Positions 1 to 23,612 of a stretch of DNA of 23,612 bases are shown here, one piece after another. Each line of letters begins with the position of its first letter. Positions within the stretch are counted from its first letter, which is position 1. This DNA comes from a virus. Taxonomy: Duplodnaviria; Heunggongvirae; Uroviricota; Caudoviricetes. The stretch is from IMG/VR virus record IMGVR_UViG_2728369591_000007. The stretch is one strand, 5' to 3'. Made by a program: the position numbers and the translations under genes. The notes below the pieces were generated by a model, which made no database searches, was not told where the DNA came from, and was given only the letters and a program-made list of their open reading frames with translations.

Positions 1-1254
1 ATGCTGGAACAAATGGGCATTGCCGCGAAGCAAGCCTCGTATAAATTAGCGCAACTCTCCAGCCGCGAAAAAAATCGCGTGCTGGAAAAAATCGCCGATG
101 AACTGGAAGCACAAAGCGAAATCATCCTCAACGCTAACGCCCAGGATGTTGCTGACGCGCGAGCCAATGGCCTTAGCGAAGCGATGCTTGACCGTCTGGC
201 ACTGACGCCCGCACGGCTGAAAGGCATTGCCGACGATGTACGTCAGGTGTGCAACCTCGCCGATCCGGTGGGGCAGGTAATCGATGGCGGCGTACTGGAC
301 AGCGGCCTGCGTCTTGAGCGTCGTCGCGTACCGCTGGGGGTTATTGGCGTGATTTATGAAGCGCGCCCGAACGTGACGGTTGATGTCGCTTCGCTGTGCC
401 TGAAAACCGGTAATGCGGTGATCCTGCGCGGTGGCAAAGAAACGTGTCGCACTAACGCTGCAACGGTGGCGGTGATTCAGGACGCCCTGAAATCCTGCGG
501 CTTACCGGCGGGTGCCGTGCAGGCGATTGATAATCCTGACCGTGCGCTGGTCAGTGAAATGCTGCGTATGGATAAATACATCGACATGCTGATCCCGCGT
601 GGTGGCGCTGGTTTGCATAAACTGTGCCGTGAACAGTCGACAATCCCGGTGATCACAGGTGGTATAGGCGTATGCCATATTTACGTTGATGAAAGTGTAG
701 AGATCGCTGAAGCATTAAAAGTGATCGTCAACGCGAAAACTCAGCGTCCGAGCACATGTAATACGGTTGAAACGTTGCTGGTGAATAAAAACATCGCCGA
801 TAGCTTCCTGCCCGCATTAAGCAAACAAATGGCGGAAAGCGGCGTGACATTACACGCAGATGCAGCTGCACTGGCGCAGTTGCAGGCAGGCCCTGCGAAG
901 GTGGTTGCTGTTAAAGCCGAAGAGTATGACGATGAGTTTCTGTCATTAGATTTGAACGTCAAAATCGTCAGCGATCTTGACGATGCCATCGCCCATATTC
1001 GTGAACACGGCACACAACACTCCGATGCGATCCTGACCCGCGATATGCGCAACGCCCAGCGTTTTGTTAACGAAGTGGATTCGTCCGCTGTTTACGTTAA
1101 CGCCTCTACGCGTTTTACCGACGGCGGCCAGTTTGGTCTGGGTGCGGAAGTGGCGGTAAGCACACAAAAACTCCACGCGCGTGGCCCAATGGGGCTGGAA
1201 GCACTGACCACTTACAAGTGGATCGGCATTGGTGATTACACCATTCGTGCGTAA
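1..1254 (+). CDS. proA: gamma-glutamyl phosphate reductase (glutamate-5-semialdehyde dehydrogenase), complete 417 aa
   Basis: Full-length ORF starting at window position 1; translation [10 protein letters not shown]...GDYTIRA matches my memory of enterobacterial ProA; tRNA-Thr lies immediately downstream as in the E. coli proBA-thrW locus. Confidence 0.93.
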
Positions 1255-1368
1255 ATAAAACCGGGTGATGCAAAAGTAGCCATTTGATTCACAAGGCCAT
1301 TGACGCATCGCCCGGTTAGTTTTAACCTTGTCCACCGTGATTCACGTTCGTGAACATGTCCTTTCAGG

Positions 1369-1444
1369 GCCGATATAGCTCAGTTGGTAGAGCAGCGCAT
1401 TCGTAATGCGAAGGTCGTAGGTTCGACTCCTATTATCGGCACCA
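1369..1444 (+). tRNA. thrW: tRNA-Thr, anticodon CGT, CCA encoded
   Basis: 76 nt GCCGATATAGCTCAGTTGGTAGAGCAGCGCATTCGTAATGCGAAGGTCGTAGGTTCGACTCCTATTATCGGCACCA; perfect 7-bp acceptor stem GCCGATA/TATCGGC; anticodon loop cattCGTaatg; T-arm GGTTCGACTCC; an integrase gene follows directly. Confidence 0.93.
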
Positions 1445-1461
1445 TTCAAACATCTCCCCAA

Positions 1462-1607
1462 GTCTACTAAAGTCTTTCAAAACCCCTTATAATCCGCGTA
1501 TTAAAGCCCCGTTCGTCTTTTGACGTCTACTAAAGTCCCTCAAAATCTACGGTCAGATGGGGGTACTTATGGGGGTATTTGCTGTTCGGTTTAGTGGAGG
1601 TACCCCC
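1462..1607. repeat. Candidate integrase arm-type binding sites between tRNA and int
   Basis: Direct repeats GTCTACTAAAGTCTTTCAAAAC (1462-1483) and GTCTACTAAAGTCCCTCAAAAT (1525-1546); GGGGGTA at 1559-1565 and 1571-1577, with an inverted TACCCCC at 1601-1607 overlapping the int RBS; a related TTTACTAAAGTA lies just after the int stop at 2849-2860. Confidence 0.5.
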
Positions 1608-1609
1608 AA

Positions 1610-2824
1610 GTGAAACTCAATGCCCGTCAAATAGACACAGCCAAGCCAAAAGAGAAGGCTTACAAGCTGGCCGATGGTGGCGGTTTGTATCTCTTGGTAA
1701 AACCTAATGGAGGTAAATACTGGCGACTTAAATATCGTGTAGCTGGTAAAGAGAAGCTATTGGCACTAGGTGTGTATCCTGAGGTTACTTTAGCCGATGC
1801 TCGGGCAAAACGTGAAGATGCGAAAAGAGGTATCGCTGGTGGTATCGATCCGATGGAAGCGAAACGAGAGGAAAAGATTGCCCGGGAAACGCAGTTAAAC
1901 AACACCTTCAAAGATATTGCCCTTGAGTGGCACAGCAGCAAATTAAAAAAATGGTCTGCTGGTTATGCTTCAGACATCCTCGAAGCCTTCAACAAAGATG
2001 TGTTCCCTTACATTGGCAAAAAACCAATCGCCGAAATCAAACCACTTGAACTTCTGAATGTGCTGCGGCGCATCGAGGGGCGCGGTGCGACAGAAAAAGC
2101 CAAAAAAGTGAGGCAGCGGTGCGGGGAAGTTTTCCGCTATGCAATAGTCACTGGTCGCGCAGAGTATAACCCTGCACCAGACCTTACTAGCGCGATGCAA
2201 GGCCATGAATCTAATCATTACCCTTTCCTTACGACCAAAGAATTACCTGATTTTTTCAAGGCATTGTCCAGTTACTCAGGAAGCGCATTGGTTGTTATGG
2301 CGGCTCGTCTACTGATTATCACCGGCTTGCGAACTGGCGAACTACGTGGCGCATTATGGGATGAAATTGATTTCAACAAGGCTATATGGGAGATACCCGC
2401 TTCACGTATGAAAATGCGGCGGCCTCATATTGTGCCATTGTCTGAGCAGGCTCTTTCGCTTATTGGGAAGATTAGAGAAATAACAGGCAATTACCCTCTT
2501 ATGTTTCCCGGGCGCAATGATCCAAGGAAAACAATGAGTGAGGCCAGCATAAACCAAGTGTTTAAGCGCATTGGCTACGCTGGACGTGTAACTGGTCATG
2601 GGTTCCGACACACTATGAGCACGATTTTGCATGAGCAGGGCTATAACACCGCGTGGATAGAAACGCAGCTCGCTCACGTTGATAAGAACTCAATTCGTGG
2701 CACATACAACCATGCGCAATATCTGGATGGACGGCGGGAGATGCTTCAATGGTATGCCGACTATATGGATTCTCTCGAGCATGGCGGAAATGTGGTGCAT
2801 ATGGTGTTTGAAAAACACGCATGA
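1610..2824 (+). CDS. P4-type tyrosine integrase (site-specific recombinase), 404 aa, GTG start
   Basis: Adjacent to tRNA; N-terminal arm-binding-like region (LYLLVKPNGGKYWRLKYR...); C-terminal catalytic motifs HGFRHT and LAHVDKNSIRGTYNH with the tyrosine; RBS GGAGG 9 nt upstream of GTG. Confidence 0.9.
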   Translation: MKLNARQIDTAKPKEKAYKLADGGGLYLLVKPNGGKYWRLKYRVAGKEKLLALGVYPEVTLADARAKREDAKRGIAGGIDPMEAKREEKIARETQLNNTFKDIALEWHSSKLKKWSAGYASDILEAFNKDVFPYIGKKPIAEIKPLELLNVLRRIEGRGATEKAKKVRQRCGEVFRYAIVTGRAEYNPAPDLTSAMQGHESNHYPFLTTKELPDFFKALSSYSGSALVVMAARLLIITGLRTGELRGALWDEIDFNKAIWEIPASRMKMRRPHIVPLSEQALSLIGKIREITGNYPLMFPGRNDPRKTMSEASINQVFKRIGYAGRVTGHGFRHTMSTILHEQGYNTAWIETQLAHVDKNSIRGTYNHAQYLDGRREMLQWYADYMDSLEHGGNVVHMVFEKHA

Positions 2825-3133
2825 AACAACTGGACAAGTATACAGAGGTTTACTAAAGTATAGGGGAGTAGATTGATAAAAACTCACAGAGGATTGCTAT
2901 TTAACAGTTAGCCCTGGAGAAGGGCAATCGCTCTTTTATAAACGAAGGTGTATTGAGCCTTCTACGCTGCTGAAAAGCGGAATGTTCTTTAACAGGCTTT
3001 GGCGCTGACAAAGCGCAATTGTTCTTTAAAACTACTGGATGTCACGCCTAATAGCGTGATCCTGCCGAAATGCAGGGTAGCTCTACCCTTGTGGAGCAAA
3101 CAAACCAAAACAATCTGACTATCTTTTATAAAA

Positions 3134-3162
3134 GACCGCAATATGTTTTTCATATTGTGGTC
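3134..3162 (+). promoter_or_regulatory. 12-bp inverted repeat with 5-nt T loop upstream of alpA (operator or weak terminator)
   Basis: GACCGCAATATG-TTTTT-CATATTGTGGTC, one G/A mismatch between arms; located about 90 bp upstream of the alpA start. Confidence 0.35.
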
Positions 3163-3251
3163 TTTGGCGTATTCGACATTTGACGCAAATAAAACTCTCG
3201 CCATTCGTTGCAGGAGGGGGTTATTGCGTCATTAGTACAGGATATTAATAA

Positions 3252-3455
3252 ATGGCTAATTACAATTCATTAATTCGTCTCTCTGAAGTTCAAAGGCGAA
3301 CTGGTTATAGCAAAGCATGGATTTATCGTCTTATTAGTCAGGGGAGGTTCCCTAAACAGGTAAAAATTGGAAGTCGGGCAATTGCTTTTGTTGAGTCTGA
3401 AATAGATGAATGGATTGAGAAGTGTATATTAGAATCTAGAGACGAGGTGGCCTGA
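3252..3455 (+). CDS. alpA: AlpA-family DNA-binding transcriptional regulator (prophage excisionase-like), 67 aa
   Basis: Translation MANYNSLIRLSEVQRRTGYSKAWIYRLISQGRFPKQVKIGSRAIAFVESEIDEWIEK is a typical AlpA-like HTH; positioned right after the integrase. Confidence 0.8.
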   Translation: MANYNSLIRLSEVQRRTGYSKAWIYRLISQGRFPKQVKIGSRAIAFVESEIDEWIEKCILESRDEVA

Positions 3456-3886
3456 TGGAAAAGAAAAACCGCCCATTACAGGCGGCTAATTCAGATATTC
3501 GCGTATCTGATATTACGCCCCTTACAAAATCCCTTCAAGCACCAAAGCGCACACCGAAAAAGCATCGTGCCCGAGTCTATATGCTGCGTACTGGTATAGA
3601 GGGATGGACAGAAAATGACATTCTTCGCTACTGCCGTCTGTCTTCTGGTCGTAACTATGCAACAGAGTTAGAACGCCAGCTTGGAATCACTCTGGAGCGT
3701 ATCGACGAAAAGAATCCTGATGGTATCGGAACACACCTTCGCTACCGTTTCTCCTGCCGTGGTGATGTTCTGAAAGTGATCACTCATGTTAACCATCTTG
3801 CGAACATAAATGATCACAACGGACTTTCTCAGCAGGAAATTGCCGACATTCTGAAACTCTACCCGAACGCGTTTAACGCCGCCTAA
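3455..3886 (+). CDS. hypothetical protein, 143 aa
   Basis: ORF start overlaps the alpA stop (TGATG); good RBS GAGGTGG; protein-like composition; no family recognised. Confidence 0.6.
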   Translation: MEKKNRPLQAANSDIRVSDITPLTKSLQAPKRTPKKHRARVYMLRTGIEGWTENDILRYCRLSSGRNYATELERQLGITLERIDEKNPDGIGTHLRYRFSCRGDVLKVITHVNHLANINDHNGLSQQEIADILKLYPNAFNAA

Positions 3887-3898
3887 CGGAGACTGAAA

Positions 3899-4732
3899 AT
3901 GAACATCGAAAAAAGCAGATTAATTTCTGAGGCCGCCCCTCATCTGAACGCCTCTCTGGGCACAATTAACGGTAATGAATTTGCCGCAATTGTCCCGGTT
4001 ATTCCTGGTCATATCGGTGGGCGTGAAACCAATATTGTTAGCGCAAAAGCGTTACACAAAGCGTTGGGCGTGGGAAAAGACTTCTCTACATGGATCACTG
4101 ATCGCATCTCTGAATATGACTTCACCATTGGGCACGATTACTCAGTCCATAAAACAATTTCCCCAAATTTGGGGAAAAGCCCGAATGGCGCGGCTTACAG
4201 CAAGATAAAGCACTCTGGCAGACCCGGCAAAGACTATCTGTTAAGTGTCGGAATGGCGAAAGAACTGGCAATGATCGAACGCAATGATCAGGGTCGCGCT
4301 ATCCGCCGTTATTTCATCCAGTGCGAGGAAGAATTACAGCGTAGCGTTCCTGAAATCGCCGCCCGCTATCGTCGCCAGCTAAAAGCCCGTCTCAGTGCCG
4401 CAAACAACTTTAAGCCAATGTGCGATGCGCTGAATATGGCCCGTGCCGAGATTGGTAAAACGACGCAGCAACACCACTACACAAACGAGAGCAATATGAT
4501 TTCTCGTATCGTTCTTGGTGGGCTAACTGCTAAGCAGTGGGCGCGGATAAATGGCTATTCTGGCGAACCTCGCGACCATATGAACGCAGAACAGCTTGAG
4601 CACCTCTCATATCTCGAAAGCACCAATATCACGTTAATTGATATGGGCATGGAATATGAGCAGCGCAAAGGAGAACTCACCCGCCTGTCGCAACGCTGGC
4701 TCGCCAAGCGTCTGGAGGCGCTCAATGTCTAA
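3899..4732 (+). CDS. phage antirepressor-like protein (AntA/AntB-type N-terminal domain), 277 aa
   Basis: Motifs SAKALHKALGVGKDFSTWITDRISEYDF and DYLLSVGMAKELAMIERNDQGRAIRRYFIQCEEEL resemble the antirepressor family as I remember it; RBS GGAG 7 nt upstream. Confidence 0.6.
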   Translation: MNIEKSRLISEAAPHLNASLGTINGNEFAAIVPVIPGHIGGRETNIVSAKALHKALGVGKDFSTWITDRISEYDFTIGHDYSVHKTISPNLGKSPNGAAYSKIKHSGRPGKDYLLSVGMAKELAMIERNDQGRAIRRYFIQCEEELQRSVPEIAARYRRQLKARLSAANNFKPMCDALNMARAEIGKTTQQHHYTNESNMISRIVLGGLTAKQWARINGYSGEPRDHMNAEQLEHLSYLESTNITLIDMGMEYEQRKGELTRLSQRWLAKRLEALNV

Positions 4733-4904
4733 GCCAACAGGAACACCACAACCACAAAAACGCTACAAAGATGCCCACGGAGCACTCGTTACTGTCGAAA
4801 GCGTGTCTCACAACCGAGTGACGTTTTATCGCGACGGGTATCAATCGCCATGCGTACAACCGCTGGCGCGTTTCATGAAGGAGTTCGCGGAGGTTAACCA
4901 ATGA
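4725..4904 (+). CDS. hypothetical small protein, 59 aa
   Basis: ATG at 4725 preceded by GGAGG; overlaps the stop of the upstream gene by 8 bp; sequence MSKPTGTPQPQKRYKDAHGALVTVESVSHNRVTFYRDGYQSPCVQPLARFMKEFAEVNQ. Confidence 0.55.
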   Translation: MSKPTGTPQPQKRYKDAHGALVTVESVSHNRVTFYRDGYQSPCVQPLARFMKEFAEVNQ

Positions 4905-5338
4905 TACCCGTCCAGAAGAAGACATTTTCACTGGCTGGCATGTCGCCAAAATCCAGAAATATGACGGCAAAGTCAGGCATTAATACAGCAGATACAAGCA
5001 AAGTTTATCATTTGCTGGTGGTCGGAACGGATGCCTTAACCATACCAGAAATCTCGGGCGATGATATTAGCATTGAGAAGGTCAGCGGCTGCGCCAGAAA
5101 ATTTCTGGTCGTAGATGATGTCTTCCGCTCGTGTAGTGACTCCACAAAAACATTCGTCCACGCGCGTGACGTTAACGAAATGAGCGCGATGTACTGTGCT
5201 TCTGGTTCTTCCAATAGTGAGTTTTCGGAGTCCATAAAAAAGAGCTTGCCGTTATGCGGCAACACGGTTTATGGTTATAAGGCACCTCATAAAACGGGTG
5301 CCGGGTTTCGCAGCCCGGAAATGTACGAGGCGACACAT

Positions 5339-5360
5339 GACGCGCCGAGCGTCTTTTTTT
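5339..5360 (+). terminator. Candidate intrinsic terminator (short GC hairpin plus T7 run)
   Basis: GACGC-GCCGA-GCGTC followed by TTTTTTT. Confidence 0.5.
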
Positions 5361-5377
5361 GTGCCGTTAGCCAGACT

Positions 5378-5406
5378 CACACTTTTTTCAGTGATGTGGT
5401 TATAAT
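5378..5406 (+). promoter_or_regulatory. Candidate sigma70 promoter (perfect -10 TATAAT at 5401-5406, weak -35)
   Basis: TATAAT directly downstream of the terminator and upstream of a structured leader and the RBS-led ORF at 5563; the -35 match is poor, so the call is tentative. Confidence 0.3.
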
Positions 5407-5562
5407 CCGCGTCGCTTGCAAAATTATGGTGGGCTGGACAGGGCAGCCGAAAGGCTGGCCGGTTTCCTTGTACGCCGGTACTGCGAACTCTGTTCAGTCC
5501 ACCACCAGCGAGTTTCGCAGCTCCGGTGGTGGGAAGAATTCCCAGTACAAGGAGGCTGCCAC

Positions 5563-5757
5563 ATGCTGGCTACTACCCCTACCCAAAAACCGCAATTTAT
5601 CTGGATTATCGCCGCAGTTCGCCGCGATTGCCCGACAATTACCGCCAAAATTCATCATATTGCTGCCGAGTCTGAACGCGATGCTCGCCGTTCTCTGGTG
5701 CGCGATCACGTCTGCTTTTTTGCTGGTCGTATCCGCATGGAGGTGGCACATGATTAA
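5563..5757 (+). CDS. hypothetical small protein, 64 aa (first gene of the early operon)
   Basis: Strong RBS AGGAGG 7 nt upstream of ATG; translation MLATTPTQKPQFIWIIAAVRRDCPTITAKIHHIAAESERDARRSLVRDHVCFFAGRIRMEVAHD; stop overlaps the next start. Confidence 0.6.
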   Translation: MLATTPTQKPQFIWIIAAVRRDCPTITAKIHHIAAESERDARRSLVRDHVCFFAGRIRMEVAHD

Positions 5758-5968
5758 AACCTACGATGTGCATATGGATCCCCTCGAACGCACAAGCCAG
5801 ATCATCACACTGACAGAAGTGATTAACGACATTCTGGTGAGCAACTCTCCCTCACGAGACGAAAGACTGAAGGCGTTACTCGCGATATTGGATCTCGCCG
5901 TTCGTGACGTTCATTTCCTGCTGGAAGGTGGCGAAATGCCAGGAAAAACGGGGGCAACCAATGAATAA
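5750..5968 (+). CDS. hypothetical small protein, 72 aa
   Basis: ATG at 5750 preceded by GGAGG at spacing 7; translation MIKTYDVHMDPLERTSQIITLTEVINDILVSNSPSRDERLKALLAILDLAVRDVHFLLEGGEMPGKTGATNE; 8-bp overlap with both the previous and the next gene. Confidence 0.6.
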   Translation: MIKTYDVHMDPLERTSQIITLTEVINDILVSNSPSRDERLKALLAILDLAVRDVHFLLEGGEMPGKTGATNE

Positions 5969-6155
5969 CTCAATTAATGCCCCTCGACTTACGTCCGCAC
6001 TTCAATTAATCGAGCAAGCAGCGGCTGTCCTGGTTGCTGTCAGTCTTTCGGCTGAAGAAATGGACGCTGCTGATGTCGTGGATGCGATTAAAGCGTGCTC
6101 ATCTTTGGTTAACGATGCTCGTGCAGAGCTGGTAATTCTTGGTGGTGAAAAATGA
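5961..6155 (+). CDS. hypothetical small protein, 64 aa
   Basis: Internal ATG of the 5904 ORF chosen because of the ATGAATAA overlap with the upstream stop; translation MNNSINAPRLTSALQLIEQAAAVLVAVSLSAEEMDAADVVDAIKACSSLVNDARAELVILGGEK. Confidence 0.55.
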   Translation: MNNSINAPRLTSALQLIEQAAAVLVAVSLSAEEMDAADVVDAIKACSSLVNDARAELVILGGEK

Positions 6156-6415
6156 ATATCAACTTAATTTATCGTCATCCGTGTGAGCTGGAAATTGAAT
6201 CATTGCTGAGCCGTGAAGAGCCATATCCAGACACATTCACTCTTGCAGATCGCACGACTGAACGGCTTACCAGAGCGCGCACAGGTCTGGTTCATGTGAT
6301 GAATGAGATTCTTCCATCGGTGGGAGGGGAACAGGCGACAGTAATCACTAGCTGGCTACAAAAAGTTACCTCTCTGATAGATATCAGTTTAATCGATGCG
6401 GAGAGTGCGAAATGA
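6152..6415 (+). CDS. hypothetical protein, 87 aa
   Basis: ATGA start/stop overlap with the upstream gene (translational coupling); protein-like sequence. Confidence 0.6.
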   Translation: MNINLIYRHPCELEIESLLSREEPYPDTFTLADRTTERLTRARTGLVHVMNEILPSVGGEQATVITSWLQKVTSLIDISLIDAESAK

Positions 6416-6633
6416 CCAACATCCAGCTCATTGAAGCACAATGTCGCATCGAACAGGTTCAGACTGTTTTAGGGTTCTGGCTTGAAGGGGCCAGCCCCAG
6501 CAACAGAGACAAGTTAATGATTGGCGCGGTTATGTCACTGCTCAATGGCGTACCAGAAGCTATTCAGGAAGCAGACGAATTGTTGGGCAAATATGAGTTA
6601 CAGAATCATTCAGGCGAGGCGAAACATGAATAA
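6412..6633 (+). CDS. hypothetical protein, 73 aa
   Basis: ATGA overlap with the upstream gene; protein-like sequence. Confidence 0.6.
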   Translation: MTNIQLIEAQCRIEQVQTVLGFWLEGASPSNRDKLMIGAVMSLLNGVPEAIQEADELLGKYELQNHSGEAKHE

Positions 6634-7228
6634 TTTCTTAACTTTCCATGCAGAAGCAACGCCTGACGGCGTAAACATCATGTACCGCAGCAACGATGGC
6701 ATGACAGAACGCGTTGAGGCCGTCTCATATATTGATGCCGTAAATCGTCTGGATGCCGGGGATTATGACGATAAACCAGATGAAGGTATGTCAATACATC
6801 TCGCTATAGCCGATGGCGGCAACCAGGGATATTTCGATTACACATCACAGCATAACGTCATTATGTGGAGATGGCTGATCGCAACAGTATTCATGCTGGA
6901 AATGAGAGAGGAAAACGGCACTGTCAGCATCATTGATGATACTGGCAATCCTTCCGAAGTGGCTGTTTATTCCAACGGCATCGTCGCCATGCCGCTGTAT
7001 CCAGTAGCAGAGCGCCTCGCTATGGCAAACAACATTGAGGGCGCGATGATAGAACGTTTTGGCATCGAGTCTGGCACAGAACGCGCCATCATTTTCTACA
7101 GAGCCATGATGGATGTGGAACAAGGAGCACTGACTCCATTTGGTCGTGAAACGCTTGCTGAACTTCACAACAGCTTTATAGCTGAACTGAATGAAAACGG
7201 CATGCCAGCGGAACCAGTGACGCACTGA
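6626..7228 (+). CDS. hypothetical protein, 200 aa
   Basis: Start ATG at 6626 (MNNFLTFHAEATPDG...) preceded by GAGG; 8-bp overlap with the upstream stop. The longer track ORF from 6521 was trimmed to this start. Confidence 0.6.
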   Translation: MNNFLTFHAEATPDGVNIMYRSNDGMTERVEAVSYIDAVNRLDAGDYDDKPDEGMSIHLAIADGGNQGYFDYTSQHNVIMWRWLIATVFMLEMREENGTVSIIDDTGNPSEVAVYSNGIVAMPLYPVAERLAMANNIEGAMIERFGIESGTERAIIFYRAMMDVEQGALTPFGRETLAELHNSFIAELNENGMPAEPVTH

Positions 7229-7238
7229 GGATGGAACC

Positions 7239-7580
7239 ATGATTACTAAAAATTTCCGACTGAATGCGCTGGCAAATAAGTATGCGTCGGCACTGTATAA
7301 CCACATTACCTCCACCAGCGGCGGGGACTATTTCATGGTTGATGCGGACGGCGAGGCCGTCCGTGTGGAAATCGTCAATGGAGTAAAAGGCGTTCGCAGC
7401 CTGATCGATAGCTACACACTGGCAGCCATGAAAGTGTTCTACCCGCAGTGGGAAACCGTGGGGATCGAGCTTCTTGATCGTTGCGTCACTAAGGACGGAT
7501 TGACTGACGTCGGGCGTGAGATATGGCAAAGCATGGTTAATGACATGGGCGCAACTGTAGCGGGAGGTTCTCATGCGTGA
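7239..7580 (+). CDS. hypothetical protein, 113 aa
   Basis: RBS GAGG upstream; same operon and orientation as its neighbours. Confidence 0.6.
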   Translation: MITKNFRLNALANKYASALYNHITSTSGGDYFMVDADGEAVRVEIVNGVKGVRSLIDSYTLAAMKVFYPQWETVGIELLDRCVTKDGLTDVGREIWQSMVNDMGATVAGGSHA

Positions 7581-7944
7581 AAATGCAGAAATGGCGCTTA
7601 GCTCCGCAATCGGAGAGCAGGTGGCAAAGATTGCTGGTGCTGTGTGGATTCATAACCTTCATTCTACTGGTGAAGAGAAAATGGCAATTCAGACGCCAGA
7701 GGGACGCACCATTACTACATCTCTGAAGCCGTCAGATGTTTGTGATCTGATTTGCGCATTCATGTACCCAGCAATGAGGACTGCCCACGGCGATAAGTGG
7801 AAACTTGCGACAACCGCTGAATTTGATATGTGGCTAAACAATGATGGCATGCTGACTGATTACGGAATAACCAAGTGGCAGATGCTGGTTAGCCATATCG
7901 CAAACGCTATAGACCACGTGGGGTACGGTGATGCGAAACATTGA
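7573..7944 (+). CDS. hypothetical protein, 123 aa
   Basis: 8-bp overlap with the upstream gene; its own stop overlaps the primase start. Confidence 0.6.
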   Translation: MRENAEMALSSAIGEQVAKIAGAVWIHNLHSTGEEKMAIQTPEGRTITTSLKPSDVCDLICAFMYPAMRTAHGDKWKLATTAEFDMWLNNDGMLTDYGITKWQMLVSHIANAIDHVGYGDAKH

Positions 7945-10687
7945 TCTTATCCGTCAGGTTATCAGTGCGTCTGAAAACAACTGGCCTCATGTGCTGGGCT
8001 GCCTGAACATAAATGTCCCTGACTCTCCGCGCCGTCATGCTCCCTGCCCTGCATGTGGGGGCAAAGATCGATTCCGGTTCGATGACAACGGGCGCGGTAG
8101 CTTCATCTGTAATCAGTGCGGCGCTGGTGATGGGCTGGATTTAATTAAACGCGTAAATAACTGCGACACAACAGAGGCGGCGCTTCTTGCCGCTGATGTT
8201 CTGGGTATTGATTACCGGACAACGGAAACACCAGAAGCCACCAGCCAGAAACGGGAACAACTGGAAACCGAGCGCCAGCGACGCGAACAGGAGCGCCTGA
8301 AAAGGGCAGAGAAGGACGAACAACAAAGACGGGATACGTTTTCCCGTCAGTTTGATGACATGCGCAGAAAGGCTGTAAACGGCAAATCTGATTATTTGGT
8401 TGCGAAAGGGGTAGGTGATTTTACATTCCCCGTGTTGCCCGATGGATCTCTGTTGCTGGCGCTGGTGGATAAATCCGGCGCAGTAACAGCAGCACAGACT
8501 ATTACCTCACATGGTGAAAAAAGACTCCTGACAGGTTCAGCAAAGCGGGGGGCATATCACGCCATAAACGCACCAGAAACAACACAGAGCATCTTAATCG
8601 CAGAAGGGCTGGCAACGGCATTATCTGCCCATTTAATTCGTCCAGAGGCGCTGACAGTGGCGGCGATTGATGCCGGGAACCTGTTATATGTCGCCCAGGT
8701 ACTGCGGGATAAATTTCCTTCAGCACAAATCATCATTGCTGCGGATAACGACCACAGCGAAGGAAGACAAAACACGGGGAGAATAGCAGCAGAAAAAGCA
8801 GCTTTATCTGTTTCTGGATGGGTGGCATTACCCCCGACAGATCACAAAGCAGACTGGAATGATTACCACCAAAAACACGGCATTAAATGCGCCACAGAAG
8901 CGTTCAATAAGTCAATGTACCAACCACAGGGTAATGGCGTGAAACAGGAGCCACAGACCATTGAGGGAAGCGATTTTAAGGTTATGGATACCGACCCACT
9001 GAAACCAAGAATAGAAAGCCGCGAGGATGGTATTTATTGGGTATCTCCGAGAGCTGACAGCCAGAGTGGAGAAATCATCAATAACGAAAGCTGGTTATGT
9101 TCTCCGTTAAGCGTTATCGGTACTGGCAGAGACGATAAAGACCAGTATCTCATTCTTCGCTGGCTGTCGTTTGGTTCTGAAACGCCGACAACCGCTGCCA
9201 TTCCACTGGCTGATATTGGTGAACGTGAAGGATGGCGCACACTTAAAGCTGGTGGGGTAAATGTCACGACCAAAAGCAGCCTCAGAGCAATGCTGGCAGA
9301 CTGGCTACAACGCAGTGGCTCTCGTGAATTGTGGCGTGTTGCTCATGCCACTGGCTGGCAATGCGGAGCGTACATCATGCCTGATGGGGAAATCATCGGA
9401 ACACCTGAAAATCCTGTGCTGTTCAGCGGGAGAAGCTCAGCCGCAGCCGGATATACCGTCTCAGGGAGCGCGCAAAGCTGGCGTGATAACGTGGCGCGTC
9501 TGGCCTTTGGTAACTATTCAATGATGACCGGGATCGGCGCAGCACTGGCAGCACCATTGATTGGGCTGGTGGGCGCTGACGGGTTCGGCATTCATTTCTA
9601 TGAGCAGTCGAGCGCAGGTAAGACCACCACGGCAAACGTGGCGAGCAGCTTATACGGCAACCCTGATTTACTGCGGCTGACGTGGTACGGAACCGCGCTG
9701 GGGCTGGCAAATGAGGCCGCCGCCCACAATGACGGACTAATGCCGCTTGATGAAGTTGGTCAGGGCGCTGATCCTGTCAGCGTTTCACAGTCTGCCTATG
9801 CGTTATTTAACGGTGTAGGGAAACTGCAAGGCGCTAAAGATGGTGGAAACCGGGATCTAAAACGTTGGCGTACAGTGGCAATCAGCACCGGAGAAATGGA
9901 TTTAGAAACATTTATCGCTACTTCCGGGCGAAAAACCAAAGCCGGGCAACTGGTGCGACTGCTGAATATTCCGTTGACTAAAGCAGTACGCTTTCACGAT
10001 TACCAGAACGGAAAACAGCACGCAGACGCACTGAAAGACGCTTACCAGCATCACCACGGCGCGTCCGGGCGTGAGTGGATTAAATGGCTGGCAGACCACC
10101 AGCAACAGGCTATTAAAACCGTTCGTGATTGCGAAAGCAGATGGAGAAGCCTGATCCCATCCGATTATGGTGAGCAGGTTCACCGTGTAGCCGCGCGATT
10201 TGCCATTCTGGAGGCCGCATTGTTGTTAGGCGAGGTTGTAACAGGCTGGGATGCTCAGACATGCCGTGATGCGATACAGCACAGCTATAACGCATGGTTG
10301 CGCGAGTTCGGCACAGGTAACAAAGAGCATCAGCAGATTATTGAACAAACGGAGGCATTTCTTAATGCCTATGGGCTTAGCCGTTTTGCACCATTTCCAT
10401 ACAGCCCGGCAGATTTGCCCATCAAAGATTTAGCCGGATACCGTCAGCGTGGAGAACATGACGAAAGCCCAATGATTTTCTACACATTCCCGGCCACATT
10501 TGAAAAGGAGATCGCATGTGGTTTCAACGCAAAACAGTTTGCTGAAGTGTTGAAAAAAGCCGGGATGCTAACCCCACCAAACAGCGGTCGTGGATACCAA
10601 AGAAAATCACCACGTATTCAGGGACGACAAATAAACGTTTATGTACTCAATTACCAGCCAGGAGATTATAACTCATCTGAAGAATGA
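7928..10687 (+). CDS. replicative primase-helicase, P4 alpha-like (zinc ribbon + TOPRIM + P-loop NTPase), 919 aa
   Basis: Zinc ribbon CPACGG-x17-CNQCG; TOPRIM-like IIAEGLATALSAH and IIIAADNDHSEG; Walker A-like SSAGKTT and Walker B-like LMPLDEVG; iteron cluster immediately downstream. Confidence 0.85.
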   Translation: MMRNIDLIRQVISASENNWPHVLGCLNINVPDSPRRHAPCPACGGKDRFRFDDNGRGSFICNQCGAGDGLDLIKRVNNCDTTEAALLAADVLGIDYRTTETPEATSQKREQLETERQRREQERLKRAEKDEQQRRDTFSRQFDDMRRKAVNGKSDYLVAKGVGDFTFPVLPDGSLLLALVDKSGAVTAAQTITSHGEKRLLTGSAKRGAYHAINAPETTQSILIAEGLATALSAHLIRPEALTVAAIDAGNLLYVAQVLRDKFPSAQIIIAADNDHSEGRQNTGRIAAEKAALSVSGWVALPPTDHKADWNDYHQKHGIKCATEAFNKSMYQPQGNGVKQEPQTIEGSDFKVMDTDPLKPRIESREDGIYWVSPRADSQSGEIINNESWLCSPLSVIGTGRDDKDQYLILRWLSFGSETPTTAAIPLADIGEREGWRTLKAGGVNVTTKSSLRAMLADWLQRSGSRELWRVAHATGWQCGAYIMPDGEIIGTPENPVLFSGRSSAAAGYTVSGSAQSWRDNVARLAFGNYSMMTGIGAALAAPLIGLVGADGFGIHFYEQSSAGKTTTANVASSLYGNPDLLRLTWYGTALGLANEAAAHNDGLMPLDEVGQGADPVSVSQSAYALFNGVGKLQGAKDGGNRDLKRWRTVAISTGEMDLETFIATSGRKTKAGQLVRLLNIPLTKAVRFHDYQNGKQHADALKDAYQHHHGASGREWIKWLADHQQQAIKTVRDCESRWRSLIPSDYGEQVHRVAARFAILEAALLLGEVVTGWDAQTCRDAIQHSYNAWLREFGTGNKEHQQIIEQTEAFLNAYGLSRFAPFPYSPADLPIKDLAGYRQRGEHDESPMIFYTFPATFEKEIACGFNAKQFAEVLKKAGMLTPPNSGRGYQRKSPRIQGRQINVYVLNYQPGDYNSSEE

Positions 10688-10712
10688 GATTCTTCATGTG
10701 CGTAGAAAAGGT

Positions 10713-10823
10713 GTTGGTTCAGTTGGTTCAGTTGGTTCAATTTGTAAAGAGTATTGTTTTATAAGGATTTTATTCTTTTTATTGAACCAACACTGAACCA
10801 ACAACACGGTATTTTGAACCAAC
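10713..10823. repeat. Iteron cluster 1 (candidate ori): 3 tandem GTTGGTTCA, AT-rich spacer, 3 inverted TGAACCAAC
   Basis: GTTGGTTCA at 10713-10721, 10722-10730, 10731-10739; TGAACCAAC at 10783-10791, 10794-10802, 10815-10823; begins 26 bp after the primase stop. Confidence 0.7.
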
Positions 10824-11143
10824 ACAATGTGACTGAATTGATGCGCACAACACCTGGCTGGCATCAGAGAGTGTTTTACGAGACTTTCGTAAAATCCTGT
10901 GTACAAGGGCGTGACGTTTTTGAAAGTGAGCACTACGAAATTTTCGTAGTTCAAAAAACAGCCTCTGAGAAGTTGTTATGCCTGTTCAGCAAACCATCCG
11001 CATAGCTGATCGCGAATCAAATTACCAATGGAGCCAGAAGCAAGGGCAGAACTGAAAAGCGCCTGCCGTGAAGAGTAATGCGACACCATAAATATAGTTT
11101 TTAGAGTCCATAAAAAACCTGTCAAAACCTGACACACAGAACG

Positions 11144-11177
11144 ATGCCACCAGCTACTGAGCGGTGGCATTTTTTTG
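11144..11177 (+). terminator. Candidate intrinsic terminator ending the early/replication operon
   Basis: ATGCCACC-(11-nt loop)-GGTGGCAT followed by TTTTTTT. Confidence 0.6.
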
Positions 11178-11271
11178 TGCTATTTGTTTCATATTTTGCA
11201 ATTACGATGATGAATATTGCGATTTGTGAAACTATAATAACTGTTGTTTTATACAGTTCTAAGGGGGCGTT

Positions 11272-11433
11272 ATGGCTATTTCAGTAAAGCCGGTATTGAT
11301 AAGTGAGAAGCAAATGGAAGCGATAAAGAAAATTCAGGAAGAGCAGCGTAAAAAATCAGGAATTGGAGTAGCGCCAACTCTGCATGAAATTGCACGAGGG
11401 TTAATAGATAAGGCGCTGGCAGGCTGTATGTGA
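11272..11433 (+). CDS. small protein, 53 aa, possible ribbon-helix-helix-like regulator (speculative)
   Basis: Below the track's length cutoff; ATG at 11272 with SD AAGGGGG upstream; TATAAT at 11233-11238; translation MAISVKPVLISEKQMEAIKKIQEEQRKKSGIGVAPTLHEIARGLIDKALAGCM. Confidence 0.45.
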   Translation: MAISVKPVLISEKQMEAIKKIQEEQRKKSGIGVAPTLHEIARGLIDKALAGCM

Positions 11434-11449
11434 AAATGGATGGCATCGC

Positions 11450-11911
11450 ATGGAACTAAAATTTATTGATAACCCTGTGCGATTACAGGCCTTTCTTAAC
11501 GAGCCAGGCAATACCGAAAATATTGTTGAGCCGGGGCACACGTACTACATCAAGCCTGATGCGGTATATCTCGGCATCTACGAAGGATTAGTGCTGGCTG
11601 GCGTTCATGAAGTGCGTAACTTCTGGCATAGCGTTGTTGAATGCCATGCGGTGTACGACCCCGGATTCCGTGGTGAATATGCACTGCAAGGGCATCGATT
11701 ATTCTGCAAATGGCTTCTCGAAAACTCACCATTCCTTAACAGCATTACCATGGTTCCTGACACCACCAAATACGGACGGGCAATTATCCGTTTGCTTGGC
11801 GCTACCCGTGTTGGTCACCTTGATGATGCTTATATCAGATGTGGTAAACCCGTCGGCGTAACGCTTTATCAGTTAACTCGGCAACAATATAAGGAATTCA
11901 GCGAATGTTAA
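11450..11911 (+). CDS. hypothetical protein, 153 aa (first gene of cargo cassette)
   Basis: Co-directional with, and overlapping, the next gene; protein-like sequence; no family recognised. Confidence 0.6.
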   Translation: MELKFIDNPVRLQAFLNEPGNTENIVEPGHTYYIKPDAVYLGIYEGLVLAGVHEVRNFWHSVVECHAVYDPGFRGEYALQGHRLFCKWLLENSPFLNSITMVPDTTKYGRAIIRLLGATRVGHLDDAYIRCGKPVGVTLYQLTRQQYKEFSEC

Positions 11912-12582
11912 TTACCCACATAGCTCATAAACATCTCAATCGTGCCGTATACGAAAAAGGCGGTGATGGTGGTGCCTCTAAAGCTCAGGCGAAGGCCCAG
12001 CAGCAGGCAATTGATTTGCAGCGCGAGCAGTGGAATACGGTGATGAATAATCTCAAGCCGTATGCAGAAGTCGGATTGCCTGCTTTACAACAACTACAAG
12101 GACTGATGACTCTGGAAGGGCAGAATAAAGCCGCGAATGATTTCTTTGGTTCTGGTTTATATAAAACACAGGCAGATCAGGCCCGTTATCAGAACCTTGT
12201 CTCAGCAGAAGCTACCGGGGGGCTTGGCTCAACAGCTACCAGTAACCAGTTATCTTCCATTGCGCCCATGCTTTATAACAATTGGCTTAGTGGGCAAATG
12301 CAAAATTATGGAAACCTGCTAAATGTCGGGATGAATGCGGCATCAGGGCAGGCAACAGCAGGGCAAAACTACGCCAATAATACCGGACAACTCTTGCAGG
12401 GGCTTGGCGCTATTCGTGCAGGTCAGGCGCAGCAGCCATCCAGTCTTGCGCGTGGTATTGGTGGGGCAGCATCAGGCGCTTTAGCGGGTGCGCAACTTGG
12501 TTCCGTTGTTCCTGGAATAGGTACTGCGGCAGGCGCTATTGGTGGTGGGCTTATTGGTCTTGTTGGGGGGCTTGGATTCTAA
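11905..12582 (+). CDS. Gln/Gly-rich protein with C-terminal glycine-zipper hydrophobic segment, 225 aa (ejection/pilot-protein-like)
   Basis: C-terminus GIGGAASGALAGAQLGSVVPGIGTAAGAIGGGLIGLVGGLGF; stop overlaps the next start (TAATG). Confidence 0.6.
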   Translation: MLITHIAHKHLNRAVYEKGGDGGASKAQAKAQQQAIDLQREQWNTVMNNLKPYAEVGLPALQQLQGLMTLEGQNKAANDFFGSGLYKTQADQARYQNLVSAEATGGLGSTATSNQLSSIAPMLYNNWLSGQMQNYGNLLNVGMNAASGQATAGQNYANNTGQLLQGLGAIRAGQAQQPSSLARGIGGAASGALAGAQLGSVVPGIGTAAGAIGGGLIGLVGGLGF

Positions 12583-13901
12583 TGGCGACATGGCAACTTG
12601 GCGGGCTGCCTAGCATGGCACCGCAAAATGATAATGCTCCTCGTTCTTCCGTTCCTCAGCCTGTGCAGTATCAGCAGCAGCCAAACGTAGGTTTAATGGC
12701 GCTACAGGGGCTAAGAGGCGTTGCTGAGATTAATCAGCAGGCGCAAATTTCCCAGCAGCTAAAAGAATATCAGGCACAGTTGGGTAGTGCGGTAGCTAAT
12801 AATGATCGTGTTGGCGTGCAGAAGTTAATGGCCCAGTATCCCCAGTTTATGGCTGATTCTCAAAAACAGATGGGATTCATTGATGCTGAGCAAAATCGGC
12901 AGACCGCTGACGCTGCCATGAATCTGCGTCTTGCGTCACAAACTGGAGATCCACTGACCATGCAGAAGGCCATTCAGCAGGCAAATCCAGTATTACAGCG
13001 ATTTGGTCTTCCTGCTGAAGAGGTTTATCAGTCTTGGCAGAATGACCCACAGGAATTCAACAGAATCACTGACCTCATCCACCTCCATGCTGATCCAAAT
13101 AGTTACTTTAGTGTTCAAGAGAAGCAGCAAGGGCAGAGTATTGCACAGCAGAACGCAGATACATCTGCATATAATGCTCAGGTTAATGCGGAACAGGGTA
13201 ATCGGCGTCTCGATATGGAGCAGTTCAAAGTCCTATCCGATAACCAGCTACGCACGAGAGAAATGGTTCTGAAAGCACGACTTGGACGTGCTCAAAATGA
13301 CATCGAGAGAGACAAGCTCAATGCTGAACTGAGCAAGGTACAGCAGGCGAAAGTGGAGAAGATGAACGATAAAATTAATACTGTTGCAGGTAACATCGAC
13401 TCCTTGAACTCTGCGCTTGAAGTGGGTCATGAACTGGCGGGAATTGTAGGGAAACATCCTTCGGCCGTTACCCGTTCGCAGAACTATAACCCCCTGACGC
13501 TGGGGTTTGGATTCCTTCCTGATGTAGCAGAAGACACACGAAGCCTACGCGCCAAAGCTGATGAATACAACCTAAAGGTTATTCTGCCTAGCCTCAAAGG
13601 GACTTTTGGCTCTAACCCAACCGAAGGGGAAAGGGCTGCCCTTATGCAATCTCAAAATGGCATTAAGTCAGCAACCAGCAATGAGGCATTTTTGCGAGAG
13701 TTGAATAAAGCGCAGGACGTAATTATTCGAATGCAGAAACGACAGATTGCCGGGCTCGGTATTCCTGTAACCAAATCTAAGGACGAAGAAACTGATACTA
13801 AAATGCTGTTGCAGGATCCTTCTCTGGTTAAGGATTATGTGACCGCACATGGCTATCTGCCGGAAAGTTACTATCAGGCAAAACTTAAGGGATGGCAATG
13901 A
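12582..13901 (+). CDS. Gln-rich predicted coiled-coil protein, 439 aa (internal-virion/ejection-protein-like)
   Basis: Long Q/A/N-rich helical-looking sequence; translationally coupled to both flanking genes. Confidence 0.6.
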   Translation: MATWQLGGLPSMAPQNDNAPRSSVPQPVQYQQQPNVGLMALQGLRGVAEINQQAQISQQLKEYQAQLGSAVANNDRVGVQKLMAQYPQFMADSQKQMGFIDAEQNRQTADAAMNLRLASQTGDPLTMQKAIQQANPVLQRFGLPAEEVYQSWQNDPQEFNRITDLIHLHADPNSYFSVQEKQQGQSIAQQNADTSAYNAQVNAEQGNRRLDMEQFKVLSDNQLRTREMVLKARLGRAQNDIERDKLNAELSKVQQAKVEKMNDKINTVAGNIDSLNSALEVGHELAGIVGKHPSAVTRSQNYNPLTLGFGFLPDVAEDTRSLRAKADEYNLKVILPSLKGTFGSNPTEGERAALMQSQNGIKSATSNEAFLRELNKAQDVIIRMQKRQIAGLGIPVTKSKDEETDTKMLLQDPSLVKDYVTAHGYLPESYYQAKLKGWQ

Positions 13902-16618
13902 TGGCACAACTGACAGAAAAACAGAAAGCCTATTCCCGTCATCTCGATGAAAAATATGGTTTCCCATCAGGGACGATGGAAACATTAGTTGGCAATGAAT
14001 CTAGTGGTAACGGAAGTGCCGAGTCACCGAAAGGAGCTAGAGGATTTGCTCAACTGATGCCCTCAGTAATGAGTGATGCTGGTTATCGTGGAACAGATCC
14101 GCGCTCACTGCCATTTGAAAAGCAAATGGATATCGCAGCAAACCATCTCAATAAAGGAATGAAGCGATTTGGTGATATAGGTATGGCATTGGCTGGGTAT
14201 AATTCTGGCTATGCTCGTATTAATGCCGTAAGAAACGGTAAATCTACACTGCCAGATGAAACGGCTAATTACGTAAGTAAATTTGCAGATGCCGGAATAA
14301 TCCCTGATGACAGTGAAATCTTGCAGTTTGCACAAACCAGTCAACATCGCAATCTTCAGCAGCCTGACTACTCAGAGCTTGATAAAGAAATCTCTCAGGT
14401 GGGAGATATTTCTGCATGGGAAGCAAAACGTCAGCAATTTAAGAACATAGAAGCAGGACTACCAACAGCCAGTTCATGGGAGCAGAAAAGAGCTCATTTT
14501 CTCGCCGATGAAAATGCCGGGGAACCGCAGCAGCAAGTAGCCAAGTCTAACCTTAATCCTGAGATGGAATATCTTTCGCCAGGACTGAAAGCTGCGCCAG
14601 AGCAGATGGCCAGAGGGATTGCTAATATACCGTTTGATGTAATGGACGCAGGCGTGGGGGTAGTCAATGCGGCGCAATCAGCCGGAGCATGGGCAGCTCA
14701 GAAGCTTGGTGTGGGTGATGGTACATACACGCCCATATCACCTGTCTTTCGCCCAGTAGACCAACCTACAGATCCATACGCGCAGGCTGGTGAGCAGCTA
14801 GCACCTTACCTTATTACAGGATTAGGTGCAGGAAAGGCAGCTACCGCAGCTTCTTCAGTTGCCAACGCTCCACGTGCTGAACGTGCGGCCACAAAGGTGG
14901 CTAGTATGTTGGCAGAAAACCTGCCAGGTACATTGGTGAACGCCCAAAAGAACGGGCAGATCAGCCCAGAAGACCTAGCAAAAGAGACAGGTATTGGCCT
15001 AGCAGGATCGCTAGGAGCACGCGCTTTAATAAAGAGCGGACAGACAGCCAGTGACGTAATGCGAGATGTATTGCGGAGTAATACAAATCAATCAAGCTAT
15101 GTGTTAGGGGCAGCAAATACTCTGGAAACCGCCAATGATGTATCGAAAGCAGCGCGTTCTGCCGTAGGCCGAGAGCATATCGCATCGCAGGCATCAAACG
15201 TCAGAGATGATGTCGCTAAGGCGGCGAAAATCACTGGTATTAATATCAACACCCTGACGCCTGGAATGCGCTCAGGTAGTCGTGGAATTGCCCAAGCAGA
15301 AGGTGTTCTGGCATCAACTCCTGGGAATGTTCAGGATGCTCACCTTACGGCCTTCAATGAAATATCCTCAAAGTTGAATAAGCAGTTGTCTGATTTCGGT
15401 GCTGAGTCTGGAAGCGCATCAGAAAAAAGCGCAGCAATTAAAGAGCGCATCATCGCGAGCCTCAGTGATATGAAAACAGCAGAGAATATGGCATGGGCAG
15501 AACTGCGAAGCACGATGCCACGCGAAAGGATGAAAATGAGTAATGGGATGGCTGTCGTCCAAGCAGAAAAAGCAGCCAATGTTCCACTCAGCCCGGAGAT
15601 GAAACAGTTTCAGGCTGCCAATAACCAAGGTGGCGGCATAACCTTCGACGGGATGAAGGCATGGCGTGCTAAGTTTGCTGATGCTGAACAAGCAAACACC
15701 CGGGCAGGTAAGGCCAATGCCGCCCGGGTTGCCGGAGAAATGCGCAGAGCTATCACTGATGACATGCGCATCATGGCTGAAAAAGGAAACTTCCTCACAG
15801 AATGGCAGAAAGCTAACGATCTCTCTAAAAGTTACATTATCGCCAAACAAAATGCCGAATCTGTTTTTGGTCGAGATCTCGCATCAGACGCTATGGTAAG
15901 AAAAGGTGCCGATACGCTTAAGGCATCCGCAAACACTGGAACGGGAGCTTTTCACCGTCTTATCTCCGCGCTGCCGGAAGCAGAACGCCAACCAGCAATA
16001 GCATCTATTCTTCAGCATGCTGTGGCGCAGGGAGAGAAGGGAGGAATCGGTGAAGAGTCTGGTATCCAGTATTTTGCCAAGCTCATGACCCAGCAGAATG
16101 TAAACGCCATCAGTCGTCATGCGCCAGATCTCGGTAGAATGATGAAAGAGTTCGGTGTACTCGCTAAAGCCAGCACCAGACCGCAGCGATACGTAGAGCG
16201 CACGGGAAGAACAACTGAGGCTCTCAAAACGCTCGATTCAGGCCTTCCAAAGATCGTCGGCGTGATTATGAACGGAGTTCAACAGTCAGGTGCGATCGCT
16301 GGAGGCTTTGGCGGTGGTGTAATTGGTTCGATTAGTGGTTTGGTTGCTGGTGGCGCGCTGAGAAATACTGTGGCTAAGATTGGGGCGACAAGAAGTGGTC
16401 GATATGCGATAGAGAAAGCCGTTCAGGAAGCTACAAAAGCAGTGCGCGCAGGGGCATCACCAGCAGCGATCGCCGCAGCAGAGAAACGATTTTCGGCCAA
16501 TAAAATTGCCATGAAAGCAATTCGTGATGCCGTTGGGGCTGAAGAATTCGTGAAACTGACAAGGGCCGGGATTGTAGCTACCCTCAGTGGCATGAAAGAT
16601 GTTAGCGAATGGGAATAG
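13892..16618 (+). CDS. large protein with N-terminal lytic transglycosylase (SLT) domain and C-terminal glycine-rich hydrophobic segment, 908 aa
   Basis: SLT family signature near the N-terminus: catalytic E-S in GNESSGN, GFAQLMPS, and AGYNSGYAR; C-terminal GAIAGGFGGGVIGSISGLVAGGAL; architecture recalls podovirus internal core proteins of the T7 gp16 class. Confidence 0.7.
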   Translation: MAMMAQLTEKQKAYSRHLDEKYGFPSGTMETLVGNESSGNGSAESPKGARGFAQLMPSVMSDAGYRGTDPRSLPFEKQMDIAANHLNKGMKRFGDIGMALAGYNSGYARINAVRNGKSTLPDETANYVSKFADAGIIPDDSEILQFAQTSQHRNLQQPDYSELDKEISQVGDISAWEAKRQQFKNIEAGLPTASSWEQKRAHFLADENAGEPQQQVAKSNLNPEMEYLSPGLKAAPEQMARGIANIPFDVMDAGVGVVNAAQSAGAWAAQKLGVGDGTYTPISPVFRPVDQPTDPYAQAGEQLAPYLITGLGAGKAATAASSVANAPRAERAATKVASMLAENLPGTLVNAQKNGQISPEDLAKETGIGLAGSLGARALIKSGQTASDVMRDVLRSNTNQSSYVLGAANTLETANDVSKAARSAVGREHIASQASNVRDDVAKAAKITGININTLTPGMRSGSRGIAQAEGVLASTPGNVQDAHLTAFNEISSKLNKQLSDFGAESGSASEKSAAIKERIIASLSDMKTAENMAWAELRSTMPRERMKMSNGMAVVQAEKAANVPLSPEMKQFQAANNQGGGITFDGMKAWRAKFADAEQANTRAGKANAARVAGEMRRAITDDMRIMAEKGNFLTEWQKANDLSKSYIIAKQNAESVFGRDLASDAMVRKGADTLKASANTGTGAFHRLISALPEAERQPAIASILQHAVAQGEKGGIGEESGIQYFAKLMTQQNVNAISRHAPDLGRMMKEFGVLAKASTRPQRYVERTGRTTEALKTLDSGLPKIVGVIMNGVQQSGAIAGGFGGGVIGSISGLVAGGALRNTVAKIGATRSGRYAIEKAVQEATKAVRAGASPAAIAAAEKRFSANKIAMKAIRDAVGAEEFVKLTRAGIVATLSGMKDVSEWE

Positions 16619-16768
16619 ACGCTCTAACTAACAAAACCATAATAGCCAAGGACGGCATACTGATATTGAGCCAACTATCAAAATTCCATATCACATTACG
16701 AGCCTGTGGCTTACATTCGCTTACAGTGATGATAATTTATAACCACGCAATTCTTAGGTGAGATTATC

Positions 16769-17467
16769 ATGATTAAAAATCTTCTTTTAATATTATCCCT
16801 GTCATTATTGGCTGGATGCGTACAAAAACCGTTAGTAACGGTCAATGCTTTATCTTCCGGGCAATCTGTCGGTAAGAAGTTCTTGATCATCCCCGCAAGC
16901 CAAGAACTTTGGAACACCAAACAGATTGAATACACTCAAATAGCTACGGTAGTAGCCGCCAGTTTATCAAGCCAAGGATATACACAAGTTAAAGATGAAA
17001 AATTGGCTGACCAGGTAATTCTCTTGAACTTTTTGAGAAGCGGGGCCATTTCAAATACTCGTAATGTAACCATCCCAATATACGGGCAAACTGGTGTGAG
17101 CTCAGCAACAACGTACGGAAACTCGAACACCACGTTCAATAGTTATGGTGGTGGCTACGGTACAGCTAATACCACTGGAACGGCAACAACAGTTTATACG
17201 CCTACTTATGGAATTACTGGCGCGTATAACACAACTGTGACGGACACGTTCTACGGCGCAGGGGTGATACTCCAGTCGTTTGATGCCAAGGCCTATCTCA
17301 ATAATAGGCAGATTAATATGTTATGGAAAGTTGGTAGCTCAGTCGTCTCGCAACAGTCTGATGGAATTGCTGATTACAAGGGGTTGGCGAGAATAGCCGC
17401 TAGCTATGCCGGGAAAAATACAGAAGGTGATATAACTTTTAATGTTGACCCTAAAGCACCAAATTAA
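16769..17467 (+). CDS. lipoprotein, 232 aa, Thr/Gly/Tyr-rich low-complexity mature region
   Basis: Signal peptide with lipobox MIKNLLLILSLSLLAGC; RBS AGGTGA at spacing 8; intrinsic terminator immediately downstream. Confidence 0.7.
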   Translation: MIKNLLLILSLSLLAGCVQKPLVTVNALSSGQSVGKKFLIIPASQELWNTKQIEYTQIATVVAASLSSQGYTQVKDEKLADQVILLNFLRSGAISNTRNVTIPIYGQTGVSSATTYGNSNTTFNSYGGGYGTANTTGTATTVYTPTYGITGAYNTTVTDTFYGAGVILQSFDAKAYLNNRQINMLWKVGSSVVSQQSDGIADYKGLARIAASYAGKNTEGDITFNVDPKAPN

Positions 17468-17473
17468 CTAATA

Positions 17474-17495
17474 AGCCCGGTACGCCGGGCATTTT
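17474..17495 (+). terminator. Intrinsic terminator after the lipoprotein gene
   Basis: GCCCGG-TACG-CCGGGC hairpin followed by ATTTTG. Confidence 0.6.
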
Positions 17496-17680
17496 GCCCC
17501 CTATTATTCATGAATCGCTTTTTCTAGAAGGTATGCGACAAACGTTAAGTGACATTGCCTACACATTCGGGGCGGGATTTCAAATCCGCTCCCAGTTGAT
17601 GGGGCCGTTACAGTACGCGCATATCCGCTTTATGTGAAACAGGAAGATTTTTCTGATATCACTGCCACAGCAAAACACCA

Positions 17681-17703
17681 ATTTCGAGACAAGTACGCGC
17701 GCG
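17681..17703. repeat. CG-alternating 23-bp repeat, copy A
   Basis: ATTTCGAGACAAGTACGCGCGCG; followed by the 20-bp palindrome GTTGCAAAAAATTTTGCAAC at 17714-17733. Confidence 0.6.
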
Positions 17704-17966
17704 AGGGGTATCAGTTGCAAAAAATTTTGCAACTACGTCCGACCAATACACACACGATGGCGGGGGATACCATAAAACTGTTCTCTACATGAGACAGAGT
17801 GGTGGTGATGTGTTGATTATCGGCCTATATGCGCACAGGACGCGCTATGACAATGTTTTATGCGGGTACACCAATCACATGTATCTGGTGTGATAAATCG
17901 CGTTACATGACCTCTCATGTTGTGCTGGTGGTTATCACGACGTTCTGAATCTGGCTTTTGTCTGAT

Positions 17967-17989
17967 ATTTTGCGACAAGTACGCGCGCG
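17967..17989. repeat. CG-alternating 23-bp repeat, copy B
   Basis: ATTTTGCGACAAGTACGCGCGCG; shares the upstream TCTGATAT with copy A. Confidence 0.6.
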
Positions 17990-18326
17990 TAACATCGAAA
18001 TTATCGGATGGCGTATGTTGCTGGCAAGATAAAGTCGGCGTAATACAAAGGCGTTACTTGATAGCAGCAAGATTACAACAATGGTTGTTGAATTTGAGCG
18101 ATGTAAGGAATTGATTTAGGGAGGCGCTGATGGCTAAAAAGTTCCACTACCAGCGGATGAATGCGCCAGCGATGGCCGTTTGGTAGTAAAAGAGGAGCCA
18201 TTCCTCAATCAGTTGAATACATTATGCCAACTAAATGGGTGGGGGCACTGTGTGGGTATTCAGCGGTGACGGTATTTTTTAAGCCAAGGACTATCCGTAG
18301 CAGGGGGACTCATTTTGAAATATTTA

Positions 18327-18764
18327 TCATATGTAACTTATTATTTTAGATAAAGATTTCCAGTTAAAGAAAAAAGTTATCATTGATATAATCAAATATG
18401 CCCCTGCGAGTAGCAGGGCATAATAATCCAGAGGCAGATTGCTGACAACAGGGGCAAACATCGAGATCATTGCTAATAGGCAGGCTGTGATCAGCGTAGT
18501 TCCTGTATCAAAAAGCCCCTCAATAATGCCTTTTAGTACTCCGTTACTTTTTAGAGCGCCTACAATTCCCTTTGAACTATCAAAGCTACTTAGCATGGTG
18601 ACTGATGCCAAAACAAAACCAAAGAGAACTCCAGAAATAGTTGAAAGAGCACCAGCAGCCGAAATGACAGCATTGTGATCTAGGTCGTGTAAAAAATGGG
18701 CACCAGCAATAGCCATAGCTAGAGCAAACAATGACTTGGCAGCAAACAATTTCCGAGAACTCAT
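18327..18764 (-). CDS. small integral membrane protein, 145 aa, about four predicted transmembrane helices (candidate effector)
   Basis: Translation MSSRKLFAAKSLFALAMAIAGAHFL...LLAGAYLIISMITFFFNWKSLSKIISYI is dominated by hydrophobic segments; RBS AGGA 8 nt upstream; 12 bp downstream of the 361-aa gene on the same strand; AT-rich by eye. Confidence 0.7.
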   Translation of the reverse strand: MSSRKLFAAKSLFALAMAIAGAHFLHDLDHNAVISAAGALSTISGVLFGFVLASVTMLSSFDSSKGIVGALKSNGVLKGIIEGLFDTGTTLITACLLAMISMFAPVVSNLPLDYYALLLAGAYLIISMITFFFNWKSLSKIISYI

Positions 18765-18776
18765 AATGTATTCCTG

Positions 18777-19862
18777 TTACGTTTGACTAACCAAATAGTA
18801 CTGGGTTAGATACCTAAGGTTGTCATTCTTTGCTTGTAGCATAGCATTTTTAACGTCAGTATCGGTCGGATACCCATCTGCTTGGATAGGCACCATCTTC
18901 TTTACCGTAAGAACTTCGTCTACAAGACTTTTCTTCTTTTTATCGCCCTGAGCAACAACATTTGCTTTCTCAAAAGTTAAACGACCATCACCACCAGGGA
19001 ACTTTTCTAGCATCTCCTTAAGGCTTTTTTTAACGTCATCCTCAAGCCATCCCTTTGCTTTTCTTTTTAATGGAGAATGTCCGCGTAACGAAATAGTCAG
19101 GTGGCTTGAACTGGTGCCTCTGATCATCTCAATCATCTGATTCGCGAACATTCCATCGAGTTGATACTGTGCGGCATTGAAGTTTCTTGGGATGGCCACA
19201 GAAATCTCGCAGCTTCTTAGATTGGATCCAGTTTCGAGTAGTTCTTTGATGCTTTCTTCTTTCCAAATGGCTTCAAAAGAAACAGGGACTCCGCGATCAC
19301 TGGAGTTGAAAAGAAGGAAGGCTAAGTCACTATGGCGTGGACCTAAATGATTTAAAGACAATACTAGAATGTCTGTCTGAGGATAATAAATAAAGTATGT
19401 ACGTTCTGAAAGAGTCTTTGCCCCGGCTAGAGGGATTTTCTCTTCCACCCACTCTTTATCTGTAATATATGCCAGTGTTGCGCTTTTTCTTCTTCGAGAC
19501 ATGAATCCGAAGTAGGAGCCATCCTCGGGTGAGATGTCTAGAAAATGAATTTTAAGTTCTCTTTCACCAAAGTCTGCATAGTGGGTCATCTTGAAGTCTT
19601 TAGAACACCGATCATAGAGATTTTTAAAGGCCTCTGCGGTTAACCCCTTGTTACTAGTGCGAATATTCTCAGAGCTTGTGTAAAAGCCCACCCTTACAGA
19701 TTTCAAACTTTGATCTTTTGGTGCCACAGTCATTTGAGCTCCATTGTACTCTGCGATAGTTTTTGCACACCTTGAAATCAAAATCTCCATGTCAGTCACG
19801 AGAAAATAACTATGGATGAAACCCATCAAAGGCATTGAATACAGGTGGCTTTTGAGAATCAT
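18777..19862 (-). CDS. hypothetical soluble protein, 361 aa (possibly about 316 aa from an internal start); candidate sensor partner of the membrane protein
   Basis: Long minus-strand ORF with protein-like composition; an alternative ATG at MTVAPK has a better SD (GGAG); no family recognised; AT-rich by eye. Confidence 0.7.
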   Translation of the reverse strand: MILKSHLYSMPLMGFIHSYFLVTDMEILISRCAKTIAEYNGAQMTVAPKDQSLKSVRVGFYTSSENIRTSNKGLTAEAFKNLYDRCSKDFKMTHYADFGERELKIHFLDISPEDGSYFGFMSRRRKSATLAYITDKEWVEEKIPLAGAKTLSERTYFIYYPQTDILVLSLNHLGPRHSDLAFLLFNSSDRGVPVSFEAIWKEESIKELLETGSNLRSCEISVAIPRNFNAAQYQLDGMFANQMIEMIRGTSSSHLTISLRGHSPLKRKAKGWLEDDVKKSLKEMLEKFPGGDGRLTFEKANVVAQGDKKKKSLVDEVLTVKKMVPIQADGYPTDTDVKNAMLQAKNDNLRYLTQYYLVSQT

Positions 19863-20213
19863 CCTAACCTGGTGACGGTGGTTCGCATATCCTGATGGAT
19901 GATCAGTGATTAATCAATGCGCCAAGCAGATGTGTCTATGTGTTTGTTAATCATTGCATGACAGTAGATCGACATGGGAGATCACGTTATATAGTTGAAT
20001 TGTTAGGATATCCATGCACCGATCAACTGACTAGGCTGATGTGCTTTTTAGCAGGTGCCATATAGTAGTTAGGCGGTTCTGTGAAATGATTACTGTTCCA
20101 GCATAACTGCGGCATAAAGCGGTGCTATATAAGCTATTTGCTGGCGGATTTAGTCTTCACCGTTCATATATGTAGTGACTATTTGACAGAGTGTTAGTTC
20201 ACGGACACTTTTT

Positions 20214-20313
20214 GTTGGTTCAAAATGAGTTGATGTTGGTTCAATATTTTAGAAAAAACACAATAAAAACAACGCTCTTTACAAATTGAACCAACTGAAC
20301 CAACTGAACCAAC
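20214..20313. repeat. Iteron cluster 2 (crr-like second site), mirror image of cluster 1
   Basis: GTTGGTTCA at 20214-20222 and 20235-20243; TGAACCAAC tandem at 20287-20295, 20296-20304, 20305-20313; the spacer shares ATTTGTAAAGAG..TTGTTTT with cluster 1 in reverse complement. Confidence 0.7.
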
Positions 20314-20349
20314 ACCTTTTTGCTTATCTATATAATCTGAGAGGCAGAA

Positions 20350-20631
20350 ATGATAAGGGACAGGAAAGCTGAAGAGCTGGAGTCAAAAGGGCTATACCGG
20401 AGAGCTGCCGCACGATGGATGGAAGTCATGCTGTTATGCAGCGAGGACGATGATCGGGAATGGATAAAGCGCCGCCGTGAAACGTGTCTGGAGAACGTGA
20501 AGCGCCCGCCCGTGAAGGTTGAGGAATTTGGCGACCTGCATAAAGCTGTTACCGAAACGCAACACCGCATGGGGATAGCGCAACCGAACGGTAACGCCTT
20601 CCGGTTAAATGGCGGCAAGAGGCAAAGGTAG
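20350..20631 (+). CDS. PerC-like small transcriptional regulator (tentative), 93 aa
   Basis: N-terminus MIRDRKAEELESKGLYRRAAARWMEVM resembles PerC-family proteins from prophage-like elements as I remember them; TATAAT at 20331-20336 and GAGG RBS upstream. Confidence 0.45.
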   Translation: MIRDRKAEELESKGLYRRAAARWMEVMLLCSEDDDREWIKRRRETCLENVKRPPVKVEEFGDLHKAVTETQHRMGIAQPNGNAFRLNGGKRQR

Positions 20632-20672
20632 ACCACCAGAGGGAAATCATCCTCTGGCTGGCGGTTTCTGGT

Positions 20673-20697
20673 ATTTCGGAACAAGTACGCGCGCGCG
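20673..20697. repeat. CG-alternating repeat, copy C
   Basis: ATTTCGGAACAAGTACGCGCGCGCG; contains the 14-bp palindrome TACGCGCGCGCGTA. Confidence 0.6.
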
Positions 20698-20928
20698 TAG
20701 CACCCAATCGGTGAGGAAATAGCGGCGACCTGAATGGTCAAAATCACAACGCAGCTATCCCCGTAAGCAGCGCTTAACGGAATAGCAGTAACCTGAATCC
20801 AGTGGGGAGGGGGTAGTCAAATCTCTACAGCCCTGACTATCCGGGACTGCCCGCCCCATCGTTTTTTTATACCCGCGAAAAATGAAATTTAATCCGGGCG
20901 TGTTTCATCCTTCCAGAGGGTATGACGT

Positions 20929-21114
20929 ATGACACCACGCGAAATAGCCTTATTGACCATCGCCAAACTTGAGCACGGAGGCCACCAGCTTACACAGGCA
21001 GATCAACGGGAGATAGAACGATCAGTTAATGCCGATATAGCCCGGCGCGACAGGTTCCGCGAAATGATGCGAGCACCTGCCTACCAGTGGAAGAAGCCAG
21101 CGCCGCGCAGGTAG
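20929..21114 (+). CDS. hypothetical small protein, 61 aa
   Basis: RBS GAGGG upstream; translation MTPREIALLTIAKLEHGGHQLTQADQREIERSVNADIARRDRFREMMRAPAYQWKKPAPRR. Confidence 0.5.
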   Translation: MTPREIALLTIAKLEHGGHQLTQADQREIERSVNADIARRDRFREMMRAPAYQWKKPAPRR

Positions 21115-21234
21115 ATATGGGATTATTCCACATGTAACTTATGCGTATTAAGCAAATTTCCTTTATTCACCTTTACAGAATTGTGAGTACGTCAGTATCG
21201 TTATCCTTCCGATTCGCATTTATTCAGGATTTGC

Positions 21235-21777
21235 ATGTACCAGCTAAAGATAACCATCCGAGACAGCAAACCACCTATATGGCGGCGTGTGCTGGTTCCA
21301 GAGCAAATCCCCTTTAGTAAACTTCATGCCGTGATCCAGTTAGCTTTTGGCTGGAATGACGAACACCTGTATATGTTCGAGAAAGGGCGTAAAGGTGATC
21401 CAGGTAGCGAGTATCGCGTATGGGGTGAGGATGAAAGCATGGGTAACGCGGCAATCACGCCACTATGGGCGGCGCTCCAGAATGAGGGTGACAAGCTGGT
21501 TTACACGTATGACTTTGGCGACTGGTGGGATTGCGTCATTGTGCTGGAGAAGCAAACACACGATACGAGTAATCAGCCCATTAGCTGCCTGCGTGGGAAA
21601 GGCACCACCCCGGCGGAAAACTCAGGCGGCTTGCATGGTTACAATGAATTGCTATTACAGGCCAGAGAGTCTGATAATCCTGAGCAGGCCGAGATCCACA
21701 ATTTCCTGATGCTGGATATTGAACGCCGGGTTTACGACCTGAGCCGCATCAACGACAGATTGCAGGCTATTAACTGA
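21235..21777 (+). CDS. pRiA4b ORF-3-like family protein, 180 aa
   Basis: Hallmark motifs YQLKITIRDSKPPIWRRVLVP...LHAVIQLAFGWNDEHLYMF and YTYDFGDWWDCVIVLE. Confidence 0.75.
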   Translation: MYQLKITIRDSKPPIWRRVLVPEQIPFSKLHAVIQLAFGWNDEHLYMFEKGRKGDPGSEYRVWGEDESMGNAAITPLWAALQNEGDKLVYTYDFGDWWDCVIVLEKQTHDTSNQPISCLRGKGTTPAENSGGLHGYNELLLQARESDNPEQAEIHNFLMLDIERRVYDLSRINDRLQAIN

Positions 21778-22129
21778 CCCGCATGTATTCACCTGATATT
21801 GCGTTGTCAGCGCCGCCAGTATCGCGCATAACAGCGCACTGACCGGGTAAACCGTAGCGCACGACCGTTGCGTTAGTATCACCGCCGCGCCGTATCTGGC
21901 GCGATTCATACACTGTCACCCGCTCAAGCAGTCCACCAGCAACCATGCTTTCCAGTGTGCGCCGGGTTGATTCGAGCTGGTGACGCTTATCGAACGACAC
22001 CATGCCATGAAGCAGGTAGGCCACACCCGACACATCGAACGGCGGCGCACCAATCTCACCAGTCACCCATTCGAGGTTATCCGGTTCAAAGTAGCTAAGT
22101 ATCTCTTTTTTGCGACTGGTCATTCTCAT
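21770..22129 (-). CDS. hypothetical protein, 119 aa (possible winged-helix-like)
   Basis: Protein-like composition; 3' end overlaps the 3' end of the ORF3-like gene by 8 bp in convergent orientation; weak RBS. Confidence 0.45.
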   Translation of the reverse strand: MRMTSRKKEILSYFEPDNLEWVTGEIGAPPFDVSGVAYLLHGMVSFDKRHQLESTRRTLESMVAGGLLERVTVYESRQIRRGGDTNATVVRYGLPGQCAVMRDTGGADNAISGEYMRVS

Positions 22130-22247
22130 GGCTGGCTGATTCCTTATTGTGGGATAGCACTATCATACAATAAGTGGGTTAAAGGGAGAGCGTTACCGCC
22201 TGATATGCTGTATGAATAACAACCAAATTTCAGGGGCGGAAAAAGAT

Positions 22248-22270
22248 ATGGGGGTACTTTTGGGGGTATC
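22248..22270. repeat. Second copy of the integrase-proximal GGGGGTA direct-repeat pair (candidate right-end arm sites)
   Basis: ATGGGGGTACTTTTGGGGGTATC matches ATGGGGGTACTTATGGGGGTATT at 1557-1579 with identical 12-bp spacing; TCCTATTATC, identical to tRNA positions 1428-1437, lies at 22331-22340. Confidence 0.5.
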
Positions 22271-22653
22271 TATAAAAAATGAACAATAAAAAAGGCAACA
22301 AAAACAAAGCTTATCGCCTATGTGTATTGTTCCTATTATCCCATTTAAATCAATAAGTTAGATAAGTGTGTGCCTAGATTTTCTTGCAGTTTGTCATTTG
22401 GGTACACACAGGGGACACAAAGCACAAAAGTGTGTACATTTGGTTTTGGTGTCCTCGTGTTTACTTCTTACCGTTGATATAAATTCACTTTCTTGTTGAC
22501 AAAAATTGTAAGCATGTCGAATGGCAATGTAGACATCGCTATTAGTTGTTTGGTAAGGTATTTATTGAGTGTAAACATAAAAACTTTATCAATATATGCT
22601 CAGACTGATGAGGTCAGTATTGATACTGATGTTTTCAAATTTTAGGCCATAAA

Positions 22654-23250
22654 ATGGCTGTCATTCCAATGTCTTACTCCCCTGCTACTGTAGCTCGTCG
22701 TTTTTCGATACTGGATGGAGTAACTATTCAGGGTGTGCTTTACCAGATCATCTGGGATCCAAAGACTCCGTTCGCTGCGGTAATCGAAGCTGCACCTTCT
22801 GTTATTGATGGTGATATTCGCCATAAGGTTGTTGCCACTCTGGAGCTTCAGCGTCGTTCACAGCTTGAAGGGGTGTTTGTCCGGAAATTCTGGGAAGAAC
22901 AGGACGTTGCTCAGATTGAAGGGATTGTTGTCGATGGTGCTGTACGTGATGTTAGCCTTGCTACGTTTGTTTATGAAACAATAGCCACAAAAGCAGGCGT
23001 TATACTATTAAGTGATAACGAGCAATATGAAGGAGGTAAAGCCCTCTGGCAGCATATAGCGCGTCGTTCAACGAATCTTAAGGTGTTTATCTTAGATACA
23101 GATTCCGCACGGTATTATCCGTTTGATGGTGATCGGATCTGCTATGATGGGGAAAGTATTCCTGAATCAGAAATCTGGAGTGAACATCCTGATCGAAACA
23201 AACACGGTGTTGTTCTTGTGGCCGAATCTGTTAATGGAAAAGCCGCATAA
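22654..23250 (+). CDS. hypothetical protein, 198 aa
   Basis: Long ORF with protein-like composition, preceded by a strongly AT-rich intergenic region; no family recognised; weak RBS. Confidence 0.55.
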   Translation: MAVIPMSYSPATVARRFSILDGVTIQGVLYQIIWDPKTPFAAVIEAAPSVIDGDIRHKVVATLELQRRSQLEGVFVRKFWEEQDVAQIEGIVVDGAVRDVSLATFVYETIATKAGVILLSDNEQYEGGKALWQHIARRSTNLKVFILDTDSARYYPFDGDRICYDGESIPESEIWSEHPDRNKHGVVLVAESVNGKAA

Positions 23251-23612
23251 TTTGCCAGCCGCATCGTGTTCTTGGAACTCTGACAGACCTGAGAGTTGGC
23301 AGAATAAACAGGGGATAACAGAACGGTTATCCCCTCAGTACTCTACTGCTCGATCAAACATTTGCTCCATAAAGGTTGGATCGCATGTCGATCTTTGCTG
23401 TAGGGGAATCTTTTATTTTTTTTCTTCTGTTCCATCAGTAATGTGTCGATTTCGTTGTTGACAATGCGCGTCACAGCGTGACGATAACGGTTTAGCGATG
23501 TATCACTGATATCCTGAGGCAGGCATAAACTGGTATCGGTTTTGATGCGTTCATTTATGCGGTAATGACTCCAACTTATTGATAGTGTTTTATGTTCAGA
23601 TAATGCCCGATG

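Follow-up and report, generated by a model that had tools for sequence, protein, structure and literature searches.

An EcCIMP1-family satellite at thrW carries an intact set of P22-like ejection genes

Why would an island that has no recognisable terminase or capsid gene carry a DNA-injection gene set of its own? Such a set has never been explained so far. It lies in a 23,612-nucleotide stretch of DNA (the window; + and − below denote its strands), in which an earlier note had proposed a satellite at positions 1428–22340. The integration target is a tRNA-Thr (CGT) gene, thrW (1369–1444, +; ARAGORN; Rfam tRNA, 71.8 bits). Direct repeats of the 10-bp att core TCCTATTATC, one inside the tRNA 3′ end (attL, 1430–1439, +) and one in the right-end feature at 22248–22341 (attR, 22332–22341, +), delimit an island of 20,902 bp (20.9 kb), in agreement with the proposed limits, and similarity to other E. 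coli copies of the island stops at 22340–22361. Just inside both ends lie arm-like repeats ATGGGGGTACTT(A/T)TGGGGGTAT of direct-repeat family D14, comprising a candidate arm-type copy ATGGGGGTACTTATGGGGGTAT at 1557–1578 (+) and its right-hand partner just inside attR at 22248–22269 (+). Two copies of GTCTACTAAAGTC..TCAAAA (family D17; 1462–1482 and 1525–1545, +) are further putative integrase-binding repeats. The adjacent tyrosine integrase (1610–2824, +) has Arm-DNA-bind_3, Phage_int_M and Phage_integrase domains (Pfam), shares 42.5% identity with P4 Int (E=9e-107) and has a dN/dS of 0.02 against the E. coli MP1 copy, bearing out the P4-type, tRNA-adjacent assignment. This enzyme would have placed the island in the tRNA-Thr 3′ end through an att core TCCTATTATC that is also that of EcCIMP1.

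The relationship to EcCIMP1, a phage satellite of E. coli MP1 described by Pick et al. in January 2025 (PMC11773190), extends well beyond the att core. Window positions 1–18034 are 98.65% identical to MP1 over 18 kb and positions 20191–22343 are 98.84% identical over 2.2 kb, giving 98.7–98.8% identity and the same gene order across 20.2 of the island's 20.9 kb. The att site of EcCIMP1 was determined from a sequenced circle junction and has the same core; excision and circularisation require the P22-like podovirus vB_EcoP_Kapi1, alpA and int, and excision occurs only upon Kapi1 induction (PMC11773190). Kapi1 transduces EcCIMP1 specifically but inefficiently (~5e3 particles per ml), its titres after induction are unchanged by the satellite, and the superinfection immunity of Kapi1 lysogens is raised (PMC11773190). 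Only 2 of 21 EcCIMP1 strains have a Kapi1-like prophage (PMC11773190), so the natural helper may be another phage. The region very probably belongs, as an intact copy, to the EcCIMP1 family of PICI-type satellites, which integrate at thrW and have P22-like podoviruses (Lederbergvirus) as helpers. The note's suggestion of a distinct satellite lineage that possibly parasitises a podovirus has thus been shown experimentally for this close relative, and the idea of a podovirus satellite is not new, having been in print since January 2025. Several features described below go beyond that paper's account: a C4/isrK–icd module, a slot for ejection genes under purifying selection, several alleles of the ejection cassette, tape-measure or lytic tail proteins at this position in related islands, pac- and terS-like motifs, and a TraT-like lipoprotein. 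Together these suggest, short of proof, a satellite that supplies a DNA-delivery conduit of its own.

All the elements that the earlier note named were found where it had placed them. Among the early regulators these include an AlpA-family protein (3252–3455, +; PF05930, E=7e-20), identical to that of MP1 with 1 synonymous and 0 nonsynonymous differences, and an AntA/AntB-type antirepressor (3899–4732, +; AntA, PF08346, E=3e-21). In EcCIMP1, AlpA acts as the master activator for excision (PMC11773190). Between them lies a conserved 143-aa protein of unknown function (3455–3886, +), which had no match in Pfam, PHROG or PADLOC, is present in most islands of the same primase family and shows 55–98% amino acid identity in related loci. 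A DUF4222 small protein follows (4725–4904, +; RefSeq annotation of an identical gene; phrog_285, phrog_1343).

Downstream of these genes is an RNA immunity module (5282–5509) that was absent from the earlier note. An isrK-family small RNA element (5282–5359, +; Rfam RF01394; 69 bits, gathering score 50) ends in an intrinsic terminator with a hairpin at 5339–5353 followed by a T-run. It precedes a C4-type antisense RNA of the P1/P7 c4 family (5422–5509, +; RF01695; 81 bits, gathering score 45) with a predicted fold of −45.8 kcal/mol (z=−4.9). This is a candidate immunity RNA, and we take the P4 CI RNA to be of its type. The historical P4 'cI ORF' matches 5414–5733 by tblastn. As read from the sequence, the segment GTACAAGGA (5545–5553, +) is complementary to the C4 loop and overlaps the Shine–Dalgarno sequence of an ORF resembling Icd, a host cell-division inhibitor (5563–5757, +; NCBIfam phage_ICD_like, E=4e-20). 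By analogy to P1 immI, GTACAAGGA is the putative C4 target and the icd-like ORF the first gene predicted to be under C4 control. The C4/isrK antisense-RNA and icd module is currently mis-annotated as an "ash" protein. In the quiescent state, the C4 loop CCUUGUAC would pair with GTACAAGG at the icd-like ribosome-binding site and keep the downstream replication operon silent, as modelled on the c4–icd module of P1/P7, with the P4 CI RNA as a further model. Lytic growth of a helper prophage would then fire the alpA promoter, AlpA would raise its own expression, and Int would excise and circularise the element, as shown for EcCIMP1.

The genes from 5961 to 10687 run in series with overlaps of 4–14 nt or a gap of 10 nt, which together with their domains upholds the proposed coupled early operon ending in an alpha-type primase-helicase. 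Six small genes (64, 87, 73, 200, 113 and 123 aa; 5961–7944, +; from coordinates and overlaps), whose PHROG matches are only to families of unknown function, precede the primase-helicase (7931–10687, +; Pfam Zn_Ribbon_Prim, Toprim_3 and DUF927; dN/dS 0.09–0.22). Immediately 3′ of the primase gene is a first iteron cluster (10713–10823), a candidate ori with three copies of GTTGGTTCA followed by three inverted ones. A second, crr-like cluster (20214–20313) is an inverted copy of the first, 9.4 kb apart (inverted repeat I1, 55 nt, 96% complementary). The two iteron sites of the note are therefore real: the window holds 11 exact copies of GTTGGTTCA in the two clusters, compared to 0.23 expected by chance, and none of 100 shuffled sequences had as many. 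A terminator-like intrinsic hairpin (11153–11175, +; from the sequence) closes the early/ori region. By analogy, the primase-helicase would copy the circularised element from the GTTGGTTCA iterons 3′ of its gene.

These likenesses could be taken to mean that the island is a P4-family member with a P2-like myovirus helper and with sid, delta and psu diverged past recognition. The P4-type integrase (42.5% identity), the C4-type RNA with its 'cI ORF' match, the ori- and crr-like iteron sites and the alpha-like primase domain, in which residues 5–339 of P4 alpha align with the N-terminal 340 residues at 34% identity (E=9e-42), all fit such a reading. However, the helicase half is of the DUF927 rather than the P4 type and had no match to P4 alpha, the island is almost twice the size of P4, and the proven helper of 98.7%-identical EcCIMP1 is a podovirus. 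Consistent with the note, which had recognised no sid/delta/psu-like or terminase-small-subunit genes, searches of the island with Pfam, PHROGs and tblastn gave no match to Sid, Delta, Psu, Epsilon, Vis, TerS, TerL, portal or coat, and no P2/P4 cos sequence was found in the island. We consider P4-family membership extremely improbable.

Lacking any terminase, capsid or size-redirection gene, the island must rely on the terminase and full-size heads of its helper; two copies amount to 41.8 kb, approximately one P22-type headful. In P22-like phages the terS gene contains the pac site (PMC9611059, PMC8022706), and for the Sf6-type pac site we found no mapping in the literature consulted. Motif comparison identified a B-type motif GAAGATTTTTCTGATATCACTG (17643–17664, +) that resembles the P22 pac site GAAGATTTATCTGAAGTCGTTA weakly, with 6 of 22 mismatches, and a weaker B-type 22-mer GAATGTTTTTGTGGAGTCACTA (5134–5155, −) with 7 mismatches, a similarity expected by chance about once in 40 kb. 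The copy at 5134–5155 is listed only for the same-place copies in MP1 and L002 (6 mismatches). Four related loci (L117 and L168–L170) have 4–6 clustered B motifs on the same strand; the best copy departs from the pac site at 4 of 22 positions, and 0.0014 such matches are expected per 40 kb. An A-type motif matches a segment of the small-terminase gene of the Sf6/HK620/Kapi1 type. Its first copy (ATTTCGAGACAAGTACGCGCGCG; 17681–17703, +) agrees at 19 of 20 positions with a variant terS allele, AATTTAGAGACAAGTACGCG, its second (ATTTTGCGACAAGTACGCGCGCG; 17967–17989, +) includes a 14-nt exact match to Kapi1 terS, and a third copy (ATTTCGGAACAAGTACGCGCGCG; 20673–20695, +) was found as a motif repeat. 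The 286-bp spacing of the first two is kept in L001–L003 and is 288 bp in MP1. Transfer has been shown for EcCIMP1; mechanistically, by analogy, helper terminase may recognise these P22-pac-like and Sf6-type-terS-like repeats and fill full-size heads.

The DNA-injection genes form an operon that starts with a conserved 53-aa ORF (11272–11433, +), which 31 of the 66 loci of the primase family retain with 43–100% amino acid identity. It had no sequence match in PDB or Pfam, and its single-sequence AF2 model (pLDDT 78), with an extended N-terminus and two helices, is compatible with a ribbon-helix-helix topology. Next come homologues of P22 gene 14 (DUF2824; 11450–11911, +; PF11039, E=1.5e-61; phrog_651; 82% identical to Kapi1_055), the ejection protein gp7 (P22_gp7; 11905–12582, +; PF25688, E=7e-73; 57% identical to that of Kapi1; dN/dS 0.08–0.12 against MP1 and L003) and the periplasmic conduit protein gp20 (Inj_translocase; 12582–13901, +; PF16928, E=4e-22; 26% identical to Kapi1 gp20; dN/dS 0.03–0.08). 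The last is a gp16 homologue (13892–16618, +; phrog_770, E=2e-120; dN/dS ~0.2) that carries a lytic transglycosylase (SLT) domain at its N-terminus (PF01464, residues 17–119) and whose best phage relatives, Dewey, Huey, CUS-3 and HK620, are 46–52% identical. Each of the four genes is intact, and their dN/dS values range from 0.03 to 0.43. They occupy a fixed slot behind the small ORF in which we found at least four ejection-cassette alleles, every one retaining gp20 and gp16; related islands carry tape-measure or lytic tail proteins there. Backbone and ejection module are also found together at yicC/dinD, where the integrase is another one, in Leclercia at 83–89% amino acid identity, in other Enterobacteriaceae and in 19 IMG/VR contigs. 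The full ejection module is present in 72 complete E. coli genomes and at least 80% of the replication backbone in 355. The note had rightly seen ejection-protein-like genes here; its term 'cargo' fits less well, and they are better read as a core module, given the fixed slot, two chromosomal sites, other genera and purifying selection.

P22 integrates at thrW, and the 14-7-20-16-lipoprotein block is collinear with a Serratia P22-like prophage, so the locus might be a composite relic in which a P4/PICI-like element came to lie beside a fragment of a P22-like prophage, with decaying ejection genes and a static element. Islands are arranged in tandem at thrW, and ~250 E. coli genomes contain remnants of this one with internal deletions, so some copies are decaying. 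Yet the att repeats bracket the entire 20.9 kb, the ejection genes lie within the EcCIMP1 circle as defined by its sequenced junction, the module recurs with its small ORF at another site with another integrase and in other genera, and the genes show the intactness and constraint noted above. Recent capture is ruled out because the closest phage gp16 is just 46–52% identical. The comparative data contradict this reading, which we regard as very improbable.

For the core module, P22 can take up heterologous ejection sets into its virions, and these work provided that gp16 and gp20 are cognate; particles with non-cognate gp16 or gp20 are non-infectious, and SieA targets the same two proteins (PMC10461980). 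On this analogy, the operon led by the 53-aa ORF would make the satellite's own gp14, gp7, gp20 and SLT-gp16, which would enter helper procapsids and form the injection conduit of the transducing particle. We put this delivery role at somewhat less than an even chance. The lipoprotein that follows (lipobox LLAGC; 16769–17467, +), a distant DUF4136 relative and candidate exclusion factor by synteny, AF2 and Foldseek, differs from its MP1 counterpart by 5 synonymous and 0 nonsynonymous changes. Its AF2 model (pLDDT 87) has an alpha/beta domain and a very long beta-hairpin, and Foldseek matched it to the DUF4136 structure 4f54 and to the TraT surface-exclusion lipoprotein with a probability of 0.9 and a TM of only 0.25. 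In the Serratia P22-like prophage a homologue lies between gene 16 and arc/tailspike. The TraT-like lipoprotein is a candidate source of the superinfection immunity reported for EcCIMP1.

Alternatively, the ejection block may be anti-phage or anti-helper cargo that does not serve the satellite's own particles. If satellite gp20 and gp16 were combined with non-cognate proteins of the helper, they could poison the injection conduit of helper progeny, as the non-infectious P22 particles suggest (PMC10461980), and the island proteins are only 25–26% identical to those of Kapi1. Or the ejection proteins and lipoprotein could together shut out incoming P22-like phages and so account for the raised superinfection immunity (PMC11773190); the lipoprotein sits in the sieA slot with a TraT-like architecture, and PICI immune genes lie downstream of pri (PMC11364771). 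However, EcCIMP1 does not lower Kapi1 titres after induction (PMC11773190), a decoy needs no complete, co-adapted gp14–gp7–gp20–gp16 set under strong purifying selection, and the tape-measure proteins in the same slot of relatives are hard to see as exclusion factors. We judge this alternative unlikely, at about one chance in four.

Right of the delivery module lies a variable cargo cassette (18035–20190, −; blastn breakpoints against MP1) with a 145-aa membrane protein (18327–18764) and a DUF6731 protein with DUF6731 homologues (18777–19733); it matched phrog_8552 and phrog_7651 and had no PADLOC match. A PerC-family regulator (20350–20631, +; phrog_994, E=7e-38; 99.6% nucleotide identity to MP1) differs by one amino acid from EcCIMP1_025, which represses LEE1 in C. 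rodentium (PMC11773190). Three right-end genes, encoding a 61-aa ORF (20929–21114, +), a PRiA4_ORF3 protein (21235–21777, +; PF07929, E=1e-42) and a 119-aa ORF (21770–22129, −), are 99.7–100% identical to those of MP1.

Among known systems, P4 has an ori and a crr that the two iteron clusters resemble, and in P22 sieA occupies the slot of the lipoprotein homologue. EcCIMP1 is nearly identical to the island. Its mobilisation was seen experimentally, whereas the window copy is known here from its sequence, and the two differ by one exchanged 2.2-kb cargo cassette: where the window has the 18035–20190 cassette, EcCIMP1 has a 1.2-kb segment with alpA_1, a gene that is missing from the window copy and dispensable for EcCIMP1 mobilisation. 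The proA–thrW site and the att core are common to both.

The window opens with proA (1–1254), and 3′ of it lies a tRNA-Thr(CGT) gene at 1369–1444. A 10-bp direct repeat, TCCTATTATC, occurs at 1430–1439, within the 3′ end of the tRNA, and again at 22332–22341, and likeness to other E. coli copies of the island ends at 22340–22361. The repeat positions and the end of similarity together define an island of 20,902 bp, in agreement with the limits drawn in the earlier note. The DNA is that of E. coli: some part of the window is matched in all 5,426 complete E. coli genomes (5,426/5,426), and at least 80% of it is present at around 99% identity in 41 of them.

The element itself has already been published: the island is a variant, with one cargo swap, of EcCIMP1 (Pick, Stadel and Raivio, ISME J 2025; PMC11773190; GenBank OR778291), an element of 19,963 bp in E. 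coli MP1 that sits at tRNA-Thr, with proA on one side and yagU on the other, and is bordered by the same TCCTATTATC (PMC11773190). Window positions 1–18034 align with the MP1 locus at 98.65% nucleotide identity (18,034 bp) and positions 20191–22343 at 98.84% (2,153 bp). The two elements share the proA–thrW site, the att core and the order of around 25 genes throughout, including a syntenic int, AlpA (identical in amino-acid sequence), AntA, the 'ash' region, the primase, a small conserved ORF, gp14, gp7, gp20, SLT-gp16, the lipoprotein, PerC and PRiA4_ORF3. The sole substantive difference is that window 18035–20190 stands in place of a 1.2-kb segment carrying a second, reverse-strand AlpA-family gene, alpA_1, which is absent from our copy; the swap accounts for a length of 20,902 bp here versus 19,963 bp in EcCIMP1. 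Because alpA_1, an excisionase-like gene able to assist Kapi1 excision, is dispensable for EcCIMP1 mobilisation (PMC11773190), its loss does not exclude the island from the family. Without the presence and induction of the P22-like podovirus vB_EcoP_Kapi1, EcCIMP1 does not circularise; alpA and int are needed as well, and Kapi1 transduces it specifically but at low frequency (PMC11773190). Pick et al. placed the element in the unvalidated 'Type C' class and left its mode of packaging unexplained (PMC11773190). The earlier note had suggested a distinct satellite lineage, possibly parasitising a podovirus; near-identity to EcCIMP1, for whose MP1 copy Kapi1 is the demonstrated helper, makes the inference of a non-P4 satellite with a podovirus helper correct but already published. 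The finding as posed is thus a rediscovery, and by itself the island is one more EcCIMP1 cargo variant. Pick et al. left unanalysed the slot for delivery proteins and how widely it occurs, the arrays of pac-like motifs, the RNA-based immunity module and a candidate exclusion lipoprotein.

The DNA to the right of attR also differs between the two loci. Window 22362–23612 holds a 198-aa ORF (22654–23250) followed by an IS1 end, whereas in MP1 a vat/MarR island lies beyond EcCIMP1, with an integrase fragment sharing 86% identity with the island's 5′ end (window 1428–1948). The window's flank is present in 254 complete E. coli genomes, and in E. coli 2 HS-C (locus L173), the sole genome looked at for it, it adjoins an internally deleted island remnant laid out as int, alpA, a truncated orf143 fused to a 61-aa ORF, PRiA4 and a 119-aa ORF. 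An intact island next to the 22362–23612 flank occurs in none of the complete genomes of the collection. The thrW site is a hot spot for tandem islands (loci L001, 25899–28336, and L004, 2333–9548), and in strain CB209 a frameshifted second integrase and dnd genes lie beyond the island.

All the hallmarks on which the earlier note had built its satellite claim were borne out. The tRNA-adjacent integrase has P4-type arm-binding, central and catalytic domains and is 42.5% identical to P4 Int (E = 9e-107), and AlpA and AntA are clear Pfam matches. The genes of 5961–10687, described in the note as a coupled early operon, are tightly packed, with overlaps of 4–14 nt or a spacing of 10 nt, and the last of them encodes a Zn-ribbon/Toprim/DUF927 primase-helicase. 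The N-terminus of this protein (around 340 residues) resembles residues 5–339 of P4 alpha (34% identity, E = 9e-42), whereas its helicase half is of the DUF927 type and has no match to P4 alpha. The two iteron sites comprise 11 exact copies of GTTGGTTCA, with 0.23 expected by chance, in inverted clusters at 10713–10823 and 20214–20313; int, alpA and the primase gene are co-oriented, with a candidate replication origin 3′ of the replication gene. The ejection-protein-like genes form a complete and intact set of homologues of P22 14, 7, 20 and 16, and the reported lack of sid, delta, psu or terminase genes held as well: among the ORFs scanned, Pfam, PHROGs and tblastn detected no Sid, Delta, Psu, Epsilon, Vis, terminase, portal or coat protein in the window, and the sensitive search for canonical P4 homologues was negative, with best tblastn E-values of 0.12–0.8, or noise, for the sid–delta–psu operon and epsilon.

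Ahead of the replication operon, Rfam identified an isrK element (5282–5359, 69 bits) and a C4 antisense RNA (5422–5509, 81 bits), with an Icd-like ORF 3′ of C4 at 5563–5757 (NCBIfam, E = 4e-20). The C4 RNA is predicted to fold with −45.8 kcal/mol (z = −4.9) and to expose CCUUGUAC in its loop, which is complementary over 9 nt to GTACAAGGA at 5545–5553, on the icd Shine–Dalgarno sequence; an extended 15-nt search for C4 targets returned the RNA gene itself only. The P4 'cI ORF' region matches 5414–5733 by tblastn, and the C4–icd arrangement follows the logic of P4 CI-RNA immunity if the CI RNA is, as we take it to be, a C4-type RNA. In the P1 and P7 immI regions (c4–icd–ant), a C4 RNA is likewise followed by an icd gene whose RBS is complementary to the C4 loop; in the island, however, the antirepressor gene lies upstream of C4 rather than downstream of icd, and the replication operon comes after icd. 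In the E. coli records examined, RefSeq labels this RNA region as a gene for an 'ash family protein', a 355-aa ORF (4901–5968) lying exactly over the isrK and C4 RNA genes. PHROG 'repressor' matches to it are confined to residues 106–233, and it has a dN/dS of 0.59; in other copies it is disrupted or carries indels, and in MP1 it is called a pseudogene. The ORF is most likely an annotation artefact, and the 'ash' family looks like one built on conserved RNA genes, as with the historical 'cI' ORF of P4. Two short segments upstream of isrK (5146–5241) recur at 71% and 91% identity in 10891–11117, a non-coding interval bounded by the iterons and by the terminator ahead of the delivery operon, and may be shared regulatory sites.

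The delivery operon begins with a 53-aa ORF at 11272–11433 and continues with the gp14, gp7, gp20 and gp16 homologues (11450–16618), the last of which has an N-terminal lytic transglycosylase domain and also matches the PHROG families 'lytic tail protein' and 'lytic tail fiber protein'. The 53-aa protein has no Pfam or NCBIfam match, and a PDB sequence profile search with its alignment was empty; a single-sequence model (pLDDT 78) combines two helices with an extended N-terminus, as a ribbon-helix-helix fold would allow. Backbone and ejection module recur between yicC and dinD in other E. coli strains, with an unrelated integrase, and occur in Leclercia adecarboxylata at 83–89% amino-acid identity. 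They are also found in other Enterobacteriaceae, where SSB and ProQ genes have been inserted 3′ of the primase; in some ejection-module satellites (L168–L171, 500–2400) the primase and the 53-aa ORF are separated by genes for SSB, a ProQ/FinO-like protein and a 329-aa protein. Between copies, dN/dS is 0.03–0.12 for gp7 and gp20, around 0.2 for gp16, and 0.09–0.43 for gp14, where it derives from only 4–5 substitutions. The ejection genes are therefore under purifying selection, and the occurrence at another site and in other genera, together with these ratios, rules out a tandem prophage remnant. Amino-acid identity to Kapi1 is 82% for gp14, 57% for gp7 and 25–26% for gp20 and gp16, and the nearest phage gp16 is only 46–52% identical; the distance of gp16 and gp20 from phage and helper proteins excludes a recent accidental capture as well as a prophage remnant.

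We next consider how general this arrangement is. A primase scan using one genome per species gave 66 Enterobacterales loci, covered as 10-kb flanks that end before attR (thrW, argU and other islands). The 53-aa ORF is present in 31 of the 66, at 43–100% identity, and in 26 of these 31 the following gene or genes encode an envelope DNA-passage protein, often overlapping the stop codon of the ORF. The slot is filled by tape-measure proteins after a 108-aa ORF (around 12 loci), lytic tail or transglycosylase proteins (9), a three-gene internal-virion set (3), the P22 ejection set (2) or, in one further locus, a baseplate-hub homologue. Islands with tape-measure, lytic tail, internal-virion or baseplate-hub genes (loci L092, L101, L129, L089, L099, L124, L141, L150 and L104) reside in Klebsiella, Pluralibacter, Enterobacter, Leclercia, Pantoea and other genera, and a DUF5681 protein is often encoded 3′ of such slot genes. 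By tblastn with Kapi1 TerS, TerL, portal and coat, none of the 66 related loci has terminase, portal or coat genes within the fetched flanks. P22-type ejection proteins occupy the slot in the island and at least 20 other loci, and the ejection cassette is present in 16 of the 19 IMG/VR contigs retrieved with the 53-aa ORF. Near-identical backbones among the IMG/VR loci carry at least four ejection-cassette alleles, two of them without gp14 and gp7; gp20 and gp16 are kept in every allele seen.

The gene after gp16 (16769–17467) encodes a lipoprotein that has no Pfam or NCBIfam match, is distantly related to DUF4136 and shows five synonymous and no nonsynonymous changes between copies. A homologue in a Serratia P22-like prophage is flanked by gene 16 and arc/tailspike, where P22 itself has sieA. 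The model of the island lipoprotein, a confident one (pLDDT 87), comprises an alpha/beta domain and a very long beta-hairpin, for which Foldseek returned a DUF4136 structure and, at a low TM-score of 0.25, the decameric surface-exclusion lipoprotein TraT. EcCIMP1 gives Kapi1 lysogens superinfection immunity (PMC11773190), and the lipoprotein is a reasonable candidate for its source. The swapped cassette (18035–20190) consists of two minus-strand genes, encoding a 145-aa multi-pass membrane protein and a 318-aa DUF6731 protein. We set aside a recognised defence role for these cargo genes, as PADLOC returned no match for the seven unassigned island proteins, gp16 or the 198-aa flank ORF, and the 318-aa protein is placed only by its DUF6731 family; the two could form an undescribed defence or exclusion pair.

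Two candidate recognition motifs bear on how the island might be packaged. A three-copy repeat with the core GACAAGTACGCGCGCG (motif A; 17681–17703, 17967–17989 and 20673–20695) was found ahead of any comparison with phage DNA, with 3 copies observed versus 0.03 in shuffled windows, and it matches a segment within the Kapi1 small-terminase gene, ATTTTCGCGACAAGTACGCG. Across 80 related terS genes, synonymous sites in the segment GACAAGTACGCGAAG are invariant, and copy 1 of motif A agrees with a second terS allele at 19 of 20 positions. Kapi1 TerS is in essence the Sf6 gene 1 protein (best PDB match 3HEF, E = 3.6e-92), and the packaging specificity of the helper is therefore Sf6-type, not P22-type. 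The Kapi1 small terminase (L007, 18704–19132) and that of a 38,297-bp IMG/VR contig (L010) have the same amino-acid sequence. In diverged satellites (L117 and L168–L170) motif A recurs beside 4–6 same-strand copies of a 22-mer, motif B, in otherwise unalignable non-coding DNA 3′ of the module. The motif B consensus is GAAG(A/G)TTT(A/T)TC(T/G)GNNNTCACTA, and its best copies agree at 18 of 22 positions with the annotated P22 pac site, GAAGATTTATCTGAAGTCGTTA, a level of agreement expected 0.0014 times per 40 kb. The window itself has one plus-strand copy at 17643–17664 with 6 mismatches, and a minus-strand copy at 5134–5155 with 7, which is at chance level by itself. GA(A/G)GATTT is common to the Sf6-type segment, GAGGATTTTCGCGACAAGTACG, and the pac site of P22, GAAGATTTATCTGAAGTCG, although the two terminase proteins show no sequence relationship. 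P22-like phages have their pac site within the small-terminase gene (PMC9611059, PMC8022706). We tentatively regard pac mimicry as the best explanation of motifs A and B, which would make them candidate recognition sites. The P22 head takes 104% of genome length (PMC8402733); two island copies come to 41.8 kb, about one headful of a 39–42-kb P22-like phage, and a size-redirection gene would therefore be unnecessary.

Published work on P22 may offer a reason for keeping the gp20–gp16 pair. Leavitt et al. found that changes in gp16 and gp20 overcome P22 SieA exclusion, that the two must be mutually cognate while gp7 is interchangeable, that whole foreign ejection cassettes assemble into P22 virions and are functional, and that gp20/gp16 alleles are mosaic among phages (PMC10461980), a mosaicism seen in the island block too. 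Because the pair that is always kept is this exclusion-targeted, co-adapted one, we tentatively propose, from comparative sequence evidence and at somewhat short of an even chance, that EcCIMP1-type elements supply their own genome-delivery conduit, without capsid resizing or terminase retargeting, as an undescribed form of helper hijack. Since gp20 and gp16 are SieA-targeted and cognate, a satellite-specific conduit would admit transducing particles into lysogens that exclude the helper. The pac-like arrays, of P22 and Sf6 type, would recruit helper terminases of differing specificity, and the TraT-like lipoprotein at the sieA position would shut out rival phages.

Published work left two questions, the packaging route of EcCIMP1 and the reason for its "DNA transfer/DUF2824" genes, and the present comparisons make both experimentally tractable. 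In the literature searched for satellites with ejection or tape-measure proteins, enterobacterial islands are covered by one sentence in Pick et al. only, and an unrelated mycobacterial preprint of December 2025 describes tape-measure proteins as absent from satellites save for one proposed PLE case (PMC12822802). Under the SatelliteFinder rules a PICI may not contain tail or holin profiles, and more than 6,000 'Type C' PICIs were set aside (PMC10085698); the delivery-gene pattern may therefore have been filtered from earlier surveys. If satellites do routinely bring an injection conduit of ejection or tape-measure proteins, this would constitute a new category of helper exploitation, tie satellite biology to superinfection exclusion and reveal a blind spot in detection methods that discard candidates bearing tail-like genes.

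With P4 and P4-like satellites the island shares a P4-family tyrosine integrase at a tRNA gene, an AlpA/Vis-like small HTH protein, C4-type antisense-RNA immunity ahead of a leftward-type early operon closing in a primase-helicase, and two separated, ori/crr-like iteron sites. It differs in having no sid, delta, psu, epsilon or cos, in its DUF927 helicase, in its size (about twice that of P4), in its virion ejection proteins and, going by EcCIMP1, in using a headful-packaging podovirus rather than a cos-packaging P2-like myovirus as helper. Membership of P4 was rejected: only Int, the alpha N-terminus and the 'cI ORF' (RNA) region match among 13 P4 proteins searched by tblastn, and there is no P2/P4 cos site, with neither the 19-nt cos end (4 mismatches allowed) nor the 300-bp cos junction (short blastn, E limit 1) matched.

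Classical Gram-negative PICIs (EcCICFT073, EcCIEDL933; Fillol-Salom et al. 2018) resemble the island in their int–alpA–pri layout, with iterons beyond the 3′ end of the replication gene, in their PerC-like accessory gene and in helper-induced alpA as master switch. The island, in contrast, is larger (20.9 kb) and carries phage virion genes, gp14, gp7, gp20 and gp16, where PICIs are expected to lack phage structural and lysis genes; Pfam and PHROG searches of its ORFs found no packaging-hijack gene (terS, rpp or a capsid-morphogenesis homologue), and no holin, tail or capsid gene was detected. A cf-PICI was ruled out, since no capsid, portal, protease, head–tail connectors or TerL of its own were detected, nor any capsid, portal or terminase in the fetched DNA of the 66 related loci. 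A P22-like prophage (Lederbergvirus) was likewise rejected, as the 14–7–20–16 segment stands without a full late operon, lysis genes or a lambdoid early region. Compared with P22, Sf6, HK620, CUS-3 and Kapi1, the island block lies alone behind the small conserved ORF, without coat, portal, terminase, tail or lysis genes, and its sequences are distant from those of every sequenced phage, with gp16 at 46–52% identity and gp20 at 26% identity to that of the helper; what it shares with the 14–7–20–16–sieA late segment of these phages is gene order and gene families, followed by a gene at the position of P22 sieA.

Follow-up and report, generated by a model that had tools for sequence, protein, structure and literature searches.

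The region at positions 5246-5757 of the window (the whole 23,612-nucleotide stretch of viral DNA analysed here) very probably serves as the immunity (maintenance) switch for a satellite island of the P4/PICI type integrated at the tRNA-Thr gene (thrW) of E. coli, and it is homologous to the seqA-CI-seqC region of satellite phage P4. The type of switch is already known from P4 and from phage P1; the version in this island carries its own recognition sequence. By analogy with those systems, an antisense RNA would pair with boxes flanking its own gene and thereby keep the replication genes of the island off. The analysis establishes which elements make up the region and that they are homologous to those of P4, as well as the RNA structures and a three-way covariation of both recognition boxes. 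An earlier sequence-only reading of this DNA had proposed seqA/seqB/seqC pairing of the P4 kind, and the homology of the locus to the P4 immunity region (in the order of its Rfam matches, in DNA alignment, and in the Icd/Kil-like gene that comes next) bears this out; a second set of complementarity, an arm shared by two structures at 5499-5506, and a long open reading frame through the whole region had escaped it.

The window is an uncharacterised satellite-like island at E. coli thrW. In common with PICIs it has int, alpA, Bro/Ant-type genes, immunity RNAs in an eta-like gene, a primase, and captured late genes, and its layout matches the zones described for Gram-negative PICIs, in which C4/isrK matches lie inside 'Bro-zone' genes (PMC10111431, where the eta/kil/CI mechanism is also summarised). 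P22-like ejection-protein genes are present and sid, psu and delta genes are absent within the window, unlike P4. No exact tRNA 3'-end repeat of at least 13 nt (the island's right-end repeat) was found within the window, and a megablast search against sequenced phages returned nothing beyond a 34-bp identity, in three records.

Elements shared with the P4 immunity region

All elements lie on the + strand. The first is a promoter homologous to the P4 promoter P_LE (5246-5275), with a -35 element TTGCCG at 5246-5251, an 18-nt spacer and a -10 element TATGGT at 5270-5275; transcription is predicted to start near 5282. It has 8/12 matches to the sigma-70 consensus, and because there are only so many it is absent from the output of the promoter scan. 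It is presumed to be active; the motifs GCTTGC and TATnGT are nearly invariant across 64 homologous loci and align to P4 just upstream of its isrK match. The sequence-only reading had instead pointed to a TATAAT box, which does lie at 5401-5406 and yet is not the conserved promoter, that role falling to 5246-5275. TATAAT is conserved only among the nearest relatives (about 10 of the 16 sequences of the window's sub-clade) and is found neither in P4 nor in the P4-like majority; the promoter scan did not call it either, and on these two grounds it was rejected as the operon promoter. It may serve as an additional promoter for the C4 RNA, in which case C4 could be made without any need for read-through.

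The leader RNA (IsrK, or 'seqA RNA', 5282-5360) consists of hairpin 1 (5282-5301), the seqA hairpin (5301-5318), the b1 box and an intrinsic terminator; it matches Rfam isrK (RF01394) at 5282-5359, over model positions 1-77 of 77, scoring 69 bits where the gathering score is 50. Across the 64 loci its helices keep 99-100% pairing and show compensatory changes. The seqA hairpin, CCGGG/CCCGG, had been described as presenting in its loop the 10-mer GTTTCGCAGC, which occurs, as had been noted, at both 5305-5314 and 5512-5521; the hairpin is real, while the loop is confined to 5306-5313, G5305 and C5314 closing the stem. Within the loop lies the seqA core TTCGCAG (5307-5313), complementary to 5481-5487. 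The b1 box GTACGAGG (5323-5330) is complementary, with one G-U pair, to the loop of C4 hairpin 2. The candidate terminator at 5339-5360 (GACGCGCCGAGCGTC followed by T7) was rightly recognized: it is matched by the terminator scan, and its sequence is nearly invariant among the 64 loci, 14 of which have a single G-C/C-G exchange. Its position is homologous to that of 'terminator t1' in P4, and it would end a putative short IsrK-like RNA.

Downstream lies the gene for a C4/CI-type antisense RNA (5422-5509), with a closing stem (5427-5443/5488-5504), hairpin 1 (5444-5457) and hairpin 2 (5458-5479). It matches Rfam C4 (RF01695) over 5422-5509, model positions 1-87 of 87, scoring 81.1 bits (gathering score 45), and the mature RNA probably spans about 5427-5507. 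Minimum-energy folding recovers the Rfam structure (z = -4.9 to -6.3), and each of the 64 sequences keeps the closing stem and the two hairpins 100% paired, with 8 + 5 pairs (13) changed on both sides. The hairpin CAGCC-GAAA-GGCTG (5444-5457) had been listed as a GNRA-type hairpin; it exists as drawn, and it belongs together with CTGCGAA (5481-5487) to this single RNA. The latter motif, the seqB core, occupies a single-stranded junction and is unpaired both in the Rfam consensus and in the minimum-energy fold, and the b' box TCCTTGTAC (5465-5473) occupies the loop of hairpin 2. IsrK and C4 correspond to the seqA RNA and the CI RNA, respectively (PMC3632133; PMC4825925).

The second copy of the 10-mer is enclosed, as had been described, by the 8-bp stem CCACCACC/GGTGGTGG (5499-5532), the loop of which holds the seqC core TTCGCAG (5514-5520); this seqC hairpin is 99.6% paired, with 4/8 pairs changed on both sides. 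Its 5' arm (5499-5506) doubles as the 3' arm of the stem that closes C4, which makes the two structures mutually exclusive. The b2 box GTACAAGGA (5545-5555, the box proper being 5545-5553) overlaps AGGAGG (5550-5555), the Shine-Dalgarno sequence of the Icd/Kil-like gene (64 aa, 5563-5757, ATG at 5563), which is predicted to be translated first downstream of the immunity RNAs. The gene product matches NCBIfam NF033153 (phage_ICD_like, E = 3.7e-20) and is 39% identical to the 65-aa Kil ORF of P4; the 5' part of the gene is C-rich and G-poor (GC skew -0.33 to -0.14 over 5560-5720). The early operon presumed to be under control of the switch (5750-10687) continues through small ORFs with overlapping stops and starts, the first of which (5750-5968, 72 aa) has no family match, up to a primase (7928-10687) with Zn-ribbon, Toprim and DUF927 domains (PHROG 1139, E = 1e-178).

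This order (promoter, seqA, terminator, CI RNA with seqB, seqC, Icd/Kil-like gene, primase operon) is shared with P4, where the Rfam isrK and C4 matches are ordered and spaced alike, and the P4 DNA aligns to the window element by element with the 7-mers swapped. Common to both are seqA in the loop of a hairpin with an intrinsic terminator after it, seqB in a junction, and a seqC hairpin just downstream; the predicted promoter upstream of seqA and the predicted terminator that separates seqA from the CI gene have their counterparts in P4, as do the kil-type gene directly after seqC, its ribosome-binding site adjoining the antisense target, and a (presumably) controlled operon that encodes a replication primase. 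The two differ in the core (GTGAGAA/TTCTCAC in P4 versus TTCGCAG/CTGCGAA in the window), in the b box (TTCACAGG versus GTACAAGG), in the terminator-to-CI spacer (45 nt shorter in the window), and in the primase, that of the window having Toprim and DUF927 domains.

Pairing and covariation of the two recognition boxes

Two sets of complementarity connect the C4 RNA with its flanks (the a'/b' naming of the boxes is reportedly that of Citron and Schuster, 1990). The first joins CTGCGAA at 5481-5487 to the cores in both the seqA and seqC loops, a complementarity noticed previously and now found to be kept in all 64 loci. The second joins TCCTTGTAC (5465-5473) to GTACAAGGA (5545-5553), complementary at 9/9 positions, and CCTTGTAC (5466-5473) to GTACGAGG (5323-5330).

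Alleles were counted in 81 loci, and the alignment and pair counts refer to the 64 distinct sequences among these homologous loci. Eight 7-nt alleles are found in the 81 loci, and two more, in strain YPE3 and phage D6 (one each), bring the total to ten. The seqB core matches seqC exactly in 81/81 loci and seqA in 79/81; one of the remaining two is cut at a contig end and the other is resolved by alignment, such that both seqA and seqC match seqB in 64/64 distinct aligned sequences. Both seqA:seqB and seqB:seqC are accordingly paired in 100% of the 64 sequences, with 6/7 pairs changed on both sides in each case. The b' box covaries with b1 and with b2: in the same alignment b':b1 is 99.8% paired (6/8 pairs changed on both sides) and b':b2 is 96.9% paired (6/9). 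When one partner was slid by 1-3 columns as a control, pairing fell to 25-47%, and the observed covariation was reached in 0/500 shuffles. The covariance analysis across homologous islands that the sequence-only reading had put forward as a check thus came out in its favor, the pairings being 97-100% maintained with many compensatory changes in the 64 loci. The recognition boxes vary independently of each other (10 a-alleles and at least 15 b-alleles).

Two further candidates were set aside. An extra hairpin between seqC and b2 (5530-5544) has a covariation score reached in 0/500 shuffles, and was not retained as a conserved hairpin since its pairing is too low (69% of cells). Within the operon, 7383-7399 reads GTAAAAGG..TTCGCAG, resembling adjoining b and a boxes; as a third antisense target it was rejected, since it is identical in four relatives with other immunity alleles and its box order is wrong for co-linear pairing, and it is attributed to chance.

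Proposed mechanism and related immunity systems

We propose that the promoter at 5246-5275 would fire constitutively, RNA beginning near 5282, and that the terminator at 5339-5360 would halt most transcripts, yielding an IsrK-like RNA of about 78 nt that carries seqA in a hairpin loop, followed by b1. Read-through RNA would carry the C4/CI-type RNA (about 5427-5507), from which it may be excised as by RNase P in P4 and P1. The stable C4 RNA would then display two boxes, b' in the hairpin-2 loop and seqB in the junction, which may pair in trans with seqA and b1 of the leader and so strengthen termination there, and may also bind seqC (5514-5520) and b2 (5545-5553), the latter over the Shine-Dalgarno sequence of the Icd/Kil-like gene. 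Blocked translation would leave the C-rich RNA of that gene bare and would lead to an early end of transcription (Rho-dependent in P4), with the operon up to the primase remaining off. Transcripts from further upstream would be translated as the eta-like ORF described below, and the ribosomes would override the RNA targets and terminators. In P4, RNase P and PNPase process the CI RNA out of its transcript, and termination needs CI and, at timm, Rho. For the island, the C-rich, G-poor composition over 5560-5720 is at most an indirect hint of such behavior; enhanced leader termination and Rho-dependent termination within the Icd-like gene are assumed by homology, and RNA processing and anti-termination by translation are likewise modelled on P4 and P1.

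A different weighting of the two RNAs is suggested by Gifsy-1, in which a short leader of the same isrK Rfam family is followed by a C4-like RNA (STnc1160) on the read-through transcript, and the short IsrK activates orf45-anrP translation (that of the long isoform) in trans (PMC4825925). On the same logic, the leader RNA 5282-5360 would be more than a target in cis for repression: it would be the main regulator, working in trans on the long read-through transcript or as a decoy for C4, so that the structure opens and downstream translation is activated. This appears possible, if rather unlikely: the leader matches Rfam isrK, the short leader RNA is fully complementary to both C4 boxes because seqA and b1 are both aboard, and when the full leader is folded at minimum energy, seqA/b1 and seqB/b' are paired with each other in cis. 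The genes downstream differ, however, from those of Gifsy-1, an Icd-like gene and then a primase operon being P4-type content as opposed to orf45-anrP-isrJ; moreover, such activation is compatible with the P4 model, and both could operate.

Another closely related system is the immI region of P1/P7, where c4 acts in heteroimmunity (PMC12197685) and a C4-family RNA bears two boxes, each matched upstream and at the icd ribosome-binding site, as in the window. The P1-like phage D6 has isrK and C4 in the same order and spacing, in an isrK-C4-icd layout with two boxes matched in this way and an antirepressor after icd, and the island itself has an AntA/AntB antirepressor gene (3899-4732). Hence the C4 RNA might only block icd translation and control a coupled antirepressor directly downstream, as in P1. 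We consider this improbable, as the antirepressor gene of the island lies upstream of the promoter and RNAs, whereas small ORFs and the primase follow downstream, so the target operon, presumably one for replication, resembles that of P4 and not that of P1.

An eta-like reading frame through the switch

The motifs lie where the sequence-only reading had placed them, and its description of the region as noncoding is incomplete: an ORF of 355 aa (4901-5968, + strand), homologous to P4 eta, spans all of it. Its start overlaps the stop of a DUF4222 gene (ATGA); it crosses the promoter, both RNA genes and, in another frame (+2 relative to it), the Icd-like gene, and ends in frame with the 5750-5968 gene. 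In P4 the eta and kil ORFs have their published sizes, 197-199 aa and 65 aa. The P4 eta gene is coupled to an alpA/vis homologue, and kil is nested in frame within it, as in the P4-like majority of relatives, where kil is the in-frame terminal part of eta; in the window the eta-like ORF and the kil/icd gene are out of frame with each other, and the gene coupled upstream is the DUF4222 gene in place of alpA/vis.

In RefSeq the ORF is an 'ash family protein', and it matches Pfam PF10554 (Phage_ASH) over aa 124-232, equivalent to nt 5270-5596, with 99.7 bits against a cut-off of 26 (E = 1.6e-28). The frame is open in 63/64 relatives, with length differences that are multiples of 3. These facts would fit a region that is merely the middle of a protein gene, the hairpins and repeats being by-products of the Phage_ASH domain. 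That reading is very improbable: compensatory double changes that preserve pairs alter the encoded amino acids, pN/pS in the ash/eta frame (0.58-1.10) is not clearly below that of the two control frames (0.78-1.25), which gives no clear amino-acid constraint, each conserved 'protein' motif of Ash coincides with the promoter, the terminator or an RNA helix, and the P4 immunity factor is the CI RNA, processed from an untranslated transcript (PMC4825925). Least credible of all is that repeats and complement coincide by chance in intergenic DNA of high GC content: 2.7% of shuffled versions of the 265-bp region do contain an exact 10-mer direct repeat, and the 7-mer is common across the window (7 copies on both strands versus 3.6 expected, 3 of them clustered at the switch), but the concerted change of three copies in 64 homologous loci, through multiple alleles, is decisive against it, and Rfam E-values of 1e-13 to 1e-15 for isrK and C4 in the window also speak against it.

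In the immunity reading preferred here, the eta-like ORF is probably translated, its conservation probably stems from nucleic-acid elements, and the conservation of the Pfam Phage_ASH family as a whole seems owed to promoter, terminator and RNA elements. Where it crosses the Icd-like gene, the alternative frame lacks stops in 15/15 members of the window's clade; as proof of selection for translation this was discarded, the evidence being weak because 42/53 relatives that do not use the frame are open there too. It is conceivable, though less likely than not, that in the sub-clade the eta homologue changed frame, so that it ceased to end as Kil/Icd, runs across that gene out of frame and became fused to the next one, while remaining open over both RNA genes under selection on the passage of ribosomes (anti-termination by translation) and not on the protein product. 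If so, independently varying boxes together with selection on passage would let many mutually heteroimmune satellites coexist in E. coli, and specificity would shift by concerted triple substitutions or by recombination.

The locus adds little to the mechanism itself, because an IsrK/seqA-C4/CI-seqC switch is textbook antisense-RNA phage immunity and both RNAs are already in Rfam. It does provide a catalogue of immunity alleles, made up of a 7-nt core and a loop box of 8-9 nt, each in three matching copies, from which cross-immunity between satellites of the P4-like and PICI-like kinds could be predicted. RefSeq labels for the locus are inconsistent ('ash family protein', a long 'Icd-like protein', a frameshifted pseudogene) and leave the RNA genes unmarked, and P4-like and PICI-like satellites are found in about one fifth of complete E. 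coli genomes.

Homology to the phage P4 immunity locus

An Rfam scan of the window at gathering thresholds returned three hits: isrK (RF01394; 5282-5359; 69 bits), the C4 antisense RNA (RF01695; 5422-5509; 81.1 bits), and tRNA-Thr(CGU) (1369-1444). Phage P4 gives the identical pair of isrK and C4 hits in unchanged order, and the literature equates IsrK with the P4 'seqA RNA' and C4 with the P4 CI RNA (PMC3632133; PMC4825925); in Gram-negative PICIs, C4 and isrK hits occur within 'Bro-zone' genes (PMC10111431). P4 DNA aligns with the window element by element, and every P4 element has a window counterpart: the promoter and hairpin 1; the seqA hairpin (CCGGG-CGTGAGAA-CCCG in P4, CCGGG-TTTCGCAG-CCCGG in the window); a common terminator, GACGCGCC..GCGTC followed by seven T; the CI/C4 RNA junction (TTCTCAC versus CTGCGAA); the seqC hairpin (GAGCGTGAGAACTCCGG versus GAGTTTCGCAGCTCCGG); and, alike in both, GGAGGCTGCC followed by the ATG of a 64-65-aa gene. 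In the window this Icd-like gene (5563-5757) matches NCBIfam phage_ICD_like (E = 3.7e-20), and its protein is 39% identical to the 65-aa P4 ORF.

All motifs from which the sequence-only reading had proposed P4-like RNA-RNA pairing were located in the window: the 10-mer GTTTCGCAGC at 5305-5314 and 5512-5521, its 7-nt complement CTGCGAA (seqB) at 5481-5487, hairpins at 5301-5318, 5444-5457 and 5499-5532, a hairpin with a T-run at 5339-5360, and TATAAT at 5401-5406. When the 265-bp region is shuffled, 2.7% of the resulting sequences contain an exact 10-mer repeat, and the 7-mer has 7 copies in the window (three of them clustered at the locus) against 3.6 expected; the single sequence is therefore suggestive, and the proof is comparative. 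The C4 segment folds as the Rfam structure (-45.8 kcal/mol, z = -4.9; z = -6.3 for 5427-5506), leaving seqB and the loop box of hairpin 2 unpaired. The C4 closing stem and the seqC hairpin share sequence, since the 3' arm of the former (5499-5504) lies within the 5' arm of the latter (5499-5506), and they are therefore mutually exclusive. When the full leader is folded alone, seqA and the adjacent box b1 pair with seqB and the loop box in cis, so that the same contacts are possible inside one transcript.

The sequence TGGTTATAA occurs twice, at 5272-5280, overlapping the -10 region of the leader promoter, and at 5397-5406, where it forms the TATAAT box ahead of C4; conservation of this latter copy is limited to the nearest relatives, and it might be a separate C4 promoter in the window's sub-clade.

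Covariation and alleles of the pairing boxes

Homologous loci (80, on viral contigs) were retrieved via the Icd-like protein, and alleles were counted at 81 loci with a locatable C4 hairpin. Across these, seqB takes eight distinct 7-nt forms, matched exactly by seqC in 81/81 and by seqA in 79/81, the two exceptions being one locus truncated by the end of its contig and one settled by alignment. On the seqA/seqC strand the forms are TTGGCGT, GTAGGAA, GTGAGAA (P4), GTGGAAA, TTCGCAG (the window), TTGGTCT, TTTGCAG and TTAGCAG; E. coli YPE3 and phage D6 add two further alleles, TTTGCAC and TTGAGAC respectively. In a 64-sequence alignment, seqB:seqC and seqA:seqB are each paired in 100% of cells, with changes on both sides in 6 of 7 pairs; the three C4 helices are likewise paired in 100% (13 of 27 pairs changed on both sides), and the seqC hairpin in 99.6% (4 of 8). 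Controls in which the partner was slid by 1-3 columns pair at 25-47%. The observed covariation score was reached by none of 500 shuffles, which take no account of relatedness; the covariation is robust nonetheless, given the slid controls and how many distinct alleles there are. Conservation and covariation in related islands, on which the earlier proposal had been made to depend, are thus clearly present.

A second recognition box accompanies the first. The loop of C4 hairpin 2, TCCTTGTAC (b', 5465-5473), is perfectly complementary to GTACAAGGA (b2, 5545-5553), which overlaps AGGAGG (5550-5555), the Shine-Dalgarno sequence of the Icd-like gene, and it also pairs, with one G-U pair, with GTACGAGG (b1, 5323-5330), located between the seqA hairpin and the terminator. 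In the 64-sequence alignment b':b2 is paired in 96.9% and b':b1 in 99.8% of cells, each with 6 pairs changed on both sides; the loop box has at least 15 forms, which combine freely with the 7-nt alleles. The C4 RNA of P1 and P7 has the same two-box design, with boxes a' and b' and targets a1/b1 and a2/b2, and in the P1-like phage D6 this design is directly visible, as in the window. Five loci (L004-L008) encode an Icd protein 100% identical to the window's, yet carry another 7-mer (TTGGCGT) and another loop box. Compared with window 5300-5560, all three copies of each box have switched together, which implies that otherwise near-identical islands change their immunity specificity by recombination or in rapid, concerted fashion. 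Farther downstream, GTAAAAGG-GC-TTCGCAG at 7383-7399 resembles adjacent b and a boxes; it was rejected as a chance match because it is unchanged in relatives with other immunity alleles.

The overlapping eta-like reading frame

The region had been described as noncoding, and it does contain RNA genes, but a 355-aa ORF, the RefSeq 'ash family protein' at 4901-5968, spans it. Residues 124-232 match Pfam Phage_ASH (PF10554), corresponding to nt 5270-5596, exactly the span of the promoter, both RNA genes (isrK and C4), seqC and the ribosome-binding site; the same family is matched by P4's old 'cI protein' ORF. In 63/64 relatives the eta frame has no stop between the isrK start and the Shine-Dalgarno sequence, and the segment (window 5282-5556 and homologues) falls into seven length classes (263-320 nt) whose differences are multiples of three in 62/64; shuffling the window segment leaves any frame open in only 6% of cases. 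In P4 and most relatives the ORF starts a few codons past the upstream gene's stop and enters the Icd/Kil gene in frame. The P4 ORF measures 199, 198 or 197 aa from three consecutive ATGs, and kil 65 aa, in agreement with the sizes reportedly given for eta and kil by Forti et al. in 1999. In the window's sub-clade the ORF crosses the Icd-like gene +2 out of frame and ends in frame with a 72-aa gene (5750-5968); the alternative frame is stop-poor in 42/53 relatives anyway, so its openness is no strong evidence.

Values of pN/pS are much alike in the three frames, at 0.58-1.10 in the eta frame versus 0.78-1.25 in the other two, and the conserved 'protein' motifs fall on the -35 and -10 boxes, the terminator and the RNA helices. 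We read the ORF as one that is probably translated, with nucleic-acid elements accounting for the conservation seen in it and in the Pfam family; it looks as if the frame stays open for the sake of translation rather than for the product. P4 eta is translated only from an upstream late promoter, and its translation prevents termination (PMC10111431, summarising Forti et al.).

RefSeq labelling of the locus is inconsistent (window 4901-5968; homologous loci L085 329-1225, L086 264-1517, L087 829-1583 and L084 1562-2125), the labels comprising a 355-aa or 417-aa 'ash family protein', a 298-aa 'Icd-like protein', a frameshifted pseudogene, and a partial 'ash' pseudogene after which a 64-aa Icd-like gene is listed separately. 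None of the annotation tables retrieved lists an RNA gene here. This annotation caveat and the catalogue of immunity alleles are useful by-products.

Proposed circuit and island context

The P4-like immunity first proposed from the sequence is supported by P4 homology, RNA structures and covariation, which, like the elements themselves, are observed directly, and a P4-type mechanism is most likely for the window. Transcription would start near 5282 from the promoter at 5246-5275, and most transcripts would end at 5339-5360; read-through and processing would yield a C4/CI-type RNA whose seqB and loop box pair with two targets, the leader on the one hand and seqC plus the ribosome-binding site on the other. 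This pairing would block translation of the Icd-like gene, and transcription would then end inside its C-rich, G-poor 5' part, where GC skew falls to -0.33, so that the primase operon would stay silent. Transcripts initiated upstream and translated as the eta-like ORF would escape this control. By analogy with Gifsy-1, the short RNA may also act as a trans activator or as a C4 RNA decoy, a role compatible with the data. With the AntA/AntB gene situated upstream, control of an antirepressor in the manner of P1 is unlikely. The P4-type system is of a well-known kind, and the window copy is a member not characterised before, with a specificity allele of its own.

Window 4700-6200 is 100% identical to E. 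coli KK19-02, where the island follows proA and thrW and begins with a tyrosine integrase; similar DNA is found in 1070/5426 complete E. coli genomes. Comparison of 1369-1470 with the rest of the window gave no exact downstream repeat, at 13 nt or longer, of the tRNA-Thr 3' end, so the right-hand attachment site is degenerate or outside it. Gene order runs from integrase, AlpA, an AntA/AntB protein and a DUF4222 protein through the eta-like ORF with its embedded RNA genes to the Icd-like gene, several small ORFs, a primase (Zn-ribbon, Toprim and DUF927 domains) and homologues of the P22 ejection proteins gp14, gp7, gp20 and gp16. The latter four genes (11450-16618) resemble gp14 (DUF2824), gp7, gp20 (Inj_translocase) and, as a 908-aa protein with an N-terminal lytic transglycosylase domain, gp16; this is a satellite-type island with a full set of ejection-protein genes and without capsid or tail genes in the window. 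Gram-negative PICIs with captured late genes have the same zone layout (PMC10111431). The otherwise collinear TOK-001 island (L083 5029-5042) lacks the two small genes (113 and 123 aa; 7239-7944) that immediately precede the primase gene in the window, and in YPE3 and 64.1 the first of them stands before another primase ('P4 family'); this makes the replication module a mosaic.

What the first reader, a model, noticed from the sequence alone, without database searches (positions are those of the whole stretch)
5563..7944. Eight tightly overlapping small genes preceding the primase
Genes of 59 to 200 aa are chained by 4- or 8-bp start/stop overlaps (ATGA, ATGAATAA types), implying strict translational coupling and co-regulation. 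None matches a family I recognise. In satellites, this position typically holds helper-derepression and helper-interference factors, so these are candidates for new anti-helper or anti-defence functions.
Basis: partly seen in the sequence, partly recalled or inferred. Interest (0 to 1): 0.45.

Follow-up and report, generated by a model that had tools for sequence, protein, structure and literature searches.

The report
RNA-gated small-gene operon before satellite primase
The eight small overlapping genes are real, but they are the body of a P4-satellite-type replication operon switched off by a small antisense RNA that covers the ribosome-binding site of the first gene, so this is a new member of a known kind, and seven of the gene products still have no known function.

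Summary
Observation confirmed. Eight co-oriented ORFs of 64-200 aa (5563-7944) are joined by 8, 8, 4, 4 and 8 nt overlaps, a 10-nt spacer, then 8 and 14 nt overlaps into a 918-aa primase. Each scores best in its own frame. All with diverged orthologous DNA show dN/dS below 0.5.

An isrK/seqA-like RNA (5282-5359) and a C4/CI-type antisense RNA (5422-5509) lie just upstream. The C4 loop is complementary to 9 nt overlapping the Shine-Dalgarno of gene 1. This pairing covaries in 31 distinct leaders from Enterobacterales, P4 included (97.6% paired; 13 of 16 pairs with double changes).

Gene 1 is an Icd/Kil-like protein, 43% identical to the matching part of the P4 cI ORF. So the region corresponds to the P4 immunity plus left (replication) operon. 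It sits in a thrW-integrated island with Gram-negative PICI layout: int, AlpA, AntA, primase, captured P22-like ejection genes.

Genes 2-8 have no known family. They form a mosaic array (g6 in 16 of 17 related arrays, g8 in 3). None resembles P4 epsilon. g6 has a weak, unproven Cnr-like signal. g7 and g8 are remote paralogues; g8 is a three-helix bundle with no fold match.

The anti-helper or anti-defence reading is neither supported nor excluded.

The parts
1369..1441 (+). tRNA-Thr (thrW), integration site and left end of the island
   Evidence: Rfam tRNA 71.8 bits. PGAP annotates tRNA-Thr next to proA in strain 83972. No second copy of its 3' end was found in the window or in 35 kb of L001.
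1610..2824 (+). P4-type tyrosine integrase
   Evidence: Pfam Arm-DNA-bind_3, Phage_int_M and Phage_integrase.
3252..4904 (+). Upstream operon of four chained genes: AlpA (3252-3455), a 143-aa ORF (3455-3886), AntA-family antirepressor (3899-4732), DUF4222 (4725-4904)
   Evidence: Pfam Phage_AlpA 7e-20, AntA 2.7e-21, DUF4222 5.5e-25. Junctions read from the sequence.
4901..5968 (+). Eta-like long ORF (355 codons). It starts with an ATGA overlap on the DUF4222 stop, runs through both RNA genes and across g1 out of frame, and ends at the g2 stop. PGAP calls it 'ash family protein'.
   Evidence: Pfam PF10554 matches aa 124-232, which is nt 5270-5596. The same profile matches the translated seqA-CI-seqC region of P4 and not epsilon. 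The ORF is open in all five aligned E. coli variants, and an ORF of 118-355 aa spans C4 in 57 of 57 loci. P4 eta precedent as summarised in PMC10111431.
5247..5275 (+). Putative promoter for the leader: TTGCCG, 17 nt, TATGGT, with +1 near 5282 (analogue of P4 PLE)
   Evidence: Read from the sequence. Invariant in the five-sequence alignment. Not found by the consensus scan, so this is an inference.
5282..5359 (+). isrK/seqA-like leader RNA with intrinsic terminator (stem 5339-5353 plus T-run). It carries target copies a1 (5307-5313, TTCGCAG) and b1 (5323-5330, GTACGAGG).
   Evidence: Rfam RF01394 69 bits. Terminator. Complementarity to C4. The same family hits the P4 seqA region.
5401..5406 (+). 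TATAAT hexamer upstream of C4, a possible second promoter
   Evidence: Invariant across three immunity types while its flanks vary. Inference only.
5422..5509 (+). C4/CI-type antisense (immunity) RNA; b' loop 5465-5473 (UCCUUGUAC), a' segment 5481-5487 (CUGCGAA)
   Evidence: Rfam RF01695 81.1 bits, E 9e-15, full length. The same family hits the P4 CI RNA.
5514..5562 (+). seqC-like target region: a2 5514-5520 (UUCGCAG), b2 5545-5553 (GUACAAGGA), overlapping the SD AAGGAGG at 5549-5555 of g1
   Evidence: Exact complementarity. Covariation: 97.6% of cells paired against 66% in shuffles and at most 45% in slid controls; 13 of 16 pairs have changes on both sides; 0 of 500 shuffles reach the score. 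In 59 of 59 loci a' pairs with a1 and a2 over 7 of 7 nt; b2 ends 1-3 nt into the SD in 52 of 53.
5563..5757 (+). g1: Icd/Kil-like protein (64 aa), the first translated gene and the gated entry point of the operon
   Evidence: NCBIfam NF033153 3.7e-20. 43% identical to aa 73-130 of the P4 'cI ORF'. dN/dS 0.14-0.26.
5750..5968 (+). g2 (72 aa), no family; also the in-frame C-terminal part of the eta-like ORF
   Evidence: A 44% identical orthologue exists in a Symbiopectobacterium MAG, dN/dS 0.24.
5961..6155 (+). g3 (64 aa), no family
   Evidence: Only 15 representatives with E<=1e-3 among 1.84 billion. The large repeat-protein hits look like composition artefacts. dN/dS 0.08-0.22.
6152..6415 (+). 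g4 (87 aa), no family; in 12 of 17 related arrays
   Evidence: 56-59% identical orthologues of the same length. 31 clusters in the 5.8-billion-protein set, none with a meaningful name. Alternative family F6 at the same position is a remote homologue (hhalign 1.6e-6).
6412..6633 (+). g5 (73 aa), phrog_20558 (unknown function)
   Evidence: dN/dS 0.23-0.44. In 10 of 17 arrays.
6626..7228 (+). g6 (200 aa), phrog_1515 (unknown function); the most conserved member of the array; weak Cnr-like signal in aa 130-185
   Evidence: PHROG 5.7e-47. 550 homologues. In 16 of 17 arrays, often directly before the primase. hhalign against the Cnr family gives P 6e-4 to 7.5e-4, probability 25-28%. AF2 model unusable, pLDDT 42.6.
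7239..7580 (+). g7 (113 aa), phrog_37628 (unknown function), remote paralogue of g8
   Evidence: dN/dS 0.17-0.30.
7573..7944 (+). g8 (123 aa), no family; three-helix bundle with a beta hairpin; its conserved C-terminus GYGDAKH overlaps the primase start
7931..10687 (+). Primase-helicase (Zn ribbon, TOPRIM, DUF927), last gene of the chain
   Evidence: Pfam. The N-terminal 361 aa are 33% identical to the primase domain of P4 alpha.
10711..10825 (.). Candidate replication origin: six copies of GTTGGTTCA (three direct, three inverted) in AT-rich DNA just after the primase stop
   Evidence: GC 0.405. Assignment as an origin is inference by analogy with P4 crr.
11450..16618 (+). Late zone: divergent P22-type genes (DUF2824, gp7, gp20, gp16-like with SLT domain)
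   Evidence: Pfam. Only 25-28% identical to gp20 of known P22-like phages. Ejection-protein genes are also annotated after the primase in related E. coli islands.

Best explanation
The eight genes plus the primase form one operon: the immunity-controlled replication ('left') operon of a thrW-integrated satellite-type island related to P4 and to Gram-negative PICIs.

Proposed mechanism:
1. A leader is transcribed from just upstream of 5282. It contains an isrK/seqA-like RNA with a terminator and a C4/CI-type RNA.
2. By analogy with P1 and P4, the roughly 88-nt C4-like RNA is processed out of the leader. Its a' and b' segments pair with a2 and b2 on the same or new transcripts.
3. b2 overlaps the Shine-Dalgarno of g1, so g1 (an Icd/Kil-like protein) is not translated.
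4. Every later gene starts inside or within 10 nt of the end of the previous one. Ribosomes therefore reach g2-g8 and the primase mainly by termination-reinitiation.
5. Without g1 translation the RNA stays ribosome-free and, as in P1 and P4, is expected to be terminated by Rho. The island stays silent.
6. The block may be overcome in two ways. C4 may be titrated, for example by the isrK/seqA RNA, which carries decoy sites a1 and b1. Or transcription from the upstream AlpA-AntA-DUF4222 operon may be translated straight through the leader as the 355-codon eta-like ORF, which ends at the g2 stop on top of the g3 start. Either way the whole chain would be made at once.

Proposed products:
- Icd/Kil-like g1 arrests the cell.
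- The primase replicates the island from the iterons downstream.
- g6, g7 and g8 are the primase-proximal, most conserved members and most likely assist or regulate replication.
- g2-g5 are small, exchangeable accessory proteins whose targets are unknown.

Shown here: the genes, the overlaps, the RNAs, their complementarity and covariation, and homology of g1, the RNAs and the primase domain to P4. Inferred: RNA processing, translational repression, Rho polarity, eta-type read-through, and every protein function other than family membership.
For: - Rfam: C4 81 bits and isrK 69 bits, directly upstream and co-oriented. The same two families hit the P4 CI and seqA regions.
- The C4 loop is exactly complementary to 9 nt overlapping the g1 SD, and a' is complementary to sites on both sides of C4.
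- Three immunity types among near-identical E. coli islands show compensatory changes while the coding genes barely change. Six elements including P4 show five a-specificities and five b-specificities.
- Of 61 loci, 59 have the hairpin, with 21 distinct b loops. Cognate complementarity averages 8.7 nt against 4.4 nt for non-cognate pairs.
- Formal covariation test: 97.6% paired, 13 of 16 pairs with double changes, 0 of 500 shuffles reach the score, slid controls at most 45%.
- g1 is Icd-like and 43% identical to the corresponding part of the P4 ORF.
- The P4 left operon has the same order (RNA, kil-like gene, small genes, alpha) and the same 8-nt overlaps.
- Every Icd-like gene in about 55 Enterobacterales loci is followed by an overlapping chain ending in a primase.
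- There is no + strand terminator inside the array.
- The primase domain is 33% identical to P4 alpha, and iterons lie after the primase.
- An eta-like ORF is open in 57 of 57 loci. Literature for P4 eta/kil/CI and for C4/isrK hits in GN-PICIs: PMC10111431. IsrK-seqA-CI relation and coupling through a small ORF: PMC4825925.
Against: - No expression data were examined. Processing of the RNA, repression of g1 and Rho polarity all rest on P1 and P4 precedent.
- The g6-g7 junction is a 10-nt spacer with its own SD, and every gene has an SD-like motif, so some independent initiation is possible.
- Internal promoters cannot be excluded by a consensus scan.
- The eta-like ORF shows little protein-level constraint (9 synonymous against 22 non-synonymous codon changes in 4901-5281). 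In P4 a second frame is also open across the RNA, so part of the openness may come from composition.
- Replication roles for g6-g8 rest on position and one weak profile match. g6 and g7 homologues also occur in temperate phages far from any primase.
Confidence: 0.75

Rival explanations
1. One reading: some or all of g2-g8 are helper-manipulation or anti-defence factors, functional analogues of P4 epsilon (helper derepression) or interference proteins. They would be made when the island is induced, and would act on the helper phage or on host immunity rather than on island replication.
For: - They occupy the position of epsilon and orf151 in P4.
- The array is mosaic between conserved anchors: about 12 small families swap in and out across 17 related arrays. 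This pattern is typical of accessory regions.
- g6 and g7 homologues lie in early-left operons of temperate phages, among other small unknown genes.
- The island carries P22-type late genes, which suggests a phage helper.
Against: - No similarity to epsilon (PF25738) or orf151, to any PADLOC model, or to any solved structure searched (g6 and g7 sequences; g8 model).
- No anti-defence library was available.
- An AntA-family antirepressor upstream is a more conventional derepression candidate.
- The most conserved members (g4-g6) co-occur with very different primases, which fits a housekeeping role for the island.
Confidence: 0.25
2. The operon works in the resident island mainly as an abortive-infection (programmed cell death) module. 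An incoming phage protein would upset the RNA immunity or the primase complex. The Icd/Kil-like protein and its neighbours would then be expressed and stop the cell, excluding the phage.
For: Silas et al. (bioRxiv 10.1101/2023.04.06.535777):
- Suppressor insertions fell in the Icd-like gene and the two small overlapping ORFs next to it.
- In an ECOR15 P4 prophage, suppressors hit alpA, the Icd-like gene, a small ORF next to the primase gene, and the primase itself.
That is the architecture found here.
Against: - The ECOR61 locus could not be retrieved, so I do not know whether its small genes are homologues of g2 and g3; their sizes (about 61 and 63 aa) differ.
- The reconstituted effect was described as muted.
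- This role does not exclude the replication-operon explanation; it would be a consequence of it.
Confidence: 0.3
3. g6, and perhaps g7 and g8, are replication accessory proteins in the strict sense. They would be counterparts of P4 Cnr that bind the primase-helicase and set copy number or origin binding.
For: - g6 is in 16 of 17 arrays and lies directly before the primase with a 9-12-nt spacer when g7 and g8 are absent, as cnr does before alpha (8-14 nt).
- hhalign of g6 aa 130-185 against Cnr 41-100 gives P 6e-4 to 7.5e-4. It ranks fourth of 231 family pairs.
- Three g6 homologues carry a faint precomputed DUF5375 hit.
- The g8 C-terminus is invariant where it overlaps the primase start.
Against: - hmmscan does not reproduce the DUF5375 hit.
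- hhalign probability is only 25-28%, and the P value does not survive correction for 231 comparisons.
- g6 and g7 homologues in phages are not next to primases.
- The conserved g8 C-terminus may reflect only dual coding with the primase start.
Confidence: 0.3
4. The small ORFs are not genes: chance open frames in a long untranslated leader of the primase.
For: PGAP skips g1 and/or g2 in several genomes.
Against: Best frame in 8 of 8. dN/dS well below 1 across genera. Protein-level homologues at 35-65% identity with conserved length. PHROG and NCBIfam matches.
Confidence: 0.02

Closest known systems
Satellite phage P4: immunity region and left operon (PLE, seqA, CI RNA, seqC, kil nested in eta, epsilon, orf151, cnr, alpha)
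   Same: - Same order and orientation.
- The same two Rfam families hit both.
- Same three-way complementarity, with the downstream target abutting the invariant SD GGAGGCTGCC.
- First gene homologous (43% identity).
- Same 4- or 8-nt overlaps.
- Primase domain homologous (33% identity).
- A long ORF runs through the RNA genes.
- P4-type integrase and AlpA.
   Different: - Seven genes instead of three between the kil-like gene and the primase, none detectably homologous to epsilon or orf151, and at best doubtfully to cnr.
- The helicase part of the primase is DUF927, not the alpha C-terminal type.
- The eta-like ORF is in frame with g2, not with the kil-like gene.
- No sid, delta or psu in the ORFs scanned.
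- The late genes are of P22 type.
Phage P1/P7 immI operon (c4 antisense RNA, icd, ant1/2)
   Same: The C4 family RNA has a'/b' loops and a1b1/a2b2 targets, with b2 at the ribosome-binding site of icd. An Icd-like first gene must be translated for the downstream genes to be expressed. Sequence swaps in the loops create different immunity specificities. The P1 mechanism itself is cited from established literature (Citron and Schuster 1990; Biere et al. 1992; Riedel et al. 1993), from my own knowledge.
   Different: Here the downstream cargo is seven small genes and a primase rather than an antirepressor. The antirepressor-family gene (AntA) lies upstream of the RNA.
Gram-negative PICIs, four-zone organisation (Mageeney et al. 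2023, PMC10111431; Fillol-Salom et al. 2018)
   Same: - Integration zone: int and AlpA.
- Bro zone: AntA, Phage_ASH and the immunity RNAs (C4/isrK hits are reported for several GN-PICIs).
- Replication zone: primase, including DUF927 types.
- Late zone: captured helper late genes.
   Different: The small-gene array between the immunity RNAs and the primase is not discussed in the passages of that paper I searched. P22-type ejection genes in a late zone were not mentioned there either. attR and mobility are unverified here.
Salmonella Gifsy-1 isrK-orf45-anrP locus (Hershko-Shalev et al. 2016, PMC4825925)
   Same: An isrK RNA with a terminator, a processed downstream RNA (STnc1160) regarded as the CI counterpart, and a small ORF whose translation is RNA-controlled and is coupled by an AUGA overlap to the next gene.
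   Different: There the cargo is an antirepressor-like protein that switches on an antiterminator. No primase operon is present.

Membership tests
C4/CI antisense-RNA immunity cassette (P1 c4 with a1b1/a2b2; P4 CI with seqA/seqC) | RNA matching the C4 covariance model above the curated threshold | tested here: met
   RF01695 81.1 bits against a gathering score of 45, full length, 5422-5509.
C4/CI antisense-RNA immunity cassette (P1 c4 with a1b1/a2b2; P4 CI with seqA/seqC) | Upstream seqA/isrK-type element carrying a first copy of the target sites, with a terminator | tested here: met
   RF01394 69 bits, 5282-5359. Terminator. a1 is exact; b1 matches 7 of 8 nt.
C4/CI antisense-RNA immunity cassette (P1 c4 with a1b1/a2b2; P4 CI with seqA/seqC) | Single-stranded segments of the RNA complementary to a downstream site that covers the ribosome-binding site of the first gene, maintained by covariation | tested here: met
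   9-nt exact match overlapping the SD. Covariation statistics on 31 distinct leaders and a 59-locus survey.
C4/CI antisense-RNA immunity cassette (P1 c4 with a1b1/a2b2; P4 CI with seqA/seqC) | Processing of the RNA from the leader (RNase P, PNPase) and Rho-dependent termination when the first gene is not translated | not testable with these tools
   Needs RNA mapping and genetics.
Icd/Kil family (NCBIfam NF033153) | Profile match above the curated cut-off | tested here: met
   g1: 71.7 bits against a cut-off of 25. 43% identical to the P4 counterpart.
Icd/Kil family (NCBIfam NF033153) | Inhibits cell division or kills when expressed | not testable with these tools
   Experimental.
P4-like satellite (seven components: int, psu, delta, sid, alpA, epsilon, alpha; PMC8628076) | Integrase and AlpA | tested here: met
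P4-like satellite (seven components: int, psu, delta, sid, alpha, alpA, epsilon; PMC8628076) | Capsid-hijack and late-control genes psu, sid and delta | tested here: not met
   No Psu or delta/Ogr Pfam hit in any of the larger ORFs scanned across the window. Sid has no Pfam model, and ORFs below about 60 aa were not scanned.
P4-like satellite (seven components: int, psu, delta, sid, alpA, epsilon, alpha; PMC8628076) | Epsilon (helper derepression protein) | tested here: not met
   PF25738 hits P4 epsilon but none of g1-g8. The profile used as the epsilon marker in PMC8628076 (PF10554) does hit the window, but on the translated RNA region.
P4-like satellite (seven components: int, psu, delta, sid, alpA, epsilon, alpha; PMC8628076) | Alpha-type primase-helicase | tested here: inconclusive
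   The N-terminal primase domain is 33% identical to alpha, but the C-terminal part is DUF927, and no D5-type helicase family appeared among the Pfam hits.
Gram-negative PICI (four zones; PMC10111431) | Ordered zones: int+AlpA, then Bro-network genes with immunity RNAs, then primase, then late genes | tested here: met
   definitions.
Gram-negative PICI (four zones; PMC10111431) | Discrete element bounded by att repeats; helper-induced excision, replication and packaging | tested here: inconclusive
   attL at thrW, but no attR copy of the tRNA 3' end within the window or L001. Mobility is not testable here.
P4 Cnr (DUF5375, PF17345), considered for g6 | Profile match | tested here: inconclusive
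   hmmscan finds no hit even at E<=10. hhalign family against family gives P 6e-4 to 7.5e-4, probability 25-28%. Three homologues carry faint precomputed hits.

The most novel reading that the evidence does not exclude
The island would represent an undescribed branch of P4-immunity-type satellites that exploit P22-like podoviruses and carry their own, highly diverged ejection proteins. The exchangeable small-gene array between the kil-like gene and the primase would be its toolbox of epsilon-like helper-manipulating or immunity-triggering proteins. In that reading the eta-like ORF, re-framed onto g2, lets induced transcripts bypass both the RNA immunity and synthesis of the toxic Icd-like protein.
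Probability: 0.15. Interest if true: 0.65.

Novelty: new member of a known kind. Interest (0 to 1): 0.38.

Why it matters
The value is mostly in interpretation.

- About 250 complete E. coli genomes, including the ABU 83972 lineage, carry this exact array, annotated as 'hypothetical protein' rows plus an 'ash family protein'.
- Read as an RNA-gated P4-type operon, it gains a single testable control point: the C4 loop against the g1 SD.
- The many loop/target specificities (21 b loops in 59 loci) imply a heteroimmunity system among co-resident satellites.
- Seven small proteins would be made only when the island is awake. These are the ones to test for replication control, helper manipulation, or the phage-triggered growth arrest reported for a similar locus.
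- The work also flags an annotation problem. Pfam PF10554 ('Ash') and the PGAP name derived from it sit on the translated seqA-CI RNA region. That profile has been used as the marker for epsilon in satellite surveys.

Tried and rejected
- Homology of g2-g8 to P4 epsilon, orf151 and cnr. BLASTP found nothing. hhalign of the g6 or g8 family against single Cnr gave probabilities of 1.7% and 0.2%. Family against family raised g6-Cnr only to 25-28%. I kept this as a lead, not a finding.
- Structure route. The g6 AF2 model was too poor to search (pLDDT 42.6). The g8 model was good but matched only generic helical bundles. The afdb50 library was unavailable.
- Pfam, NCBIfam, PADLOC and PDB sequence searches gave nothing meaningful for g2-g8. 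Weak TY-Chap1, PTPS and CARF hits are far below cut-offs and I disregard them.
- g3 hits to two giant repeat proteins are composition artefacts: these are HYR/RTX and cadherin-like proteins.
- I first took the 355-codon ORF as a spurious translation of RNA genes. I revised this after finding it open in 57 of 57 loci and after recalling the P4 eta precedent. The similarity between family members still resides in the RNA-coding part.
- Search for attR: none found.
- Literature on satellites with P22-type ejection genes: none found.
- Forti et al. 1999 (PMC94026) is not held. Its content is cited through PMC10111431 and from my own memory.

Full report
**1. What is in the sequence**

The window is an E. 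coli chromosomal segment. It runs from proA (1-1254) and tRNA-Thr thrW (1369-1441) into an integrated island. It is 100% identical to several ST73-type and other strains, and differs by about one base from ABU 83972.

On the + strand, 5563-7944 holds eight ORFs: g1 5563-5757 (64 aa), g2 5750-5968 (72), g3 5961-6155 (64), g4 6152-6415 (87), g5 6412-6633 (73), g6 6626-7228 (200), g7 7239-7580 (113) and g8 7573-7944 (123). A 918-aa primase follows at 7931-10687.

The junctions are 8, 8, 4, 4 and 8 nt overlaps, a 10-nt spacer, then 8 nt and 14 nt overlaps.

**2. Are they genes?**

- Each ORF scores best in its own frame out of six under a codon model trained on other genes of the window, and each has an SD-like motif.
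- For g1-g3 and g5-g7, orthologues from other E. coli islands and other genera give dN/dS of 0.06-0.44. For g4 dS was saturated, with dN of about 0.36-0.40.
- g8 has 51-70% identical homologues in Kluyvera, Citrobacter and Serratia.
- g6 has 550 homologues. g5, g6 and g7 fall in PHROG families of unknown function.
- No + strand terminator lies inside the array.

The 'chance ORFs' explanation is rejected.

**3.

Rfam finds two RNAs directly upstream and co-oriented: isrK (5282-5359, 69 bits) and C4 antisense RNA (5422-5509, 81 bits).

The hairpin-2 loop of C4, UCCUUGUAC (5465-5473), is exactly complementary to GUACAAGGA (5545-5553). That site overlaps the SD AAGGAGG of g1, whose ATG is at 5563. 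A second segment, CUGCGAA (5481-5487), is complementary to UUCGCAG both at 5514-5520 and at 5307-5313, inside isrK.

This is the a'/b' with a1b1/a2b2 layout of the P1 immI operon, and the CI with seqA/seqC layout of P4.

**4. Comparative proof of the RNA pairing**

Near-identical E. coli islands fall into three 'immunity types'. The loop and both targets have changed together, while g1-g5 are almost invariant.

Adding two more distant islands and P4 itself gives five a-specificities and five b-specificities, all matched.

A scan of one genome per species with an Icd-like alignment returned 70 loci.
- 59 of 61 analysable loci have the hairpin, with 21 different b loops.
- a' pairs perfectly (7 of 7 nt) with a1 and a2 in 59 of 59.
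- b' pairs over 7-10 nt with a site that ends 1-3 nt into the SD in 52 of 53.
- Non-cognate combinations average 4.4 nt against 8.7 nt for cognate ones.

On an alignment of 31 distinct leaders, 97.6% of cells pair, against 66% in shuffles and at most 45% when the partner is slid. Thirteen of 16 pairs show changes on both sides, and 0 of 500 shuffles reach the covariation score.

**5. Relation to P4**

- The same two Rfam families hit the P4 CI RNA and its seqA region.
- g1 matches NCBIfam 'Icd-like'. It is 43% identical to the C-terminal part of the old P4 'cI ORF', which corresponds to kil.
- P4 then has epsilon, orf151, cnr and alpha, with 8-nt overlaps at the first two junctions.
- The N-terminal 361 aa of the window primase are 33% identical to the primase domain of alpha.
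- Six GTTGGTTCA iterons follow the primase gene, as crr follows alpha.

Hence 5282-10825 corresponds to the immunity region plus left (replication) operon of P4.

The literature states that CI prevents expression of the P4 replication genes by premature termination. It also states that isrK is the structural counterpart of seqA (PMC4825925), and that C4/isrK relatives occur in Gram-negative PICIs (PMC10111431).

**6. The long ORF through the leader**

A 355-codon ORF (4901-5968) starts with an ATGA overlap on the DUF4222 stop. It crosses both RNA genes and g1 (out of frame) and ends at the g2 stop. PGAP calls it 'ash family protein'.

Pfam PF10554 matches only its residues 124-232, which is nt 5270-5596. 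The same profile matches the translated seqA-CI-seqC region of P4 and not epsilon, which is PF25738.

The ORF is open in all variants examined. An ORF of 118-355 aa spans C4 in 57 of 57 loci. In 45 it is in frame with the icd-like gene. In 11 it ends at the stop of the next gene, and this group includes every locus that has g2. One database protein fuses the Ash region to a g3-like C-terminus.

This matches P4 eta. There the ORF is translated only from an upstream late promoter, and its translation prevents immunity-dependent termination (Forti et al. 1999, as summarised in PMC10111431, and from my own memory of the abstract).

Caveats: protein-level constraint is weak, and P4 also has a second open frame across the RNA.

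**7. The array in its relatives**

Every Icd-like gene is followed by an overlapping chain that ends in a primase.

Classical P4-likes have icd, a 75-aa gene, cnr and alpha, or icd, epsilon, orf151, a 100-aa gene, cnr and alpha.

The window belongs to a second group of 17 loci with primases of 780-921 aa and a mosaic array. g6 is in 16, g4 in 12, g5 in 10, g7 in 8, g2 in 7, g3 in 6 and g8 in 3. Other families take their places (E. coli examples).

Among the E. coli genomes, about 250 hold at least 80% of the array. Other islands lack g7 and g8 or carry different promoter-proximal genes.

**8. Function of g2-g8**

- Nothing meaningful in Pfam, NCBIfam, PADLOC or PDB sequences.
- No similarity to epsilon or orf151.
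- g6: a weak profile match of aa 130-185 to Cnr 41-100 (P 6e-4 to 7.5e-4, probability 25-28%). Its position mirrors cnr. But hmmscan is negative, and phage homologues sit in early-left operons away from primases. The AF2 model was unusable.
- g7 and g8 are remote paralogues.
- g8 folds confidently (pLDDT 88.9) as three long helices with a beta hairpin, but has no specific fold match. Its invariant C-terminus overlaps the primase start.
- g3 and g4 are rare families: 15 representatives among 1.84 billion, and 31 clusters.

**9. Other readings**

[quoted passage not shown] Suppressor insertions fell in the Icd-like gene and the next two small overlapping ORFs. In an ECOR15 P4 prophage, suppressors fell in alpA, the Icd-like gene, a small ORF next to the primase gene, and the primase itself.

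So a defence-by-suicide consequence of derepressing such an operon is plausible here, but I could not compare the loci.

It has no direct support, and the AntA-family gene upstream is the more conventional derepression candidate.

**10. The element**

Int, AlpA, a 143-aa ORF, AntA, DUF4222, the eta-like ORF with the RNAs, the array, the primase, the iterons and then P22-type genes (DUF2824, gp7, gp20, gp16-like) fit the four-zone Gram-negative PICI plan.

It is not a P4-like satellite in the seven-component sense: no psu, delta or epsilon was found, and sid could not be tested with Pfam. No attR was found, and the region continues into the vat island.

**11. Verdict**

The system is a new member of a known kind. 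Interest is moderate. It lies in the clear, testable regulatory logic, the heteroimmunity diversity, the re-framed eta-like ORF, and seven uncharacterised proteins that are produced only on induction.

Noticed in passing
window 4901-5968 (Pfam match on 5270-5596): PGAP 'ash family protein' and Pfam PF10554 (Phage_ASH) correspond to the translation of the isrK/seqA-C4/CI RNA region, in this window and in P4 itself. P4 epsilon is a different family (PF25738). PF10554 was used as the epsilon marker in a P4-like satellite survey (PMC8628076), so that marker actually detects the RNA immunity region and eta-like ORF.
   Followed up: yes
window 4901-5968 against 5563-5757: In the window's subfamily the eta-like ORF is shifted by one base between the SD and the ATG (GCCAC-ATG instead of GCCATCATG). 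It therefore reads across the Icd-like gene out of frame and is nested with g2 instead of with the kil-like gene. This holds for all seven g2-bearing loci, including a Symbiopectobacterium MAG.
   Followed up: partly
window 10711-10825: Six copies of the 9-mer GTTGGTTCA lie in AT-rich DNA immediately after the primase stop: three direct at 9-nt spacing and three inverted. This is a candidate iteron origin.
   Followed up: partly
window 11450-16618: A cluster of P22-type genes (DUF2824, gp7, gp20, and a 908-aa gp16-like protein with an SLT domain) follows the primase, without any capsid or tail genes between. gp20 is only 25-28% identical to known P22-like phages. Ejection-protein genes are also annotated after the primase in related E. 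coli islands at other sites. I found no paper describing satellites with their own ejection proteins.
   Followed up: partly
window 5282-5562 compared with L007, L008, L005, L006: The leader is hypervariable while the flanking genes are nearly identical. E. coli islands that differ by less than 5% elsewhere carry different C4 loop and target specificities, which suggests frequent switching of immunity type among co-circulating islands.
   Followed up: yes
window 6152-6415 (g4) and homologues: RefSeq/PGAP names some g4 homologues 'nicotinic acetylcholine receptor subunit beta'. This is an evidently spurious product name that is propagating through E. coli genomes.
   Followed up: no
L002 (OM284015, 'Elizabethkingia phage EKP1'): This phage record carries g6 and g7 homologues (g7 64% aa, about 68% nt identity), DUF4222, PrtN and an enterobacterial-type early-left operon. 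The stated host looks doubtful.
   Followed up: no
window 16769-23612: Beyond the ejection genes lie several ORFs without any family (232 aa on +; 145, 361 and 139 aa on -), a PRiA4_ORF3 protein (21235-21777), and lower GC (about 0.41-0.43). In strain 83972 the region continues to PerC, an integrase fragment and the vat toxin gene. No attR was found, so the right boundary of the island is undefined.
   Followed up: no
window 2989-3204 (- strand): A 71-aa ORF on the opposite strand lies between the integrase and alpA. It has no family hit. It could be a small regulator divergent from the alpA operon.
   Followed up: no

Follow-up and report, generated by a model that had tools for sequence, protein, structure and literature searches.

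Two mirror-image clusters of a 9-bp iteron lie 9.4 kb apart in the window, which is the whole 23,612-nt stretch of DNA analysed here. Comparison with relatives indicates that these clusters, A and B, are probably the two halves of a satellite replication origin that is normally contiguous and is here split by about 9.4 kb of captured phage genes and other cargo. The element in the window is a Gram-negative PICI-type satellite of about 20.7 kb, integrated at tRNA-Thr/proA, and it carries int, alpA, a TOPRIM-DUF927 primase-helicase gene (rep) and perC. The backbone features are the following:

1369 to 1444, + strand: tRNA-Thr (CGT), the integration locus, adjoining proA (ARAGORN, Rfam tRNA and RefSeq annotation of relatives)
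1610 to 2824, + strand: tyrosine integrase (Pfam Phage_integrase, Arm-DNA-bind_3 and Phage_int_M)
3252 to 3455, + strand: AlpA regulator, a hallmark of Gram-negative PICIs (Pfam Phage_AlpA, E = 7e-20)
7928 to 10687, + strand: Rep, a 919-aa primase-helicase (Pfam Zn-ribbon, TOPRIM and DUF927 helicase domains)
20350 to 20631, + strand: regulator of the PerC family, encoded by the gene next to B on its right (Pfam PerC, E = 1e-30)

Published descriptions of Gram-negative PICIs (PMC6092414) give a length of 10-20 kb, integration at a specific att site, a terminal int, alpA, and an origin just 3' of rep. In the window, int (1610-2824) is at one end of the element and adjoins tRNA-Thr, a specific att site. 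The backbone genes are all on the + strand through rep, in the order int-alpA-...-rep-ori, and half A is located directly 3' of rep with iteron sets flanking a spacer of 16% GC. In 41 E. coli genomes this site carries the same element. The sole candidate for an att repeat is a 22-nt imperfect direct repeat at 1557 and 22248. Rfam models for C4 and isrK matched at 5422-5509 (81 bits) and 5282-5359 (69 bits), respectively. These RNAs do not discriminate between a P4-like element and a PICI, because C4/isrK-type immunity RNA has also been reported in Gram-negative PICIs (PMC10111431). The element also contains a 107-bp stretch that is 91% identical to terS of P22/Sf6-like phages and which, together with the P22-like cargo genes described below, hints indirectly at packaging and transfer by a helper phage.

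The two origin halves and the motifs next to them are as follows:

10706 to 10831, no strand assigned: origin half A, with three tandem GTTGGTTCA, an AT-rich spacer starting ATTTGTAAAG, and three spaced TGAACCAAC
10854 to 10861, + strand: CTGGCTGG motif, present too at the centre of contiguous origins
20186 to 20320, no strand assigned: origin half B, the mirror of A, with spaced GTTAGTTCA, GTTGGTTCA and GTTGGTTCA at a 21-bp period, an AT-rich spacer ending CTTTACAAAT, and three tandem TGAACCAAC
20317 to 20336, + strand: T-rich/TATA motif TTTTTGCTTATCTATATAAT, conserved at a fixed distance from the B tandem iterons (alignment)

All 11 exact copies of GTTGGTTCA in the 23.6-kb window fall inside the two clusters (10713-10823 and 20214-20313). 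When up to one mismatch was allowed, 16 iteron matches were observed in the window versus 5.6 +/- 2.4 in shuffled sequences, and none of 100 shuffles reached this number. Cluster A consists of three tandem GTTGGTTCA (10713-10739), a 43-nt spacer of 16% GC (10740-10782), and TGAACCAAC at 10783, 10794 and 10815 (spacing of 11 and 21 bp). Cluster B begins with a degenerate GTTAGTTCA copy at 20193 and exact GTTGGTTCA copies at 20214 and 20235 (21 bp spacing), followed by a 43-nt spacer of 21% GC (20244-20286) and three tandem TGAACCAAC (20287-20313). The original prediction of two mirror-image clusters 9.4 kb apart agrees with the sequence, and the arms at 10706-10760 and 20266-20320 form a 55-nt inverted repeat that is 96% complementary. 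A second pair of arms (10789-10831 and 20206-20248) is 43 nt long and 79% complementary. Cluster 2 had been described as a mirror copy of cluster 1; the mirror layout stands, but the forward copies are two exact and one degenerate rather than three exact. The clusters had also been credited with about 12 bp of common spacer. Because the arms extend over 55 nt and 43 nt, the common non-iteron sequence is longer than this and comprises about 21 nt in the spacer and 7 nt in the outer flank.

We compared the window with the loci of 60 Rep homologues from Enterobacterales. Half A lies 26 nt past the rep stop codon in the window and in all of the approximately 60 homologous loci. For about 28 of the 60 homologues (including L006, L007, L009, L011-13, L031 and L053), A and B abut directly after rep and make up a single origin of 260-340 bp, in which module A (tandem iterons, AT-rich spacer, spaced iterons) is joined to its mirror, module B. 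Homology of the window to these contiguous origins stops a few nucleotides past the CTGGCTGG motif (10854-10861). Split origins were found in the lineage of the window and at least 12 other species, with A and B separated by 0.15-10.3 kb at loci L020, L027, L028, L033, L042, L045, L049, L056, L062, L067, L068, L069, L105, L120 and L124. In E. coli, elements at another att site, yicC-dinD, have a split origin as well. A and B abutting after rep is apparently both the ancestral and the commonest form. A search of IMG/VR for split origins with the AGACAACA iteron gave matches that were nearly all spurious and of low complexity; the one real origin (L135) was contiguous.

Rep matched PDB entry 8tch_A ('Pathogenicity island protein') at residues 403-814 (phmmer, E = 3.3e-12), so that its homology to SaPI Reps is in the helicase region, and it matched 5dgk with E = 0.012 (phmmer). 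At least seven iteron types occur among the relatives (GAACCAAC, AGACAACA, TCGGTTCA, ACGGGTTA, GAACCGAC, GTCGGGTA and GTGGGTTA), and A and B of any one element always carry the identical type. Binned identity along Rep was too coarse to locate a specificity region, which was found by column-wise discrimination. All seven columns that split the AGACAACA type from the GAACCAAC type are at residues 824-911 of 919, as are 23 of the 26 columns discriminating the ACGGGTTA type, placing the region at approximately residues 820-911 (nt ~10385-10660). These findings point to the C-terminal ~100 residues of Rep as the part that would recognise the 9-bp iteron GTTGGTTCA. A C-terminal winged-helix domain has been reported for SaPI Reps (Qiao et al. 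2022, PMC9371898), and the C-terminal specificity of SaPI-type Reps is found here too, by covariation only. A 12-sequence profile of the Rep C-terminal domain had no match in PDB, and a single-sequence AlphaFold model of its fold (pLDDT 40) was unusable. Since the iteron co-varies with the Rep C-terminus and the iterons of A and B always agree, both clusters are likely sites for the island's primase-helicase, as originally predicted.

Does B still function? Alternatively, only A works as an origin and B is a half-origin that was left stranded by the cargo insertion and has no present function. A alone satisfies the published definition of a PICI origin, and 12 relatives have A without B in the ~10 kb of downstream sequence inspected for each, so B may be dispensable or merely farther off. 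At one locus (L004), a DUF5906 replicase, with other iterons, has taken the place of rep and half A, and B was retained as an orphan beside this non-cognate replicase. The B-perC region of this locus is 98.6% identical to that of L088, suggesting that the replicase swap was recent. Nevertheless, alignment of 16 loci from at least 10 genera shows conservation of the B iterons and of two motifs, AAAACAA..TCTTTACAAAT and TTTT..TTATATA, whereas the sequences linking one iteron to the next have become random. This pattern indicates purifying selection on B. Furthermore, the ATTTGTAAAG motif is retained in B but not in A at several loci (e.g. L020, L028, L033, L062, L056 and L006), and the split B of L049 carries AAACCGAC, the same as the differing iteron of its own element. 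We therefore regard a functionless B as unlikely.

B could instead be mainly a transcription control region, where binding of Rep would switch the right-end operon from perC onward and the likeness to an origin would be secondary. The two ORFs upstream of perC (18327-18764 and 18777-19862) lie on the opposite strand, and thus perC needs its own promoter. A promoter may exist at B, because a conserved TTTTGCTTATATA(T/A) motif follows the B tandem iterons at a fixed distance in 16 of 16 aligned loci. A TATAAT (20331-20336) shortly precedes the perC start codon, and the TTTTTGCTTATCTATATAAT motif (20317-20336) could either belong to the origin or be the -10 element of a promoter. Iterons of plasmids often serve as operators too. 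However, scans for sigma-70 promoters at A and B found none (at B, no consensus promoter in the region 19800-20400), and a transcript started from the TATAAT would have a leader of only ~7 nt, given how near this element lies to the Shine-Dalgarno sequence and the start codon. A promoter role alone would also leave the spaced iterons and the AT-rich spacer of B unexplained. Moreover, the same module is present inside contiguous origins, where transcription of rep could read through, and L004 keeps perC with its orphan B. The gene after B differs between relatives and can be perC, a homologue of the 61-aa ORF at 20929-21114 of the window, ssb, or others. These other genes, and the lack of a predicted sigma-70 consensus promoter at B, count against the specific coupling between B and perC that had been suggested. 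That B acts mainly in control is possible, although doubtful on this evidence, and such a role is compatible with the split-origin explanation.

The sequence between the halves contains the following features:

10882 to 20190, no strand assigned: variable cargo ('late zone'); similarity to E. coli is lost at ~10881 and regained at 20191 or 20213
11450 to 16618, + strand: P22-like virion module (Pfam DUF2824, P22_gp7, Inj_translocase and SLT; PHROGs 651, 598, 917 and 770), made up of the next four genes
11450 to 11911, + strand: gp14-like head morphogenesis protein
11905 to 12582, + strand: gp7
12582 to 13901, + strand: gp20
13892 to 16618, + strand: gp16-like DNA transfer protein with an N-terminal SLT transglycosylase

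Similarity between the window and E. coli relatives of the L087/L088 type stops at ~10881, and the contents of the late zone vary between relatives. Together with the resumption of similarity at 20191/20213, this confirms that the clusters bracket variable cargo. The insert is composed of the P22-like gp14-gp7-gp20-gp16 ejection-protein module plus unknown genes. PADLOC gave no matches to defence systems for the unknown cargo ORFs, and a literature search for satellites carrying ejection proteins found nothing relevant.

Recombination between the inverted arms had been proposed to flip this cargo, so that the clusters would serve as an inversion switch for the 9.4 kb. In length, the 55-nt, 96% inverted repeat comes close to the minimum for RecA-mediated recombination. 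As a query we used a synthetic chimeric junction, in which rep-A was followed by the sequence to the left of B in reverse complement. Among the 527 E. coli genomes that matched this query, none covered at least 80% of it, and the inversion switch was rejected since no genome spanned both sides of the junction. Consistent with this, the ejection-protein genes are co-directional with rep in every relative, and no serine recombinase or invertase was detected among the scanned ORFs, in which the island integrase is the sole recombinase. The likeness of the arms also reflects a family-wide consensus and not homogenisation inside one element. Cargo inversion is thus highly improbable. Spacer identity between A and B is 66.9% within one element and 66.6% between elements, which rules out that A and B are alike through a recent duplication or through gene conversion; because the two values are equal, both copies are best described as lying near the family consensus.

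The split-origin explanation can be set out as follows. Rep is a self-loading TOPRIM-DUF927 primase-helicase related to the SaPI Reps. The ancestral origin was presumably mirror-symmetric, with tandem iterons, AT spacer and spaced iterons facing spaced iterons, spacer and tandem iterons, and about 9.4 kb of phage late genes and other cargo would have been placed at its centre of symmetry. Each half keeps the hallmark of SaPI/PICI origins, opposed iteron sets about a meltable AT-rich stretch. After induction and excision Rep may load at A and B, and then either both halves would fire or B would stimulate A through Rep-mediated looping, in the manner of crr on P4 ori; we infer this action across 9.4 kb by analogy. 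A further consequence is that the conserved modules A and B mark the limits of a slot for cargo, which varies between relatives.

In published PICI and SaPI origins, which directly follow rep on its 3' side, an AT-rich region is flanked by two sets of iterons (PMC6092414, PMC9371898). The origin in the window resembles these (Ubeda et al.; Fillol-Salom 2018; Qiao et al. 2022) in its position just 3' of rep, in its short iterons arranged as opposed sets about an AT-rich region, and in the homologous helicase core of its Rep (8tch, E = 3e-12). The mapping of specificity to the Rep C-terminus also agrees with the winged-helix domain of SaPI Reps. It differs in being double, with two mirror-image units that cargo separates by 9.4 kb, and in having 9-mer iterons rather than penta- or hexamers. 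No split PICI origin was found in the searchable literature, which describes only a single compact origin. In EcCICFT073, the model E. coli PICI, a pri-ori segment drives plasmid replication (PMC6092414). The two elements are alike in backbone order (int-alpA-...-pri-ori-(ssb)-perC-late genes), and in the experimentally validated EcCICFT073 origin region, too, tandem iterons sit at each outer end and point inward. In contrast, EcCICFT073 differs in primase family (584 aa) and in iteron (TGTCTACC), has a contiguous origin of ~230 bp, and carries its late genes (capsid, decoration) after perC and not within the origin.

The likeness to P4 ori and crr that had been predicted is a fair functional analogy, but the element is not of the P4 type and its clusters are better described as a split bipartite PICI origin. 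P4 ori and crr are reportedly both bound by the alpha primase-helicase, and crr is a pair of direct 120-bp repeats. Shared with P4 are a primase-helicase of several domains, which has Zn-ribbon and TOPRIM at its N-terminus and binds iterons through its C-terminal region (putatively in the window), two iteron clusters several kb apart in a satellite, and the presence of C4/isrK immunity RNA, Ash and AlpA. As for a second cis site required for replication, the candidate in the window is a distant cluster that has the cognate iteron and is conserved, with 12 relatives showing only A within 10 kb. However, the P4 iteron TGTTCACC had no match in the window, the helicase is DUF927/SaPI-Rep-like and not of the P4 D5 type, and the Rep C-terminal domain resembles no PDB entry in sequence. 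None of the Sid, Psu and Delta families was detected in a Pfam scan of 30 ORFs of at least 60 aa. The clusters in the window are also mirror images of each other, probably derived from a contiguous origin, in contrast to the direct repeats of crr. Plasmid R6K offers a precedent for origin action at a distance: through looping, its pi protein connects the iterons of the gamma origin with the remote alpha and beta origins, and as in the window one initiator has iteron sites kilobases apart. The R6K initiator is unrelated, R6K is a plasmid that requires host DnaA and IHF, and its sites have no mirror symmetry.

A stronger version of the split-origin explanation is that the origin contains a dedicated cargo slot, in which both A and B are active in loading Rep, communicate or fire across the intervening DNA, and also serve as portable homology arms for exchange of cassettes between satellites of the same Rep specificity. 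This version is rather speculative and we think it is probably not correct in full. If both A and B were active, the captured late genes would be copied first and most after induction. Such a slot would constitute an origin organisation and a mode of cargo acquisition not yet described for phage satellites. If both halves work kilobases apart, PICI replication is not limited to a compact rep-proximal origin, and the system would provide a tractable second case, beside P4 ori/crr, of a primase-helicase initiator acting at a distance. The variable late-gene zone, here with a full P22-type ejection-protein set, would in either version be placed inside the origin, and this placement is relevant to the capture of helper-phage genes by satellites and to the amplification or timing of those genes. 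The A and B signatures can also be used as exact markers of the cargo boundaries in this satellite family. The origin module is present in 525 of 5426 complete E. coli genomes (about one in ten), with a median of two copies per genome.

The island is about 20.7 kb long and adjoins proA and tRNA-Thr. To the left of Rep, its TOPRIM-DUF927 primase-helicase, lie in order an integrase, AlpA, an AntA-type antirepressor, Ash and several small ORFs; to the right follow repeat cluster 1 (half A, 10713-10823), the variable cargo genes, repeat cluster 2 (half B, 20214-20313), perC, a PRiA4_ORF3-family gene and the right end. This backbone agrees with the order of Gram-negative PICIs, given as int-alpA-...-pri-ori-(ssb)-perC and then late genes in PMC6092414 and PMC10111431, and EcCICFT073 shows that order too.

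Features of the island (coordinates in the window, strand where assigned, description)
5282-5359, plus strand, isrK RNA (Rfam, 69 bits)
5422-5509, plus strand, C4 antisense RNA (Rfam, 81 bits)
7928-10687, Rep, 919-aa Zn-ribbon/TOPRIM/DUF927 primase-helicase
10713-10739, half A tandem iterons, three copies of GTTGGTTCA
10740-10782, half A spacer, 43 nt, 16% GC
10783, 10794 and 10815, half A spaced iterons, TGAACCAAC
11450-16618, P22-type block 14-7-20-16 at the start of the cargo
16769-17467, cargo ORF of 232 aa, no Pfam or PADLOC match
18327-18764, minus strand, cargo ORF of 145 aa, no Pfam or PADLOC match; PHROG 8552, function unknown
18777-19862, minus strand, cargo ORF of 361 aa, no Pfam or PADLOC match; PHROG 7651, function unknown
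20193, 20214 and 20235, half B spaced iterons with a 21-bp period, degenerate GTTAGTTCA at the first position and GTTGGTTCA at the other two
20244-20286, half B spacer, 43 nt, 21% GC
20287-20313, half B tandem iterons, three copies of TGAACCAAC

The two mirror-image clusters of the original prediction are borne out by the sequence. All 11 exact iteron copies in the 23.6-kb window fall within halves A and B, and at up to one mismatch 16 matches were observed against 5.6 ± 2.4 in shuffled sequence, with 0 of 100 shuffles reaching 16. A repeat finder paired 10706-10760 with 20266-20320 as inverted arms (55 nt, 96%) and returned a second arm pair of 43 nt at 79%. The outer element of both halves is a tight tandem iteron triplet, and the two spacers contrast in GC content with the whole window (47.6%). 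The clusters are real, non-random and truly mirror-oriented. Among close relatives (loci L001, L088 and L069, compared with 10713-10739) the tandem iterons of half A number 2, 3, 4 or up to 7, and slippage of the 9-bp array during replication would account for this.

The arrangement makes sense when relatives are compared: A and B appear to be halves of one PICI replication origin, bipartite and with the cargo zone between its parts. We compared 77 Rep-homologue loci (one genome per species), E. coli loci and IMG/VR contigs, and found three states of the iteron pattern downstream of rep. About 28 loci are contiguous, with a single 260-340 bp block starting ~25 nt past the rep stop. Its first half consists of tandem iterons, an AT-rich spacer and 3-5 spaced iterons in opposite orientation; its second half has 1-2 iterons back in the first orientation, another spacer and three tandem iterons mirroring the first set, and a conserved TTTTG(C/T)TTATATA motif follows the block. 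The E. coli capsid-forming PICI L006 is contiguous and uses the window's own iteron, and the second of its spacers shares homology with the window spacer. Split loci have half A (~110 bp) after rep and half B (~120 bp) at a distance of 0.15-10.3 kb downstream (L020, L027, L028, L033, L042, L045, L049, L056, L062, L067, L068 and L069; IMG/VR loci L105, L120 and L124). E. coli has two split families, the window's at thrW and a second at yicC-dinD with another integrase. Twelve loci carry half A alone, no half B being detected within 10 kb of sequence. This origin module is common (~10% of complete E. coli genomes) and directly testable. The literature searched yielded no account of PICIs whose second origin module is split off or distant, and the bipartite structure may to some extent be depicted already in Fig. 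2a of PMC6092414.

SaPI Reps are self-loading helicases whose C-terminal winged-helix domain reads iterons, and these iterons flank an AT-rich region that closely follows rep (PMC9371898). The helicase region of the island's Rep is homologous to the staphylococcal pathogenicity island Rep structure 8tch (E = 3e-12); its C-terminal domain has no detectable similarity to any solved structure. The Rep family has seven or more iteron types (GAACCAAC, AGACAACA, TCGGTTCA, ACGGGTTA, GAACCGAC, GTCGGGTA and GTGGGTTA), and in every case halves A and B of one locus carry one common type, as with AAACCGAC at the split locus L049. The types interleave on the Rep tree. Iteron identity tracks the Rep C-terminus, because the discriminating columns concentrate there: 7 of 7 separating the AGACAACA from the GAACCAAC type lie at residues 824-911 of 919, and 23 of 26 discriminating the ACGGGTTA type at residues 769-908. 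Such tracking would be expected of an initiator's DNA-binding domain, and both halves are probably origin modules bound by the cognate Rep. The likeness to ori and crr of P4 drawn in the original prediction, one primase-helicase with two distant iteron clusters, is reasonable as a way of working, but it does not extend to membership of the P4 group: the P4 iteron TGTTCACC is absent from the window, the Sid, Psu and Delta families were not found in the island, and Rep has a SaPI-type helicase core and a C-terminal domain without recognisable likeness to solved structures.

Half B appears to be kept by selection. In an alignment of 16 loci from at least 10 genera, conservation is 70-100% in its iterons, in the AAAACAA...TCTTTACAAAT motif of the spacer and in the distal TTTT..TTATATA motif, and the 12-nt linkers between its spaced iterons are effectively random. 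Spacer identity between A and B is 66.9% within one element and 66.6% between elements; these values being equal, recent duplication or gene conversion is ruled out as the source of the 55-nt inverted repeat. Both copies of the repeat conform to the family-wide consensus ATTTGTAAAGA..TTGTTTT, a motif that half B retains without an A counterpart at several loci. A replication role for half B across the 9.4-kb gap, whether as a required element or as a firing origin, is a far more tentative proposal than its reading as a Rep site, and we regard it as rather unlikely. In the recombinant island L004 (E. coli SCU-306; features at 5516-8010 and 15981-16101) a DUF5906 replicase and iterons that belong to it (CCTGTACCAC / CTATACCAC) have taken the place of rep and half A, and an orphan half B with GTTGGTTCA persists upstream of perC. 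Its B-perC region is 98.6% identical over 1045 bp to that of L088, which has a cognate Rep; the swap is therefore recent and says little on the long-term need for half B.

At least three split/contiguous sister pairs occur on the Rep tree (window/L011, L020/L053 and L027/L047), and the junctions vary by lineage. Homology of the window family to contiguous origins extends through CTGGCTGG (10854-10861) and then ends; directly after half A, within the A-B interval, begins perC in L020, L028 and L033 and ssb in L062; and one extra inner iteron is kept in half B of L042, L068 and L056. Since sister pairs recur and junctions differ, the origin centre was opened, or refilled by recombination, repeatedly. 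The variable segment in E. coli is sharp-edged: relatives of the L087/L088 type are similar to the window only up to ~10881, 58 nt past half A, and many E. coli genomes regain similarity at the left edge of half B, at 20191 or 20213. At the left breakpoint of the split origin, L042, L045, L048 and L068 have an exact Chi site, GCTGGTGG, that overlaps the conserved CTGGCTGG motif; in L042 and L068 it lies to the right of half A by about 25 nt. The window has CTGGCTGGCA at 10854-10863, which is not Chi. The Chi site may have a part in recombination at the centre of the origin or may be a coincidence. Four genera (L027, L028, L033 and L067) share a direct repeat, GTAAGACAGTGTAAGACA, immediately to the left of half B; it is conserved among them, is absent from the window and could be a binding site of another regulator.

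The proposal that the inverted arms flip the cargo found no support. A synthetic query for the inverted junction, in which rep-A runs into the reverse-complemented DNA from the left of half B, was partly matched by 527 E. coli genomes, none of which spans the junction; the cargo keeps one orientation throughout the relatives, and the island encodes no invertase. Inversion may still occur as a rare event within a population. As to the suggested coupling of half B to perC, perC comes after half B here, but elsewhere a homologue of the window's 61-aa ORF (20929-21114), ssb or other genes do. Because the next gene varies, half B is linked to whichever gene comes next and not to perC itself. A Rep-sensitive promoter at half B, compatible with the origin model, is a live possibility: TATAAT lies at 20331-20336 within the conserved motif after half B, and perC needs a promoter of its own, since both upstream ORFs (18327-18764 and 18777-19862) run on the opposite strand, although no sigma-70 consensus promoter was predicted at half B.

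Cargo content varies among E. coli strains, the ejection-protein block usually being present. In the window this block is complete and, in the gene order of P22, encodes a head morphogenesis protein and three ejection proteins, the gp16 homologue being fused to an N-terminal SLT transglycosylase; the gp20 and gp16 alleles of related islands are divergent. No account of satellites with ejection proteins of their own turned up in the literature searched. The pair of 145- and 361-aa ORFs recurs in islands that occupy two distinct att sites, on the strand opposite to the rest of the island. The ash ORF (4901-5968) contains the P4-type C4/isrK RNA pair, a CI/seqA-like immunity pair in an otherwise PICI-looking island. 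Also inside ash, 107 bp (5049-5155) match the gene for the small terminase subunit of P22/Sf6-like podophages, IME10, Dewey and CurroJimenez among them, at ~91% identity and may be a captured pac site for packaging of the island by a helper. An imperfect 22-nt direct repeat, ATGGGGGTACTT(A/T)TGGGGGTAT, at 1557-1578 and 22248-22269, near both island ends, within the integrase-proximal and the distal arm, could represent an arm-type site for the integrase and not the att core. At its right edge (23552-23612) the window runs into an IS1 (InsB) copy that lies immediately beyond the island.

Follow-up and report, generated by a model that had tools for sequence, protein, structure and literature searches.

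A P22-type ejection-protein module in capsid-less phage-inducible islands, and its possible role in helper particles

A chromosomal island of E. coli that lacks capsid genes carries a conserved set of P22-type ejection proteins. The set lies in a window of 23,612 nucleotides (the whole stretch of DNA analyzed here; IMG/VR record IMGVR_UViG_2728369591_000007), and its four genes are, judged by sequence, true homologues of P22 14, 7, 20 and 16, with the P22 gene order kept. Since an injection module is conserved and under selection in an island without capsid genes, the parasite probably equips helper particles with its own entry machinery. We assign a probability of roughly 0.6 to the reading that the SOS response induces these ejection proteins and that they enter the capsids of P22-like helpers, with altered entry specificity as the likeliest benefit.

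The island spans 20,903 bp, from attL core to attR core, at the tRNA-Thr gene thrW (Table 1). Island-free genomes match the window across the tRNA only, with the match resuming at ~22341. It is a variant of EcCIMP1, the published phage-inducible chromosomal island of E. coli MP1 (Pick, Stadel and Raivio, ISME J 2025; PMC11773190; GenBank OR778291), because the att core (TCCTATTATC) and the backbone are the same and the gp20-gp16 DNA is 99.3% identical to that of E. coli MP1. Both occupy thrW between proA and yagU and share the gene order from the integrase to a 232-aa lipoprotein, whereas EcCIMP1 is 19,963 bp long and differs in an accessory stretch (361-aa and 145-aa genes, minus strand) and in the DNA after attR. 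Excision of EcCIMP1 depends on the presence of the P22-like podovirus Kapi1; the AlpA of EcCIMP1 is a helper-induced master activator required for excision and transfer, and Kapi1 transduces the island but no chromosomal control marker (PMC11773190). A first-pass annotation, made from the DNA alone, had regarded the island as a satellite, and its identity as a variant of an island type mobilized by Kapi1 bears this out. Transfer by Kapi1 is rare, at about 4.8e3 particles per ml (PMC11773190), which may point to a poor match between the system and this phage. The island and Kapi1 integrases are 49% identical. In the RNA immunity region, isrK and the C4 antisense RNA score 69 and 81 bits in Rfam, both above the gathering score, within an ORF labelled 'ash family protein' by NCBI.

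Table 1. Features of the island and its ejection operon (window coordinates)
Feature	Position	Strand	Evidence or remark
thrW, tRNA-Thr(CGU)	1369-1444		
attL core TCCTATTATC	1428..1437	+	within 3' end of thrW
Island tyrosine integrase, P4-type with arm-binding domain	1610..2824	+	Pfam Arm-DNA-bind_3, Phage_int_M, Phage_integrase
AlpA-family regulator	3252..3455	+	Pfam Phage_AlpA 7.4e-20
P4/P1-type RNA immunity region	5282..5509	+	isrK 5282-5359; C4 antisense RNA 5422-5509
Primase/replicase, Zn-ribbon + Toprim + DUF927	7928..10687	+	Pfam; PHROG 1139, 9.7e-179
Probable replication origin	10711..10825	.	3 x GTTGGTTCA, AT-rich spacer, 3 x TGAACCAAC inverted
Intrinsic terminator between replication module and ejection operon	11135..11180	+	stem-loop then U7
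Predicted promoter region	11197..11238	+	inverted repeat TTGCAAT-N13-ATTGCGA 11197-11223; -10 TATAAT 11233-11238
Predicted LexA (SOS) box AACTGTTGTTTTATACAGTT	11239..11258	.	directly 3' of -10 hexamer
53-aa gene, first of operon	11272..11433	+	possible small DNA-binding regulator
P22 gp14 homologue (DUF2824), 153 aa, predicted GNAT fold	11450..11911	+	Pfam 1.5e-61; PHROG 651
P22 gp7 ejection protein homologue, 225 aa, C-terminal glycine zipper	11905..12582	+	Pfam P22_gp7 6.6e-73
P22 gp20 ejection protein (periplasmic conduit) homologue, 439 aa	12582..13901	+	Pfam Inj_translocase 3.8e-22
SLT lytic transglycosylase fused to P22 gp16-type ejection protein, 908 aa	13892..16618	+	Pfam SLT 1.1e-12; PHROG 770 1.9e-120
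SLT domain of gp16 homologue	nt 13940-14248, aa 17-119	+	Pfam SLT, E 1.1e-12
Gly-zipper hydrophobic membrane segment of gp16 homologue	nt 16289-16408, aa 800-839	+	
232-aa lipoprotein, lipobox LLAGC, in P22 sieA slot	16769..17467	+	DUF4136-like relatives
attR core TCCTATTATC	22331..22340	+	

The sizes and positions of the four reading frames agree exactly with the first-pass annotation, and their junctions overlap (ATGTTAA, TAATG, then ATGATGGCA over TGA), as would be expected for the translational coupling it proposed; in the NCBI annotation the last gene begins at 13898 and encodes 906 aa. Direct BLASTP against P22 gp14, gp7, gp20 and gp16 returned 2e-7, 4e-53, 2e-14 and 3e-16, and together with the Pfam and PHROG matches this confirms the suggested kinship of the three larger proteins with the P22 gp7/gp20/gp16 class. 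The 153-aa gene, formerly left unassigned, encodes the gp14 homologue and thereby completes the P22 14-7-20-16 unit. A likeness to T7 gp14-gp16 had been proposed as well. Sequence and profile comparison upheld the P22 families but no T7 relation beyond the SLT domain, leaving that likeness as an analogy. Neither single sequences nor profiles of the ejection proteins matched any solved chain.

The glycine zipper, Gln-richness, transglycosylase signatures and Gly-rich segment described earlier were all found. In the gp7 homologue (56% identical to P22 gp7), the C-terminal 40 residues are 57% Gly+Ala and contain five overlapping GxxxGxxxG motifs, and the gp20 homologue is 11.8% Gln. The E-S, GFAQLMPS and AGYNSGY motifs of the gp16 homologue fall within its Pfam SLT match. 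The AF2 model of the gp14 homologue (pLDDT 89) aligns in Foldseek with SpeG-type acetyltransferases at TM 0.76-0.80. DUF2824 is the Pfam family that holds P22 gp14, and PHROG 770 is the gp16-type DNA transfer protein.

Identity to Kapi1 falls along the operon, from 84% for gp14 and 58% for gp7 to 26% for gp20 and 24% for gp16, where the matching region stops short of the SLT domain; these values indicate that the module was not copied from the helper's genes. Residues 21-903 of SLT-gp16 share 46.5% identity with the gp16 proteins of Dewey and Huey, phages in which, as in one Serratia prophage, gp16 also has the SLT domain, and the non-SLT part is 48-52% identical to gp16 of HK620, CUS-3 and epsilon34. 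For gp20, the best identity among 50,697 phage records is 28.5%, and all six relatives at least 49% identical whose contexts were read lie in islands, so far suggesting an island-only allele type. A recombination breakpoint falls within the gp20 gene at about 12742.

The first-pass annotation had called the module cargo, but it is better described as the conserved core and hallmark of an island family. It was present in 25 of 25 island loci examined, drawn from E. coli, Leclercia, Salmonella, Pectobacterium, metagenomes and IMG/VR. These loci represent at least five named genera; they differ in integrase, fall into two primase types and, within E. coli, occupy at least two insertion sites. The primase-gp14-gp7 junction occurs in 235 of 5,426 E. 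coli genomes, and the window gp20/gp16 allele is joined to a DUF927 primase in 67 of the 72 genomes having it. The GTTGGTTCA/TGAACCAAC iterons of the probable origin recur in loci L013 and L019. All five operon genes are under purifying selection (dN/dS 0.03-0.08, E. coli versus Leclercia; dS at least 1). Identity in the C-terminal part of gp20 tracks that of gp16 (Spearman 0.72; 0.09 for the N-terminal part), so that alleles of gp20 and gp16 co-vary as pairs, most of which differ from those of the helper (24-26% identity). The smallest form of the module is gp20 plus gp16 alone (L004, L005, L019), which matches the published finding that gp16 and gp20 must be cognate while gp7 is exchangeable (PMC10883804).

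The operon appears to have its own control region. The probable origin is followed by a terminator (-26.2 kcal/mol, z -6.2) conserved in the island alignment and by a predicted promoter that has no good -35 hexamer but is kept in eight islands from E. coli, Leclercia, Salmonella, Pectobacterium and metagenomes. The adjoining LexA box is the only CTGT-N8-ACAG in the window and, at 20.0 bits, its best site under a matrix compiled from 20 E. coli SOS boxes; with the same matrix the best Kapi1 site reaches 8.6 bits. An equivalent site ranks first or second in 10 of 10 island loci scored, and CTGT and CAG are retained in seven of eight aligned islands, with a variable spacer. These features suggest SOS/LexA control of the ejection operon. 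Wherever the 53-aa gene occurs, it directly precedes the ejection genes, and the large majority of the examined island loci have it; it is missing in the decayed islands L003 and L018. Its product and the Leclercia copy share 85% identity (dN/dS 0.03), and an AF2 single-sequence model, with an extended N-terminus and two helices, gave no fold match.

We propose that DNA damage would induce a resident P22-like helper while LexA cleavage de-represses the island operon (the 53-aa gene, gp14, gp7, gp20 and SLT-gp16). At the same time, the helper would trigger the AlpA-dependent steps of excision and island replication. Helper procapsids may take up island ejection proteins during assembly, the island gp14 being 84% identical to the helper's; island-DNA particles would then carry the satellite's own ejection set and exit bearing its gp7, its gp20-gp16 conduit and a wall-cutting SLT domain. 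Such loading has a parallel in P22, where ejection proteins at 22-26% identity to its own assemble into functional virions (PMC10883804). In the next cell, the ejection proteins would leave the capsid ahead of the DNA and build its channel.

The purpose is the most tentative part of this proposal. The P22 prophage exclusion protein SieA blocks transducing particles too. Sensitivity to SieA or escape from it maps to gp16 and gp20 (PMC10883804). A divergent cognate gp20/gp16 pair could thus admit the satellite into helper lysogens that otherwise exclude it, and bypass of SieA-type injection blocks is possibly what the module is for. Allele divergence alone is no guarantee of escape, as phages whose ejection proteins differed widely were excluded by each of two highly dissimilar SieA types, and partial escape was seen with HK620-type proteins only (PMC10883804).

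Other roles were weighed against helper-particle loading. P22 particles with a single foreign gp16/gp20 member, and hence a non-cognate set, form normally but are non-infectious (PMC10883804). Helper and island gp20/gp16 would mix in one cell, so co-assembly could be harmful; the module might even serve to spoil helper virions and lower helper spread, favoring satellite or host. The low identity of island gp20 and gp16 to Kapi1's and the frequency of helper interference among satellites (PMC11773190) are in line with this, but EcCIMP1 alters neither the Kapi1 titre after induction nor the infection of non-lysogens (PMC11773190). These results weaken the earlier suggestion of use against a helper, and a pure poison needs no complete, cognate, selected set with gp14 and an SLT domain, so we consider this role rather unlikely. 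Exclusion in the resident cell, where DNA entry of P22-like phages would be blocked by the module, or chiefly by the envelope protein after gp16, is also unlikely as the main function, although it would explain why EcCIMP1, with no known defense system, adds to the immunity of lysogens against Kapi1 (PMC11773190). A PADLOC scan of our island likewise found no defense system. A small envelope protein follows gp16, in the P22 sieA position, in 12 of 12 loci checked, islands and phages alike. In the window this is the 232-aa lipoprotein, a candidate exclusion factor that accompanies the window gp16 type in L001, L010, L011, L012, L014 and L022 and whose DUF4136-like relatives are almost all from Enterobacterales where a source is named. 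However, the four ejection proteins have no signal peptides and belong to families of virion components, and the lipoprotein alone leaves selection on gp14, gp7, gp20 and gp16 unexplained. Exclusion would therefore complement the ejection-protein reading, not replace it.

P22 7-, 16- and 20- mutants make DNA-filled, non-infectious particles, which counts against the idea that the module steers helper DNA packaging to the island. The authors of EcCIMP1, whose paper uses neither 'ejection' nor 'transglycosylase', described these genes as hypothetical and suggested such a role; the module does sit 3' of the primase, the usual place of PICI packaging genes (PMC11773190). Nor did we find another packaging signal or terminase-directing gene in the island. 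Yet the module families are ejection proteins, Pfam and PHROG gave no link to TerS, Rpp or capsid-size factors, and P22 prophages with non-functional ejection-protein combinations yield similar numbers of virion-like particles (PMC10883804); a packaging role is very unlikely. The remaining idea, an inert remnant of a P22-like prophage once at thrW and fused to a P4-like island through deletion, is already contradicted and has next to no probability. It draws on the right-arm layout that the module and downstream envelope gene share with P22-like phages, and on copies that IS elements or truncation have damaged (L002, L003, L006, L018). P22 itself also uses thrW as its attachment site. Against it stand the same module and leader at different sites, with different integrases and primases, in several genera, the low dN/dS and the dedicated conserved promoter. 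The phage origin of the module is real but ancient. A decayed prophage beside tail genes was excluded, with no head or tail gene next to the module in any island locus examined and head genes tested explicitly in the window and nine IMG/VR loci. A tblastn search of the window with 27 Kapi1 proteins gave matches for just five of them (gp14, gp7, gp20, gp16 and the integrase), and Pfam scans found no capsid, portal or terminase families among the remaining island ORFs, as the first-pass annotation had held.

The closest known arrangement is the 14-7-20-16 block of P22 (Lederbergvirus), which shares the four families, their order, the gene overlaps and an envelope gene in the sieA place; the mosaic allele pattern of P22-like phages (PMC10883804) also matches that of the islands. 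The island proteins are, in contrast, just 23-56% identical to P22's, with partial matches for gp20 and gp16, and the island gp16 bears an SLT domain. The island block is preceded by primase, origin, terminator, LexA-box promoter and 53-aa gene instead of tail genes, and head, tail and tailspike genes are absent nearby. T7 gp14/gp15/gp16 form a comparable size-ordered, envelope-spanning trio whose largest member has an N-terminal lytic transglycosylase, and one review files P22 gp7, gp20 and gp16 as 'gp14-like, gp15-like, gp16-like' (PMC8954989), but beyond SLT no sequence relation is detectable and the PHROG 342 match is limited to residues 9-217. For the operon's predicted LexA control, SaPI operon I of Staphylococcus aureus is a precedent as a LexA-controlled operon through which a satellite exploits helper virion assembly. 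Its position downstream of the replication module is shared as well. Its products are a small terminase subunit and capsid-size factors instead of ejection proteins, and its host is Gram-positive.

The island also has P4-type RNA immunity and a P4-type integrase, and no Sid, Psu, Delta or capsid genes by Pfam scans and Kapi1 tblastn. In P4 (Sid, Psu) and capsid-forming PICIs, some of the structural or assembly proteins come from the satellite and the rest from the helper. Whereas those satellites alter or build capsids, the satellite described here would, if our reading is true, supply internal DNA-delivery proteins and not capsid parts.

Judged by the profile and BLASTP matches of all four of its proteins, the cassette is a complete P22 14-7-20-16 block. 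The first-pass annotation had described four coupled genes resembling podovirus ejection proteins (E-proteins), an interpretation that these P22-family matches support (see table). The four open reading frames lie at exactly the boundaries it had drawn, with ends that overlap (ATGTTAA, TAATG, ATGATG..TGA), and the glycine zippers, Gln-rich composition and three transglycosylase motifs are all found in the proteins. As in the P22 module, the genes run 14-7-20-16 and are tightly packed, and relatives 83% identical to the 908-aa protein carry the Pfam family Phage_P22_gp16 (PF26808). Neither NCBIfam nor PADLOC gave an informative match for the module, for the lipoprotein or for any accessory gene. 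Inside residues 17-119 of the 908-aa protein, the SLT family 1 motifs GNESSG, GFAQLMPS and AGYNSGY accompany a Pfam SLT score of 48 bits (cut-off 21.3); this N-terminal domain is a predicted lytic transglycosylase. Fusions of SLT to gp16 also occur outside islands, in phages Dewey and Huey (46.5% identity, residues 21-903) and in a Serratia P22-like prophage.

The trio had been likened to both T7 gp14/15/16 and P22 gp7/gp20/gp16. The P22 class held, while no T7 sequence relationship was found, the SLT region alone matching PHROG 342. Searches of PDB chains with the four protein sequences and with gp16 and gp20 homologue profiles returned no meaningful match, leaving T7-class membership unsupported, and the T7 gp14-16 link, compared here by sequence and profile, is best read as an analogy. 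In one review, the members of the P22 trio are termed gp14-like, gp15-like and gp16-like (PMC8954989).

The window begins within E. coli proA, followed by the tRNA gene thrW. Insert-free genomes match it across the tRNA only and resume at ~22341; together with the positions of the att core decamer, this delimits an island of 20,903 bp (1428-22330), near both ends of which lies a second repeat (GGGGGTACTTNTGGGGGTAT). The island encodes, in order, a P4-type integrase, an AlpA regulator, a 143-aa protein, an AntA antirepressor and a DUF4222 protein; an isrK/C4 antisense RNA region (Rfam), six small ORFs and a Zn-ribbon/Toprim/DUF927 primase; and the ejection cassette, a lipoprotein, a variable stretch, PerC and a pRiA4b-ORF3 protein. 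It thus has the gene complement of a Gram-negative PICI, namely integrase, AlpA, primase/replicase with an adjacent probable origin and flanking att repeats, with no phage structural/lysis set. No Pfam or PHROG match to the PICI packaging module (TerS, Rpp, capsid-morphogenesis genes) was obtained in the scanned island ORFs, and the authors of EcCIMP1, the published satellite of E. coli MP1, likewise found no recognisable packaging module (PMC11773190). The P4 capsid-hijack families Sid, Psu and Delta were also not found among the scanned ORFs; P4-like satellites share the integrase, primase and C4/isrK RNAs with the island but differ in the Sid/Psu/Delta set, which is absent here. MP1 has a full-length match to the island gp20-gp16 (99.3% identity) and the same gene order at this locus, and the element is already known as a satellite of a P22-like phage.

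Features of the island and its flanks, with profile and BLASTP matches of the cassette proteins (L numbers denote compared loci)
Feature	Coordinates	Strand	Details
tRNA-Thr(CGU) gene thrW	1369-1444		
att core decamer	1428-1437; 22331-22340		TCCTATTATC; left copy inside tRNA 3′ end
Second LexA-like box	2828-2847		Just after integrase stop; 13.8 bits (weak)
355-aa ORF, NCBI "ash family protein"	4901-5968		Overlaps strong Rfam matches isrK (5282-5359) and C4 antisense RNA (5422-5509)
Iteron array	10711-10825		3 x GTTGGTTCA, AT-rich spacer, 3 x inverted copies; directly 3′ of primase gene; also in L013, L019
Leader	10868-11420		
Terminator	11135-11180		Strong; -26.2 kcal/mol, z -6.2
Conserved inverted repeat			TTGCAAT-N13-ATTGCGA, then -10 hexamer
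-10 hexamer	11233-11238		TATAAT
Predicted LexA box	11239-11258		AACTGTTGTTTTATACAGTT
53-aa gene	11272-11433		First gene of operon
Ejection cassette	11450-16618	+	Four genes, next four rows
gp14 homologue, 153 aa			DUF2824 (P22 gp14 family) 1.5e-61, 207 bits (cut-off 25); P22 gp14 23% identity, 2e-7
gp7 homologue, 225 aa			P22_gp7 6.6e-73, 246 bits (cut-off 28); P22 gp7 56%, 4e-53
gp20 homologue, 439 aa			Inj_translocase (gp20) 3.8e-22, 79.5 bits (cut-off 29.7); P22 gp20 28% over N-terminal 200 aa, 2e-14
gp16 homologue, 908 aa			SLT residues 17-119; PHROG 770 "DNA transfer protein" residues 182-864, 1.9e-120; P22 gp16 46% over 76 aa, 3e-16
232-aa lipoprotein	16769-17467		Lipobox LLAGC, DUF4136-like; also in L001, L010-L012, L014, L022
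Cargo pair, 361-aa protein and 145-aa hydrophobic, apparently membrane protein	18327-19862	-	GC about 41%; within variable stretch 17.5-20.3 kb
PerC-family regulator	20350-20631		
pRiA4b ORF-3 family protein	21235-21777		Right island end
198-aa ORF of unknown function	22654-23250		3′ of attR

As previously noted from the sequence, capsid, portal and terminase genes are missing: 22 structural, lysis or regulatory proteins of Kapi1, the P22-like podovirus that serves as the EcCIMP1 helper, had no match in the window, and Pfam found none in the other island ORFs. Among 27 Kapi1 proteins tested, only gp14, gp7, gp20, gp16 and the integrase matched. A remnant of a decayed prophage is the alternative that the first-pass annotation itself had raised. 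In P22-type phages (real phage contexts compared: L015, L016, Kapi1 and P22), the block sits among the virion-assembly genes, between those for the tail needle and the tailspike, whereas the island block is preceded by primase, origin and promoter and is without head or tail genes. Both the decayed-prophage reading and one of the module as packaging genes were considered and rejected. Identity to the Kapi1 proteins falls from 84% (gp14) and 58% (gp7) to 26% (gp20) and 24% (gp16), and the only blastn matches between the island and Kapi1 were in genes 14 and 7 and, over a short stretch, in the integrase.

The module is a hallmark of a wider island family. The junction from primase through gp14-gp7 is present in 235 of 5,426 complete E. 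coli genomes, and roughly twice as many carry some island form, a rough estimate from evenly spaced sampling of the match list. This gp20/gp16 allele occurs in 72 E. coli genomes and is joined to this primase in 67. Among the variants, L002 and L003 keep this backbone but have a different integrase and lie between yicC and dinD; L005, L006 and L017 have another primase type, DUF5906; and a two-gene form (L004, L005, L019) has gp20 and gp16 only. Nearly all variants share the leader and the 53-aa gene upstream of the module, the exceptions being the decayed islands L003 and L018. Beyond E. coli, the same arrangement is seen in Leclercia (L008), Salmonella (L011, L012), Pectobacterium (L013) and metagenome contigs (L014, L018, L019), a breadth drawn from protein database and contig look-ups, as a gp16 search of genome contigs gave the Leclercia locus alone. 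Nine IMG/VR contigs have it too, none with Kapi1-type head genes. All six gp20 relatives of at least 49% identity whose context was read lie in islands; the gp20 proteins of true P22-like prophages reach 47% (Serratia) and 38% (Providencia), and a search of 50,697 phage genomes gave no gp20 above 28.5% and no gp16 above 52% identity.

When the E. coli island is compared with that of Leclercia, the 53-aa gene has a dN/dS of 0.03, gp14 and gp7 each 0.07, gp20 0.06 and gp16 0.08, at dS of 1.05-2.5. The operon proteins are 82-89% identical in this comparison and the primase less so, at 68%. Other islands hold other pairs: in L005, gp20 is 75% and gp16 41% identical to those of Kapi1, and the gp20 N-terminus of L004 is 55% identical to that of P22. 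A breakpoint ~54 codons into gp20 parts the gp14-gp7 block from the rest. Identity in the C-terminal part of gp20 tracks that of gp16 (Spearman 0.72) and that in the N-terminal part does not (0.09), for 11 sequences whose pairs are not independent. In P22, gp7 tolerates exchange on its own, while gp16 and gp20 need to share a phage of origin (PMC10883804). A functional, exchangeable delivery unit, as understood from these genetics, is expected to show both the gp20-gp16 minimal form and the co-variation of gp16 with the gp20 C-terminus.

Upstream of the operon, the iteron array is probably the replication origin. Past the terminator and conserved inverted repeat, a predicted LexA box, which we place two bases past the -10 hexamer, overlapping the promoter, is followed by a ribosome-binding site and the 53-aa gene. 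CTGT-N8-ACAG occurs once in the window, within this box. At 20.0 bits it is the best LexA-type site in the window, and an equivalent site ranks first or second in 10 of 10 island loci scored, with a matrix that we assembled ourselves from 20 SOS boxes of E. coli (own scores 13.2-27.2); the best site of Kapi1 reaches 8.6 bits. CTGT and CAG are kept in seven of eight aligned islands, with a variable spacer. From this unique, high-scoring box after a -10 hexamer, conserved across islands, we predict direct LexA control of the operon; SaPI operon I is likewise LexA-controlled, the island control being predicted from sequence. The second LexA-like box, weak in the window, is strong in the Pectobacterium island L013 (648-667, 21.8 bits) and the metagenome island L019 (2507-2526, 23.1 bits), and SOS control may also extend over the int-alpA region.

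Control by a helper late promoter was considered and set aside, as the leader is shared with islands of another primase and not with lambdoid late regions. Visual inspection of the DNA preceding the promoter showed no P2 Ogr/P4 Delta-type TGT-N12-ACA site. A single-sequence model of the 53-aa protein has an extended N-terminus and then two helices; Foldseek found no match to it, and a ribbon-helix-helix regulator is our guess. The main text of the MP1 transcriptome paper does not name the module genes.

Directly after gp16, all 12 loci checked carry a gene for a small envelope protein. The 232-aa lipoprotein always accompanies this gp16 type; elsewhere the slot holds a signal-peptide protein (L004), membrane proteins (L002, L005, L017, L019) or, in L018, a BamE-like lipoprotein that shares 68% identity with its positional counterpart in a P22-like prophage of Serratia. 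In P22, this slot is filled by sieA, suggesting that the islands took over a whole segment of ejection genes plus exclusion slot. Speculatively, the 232-aa lipoprotein is a candidate factor behind the as yet unexplained immunity to superinfection that EcCIMP1 adds.

Helper use is known from the near-identical EcCIMP1 rather than from this exact copy. Pick, Stadel and Raivio (ISME J 2025) reported that EcCIMP1 circularises only when Kapi1 is present, requires its own integrase and alpA, and is transduced by Kapi1 infrequently (some 4.8e3 particles per ml) with no transfer of a chromosomal control marker; it did not lower the Kapi1 titre and increased the superinfection immunity of Kapi1 lysogens (PMC11773190). 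Neither "ejection" nor "transglycosylase" appears in that paper, and our literature searches on satellites with ejection proteins and PICIs with a "DNA transfer protein" found nothing else relevant. In a search for a helper pac site, the island and whole Kapi1 shared words at chance level (48 overlapping 13-mers vs about 25 expected), and one shared 14-mer inside the Kapi1 terS gene was not significant. The island (20.9 kb) and EcCIMP1 (20.0 kb) are near half the length of the Kapi1 genome (39,436 bp). A P22-type headful would fit about two copies of the island, which may be a coincidence.

Leavitt et al. (mBio 2024) showed that E-proteins 22-26% identical to those of P22 enter P22 virions and work (PMC10883804). 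SieA, an inner-membrane exclusion protein, blocks DNA entry of P22-like phages and transducing particles; escape mutations map to the C-terminal regions of gp16 and gp20, HK620 E-proteins confer partial resistance, and divergent E-proteins are often still excluded (PMC10883804). Island E-proteins are likely to be loaded into helper capsids and then used for DNA delivery. We hypothesize an adaptive purpose: a satellite riding P22-like particles would gain by reaching cells with potential helper prophages, and since these would be the likeliest to express SieA-type exclusion, an entry benefit is proposed on the basis of P22 E-protein genetics. The broader reading, to which we tentatively assign a probability of about 30%, is an "entry key and lock" module in widespread enterobacterial satellites, with the gp20 C-terminal part and gp16 as the key, with or without gp14 and gp7, the envelope protein of the sieA slot as the lock, and both SOS-switched. 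The key, a swappable cognate pair, would re-arm helper capsids so that satellite DNA passes SieA-type injection blocks, and the lock would exclude competing P22-like phages.

DUF2824 is usually labelled "head morphogenesis", with no known mechanism. An AlphaFold2 model of the gp14 homologue from 30 homologues (pLDDT 89.4, pTM 0.82) has a GNAT fold, with 338 PDB matches at E <= 0.001, the best being SpeG and YncA acetyltransferases (TM 0.73-0.80, of which SpeG 0.76-0.80; E about 1e-8). We predict this fold with high confidence for the P22 gp14 family, which may be an enzyme modifying ejection proteins rather than a scaffold. The homologue is a putative acetyltransferase, with the non-canonical FRGEYA at the position expected for the acetyl-CoA motif (Q/R-x-x-G-x-G/A); the predicted fold is a lead on the role of gp14. 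Many E. coli O157:H7 chromosomes hold 287 bp of gene 14, 98.3% identical to the island copy and annotated there as a DUF2824 gene, a sign that islands have recently exchanged DNA with resident P22-like prophages or their remnants.

Among the cargo, the 361-aa/145-aa pair has no Pfam, NCBIfam or PADLOC match; as it occupies the place of Abi_2, ImmA/IrrE or Panacea-domain genes in sister islands, the site may be a cargo hotspot and the pair a defence or toxin system not yet described. In Citrobacter rodentium, the EcCIMP1 copy of PerC was shown to silence the LEE virulence genes. The translation of the "ash family" ORF looks non-protein-like, and for the same region the MP1 annotation gives a pseudogene and an Icd-like gene; the true features there are probably P4/P1-type immunity RNAs. 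The DNA 3′ of attR (22341-23612), with an IS1 end from ~23560, is unlike MP1, where this place is taken by an island of 7 kb that includes MarR and a vat pseudogene.

New here is the recognition that the post-primase genes form a complete ejection module. Also new are its standing as a hallmark, under selection, of an island family that is widespread, the pairing of its alleles and its predicted SOS control. Known phage satellites alter capsid size or packaging specificity, and recent cases build their own capsids; in the literature searched, none was described as supplying proteins for DNA passage across the recipient envelope. If the key-and-lock proposal is true, this would be the first satellite to set the DNA-delivery step of its helper virion, not capsid size or packaging. 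The islands also offer natural sets of cognate gp20/gp16 pairs for studying the interplay of the P22 conduit and SieA. The family is common: it occurs in Salmonella, Citrobacter, Leclercia and Pectobacterium as well as in no fewer than 4% of complete E. coli genomes. Because it carries virulence-gene regulators and a variable cargo resembling defence genes, the rules of its transfer bear on gene flow among gut bacteria. If its E-proteins are loaded into helper particles, the satellite would control a new step of the helper life cycle and could shift the range of recipients, including exclusion-protected lysogens.

Follow-up and report, generated by a model that had tools for sequence, protein, structure and literature searches.

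Cor (phi80/N15) and Llp (T5), two outer-membrane lipoproteins encoded by phages, act in the exclusion of superinfecting phage; both are about 60–80 aa long and bind FhuA specifically. [quoted passage not shown] CsgG and PelC are ring-forming outer-membrane lipoproteins of exopolymer secretion with amphipathic transmembrane hairpins, and PelC, TraT and CsgG assemble as 12-, 10- and 9-mers, respectively (PMC11733297). P22 SieA, an inner-membrane protein of about 19 kDa, is polytopic, bears the motif FxRYPxEAxxFNK on its cytoplasmic side and blocks the gp20/gp16 conduit; sieA is present in 22 of 66 P22-like phages and is located between genes 16 and 9 of the prophage (PMC10883804). The function of DUF4136 (PF13590) is not known (PMC5192318).

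Like sieA, the gene of the lipoprotein described here is a prophage accessory gene for an envelope protein in the slot between gene 16 and arc/tailspike; unlike SieA, it encodes a predicted Sec/Lol lipoprotein, with no sequence relationship to SieA and no FxRYPxEAxxFNK motif in its sequence. The protein differs from Cor and Llp in its length (232 aa), its pan-phylum family and the lack of any PHROG or sequence match to them. Whereas TraT carries inserted membrane helices, a polar Thr/Gly/Tyr β-hairpin is inserted here, and β1 starts at residue 22, four residues after the lipidated Cys; copies on plasmids were not found. In place of the amphipathic hairpins of CsgG and PelC there is one long polar ribbon, and no curli or Pel genes lie nearby.

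The lipoprotein gene and its flanks

The gene lies in a window of 23,612 nucleotides (the whole stretch of DNA that was analysed), whose host element is a phage-satellite-like island. Features are listed in Table 1. The protein is identical to WP_000594596.1, which E. coli genome annotations call 'hypothetical protein', and the 1 kb that includes the gene (16600–17600) was matched at ≥95% identity in 76 of 5426 complete E. coli genomes. As read from the sequence, the signal peptide is MIKNLLLILSLSLLAG, followed by Cys17. The LLAGC lipobox recognized in the preliminary description is canonical (L-A-G-C), conforms to the bacterial lipoprotein pattern [LVI][ASTVI][GAS]C and is conserved in relatives: Cys17 is ≥90% conserved in the family alignment, and at least 235 of 297 family members have a lipobox-type Cys. 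Under the E. coli Lol avoidance rule, a residue other than Asp at +2 leads to outer-membrane sorting. The Val at this position points to the outer membrane as the predicted destination, and Asp is found there in only one of the 235 lipobox-bearing relatives. The AlphaFold2 (AF2) model contains no transmembrane helix beyond the signal peptide, and a comparison with Rfam found no RNA family overlapping either the gene or the sequence on its two sides.

Table 1 Features of the lipoprotein gene and its flanks (positions in the window)
Feature	Position	Strand	Details
P22-type cassette: gp14 (DUF2824), gp7, gp20 (Inj_translocase), gp16-like (SLT)	11450..16618	+	Pfam; directly upstream of the lipoprotein gene
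Weak sigma-70-like promoter candidate TAGACG-16-CATAAT	16616..16643	+	9/12 matches
Shine-Dalgarno AGGTGAG	16756..16762	+	Ends 6 nt before ATG; sequence read directly
Lipoprotein CDS	16769..17467	+	232 aa plus stop; ATG start (ORF list)
Signal peptide with lipobox LLAG-C17	16769..16819	+	Cys codon 16817-16819; Val at +2
N-terminal half of predicted alpha/beta core (residues 18-97: beta1, beta2, helix 53-68, long-strand start)	16820..17059	+	
Projecting hairpin part, the T/G/Y-rich segment (residues 98-160; turn G127-G129)	17060..17248	+	AF2 pLDDT 64-91, mfDCA
Conserved motif 1 (residues 103-117, P-I-Y-G-Q-T-G-V-S-S-A-T-T-Y-G; family Px[WFY]GQTG[VI]SS[SA]xTxG)	17075..17119	+	
Conserved motif 2 (residues 141-151, T-V-Y-T-P-T-Y-G-I-T-G; family TxYTP[TS]YG[IV]TG)	17189..17221	+	
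C-terminal half of predicted core (residues 161-232: long-strand end, strand 184-194, helix 200-212, strand 222-225)	17249..17464	+	AF2
Terminator-like stem-loop GCCCGG-TACG-CCGGGC (17475-17490), then ATTTTG	17475..17495	+	

The position given earlier for the gene, between an ejection-like cassette and a two-gene module, was borne out: Pfam identified DUF2824, P22_gp7, Inj_translocase and SLT domains in the gp14/gp7/gp20/gp16-like genes upstream, and the two-gene module lies downstream on the minus strand (18327–19862). GC content drops from 0.52 to 0.39 in the 150-nt gap that follows the gp16-like gene. The promoter candidate in this gap is to be read against a regional count of such sites that does not exceed shuffle expectation. 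The gene had also been credited with its own terminator. A G+C-rich stem-loop does follow it, but only four T come after the stem, the plus-strand rule failed and the scanner scored the minus strand.

A conserved β-hairpin in the Thr/Gly/Tyr-rich segment

The described richness of the mature protein in Thr, Gly, Tyr and Asn is pronounced: Thr, Gly, Tyr, Asn and Ser make up 78% of residues 106–163, with a single charged residue, versus 32% and 26 charged residues in the remainder of the mature protein. The bias is real, but 'low-complexity' is a misleading label, as this stretch is the best-conserved segment of the family (about 300 homologues from many Gram-negative phyla) and reads as compositionally biased, conserved sequence and not as disordered filler. 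Family members share the motifs Px[WFY]GQTG[VI]SS..T.G … TT.YTP[TS]YG[IV]TG, with per-position identities of 92–100%. Over 203 sequences, conservation reached 98% for P103, 99% for G106, 94% for Q107, 98% for T108, 100% for G109, 97% for T115 and 93% for G117 in motif 1, and 98% for T141, 97% for P145, 92% for Y147, 99% for G148 and 99% for G151 in motif 2. The motifs are spaced by 33 residues in 148 members and by 42 in the enterobacterial subclade, the mobile-element subclade having its own 9-residue extension at the hairpin tip. The 'repeats' noted earlier survive only loosely, as a peptide periodicity (xTYGx), because no DNA-level tandem repeat or slippage origin was found for the segment.

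AF2, run with an alignment of 118 sequences (overall pLDDT 87.3), placed the segment in a single continuous β-hairpin with strands 82–126 and 130–172. Independently of AF2, mfDCA couplings formed a single anti-diagonal (i+j = 254–257, z 4–5.3). We regard the hairpin as established, since the model and the separate coupling analysis both support it. Motifs 1 and 2 pair across the strands (couplings 104–152, 110–146 and 113–143), Gly 106, 109, 148 and 151 lie opposite Thr or Tyr and both faces of the hairpin are conserved in the family alignment. Further couplings (164–192, 166–190 and 170–186) were found in the C-terminal core, and those of β1 and β2 gave contradictory indications of which way the hairpin points from the lipid anchor. 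In the model, a nearly invariant insertion of roughly 60 residues lengthens two core strands into the hairpin, with about 25–30 residues per strand and an estimated length of 80–100 Å.

The predicted core is of the LptE/PelC/TraT/CsgG/DUF4136 α/β type. Foldseek matched the solved DUF4136 member BT2437 (PDB 4f54; E 4.5e-4), whose fold the model shares, and also PelC, TraT and LptE. By sequence, no relative of solved structure was found (best E 1.9); β-1,3-glucanases, which appeared at this E value, were rejected as a chance 'YGITG' match. No viral structural counterpart was found in BFVD at E ≤ 1e-3. The protein itself scores below the DUF4136 gathering threshold (14.2 versus 32.8 bits) while 91 of the 118 aligned relatives match DUF4136 at E ≤ 0.01 (best 1.3e-15), so membership is transitive only. 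We place the protein, as a divergent member, in a large family related to DUF4136, in which the invariant GQTG…PTYGITG hairpin sets its subfamily apart.

A true homologue of TraT was considered and rejected. With the Pfam model PF05818 the protein scored 12.9 bits, short of the cut-off of 31, and all 118 relatives failed to match; an hhalign probability of 88%, which came from the signal peptides, fell to 5.7% (E 0.0067) without them. The TraT-type LptE-like β-sandwich core is present in the model; the two inserted hydrophobic transmembrane helices and the N-terminal amphipathic helix are absent. A spanin (o-spanin/Rz1-like) was likewise discarded, as the PHROG match (E 0.2–0.58) covers residues 1–25 only and holin and lysozyme are encoded elsewhere in the carrier prophage.

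Family distribution and carrier elements

The wider family comprises 3824 clusters at 50% identity from many Gram-negative phyla and extends to environmental bacteria of sediment, groundwater and marine origin. Most members are solitary chromosomal genes with unrelated neighbours, housekeeping ones (SecA, ATP synthase and methionine synthase) included. Outside podovirus/satellite contexts, no conserved neighbour gene was found in 50 loci, either by all-against-all comparison of 470 neighbour ORFs or by scanning 133 neighbours with Pfam, a result that would fit a protein acting on its own. No characterized relative was found, the source names being only 'hypothetical', 'DUF4136' or 'lipoprotein'. 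PADLOC-DB 2.0 models yielded 0 families at E ≤ 0.01, NCBIfam gave no matches and PHROGs matched the signal peptide only. As most members occupy ordinary chromosomal neighbourhoods in many phyla, an anti-phage role would not be family-wide.

The enterobacterial and other close copies are distributed differently. Statements on context refer to loci whose neighbourhoods were examined; among these, all such copies lay in mobile elements, either P4/PICI-like islands or podovirus prophages, and no native chromosomal locus was found for the enterobacterial copies. In the E. coli thrW island, an integrase, AlpA, a primase and an E-cassette accompany the lipoprotein gene, and islands in Kluyvera and other Enterobacteriaceae also carry it. 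One Vibrio copy and one metagenomic copy are in integrase islands, and twelve IMG/VR contigs encode the lipoprotein. Searches of 50,697 sequenced phages and of 72,556 plasmids gave no homologue. Carrier strains came from human, poultry and livestock sources.

Two types of podovirus prophage carry the gene. In a complete Serratia P22-like prophage, the order is coat, gp4, gp10, gp26, gp14, gp7, gp20, gp16, lipoprotein, arc and tailspike, which puts the lipoprotein gene between genes 16 and 9, where sieA is located. The gene is preceded by a gap of 78–150 nt in the P22-type context, and it travels together with the gp14-gp7-gp20-gp16 block in both the islands and the P22-like prophage. In the second type, three large proteins precede the lipoprotein, followed by the tailspike and holin/lysozyme; here, in Serratia nevei, a TAATG start/stop overlap couples the gene translationally to a late structural gene. 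The holin and lysozyme of the carrier prophage form a complete cassette separate from the lipoprotein gene. The slot is swappable: a sibling island has a different ejection cassette there, together with an unrelated secreted protein. The enterobacterial gene is a moron of temperate podoviruses and P4/PICI-like islands and directly follows the final gene of the ejection proteins. Literature searches yielded no relevant account of a TraT-like protein in prophages or of ejection proteins in satellites.

Proposed role and alternatives

We propose that the protein may be an outer-membrane accessory lipoprotein that serves as an envelope-level barrier or exclusion factor by analogy with TraT, a reading to which we assign a probability of about 40%. 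After Sec export, lipidation and Lol sorting to the outer membrane, the protein would self-assemble there through its conserved hairpin and, given that no conserved partner gene was found, would act alone. It would form a generic envelope barrier at which the ejection machinery of an incoming phage is hindered, at the outer membrane or in the periplasm, a form of surface or entry exclusion like that proposed for TraT. The beneficiary would be the lysogen or, in phages with translational coupling between the gene and the late operon, the lytically infected cell. Points against this reading are the absence of homologues from the sequenced phages and plasmids searched, the loss of the TraT match once signal peptides are removed and the weakness of the promoter candidate. 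Superinfection exclusion, the role suggested in the preliminary description, is favoured by context (prophages, satellite-like islands and the sieA slot) but not by homology, the searches of PADLOC, PHROGs and NCBIfam having returned no characterized homologue. That description would have abandoned exclusion on finding homology to a housekeeping lipoprotein family; the mostly solitary, chromosomal family comes close to this, but no housekeeping function is known for it either.

A lysogenic-conversion factor for host benefit, conferring resistance to complement, phagocytosis or membrane-attacking agents like TraT or lambda Bor/Iss, is unlikely. It would fit the TraT-type fold, the human, poultry and livestock origin of carrier strains and the occurrence of relatives as autonomous single genes, and complement resistance is also conferred by TraT (PMC12658005). 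Arguing against it are the consistent placement of the gene in the sieA slot beside ejection genes, seen in two podovirus types as well as in satellites, and the coupling to a late structural gene in one phage, which is unexpected for a pure virulence moron. The sediment, groundwater and marine relatives, moreover, meet no complement.

It is rather less likely that an ordinary envelope lipoprotein with a housekeeping role was acquired by a P22-like phage and persists as a passive passenger with no element-specific function. The breadth of the family across phyla and its unrelated chromosomal neighbours would suit such an origin, and some DUF4136 genes lie in two-component operons (PMC5192318). 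However, the enterobacterial copies were seen only in mobile elements among the loci examined, the gene is intact at 95–100% identity in the 76 E. coli genomes and it has been retained across two unrelated ejection cassettes as well as satellites. The hairpin-tip extension, peculiar to the mobile-element subclade, also speaks against passive carriage.

A ring channel or pore, in which the hairpins of 8–12 subunits form a long β-barrel across the outer membrane as in CsgG or β-pore-forming toxins, conducting a substrate or aiding phage release or entry, is very unlikely. The hairpin has a suitable length and two conserved faces with Gly facing Thr or Tyr, its fold relatives are ring-forming, and Foldseek matched the pore-state stems of aerolysin, lysenin, epsilon toxin, CDTb and anthrax PA at E of about 1e-3; the TM-scores of these matches, however, were only 0.10–0.14. 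A transmembrane amphipathic hairpin of the CsgG or pore-former type was rejected on negative period-2 tests: on two hydrophobicity scales, no significant alternation was detected in the protein or the family mean (family-wise p ≥ 0.3), the best 12-residue window (99–110) gave p 0.31 in the protein and 0.99 in the family mean and period-2 power over the whole hairpin was below the shuffle mean. Aliphatic residues are very scarce in the hairpin, and only one of its residues is charged. A second coupling anti-diagonal, as expected of inter-subunit pairing, was not seen in an analysis of low power (Neff about 233, near-invariant columns). With neither a period-2 pattern nor a second coupling band, these analyses lend no support to membrane insertion or oligomerization, which also counts against the self-assembly in the exclusion reading. 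The complete, separate lysis cassettes of carrier prophages are a further point against a channel or pore.

Highly improbable is a partner of the ejection cassette that guards against the element's own gp16-type lytic transglycosylase or, as Llp does for T5, keeps progeny from ejecting into lysed-cell debris: co-travel with the gp14–gp16 block, exchange of the block and following gene as a unit in the sibling island and the coupling in Serratia nevei would agree with it, but ejection genes are missing from the surroundings of distant family members, unrelated large proteins precede the gene in the second podovirus type and, in the P22-type context, the gap and the fall in GC content suggest that the gene is a separate unit.

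A more ambitious form of the exclusion reading, which we consider a long shot, is that the GQTG…PTYGITG lipoproteins might be unrecognized ring-shaped outer-membrane complexes with a hairpin β-barrel stalk of about 80–100 Å beneath or through the outer membrane. One lineage would then have been captured by temperate podoviruses and their satellites as the first exclusion device located at the outer membrane against the gp7/gp20/gp16 conduit, complementing or replacing the inner-membrane SieA at the same locus.

The analysis defines a large lipoprotein family, of at least 3,800 clusters, whose 60-residue hairpin hardly varies and for which no function is known. Its nearest structural relatives, TraT, PelC, CsgG and LptE, are all outer-membrane machines, making the family a reasonable structural target for the cell envelope. 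A different envelope protein in the sieA slot is a concrete candidate, and one that can be tested at low cost, for a second mechanism by which podoviruses are excluded, and the lipoprotein may reveal what satellites gain from carrying an ejection cassette.

Lipoprotein gene and surrounding island

The window opens at the E. coli proA–tRNA-Thr (thrW) junction and continues into an integrative island, the front part of which encodes a P4-type integrase, an AlpA-like regulator, an antirepressor, Ash and a TOPRIM/DUF927 primase. After the primase comes a P22-type block of gp14 (DUF2824), gp7, gp20 (Inj_translocase) and a 908-aa gp16-like protein with an SLT domain, and 3' of this block lie the lipoprotein gene, the minus-strand two-gene module, PerC and other genes. 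This order bears out the earlier placement of the lipoprotein between an ejection-like cassette and the two-gene module. Of 5426 complete E. coli genomes, 76 contain the 1-kb stretch holding the gene (16600-17600), at 95-100% identity and in each case on the chromosome; the product is annotated there solely as 'hypothetical protein' (WP_000594596.1).

The gene is firmly considered real: its reading frame and lipobox are as the preliminary description had them, and a terminator-like stem-loop of its own follows. The N terminus, MIKNLLLILSLSLLAG followed by C, is a textbook lipoprotein signal with the lipobox L-A-G-C. By the E. coli Lol rule, which is well established, Val at position +2 predicts sorting of the protein to the outer membrane. 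Promoter-like sites near the gene were no more frequent than in shuffled sequence, and the GC fraction, 0.52 where the upstream gene ends, has dropped to 0.39 where the lipoprotein gene starts.

Features of the window and of related loci (window positions unless a numbered locus, L, is given)
Feature	Position	Strand	Remarks
thrW element	1369-23612		also in L002, L003-L006, L014
ORF with both RNA matches	4901-5968		annotated 'ash family protein' in strain CB209
isrK Hfq-binding RNA	5282-5359		69 bits
C4 antisense RNA	5422-5509		81 bits
Weak promoter-like site	16616-16643		TAGACG-16-CATAAT; in 150-nt gap 3' of upstream gene
Ribosome-binding site	6 nt 5' of lipoprotein ATG	+	AGGTGAG
Lipoprotein ORF	16769-17467	+	ATG start, 232 codons
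Stem-loop	17475-17490		G+C-rich, then ATTTT; closes lipoprotein unit
Non-coding stretch	17569-18300		lipoprotein terminator to 3' end of two-gene module
Two-gene module	18327-19862	-	361 aa and 145 aa
Island, E. coli PK8276	L001 8392-12913		truncated
dndB/dndC cluster, E. coli CB209	L002 28896-30336		3' of island
Three large proteins, Serratia nevei prophage	L010 2861-10001		839, 618, 921 aa; also L017, L019, L021
Sibling thrW island, E. coli M10	L064 1897-5926		

The thrW element as a whole looks like a P4/PICI-type satellite and carries the gp14-gp7-gp20-gp16 P22-type ejection cassette but has no genes for capsid, terminase or tail; a search of the literature for satellites that encode ejection proteins turned up no such case. 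The isrK and C4 RNAs, both matched above the Rfam gathering score, fall within one ORF, an arrangement reminiscent of P1/P7-type C4 antirepressor control. The non-coding stretch beyond the lipoprotein terminator had no Rfam match and occurs, usually without an annotated feature, in 546 of the 5426 genomes (90-98% identity), about sevenfold more than carry the lipoprotein. The two-gene module, kept in sibling islands that lack the lipoprotein, has no Pfam or PADLOC match, and its 145-aa protein looks membrane-embedded from sequence. The PK8276 island has only part of gp7 and lacks the primase; its neighbours are a reverse transcriptase of the retron Ec67 type, a DUF262 protein and phage tail genes. 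In CB209, the cluster 3' of the island is of the phosphorothioation type. Defence-type cargo is stacked up in the thrW region.

DUF4136-related family and predicted hairpin

Between residues 106 and 163, Thr, Gly, Tyr, Asn and Ser make up 78% of the protein with one charged residue, compared to 32% and 26 charged residues in the rest of the mature protein, and no DNA tandem repeat underlies this segment. The Thr/Gly/Tyr/Asn richness claimed earlier stands, but the label 'low-complexity' does not, the segment being the conserved core of a large family. In the alignment of 37 relatives from a first search, nearly all invariant columns (P103, G106, Q107, T108, G109, T115, G117, G127, T141, P145, T146, Y147, G148, T150 and G151) lie within it. 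When 1.84 billion cluster representatives were searched with a profile, 3824 clusters came up at E <= 1e-3 (654 at <= 1e-30), with relatives in Proteobacteria, Desulfobacterota, Verrucomicrobia, Planctomycetes, Nitrospirae, Bacteroidota, Chlamydiae, Leptospira and others. Among 203 diverse members, eleven positions of the motif Px[WFY]GQTG[VI]SS[SA]xTxG … TxYTP[TS]YG[IV]TG are 92-100% conserved; its halves are spaced by 33 residues in most members and by 42 in the enterobacterial subclade, which has about nine extra residues at the hairpin tip.

Pfam DUF4136 was matched by 91 of 118 relatives and Pfam TraT by none. The window protein itself scored below the cut-offs for DUF4136 (14.2 versus 32.8) and TraT (12.9 versus 31), had no match in NCBIfam, PADLOC or, by sequence, the PDB, and matched PHROGs through its signal peptide only. 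No source gives a functional name to any relative, and literature searches for DUF4136 and for TraT-like prophage proteins yielded nothing relevant. We conclude firmly that the lipoprotein has its place in a large DUF4136-related family that is built on an LptE/TraT-type core and is uncharacterised, none of its members having been studied.

With 28 sequences, AF2 modelled the alpha/beta core confidently but not the tip (pLDDT < 50, residues 110-145); with 118 sequences, the whole protein reached pLDDT 87.3 and the biased segment became one continuous hairpin (strands 82-126 and 130-172, turn G127-G129). In this model the base of the hairpin is part of the core sheet and about 25-30 residues per strand project, an estimated 80-100 Å at 3.3 Å per residue. 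Mean-field direct-coupling analysis of 293 family sequences (Neff 233) gave a single anti-diagonal between the strands (i+j = 254-257, z 4.0-5.3; pairs from 87-167 to 113-143, among them 98-157, 104-152 and 110-146). Covariation thus backs the hairpin and its register, placing the conserved motif halves opposite each other (G106-T150, T108-G148, G109-Y147 and Y105-G151), although AF2 also used the alignment, so that model and couplings are not wholly independent evidence. The biased stretch is firmly predicted to be a conserved long beta-hairpin. Both of its faces are conserved, which suggests that it would be packed inside an assembly and would not stand free as a ribbon; a second anti-diagonal, as expected of inter-subunit pairing, was absent in what is a weak test on nearly invariant columns.

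Structure comparison gave PelC (10.8, 10.6 and 10.5 for three entries), the TraT decamer (9e2v, 9.4), DUF4136 protein BT2437 (8.9), CsgG (8.6) and LptE (7.6). Foldseek with the second model, from 118 sequences, again matched 4f54, PelC, TraT and LptE. BFVD contained no viral counterpart at E <= 1e-3. The hhalign probability of 88% against TraT fell to 5.7% (E 0.0067) once signal peptides and lipobox were removed, and homology to TraT was rejected. A permissive alignment is collinear, with the hairpin at the place of TraT's two Gly/Ala-rich transmembrane helices; this likeness is a resemblance and not demonstrated homology.

Relatives in phages and islands

Islands of this kind, ordered primase, SSB, ProQ-like, gp14-gp7-gp20-gp16 and lipoprotein, followed by variable cargo, also hold the close relatives (83-90% identity) of Kluyvera, Pluralibacter and other Enterobacteriaceae. 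A Serratia copy with 62% identity is part of a complete P22-like prophage (coat, gp4, gp10, gp26, gp14, gp7, gp20, gp16, lipoprotein, arc on the opposite strand, and tailspike with head-binding domain), at the immI/sieA position of P22. All sieA genes examined lie between genes 16 and 9 of P22-like prophages, and of 66 sequenced P22-like phages only 22 carry the gene (PMC10883804). A 38-41%-identical group (Serratia and IMG/VR contigs) belongs to a different podovirus type, in which three large proteins without Pfam matches, probably the ejection proteins of this second lineage, precede the lipoprotein, an endosialidase-like tailspike, holin and lysozyme. In the Serratia nevei phage the lipoprotein ATG overlaps the preceding stop codon (TAATG), with AGGTGA inside the preceding gene, so that the lipoprotein would be made with the late genes, at least in this phage. 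All enterobacterial copies whose context was examined lie on a temperate podovirus or satellite-like island, in the slot that sieA occupies. Other copies were found in a Vibrio integrase/reverse-transcriptase island, in a metagenomic integrase-AlpA-primase island and in prophage accessory regions adjoining a HipA-like kinase, HerA-like ATPase or endonuclease. Searches of 50,697 sequenced phages and 72,556 plasmids gave no homologue.

The sibling thrW island of E. coli M10 agrees with the present island in backbone and downstream genes but has a different cassette (a 488-aa Inj_translocase protein and a 701-aa protein without Pfam matches). Where the lipoprotein would lie, it encodes on the opposite strand an unrelated secreted protein of 132 aa, whose signal peptide is cleavable. 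Cassette and trailing envelope gene therefore seem to be exchanged as one unit.

At 38 loci from distant phyla the neighbours of the relatives are mutually unrelated and show no conserved partner gene; among them are SecA, ATP synthase, methionine synthase, a few transposases and one terminase. At five unrelated loci (L009, L012, L031, L044 and L054) the family member has a gene for a histidine kinase or response regulator 0.2-4.7 kb upstream of it, recalling the Burkholderia RR-LysM/FecR-HK-DUF4136 operon (PMC5192318), although two-component genes are so common that this may be chance.

Possible roles of the lipoprotein

The most economical reading, which follows the idea of the preliminary description and to which we give a probability of roughly 0.4, is that of an autonomous outer-membrane accessory protein that would hinder entry of superinfecting phages. 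The model now put forward for TraT, a generic barrier at the outer membrane, is a parallel (PMC12658005). The first reading held homology to a housekeeping lipoprotein family against exclusion; the family comes close to this, being widespread and mostly chromosomal, but has no known housekeeping role (PMC5192318; source names agree).

A role as a host-benefit conversion factor is unlikely. That the lipoprotein is a passively carried envelope protein appears quite unlikely.

A pore or channel is improbable. Foldseek matched the hairpin to pore-state chains of aerolysin, lysenin, epsilon toxin, CDTb, iota Ib and anthrax PA (E ~1e-3), but TM-scores were 0.10-0.14 and what the structures share is only the geometry of a very long ribbon of two strands. 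Hairpin composition gave no support to a lipid-facing barrel: period-2 hydrophobicity was not significant for the window protein or the family mean on the Kyte-Doolittle scale, a variant with Tyr and Trp as hydrophobic, or an interfacial scale (best window, residues 99-110, family-wise p 0.31). Least credible is a role as partner or guard of the ejection cassette next to the gene.

The family-wide hairpin is a more unusual feature than a phage-borne outer-membrane lipoprotein in an exclusion slot, and the lipoprotein is a well-defined, easily testable candidate for an exclusion function.

Follow-up and report, generated by a model that had tools for sequence, protein, structure and literature searches.

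Two adjacent genes on the minus strand of a 23,612-nucleotide stretch of DNA (hereafter the window, meaning the whole stretch that was analyzed) probably make up a RexAB-type two-component phage-exclusion module, acting by abortive infection or by growth arrest. This assignment is made by analogy with characterized systems. The RexB-like size, four-transmembrane (4-TM) topology and gene order of the pair, together with a homologous pair in the rex slot of another prophage, make an exclusion or abortive-infection role the best-supported inference. The original prediction had likened the pair to lambda RexA/RexB and had put it forward as a candidate undescribed system. On these same grounds the parallel is more than an analogy, but "undescribed" is too strong: the pair appears to be a divergent member of an already known class, that is, a new sequence family inside the RexAB-type kind and not a categorically new system.

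Organization of the gene pair

Open reading frames are present at 18327-18764 (145 aa) and 18777-19862 (361 aa), both on the minus strand and 12 nt apart, as had been predicted. The features of the region, listed in the direction of transcription, are:

19734 to 19862, minus strand: in-frame 5' ORF extension of 43 codons, probably a leader and not coding; holds a GGAG Shine-Dalgarno sequence at 19742-19739
18777 to 19733, minus strand: rexA-like gene, 318 aa; divergent DUF6731-family protein with a RexA fold, predicted to be the cytoplasmic sensor and DNA-binding component
18765 to 18776, minus strand: spacer of 12 nt; holds the AGGAA Shine-Dalgarno sequence (18775-18771) of the 145-aa gene
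18327 to 18764, minus strand: rexB-like gene, 145 aa; inner-membrane protein with four TM segments, predicted N-in/C-in, with a central cytoplasmic loop of about 30 aa; predicted effector
18192 to 18206, minus strand: weak terminator-like hairpin and T-run, tentative, about 120 nt 3' of the operon

For the larger gene, 19733 is the most likely start, specifying 318 aa, and not 19862 with 361 aa. This start was chosen because the ATG at 19733 has the GGAG sequence 5 nt upstream, the RefSeq call for the gene is 957 nt, the alignment to phrog_7651 covers the 361-aa form only from residue 46 onward, and full-length homologs of the large protein are 309-323 aa. The length of 361 aa given in the original prediction is thus probably 43 codons too long. 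The AGGAA sequence inside the 12-nt spacer fits an operon. A search upstream of the operon gave no convincing promoter, and terminator-like sites such as the one at 18192-18206 were no more numerous than expected from shuffled sequence.

The over-extended 361-aa call and the failure to detect a clear promoter would be expected of a decaying, non-functional remnant or of a mis-called ORF pair, but this explanation is very improbable. Among 5426 complete E. coli genomes, 42 carry the pair with both ORFs unbroken and an identity of 99% or more, on the chromosome every time; both genes are annotated in every E. coli record listed, in all of them as "hypothetical protein". Across homologs of 43-91% identity, 57 alignment columns are invariant. 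Both genes have good Shine-Dalgarno sequences, and the pair recurs in conserved form in Enterobacterales, Vibrio and metagenomic relatives. A pseudogene was likewise rejected, given the intactness and conservation of the ORFs.

Family assignment of the large protein

Scans of both proteins against Pfam, NCBIfam and PADLOC returned nothing significant, matches to TubZ-like_C and DUF2649 being sub-threshold noise, and neither protein had any match at E <= 1 among all the models of PADLOC-DB v2. In the PHROG collection the large protein belongs to phrog_7651 (3.6e-139) and the small protein to phrog_8552 (3.6e-54), both families of unknown function. With the large protein as query, a search of 5.8 billion proteins returned no more than 36 cluster representatives. 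These belong to Enterobacterales such as Klebsiella, Pantoea, Cronobacter, Citrobacter, Salmonella, Yersinia and Xenorhabdus, and those at greater distance (43-50% identity) carry PF20505 (DUF6731): P0030, P0035 and P0022 score 31-45 bits against a gathering threshold of 27 bits. The window protein itself does not match PF20505 even at E <= 10, and its close clade also falls below detection.

An exhaustive search of 1.84 billion representatives with a family profile yielded only 136 proteins at E <= 1e-3, mostly of 280-310 aa. The named ones among the distant members are from Shewanella, Pseudoalteromonas and Vibrio. DUF6731 is matched by 69 of 82 aligned family members, and the Pfam RexA model by none of the 82. 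When genomes were scanned with the narrow alignment, only three species-representative genomes were positive. Since the homologs and 69 of 82 relatives match PF20505, the window protein is assigned by transitive homology to the small family DUF6731, and this membership is best regarded as putative. The earlier statement that the proteins resemble no family is therefore not quite right, as they fall in phrog_7651, phrog_8552 and, by transitivity, DUF6731. In the library of papers searched, none mentions DUF6731, PHROGs 7651 and 8552 or the RefSeq accessions, and no phage-resistance phenotype was found there for the pair or for any DUF6731 protein.

Relationship of the large protein to RexA

An AlphaFold2 model of the large protein, made with 32 homologs, had a mean pLDDT of 79.8 and a pTM of 0.73. 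When this model was used as a Foldseek query, the top match was 8TWQ_B (E 2.4e-6, probability 1.00, alignment over the full length), followed by two RdgC entries. RexA was the best match in both structure searches; RdgC, a published structural relative of RexA (PMC11077077), appeared in both but was not the best match. Identity in the structural alignment to RexA is only about 15%, and global TM-scores are low (0.33), which is expected if the two domains differ in angle, given the hinge and swivel loops of RexA. The model runs from an N-terminal beta-sheet block through a block of four main strands and several helices to C-terminal helices. This order fits the published topology of RexA, in which a split globular domain is interrupted by a dimerization domain (PMC11077077). 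The 318-aa protein is thus modeled with the RexA fold, a split globular domain with an inserted beta-sheet/helix domain.

Pairwise BLASTP against lambda RexA gave a collinear N-terminal alignment (E 0.005); a second segment (query 342-357 against RexA 218-233, E 0.46) was discarded, as it conflicts with the register found by hhalign. The broad DUF6731 alignment compared by hhalign with 30 RexA sequences gave E 8.5e-5, at a probability of only 60%, over 221 collinear columns (13-263 against 2-238), and a GPxxSDLxxFL motif is common to both. The profile of the narrow clade was not significant against RexA in the same program, and plain HMM searches of PDB sequences with the narrow and broad profiles did not retrieve 8TWQ; marginal PDB matches to eIF2-alpha (E 0.015) were regarded as spurious. 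Neither the large protein nor its homologs matched Pfam PF15969 or the PADLOC RexA model, against which lambda RexA, the positive control, scores 1e-97 and 9e-110, respectively.

The membrane partner

Hydropathy analysis of the 145-aa protein identified four hydrophobic segments, at residues 6-24, 40-58, 89-107 and 115-133, and its AlphaFold2 model consists of four long helices, although at low confidence (pLDDT 64); the four-helix membrane protein first proposed is thereby borne out. K and R residues cluster at both termini and in the 30-aa central loop, a distribution from which an N-in/C-in topology is predicted for the four TM segments. RexB has the same hydropathy and K/R pattern.

The small protein had no match to PF15968 or to the PADLOC RexB model, against which the positive control, lambda RexB, scores 8.6e-61, and pairwise BLASTP against RexB found nothing. 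When a profile of 24 partners was compared by hhalign with five diverse RexB sequences, a weak alignment over 85 columns was obtained (score 25.9, E 1.3e-3, probability 19%), which is collinear over TM1, TM2, the central loop and TM3. As controls, 60 local column shuffles that kept the TM pattern scored 13.0 +/- 2.6, with a maximum of 20.8, and reversed alignments scored 11.7. A Foldseek search of viral predicted structures with the low-confidence model gave nothing significant, and lambda RexB was not among the best 50; the second-ranked structure was that of a 165-aa protein from mycobacteriophage Sbash, at a non-significant E of 0.08. From these sequence comparisons, homology of the small protein to RexB is plausible. 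Functional equivalence to RexB is supported by its size, its topology and its obligate pairing with the large protein.

Conservation and genomic contexts of the pair

Fifteen loci were compared: the window, two lambdoid phages, a Vibrio prophage, seven close homologs from genomes and metagenomes, and five distant DUF6731 representatives. At every one of the 15, the family gene is directly followed, in the same orientation, by an ORF of 132-150 aa, and in 14 this partner is predicted to have four TM segments, the remaining one being cut by a contig end. The motif S-G-x-L-x-G-F-x-x-A/T-x-x-S in TM2 is common to the partner family. A protein of RexA fold coupled to a conserved 4-TM partner is very probably what the module consists of.

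All the contexts are accessory positions of mobile elements, either prophages or satellites. In the lambdoid prophage L006, a cro-like gene and a divergent CI gene (HTH_3 and Peptidase_S24) are followed by the homolog of the large gene, whose product is 48% identical to the window protein, then by the 4-TM gene and by kil, recT and yqaJ. Prophages with genuine rexA-rexB genes (L019-L022) have the same backbone and the same slot. In phages cdtI and vB_EcoS-733R5 and in L010, L008 and L009, the pair is inserted on the opposite strand in the interval from Q to the lysis or adjacent genes, a classic moron slot. It is found at the prophage end in L012 and L007, adjoining DinI or tail-fibre genes, and in a Vibrio prophage of the Vinavirales (tectivirus-like) it adjoins the integrase.

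These locations bear on the possibility that the RexA-like protein mainly regulates the life cycle of its own element, with exclusion absent or incidental and the membrane partner an accessory. Lambda RexA biases the CI/Cro bistable switch towards lysis by binding DNA, independently of RexB (PMC11077077), and the pair of L006 lies directly 3' of a CI-type repressor. Most copies, however, are far from immunity regions, in the Q/lysis moron slot, at prophage ends or in the satellite cargo slot, and the retention of a 4-TM partner at 15 of 15 loci argues for a self-contained module of two parts; we therefore consider a mainly regulatory role unlikely. Slightly less likely still is a moron without a defence function, whether a recombination or nucleoid protein of the RdgC kind with a membrane anchor, a modulator of lysis or holin activity, or an injection-blocking superinfection-exclusion protein. 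The presence of RdgC among the structural matches and the five copies that adjoin lysis cassettes would agree with it. A holin or lysis role as such was rejected: the pair lies on the opposite strand, in phages that have their own holin, and other contexts are without lysis genes.

Position within the satellite

The window is E. coli DNA whose 5' end holds proA (1-1254) and a tRNA-Thr gene (1369-1444), after which the integrated element begins. Its genes encode an integrase, an HTH protein, an AntA/AntB protein, Ash, a TOPRIM/DUF927 primase, DUF2824, and P22-like ejection and injection proteins. The latter are followed by a lipoprotein ORF, then by the gene pair and then by perC. As described in the original prediction, the pair sits between the lipoprotein gene and the second iteron cluster; these correspond to the ORF at 16769-17467 and to a repeat cluster of TGAACCAAC at 20214-20313. 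A phage satellite integrated at thrW in E. coli thus carries the pair as accessory cargo.

The pair had also been described as visibly more AT-rich than proA or the primase gene. Its region does have the lower GC content (0.41-0.42 over 18001-20500; proA and the primase gene have about 0.50-0.58), but this is not peculiar to it, other segments of the island (3001-3500, 10501-11500 and 16501-17000) being just as AT-rich. A sister satellite with the same backbone but another integration site (L023) carries three unrelated genes of no known function in the corresponding interval. The slot is therefore variable, in this case between satellites integrated at different sites. The alternative cargo of the sister satellite matched no model of PADLOC or Pfam and no known defence model.

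Proposed mechanism and significance

By analogy with lambda RexAB, Sbash gp30/31, CarolAnn gp44/43 and P. putida RexABpp (PMC12894663, PMC6426596, PMC11077077), the cytoplasmic protein would be a dimeric sensor that binds DNA non-specifically and responds to a phage product or to an intermediate of replication or recombination. On infection by a susceptible phage, the sensor would activate its membrane partner, which in turn would depolarize or permeabilize the inner membrane; ATP and macromolecular synthesis would then collapse and phage development would stop. The lysogen population, and the satellite itself, may be protected in this way.

The architecture alone does not separate this scheme from a reversed one of the Butters type, in which the RexA-like protein would itself be toxic or antiviral and would be kept sequestered by the membrane protein until infection. 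Such an arrangement is described for gp30/gp31 of mycobacteriophage Butters in the discussion of the P. putida paper (PMC12894663). We give the reversed logic only about one chance in ten, as according to that paper the membrane protein is the effector in four of the five described Rex-like systems, and the large protein of the window has no catalytic domain recognizable in domain scans or structure searches.

It is about an even chance that DUF6731 and its 4-TM partner form a hitherto unrecognized branch of the Rex superfamily that is self-contained and escapes the Rex models of PADLOC and Pfam; it would have phage triggers of its own and would here allow a satellite to exclude competing phages. 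Such a branch would move between very unlike carriers: the satellite at thrW, prophages of the lambdoid and P2-like kinds, and a non-tailed, tectivirus-like prophage of Vibrio.

Of all abortive-infection systems, RexAB has been known longest, yet how it is triggered and activated has still to be resolved. If the present assignment is right, comparison of a divergent homolog native to E. coli with the lambda proteins would reveal the essential features of sensor and channel. The assignment would also suggest, for the first time, what Pfam DUF6731 and PHROGs 7651/8552 may do, and would provide a further case of a phage satellite with anti-phage cargo in a variable slot. A new sequence family would moreover be added to a class of which only five members, the Rex-like systems, are counted as described in the 2026 P. 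putida paper (PMC12894663). The PADLOC RexA and RexB models match no DUF6731 protein or partner, the sole PADLOC match being an insignificant one of a distant relative to PDC-M67A (E 0.007). Because these models are blind to the family and its partners, automated defence annotation misses the module, and Rex-type systems are therefore probably undercounted.

Comparison with known systems

Kiwa-like systems (KwaA/KwaB) and the other PADLOC systems were set aside, as there were no matches to them. Pfam attaches no function to DUF6731 (PF20505), the family whose threshold is passed by window homologs at 43-50% identity. E. coli RdgC (PDB 2OWL/2OWY) shares domain folds that were noted for RexA in the RexA structure paper (PMC11077077).

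RexABpp of P. putida prophage P1 (PP_5643/PP_5644) is a RexAB-type member detectable only by HHpred or structure (PMC12894663). Compared by description only, it differs from the window pair in host and carrier element; primer-derived 25-mer and 22-mer patterns of PP_5643 had no match in the viral and metagenome contig collections. Sbash gp30/gp31 and gp44/gp43 of Gordonia phage CarolAnn resemble the pair as two-gene modules of a cytoplasmic and a 4-TM protein carried by temperate phages. They confer heterotypic defence, and the central cytoplasmic loop of their membrane protein is functionally important (PMC6426596). As set apart by their descriptions, they differ from the window pair in being actinobacteriophage systems with reported DUF4747 proteins and longer large proteins (337-372 aa).

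The closest comparison is with lambda RexA/RexB (PF15969/PF15968; PDB 8TWQ), for which it is itself debated whether exclusion is the primary function (PMC11077077). The window proteins lie outside the Pfam and PADLOC models of RexA and RexB, and the window copy occupies a satellite cargo slot and is not next to a repressor gene as in lambda. In both systems, however, a gene for a large cytoplasmic protein is followed after a short gap by one for a small membrane protein with four TM segments and a predicted N-in/C-in orientation. The sizes are 279 and 144 aa in lambda against 318 and 145 aa in the window, so that the window has the longer large protein, by about 40 aa. Temperate elements carry both systems, and one homologous pair of the window family occupies, like lambda rexAB, a cI-adjacent slot.

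Repeat clusters and the accessory block

The 9-mer TGAACCAAC was found in 11 copies in the window, against an expectation of 0.15. The copies form two clusters, which together flank the entire accessory block of DUF2824, the ejection proteins, the lipoprotein and the Rex-like pair. The arrangement of these elements is as follows:

10713-10823, TGAACCAAC cluster with tandem and inverted copies mixed, directly past the TOPRIM/DUF927 primase gene
11450-16618, P22-like proteins for DNA ejection and injection (as named by RefSeq), together with DUF2824
20214-20313, TGAACCAAC cluster with tandem and inverted copies mixed, immediately upstream of perC
20350-20631 and 21235-21777, PerC-family regulator and PRiA4_ORF3-family protein, downstream of the Rex-like pair

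The clusters are probably replication-origin iterons, and this candidate iteron cluster has apparently been duplicated within the window. The PRiA4_ORF3-family protein was assigned with a Pfam value of 1.1e-42; beyond it and the PerC-family regulator, the window ends in IS1-related sequence. The DUF2824 and P22-like ejection and injection genes are an unusual structural set for a satellite of the integrase/primase type, and may hint at dependence on a P22-like helper phage, or at interference with one.

Variation of the cargo slot

A sister satellite, L023 (NZ_OZ039045.1), has the same backbone as the window but is integrated between yicC and yicG. Where the window carries the lipoprotein gene and the Rex-like pair (16769-19862), L023 has three other minus-strand genes (17993-19873) encoding proteins of 204, 73 and 147 aa, none of which gave a significant PADLOC or Pfam match. 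This stretch serves as a cargo slot whose content varies. In E. coli ABU 83972 (L001, 16922-19435), the injection-protein gene is truncated and annotated as a pseudogene, and the Rex-like pair is adjoined by another, 129-aa hypothetical gene that replaces the lipoprotein ORF of the window. Thus, there is microheterogeneity of the slot even between near-identical islands.

Rex-like genes in other phages and genomes

A homolog of the large DUF6731/RexA-like protein, with 44% identity to the window protein, was found in Escherichia phage vB_EcoS-733R5 (ON470608.1, 6001-6942), where it lies on the opposite strand between Q and the lysis genes. It is annotated there as a "portal (connector) protein", which is almost certainly a mis-annotation. 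By tblastn, the large protein matches Citrobacter braakii (5001-5942) from position 5001 onward, and among the listed ORFs the longest one in this frame has its start at 5229 and encodes 237 aa. This copy could be disrupted or could use an alternative start. The two-gene module (1389-2896) also adjoins the integrase gene of a 14.6-kb Vinavirales prophage of Vibrio cyclitrophicus (PQ189356.1), which is of the non-tailed type with a PM2-like capsid. The Rex-like module is therefore common to tailed and non-tailed phage lineages.

Follow-up and report, generated by a model that had tools for sequence, protein, structure and literature searches.

A probable attR of a Gram-negative PICI-type satellite island in the 3' end of thrW

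The lambda attP carries the arm-type sites P1, P2 and P'1-3, and a heterobivalent tyrosine integrase bridges these arm sites and the core. Excision has reportedly been demonstrated experimentally for CP4-57, an island at ssrA with AlpA and IntA, in work said to be that of Trempy, Kirby and Gottesman from 1994, which PMC10111431 lists as its ref. 17. Six "attP arm sequence repeats" are annotated in the genome of P4 (NC_001609), five of which flank the core or abut the start of int, with the sixth located inside int. On the int strand of NC_001609, the landmarks of this site are as follows:

P arm: repeats TGGGGGCAcaaa and AGGGGGCAtatt
Core: 20 bp, ending in CGGCACCA
P' arm: repeats TGGGGGCAtaat and TGGGGGCAtctt
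3923-3916: inverted repeat TGCCCCCA, immediately ahead of the ATG to which the start of the integrase described below aligns

According to the part of PMC7286903 that cites Piazzolla et al. (2006), P4 int is under negative regulation by Int and Vis. A four-zone gene plan has been described for the Gram-negative PICIs (PMC10111431), and those at tRNA-Thr have attRs with variable-length deletions that start from a fixed position in the acceptor stem (PMC10111431, section 19 and Supp. File 4). In the set of Mageeney et al. (2023; PMC10111431), damaged attR tRNA fragments occur in PICIs only and not in prophages, and the relevant passage of that paper, citing Williams (2002), states that attR damage may disable the tRNA upon excision. 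The reference tRNA-Thr Gram-negative PICIs are DdCI3937 and CnCIND14b (ref. 6 in PMC10111431), whose att sites were remapped (Supp. Files 3-4) with TIGER and were thus not retrieved via the arm motif considered here; both show a capitalised identity block, TCCTAT-TATC, followed by '-gcacca' or a larger gap (PMC10111431, Supp. File 4). The attP of helper-embedded PICIs contains a co-oriented doubled motif 81±2 bp upstream and 132±2 bp downstream of its centre (Mageeney et al. 2023, PMC10111431).

The window analysed here, a stretch of 23,612 nt (IMG/VR record IMGVR_UViG_2728369591_000007), contains in order proA (1-1254), a tRNA-Thr(CGT) gene (1369-1444, ARAGORN) and an integrase gene (1610-2824), and as this is the gene order annotated at homologous loci, the tRNA is identified as E. 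coli thrW. With a probability of roughly 0.9, positions 22248-22343 represent the attR of a Gram-negative PICI-type satellite island of approximately 20.9 kb, which spans about 1438-22340 and owes its integration into the thrW 3' end to a P4-family tyrosine integrase that it encodes itself. The features concerned are:

1369-1444, + strand: thrW, tRNA-Thr(CGT), downstream of proA (ARAGORN, Rfam tRNA, RefSeq annotation of homologous loci)
1428-1446, + strand: attL core, in which TCCTATTATC (1428-1437) is the identity block common with attR (sequence, exact search, alignment)
1462-1536, + strand: second repeat class, GTCTACTAAAGT, with two copies in the P' arm (1462-1473 and 1525-1536; repeat search)
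1557-1579, + strand: P' arm tandem doublet, TGGGGGTA at 1558 and 1570 with a 12-nt period (motif count, annotated P4 spacing)
1601-1608, - strand: inverted fifth copy of TGGGGGTA, over the Shine-Dalgarno region and beside the GTG start of int (motif count)
1610-2824, + strand: int, P4-family tyrosine integrase of 404 aa (Pfam, homology to P4 Int)
22248-22270, + strand: P arm tandem doublet, TGGGGGTA at 22249 and 22261 (motif count, IMG/VR loci)
22331-22343, + strand: attR core, TCCTATTATC at 22331-22340 followed directly by CCA at 22341-22343 (sequence and empty-site comparison)
22344-22360, + strand: first 17 nt of the native thrW 3' flank, TTTAAATCAATAAGTTA (empty-site and genome comparison)

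In attL, thrW is intact, with its last 7 nt and the following flank supplied by the element. The P' doublet lies 114 nt past the CCA end of the tRNA, and the P doublet, co-oriented with it, 82 nt ahead of the attR core.

An earlier note on this DNA had described 22248-22270 as a copy of 1557-1579, which holds for a near copy but not for an exact one: the two sequences, ATGGGGGTACTTTTGGGGGTATC and ATGGGGGTACTTATGGGGGTATT respectively, are alike at 21 of 23 positions, and no 23-mer match with three or fewer mismatches arose in 100 shuffles. The half-site TGGGGGTA occurs six times in the window against 0.33 expected from shuffles, namely at 1558 and 1570 (+), 1601-1608 (-), 22249 and 22261 (+), and as a stray copy at 14655. 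The inverted copy at 1601-1608, which had escaped the earlier note, is a candidate site for Int autoregulation. The proposed equality of 22331-22340 with tRNA positions 1428-1437 is exact, TCCTATTATC being found at these two places (the first of them in thrW) and nowhere else in the window, and the chance expectation of about 0.05 given for this 10-mer was sound, shuffles yielding 0.02. Only the shortness of the 10-mer speaks for a chance resemblance, the probability of which is vanishingly small in view of the shuffle expectations for the 10-mer, the 8-mer and the 23-mer and of the fixed geometry kept in dozens of relatives.

Sequence comparisons of empty sites, genome match ends and the junction of a circular contig agree in placing the right boundary of the element here, as had been suggested. 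In strains B771 and SW071614, which have no element at thrW, ...TCCTATTATCGGCACCA is followed directly by TTTAAATCAATAAGTTAGATAAG, the window sequence from 22344 onward; proBA-thrW continues at once with TTTAAATCAATAAGTTAGATAAGTGTGTGCC, and 1445-22343 is wholly absent. The comparison with empty thrW sites, proposed as a check, agrees in silico with this boundary. Strain A23 carries another prophage at thrW and shares its right flank with B771 and SW071614. At least 80% of the window is present in 41 of 5,426 complete E. coli genomes, and among the best-matching genomes listed the match ends at 22340, 22348 or 22360/61; in strain CB209, the DNA beyond the match end belongs to another island, which has a pseudo-integrase and dnd genes. 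The excised circular junction, also proposed as a check, has an in silico counterpart in IMG/VR contig 2617270975_000009 (L079 and L118; 21,415 bp), the perfect 391-bp terminal direct repeat of which gives it the topology of a 21,024-bp circle. This circle represents the same element (98-99% identical), carries an IS of ~1.3 kb at the place of window 11087-11091 and differs in part of its cargo; it joins window 22340 to 1428 via the intact core TCCTATTATCGGCACCATT. A related contig of about 12.8-12.9 kb with a 77-bp terminal overlap (L094) has the same junction. Such circular-topology contigs of the same and of a related element hint at excision, the former being from another strain and possibly a collapsed tandem array instead of an episome.

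Alternatively, the motif and the 10-mer could belong to a second element in tandem, of which they would form the left end and which has lost its integrase, with the first element ending elsewhere. Another island without an integrase beside thrW is indeed found right of 22360, and tandem arrays at thrW are common among the IMG/VR loci, but the doublet precedes the core at the distance of a P arm, whereas a left (P') arm would follow it. The right-hand island of the empty sites, moreover, stands against thrW without the doublet or 22248-22330, and the circle holds 22248-22340 within the first element, making this alternative very improbable. With 22248-22343 read as the attR of the first element, the boundary is also a junction with a second element without an integrase of its own, as the earlier note had offered as its other option, because what follows on the right is an older mosaic island lacking an integrase beside thrW. 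The degenerate-attR and second-element-junction readings are therefore both true and not mutually exclusive.

The full block common to attL, attB and the circular junction is TCCTATTATCGGCACCATT. In attR, positions 22340 and 22341 adjoin without the GGCA of the tRNA acceptor stem and discriminator, a loss that starts right after the TATC that ends TCCTATTATC, in keeping with the degenerate attR that had been proposed. Past this 4-nt gap, the tRNA copy resumes with CCA and the native thrW 3' flank (22341-22360), a continuation that had been overlooked. An uninterrupted 17-19-bp identity between attL and attR, as in a perfect direct repeat, is not found; the identity comprises 10 bp, the 4-nt gap and CCATT. 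The three sites read:

attB: ...GACTCCTATTATCGGCACCA / TTTAAATC
attL: ...GACTCCTATTATCGGCACCA / TTCAAACATC
attR: ...TTGTTCCTATTATC, 4-nt gap, CCA / TTTAAATC

Variants of attR with the same P arm were counted by searching junction-specific 33-mers against the 5,426 complete E. coli genomes. A 1-nt loss, ATCGCACCATT, is present in 217 genomes, the 4-nt loss of the window in 23 and the intact GGCACCA in three, while the 5-nt-loss attR of two IMG/VR loci (L093 and L103) has no match among these genomes. The IMG/VR attRs with quite different P-arm spacers are mostly TATCGCACCA, and deletion variants of 1, 4 and 5 nt are seen among relatives. As in other PICIs, the deletion in the attR tRNA fragment extends from a fixed acceptor-stem position, and the degeneracy of this attR is the usual PICI-type 'damage' and not a sign of decay.

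It is unlikely that this attR is a decayed remnant, in which the 4-nt deletion immobilised the element and turned a mobile satellite into a fixed, domesticated island. The absence of GGCA, the minority status of the window variant (23 genomes against 217 with the 1-nt loss) and the position of the deletion, which adjoins the putative crossover block and would change any core-type Int site to its right, would all be compatible with such decay. Variable deletions at exactly the same position are, however, normal for tRNA-Thr PICI attRs (PMC10111431), the identity block TCCTATTATC is intact, and int, alpA and the primase gene are all full-length open frames. The same P arm and the same 4-nt variant also occur beside another right flank (L009), so that this form is not bound to one right-flank context. 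Immobilisation is thus possible for the 4-nt variant, though not indicated, and this minority form may lower the efficiency of excision.

Both circles retain an intact GG, against approximately 99% of attRs that lack it, and together with the published identity block this points to a crossover inside TCCTATTATC. A less likely model, in which a single-G attP with the crossover in CACCATT makes the 1-nt-short attR a property of attP, was dropped as the main model because of the intact GG in both circular contigs and because the published identity block corresponds to TCCTATTATC. The native flank at 22344-22360 contains a perfect IHF consensus, AATCAATAAGTTA (22348-22360); this chromosomal copy is the sole one, none being found in the P or P' arm of the element itself. 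A promoter and terminator scan of 21700-22700 yielded nothing exceeding shuffle expectation, and an Rfam search found no family at the boundary.

The integrase of the element contains the Pfam domains Arm-DNA-bind_3 (1.4e-28), Phage_int_M and Phage_integrase, and shares 42% identity with P4 Int over its full length (E = 3e-116). It is accordingly a P4 Int homologue with an N-terminal arm-DNA-binding domain. The core, as in P4, is a tRNA 3' end repeated at both ends of the element (TCCTATTATC), and tandem arm pairs with the P4 spacing are found on both sides, along with an inverted copy at the int start; the P4 arm repeats carry the same motif (TGGGGGCA). With the first repeat set to position 15, the attP landmarks are:

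P4: P doublet at 15/27, CCA end at 110, P' doublet at 224/236, inverted copy at 265
Circle L079: P doublet at 15/27, CCA end at 113, P' doublet at 227/239, inverted copy at 270
Circle L094: P doublet at 15/27, CCA end at 111, P' doublet at 226/238, inverted copy at 269

The element is P4-like at its att site, but by gene content, as in a SatelliteFinder-type test, it is not a P4-like satellite, the sid, delta, psu, cI, epsilon and alpha families of P4 being absent from the Pfam hits in the 20 ORFs scanned.

Conservation of the motif among IMG/VR loci is circular, since these loci were retrieved via the motif itself. Its placement is not circular: in 33 loci with diverged spacers the doublet lies 80-83 nt before a thrW 3' fragment, in 53 the motif lies ~130 nt (107-131) past the start of the thrW 3' fragment, and in further loci it is found beside 3' fragments of other tRNAs. 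An independent test set comprised 80 loci picked by Int protein similarity only (63-98% identity, many Enterobacterales genera), the flanks of which stop short of the far (P) arm and cover the int-side (P') sites only. In 57 of these 80 loci, the strict doublet (-50 to -52 relative to the int start) is accompanied by the inverted copy at -7 to -9, and most of the remainder have slightly degenerate versions of the doublet or inverted copy. The inverted copy at -7 to -9 is found in 70 of the 80 relatives. Base 7 of the motif, compared between the doublet and the inverted copy, is T/T/T in 28 loci, C/C/C in 27 and mixed in one, and is hence concordant in 55 of 56 loci; it is T in all five copies of the window and C in all five P4 copies. 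This covariation fits a single protein that has coevolved with its sites and reads all copies, and in conjunction with the P4 annotation it suggests that the doublets are to be assigned to Int rather than to AlpA.

Mageeney et al. left binding by AlpA open for the analogous doubled motif of the helper-embedded PICIs (PMC10111431), and as an AlpA is also encoded by the present element, the TGGGGGTA doublet might be bound by this AlpA-type directionality factor, or by another element protein, and not by the arm domain of Int. This is quite improbable, as the P4 annotation treats the homologous repeats as attP arm repeats belonging to the Int system, the motif follows Int across elements with differing accessory genes, and it covaries with the copy beside the int start codon. 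AlpA would more plausibly bind the separate GTCTACTAAAGT repeats, which are confined to the int side apart from one copy upstream of alpA. With one mismatch or fewer, GTCTACTAAAGT has three matches against 0.05 expected, the third of which (2848-2859, one mismatch) is located just after int and upstream of alpA. No copy is present at the right end of the element, and the two int-side copies are kept in relatives. These repeats are candidate sites for the AlpA-type directionality factor.

In the free circle, the right end of the element would be joined to the left via TCCTATTATCGGCACCATT, giving a P4-type attP. By analogy with P4 and lambda biology, and in line with the covariation, the N-terminal arm domains of an Int tetramer would bind the four direct half-sites while its catalytic domains act on the core, and Int may repress its own gene through the inverted copy. 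Strand exchange would take place inside TCCTATTATC, and AlpA would direct excision, possibly at the GTCTACTAAAGT repeats. Upon integration, the intact tRNA 3' end borne by the element (GGCACCA) would complete thrW in attL, and the displaced chromosomal 3' end would fall in attR, with the PICI-typical deletion, here of 4 nt, directly after TATC. Excision would be expected to leave a thrW without GGCA, that is, a dead thrW. ARAGORN finds no tRNA in this predicted post-excision attB, thrW ...TCCTATTATC / CCATTTAAATC, whereas thrW is found in the intact model. A possible, though doubtful, extension is that the satellite's own integration inflicts the attR deletion just 3' of TATC. Excision would in that case yield a dead thrW and the island would be an addiction element, with the damaged attR and distal thrW fragments as footprints of repeated PICI integration and excision. 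The idea of integration damage and addiction is already contained in Williams (2002) and in the pertinent passage of Mageeney et al. (2023; PMC10111431), and if it were true, the population-level evidence and the test locus would be new, rather than the idea itself.

From 22361 onward, the window contains a mosaic island with no integrase beside thrW. In the empty-site strains this island stands directly against thrW, which indicates that the PICI was inserted between thrW and an older island. The genes of the latter include those for 198-aa and 543-aa hypothetical proteins, an HTH gene, a DUF3987 remnant, YfjI and YagK/YfjJ, as well as sugar-utilisation genes and a GTPase-Ag43 module; neither Pfam nor PADLOC gave a match for the 198-aa ORF on the right of the boundary. 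The window ends (~23576-23612) within a copy of IS1 that interrupts the gene for the 543-aa hypothetical protein, which is intact in strains without this IS1. In strain B771, no further thrW fragment or arm doublet occurs in the 40 kb downstream of thrW, which places the far end of the older island at a greater distance. The 17 nt past the CCA end of thrW (TTTAAATCAATAAGTTA) are kept in many genomes, even of other genera, and the DNA beyond them differs, making 22360/61 a second, separate island boundary, presumably the limit of att identity of another integrase.

At the far end of the thrW region, by yagP'/paoD, a longer thrW fragment of the K-12 ptwF type extends from the anticodon loop onward:

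2990-3060 of loci L204, L205 and L206: distal thrW fragment

A damaged distal fragment, TATCGCACCATTT, with 1 nt lost, is present in 116 genomes. In one genome with the K-12 gene names intF-yagN-yagM, the distal fragment beside intF, TATCCCATTAAAATC, has lost the same 4 nt as the attR of the window, and its flank runs on ...AGTTACCCCATATTTAAATACACC, the sequence adjoining yagP'/paoD. These damaged distal fragments would fit past integration and excision of a PICI before a prophage integrated.

The order of genes within the element matches the PICI four-zone plan of PMC10111431. The integration zone holds int and alpA, and int, alpA and the primase gene are co-oriented, with a putative origin downstream of the primase gene:

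3252-3455, + strand: alpA-type regulator, putative excisionase (Pfam Phage_AlpA, E = 7e-20)
7928-10687, + strand: primase with Zn-ribbon, Toprim and DUF927 domains (Pfam)

The primase gene is followed directly by GTTGGTTCA iterons (10706-10831), and the two make up the replication zone. Between 10706-10831 and 20186-20320 there is a 55-nt inverted repeat, 96% complementary and rich in GTTGGTTCA, with more iteron-like copies beside it. Its arms bracket a 9.5-kb late/cargo zone and are both kept in the circular relative, where the cargo between them differs, a layout that recalls P4 ori/crr. A dynamic zone is also present, as is a late zone of late genes captured from helpers. The former encodes AntA, DUF4222 and Ash proteins (Pfam) and contains isrK and C4 antisense RNA at 5282-5509. 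These two Rfam hits (69 and 81 bits, respectively) lie back to back in an 'ash family' ORF downstream of the AntA antirepressor gene, and the stretch looks like a P1/P7-type immunity RNA module. The late zone (11450-16618) encodes DUF2824, P22_gp7, Inj_translocase and a 908-aa SLT-domain protein (Pfam), which we take to be P22 gp14, gp7, gp20 and gp16, respectively. No capsid, portal or terminase genes were detected with this P22-type block (11450-16618), which fits the 'late gene capture' of Gram-negative PICIs (PMC10111431); we found no paper describing the capture of ejection proteins by PICIs. The region 16700-20200 is of low GC content (41-44%) and contains ORFs of 232 aa (+), 145 aa (-) and 361 aa (-), and PADLOC and Pfam gave no match for the ORFs at 16769-17467, 18327-18764 (-) and 18777-19862 (-). 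Other DNA occupies this place in the circular relative and in strain CH4784, identifying it as a variable accessory slot. A search of the whole element against 50,697 phage records returned short patches only, in P22-like and other phages, and no described phage or satellite.

The stretch 22248-22343 is a textbook-type attR of a P4-family/PICI integrase, with the known attR damage, and current understanding is unchanged by these results. Modest novelty is confined to the numbers of genomes with each attR variant, the covariation of T and C among the arm sites and the damage seen in distal thrW fragments. With the limits of the element fixed at ~1438-22340, a clean annotation becomes possible in which 22361 onward belongs to a different, older island. 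A sequence-only rule for P4-family/PICI islands can also be formulated, in which one TGGGGG(T/C)A doublet precedes a tRNA 3' fragment by ~82 nt and a second follows the start of the core by ~130 nt. This doublet rule holds from P4 across the Enterobacterales, all five sites switching together between T and C specificity, and the variant counts (217, 23 and 3 genomes) put numbers on the known 'attR damage'.

Among the known systems, lambda resembles the present element in that arm sites define its ends, and differs in the sequence, number and spacing of these sites, the arms of the window element also being without a perfect IHF consensus. CP4-57, similarly an island with a P4-like integrase and AlpA, occupies the 3' end of a small-RNA gene, which its excision is said to damage; the target gene and element content differ, and excision is experimental there and predicted for the element of the window. 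The attP of P4 (Pierson & Kahn 1987, J Mol Biol 196:487, as reported in the part of PMC7286903 that cites it) likewise combines a homologous integrase with a tRNA 3'-end core ending in CGGCACCA. In both, a TGGGGG(C/T)A tandem pair with a 12-nt period precedes the CCA end by 95-98 nt, another such pair follows 114 nt after it and an inverted copy stands against the int start, and the primase and two inverted iteron clusters found here recall P4 ori/crr. P4 differs in its target (leuX rather than thrW) and in base 7 of the repeat (C rather than T), while the present element has the gene set of a Gram-negative PICI and a damaged attR. The helper-embedded PICIs share the arrangement of the doublets, which lie 82 and 130 from the core start in the window, and differ in their motif (TGTATTGC), in their targets, which are prophage late genes, and in belonging to another integrase subclade. 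DdCI3937 and CnCIND14b differ from the window element in host genera, spacer sequences and cargo, the latter element being 20.9 kb in size with P22-type ejection genes and a 4-nt deletion. They have in common with it the identity block TCCTATTATC, the TGGGGGTA doublet in the attR arm (TGGGGGTAnnnnTGGGGGTA upstream), an attR deletion that starts directly after TATC and an int-side arm that begins ...tctactaaa...
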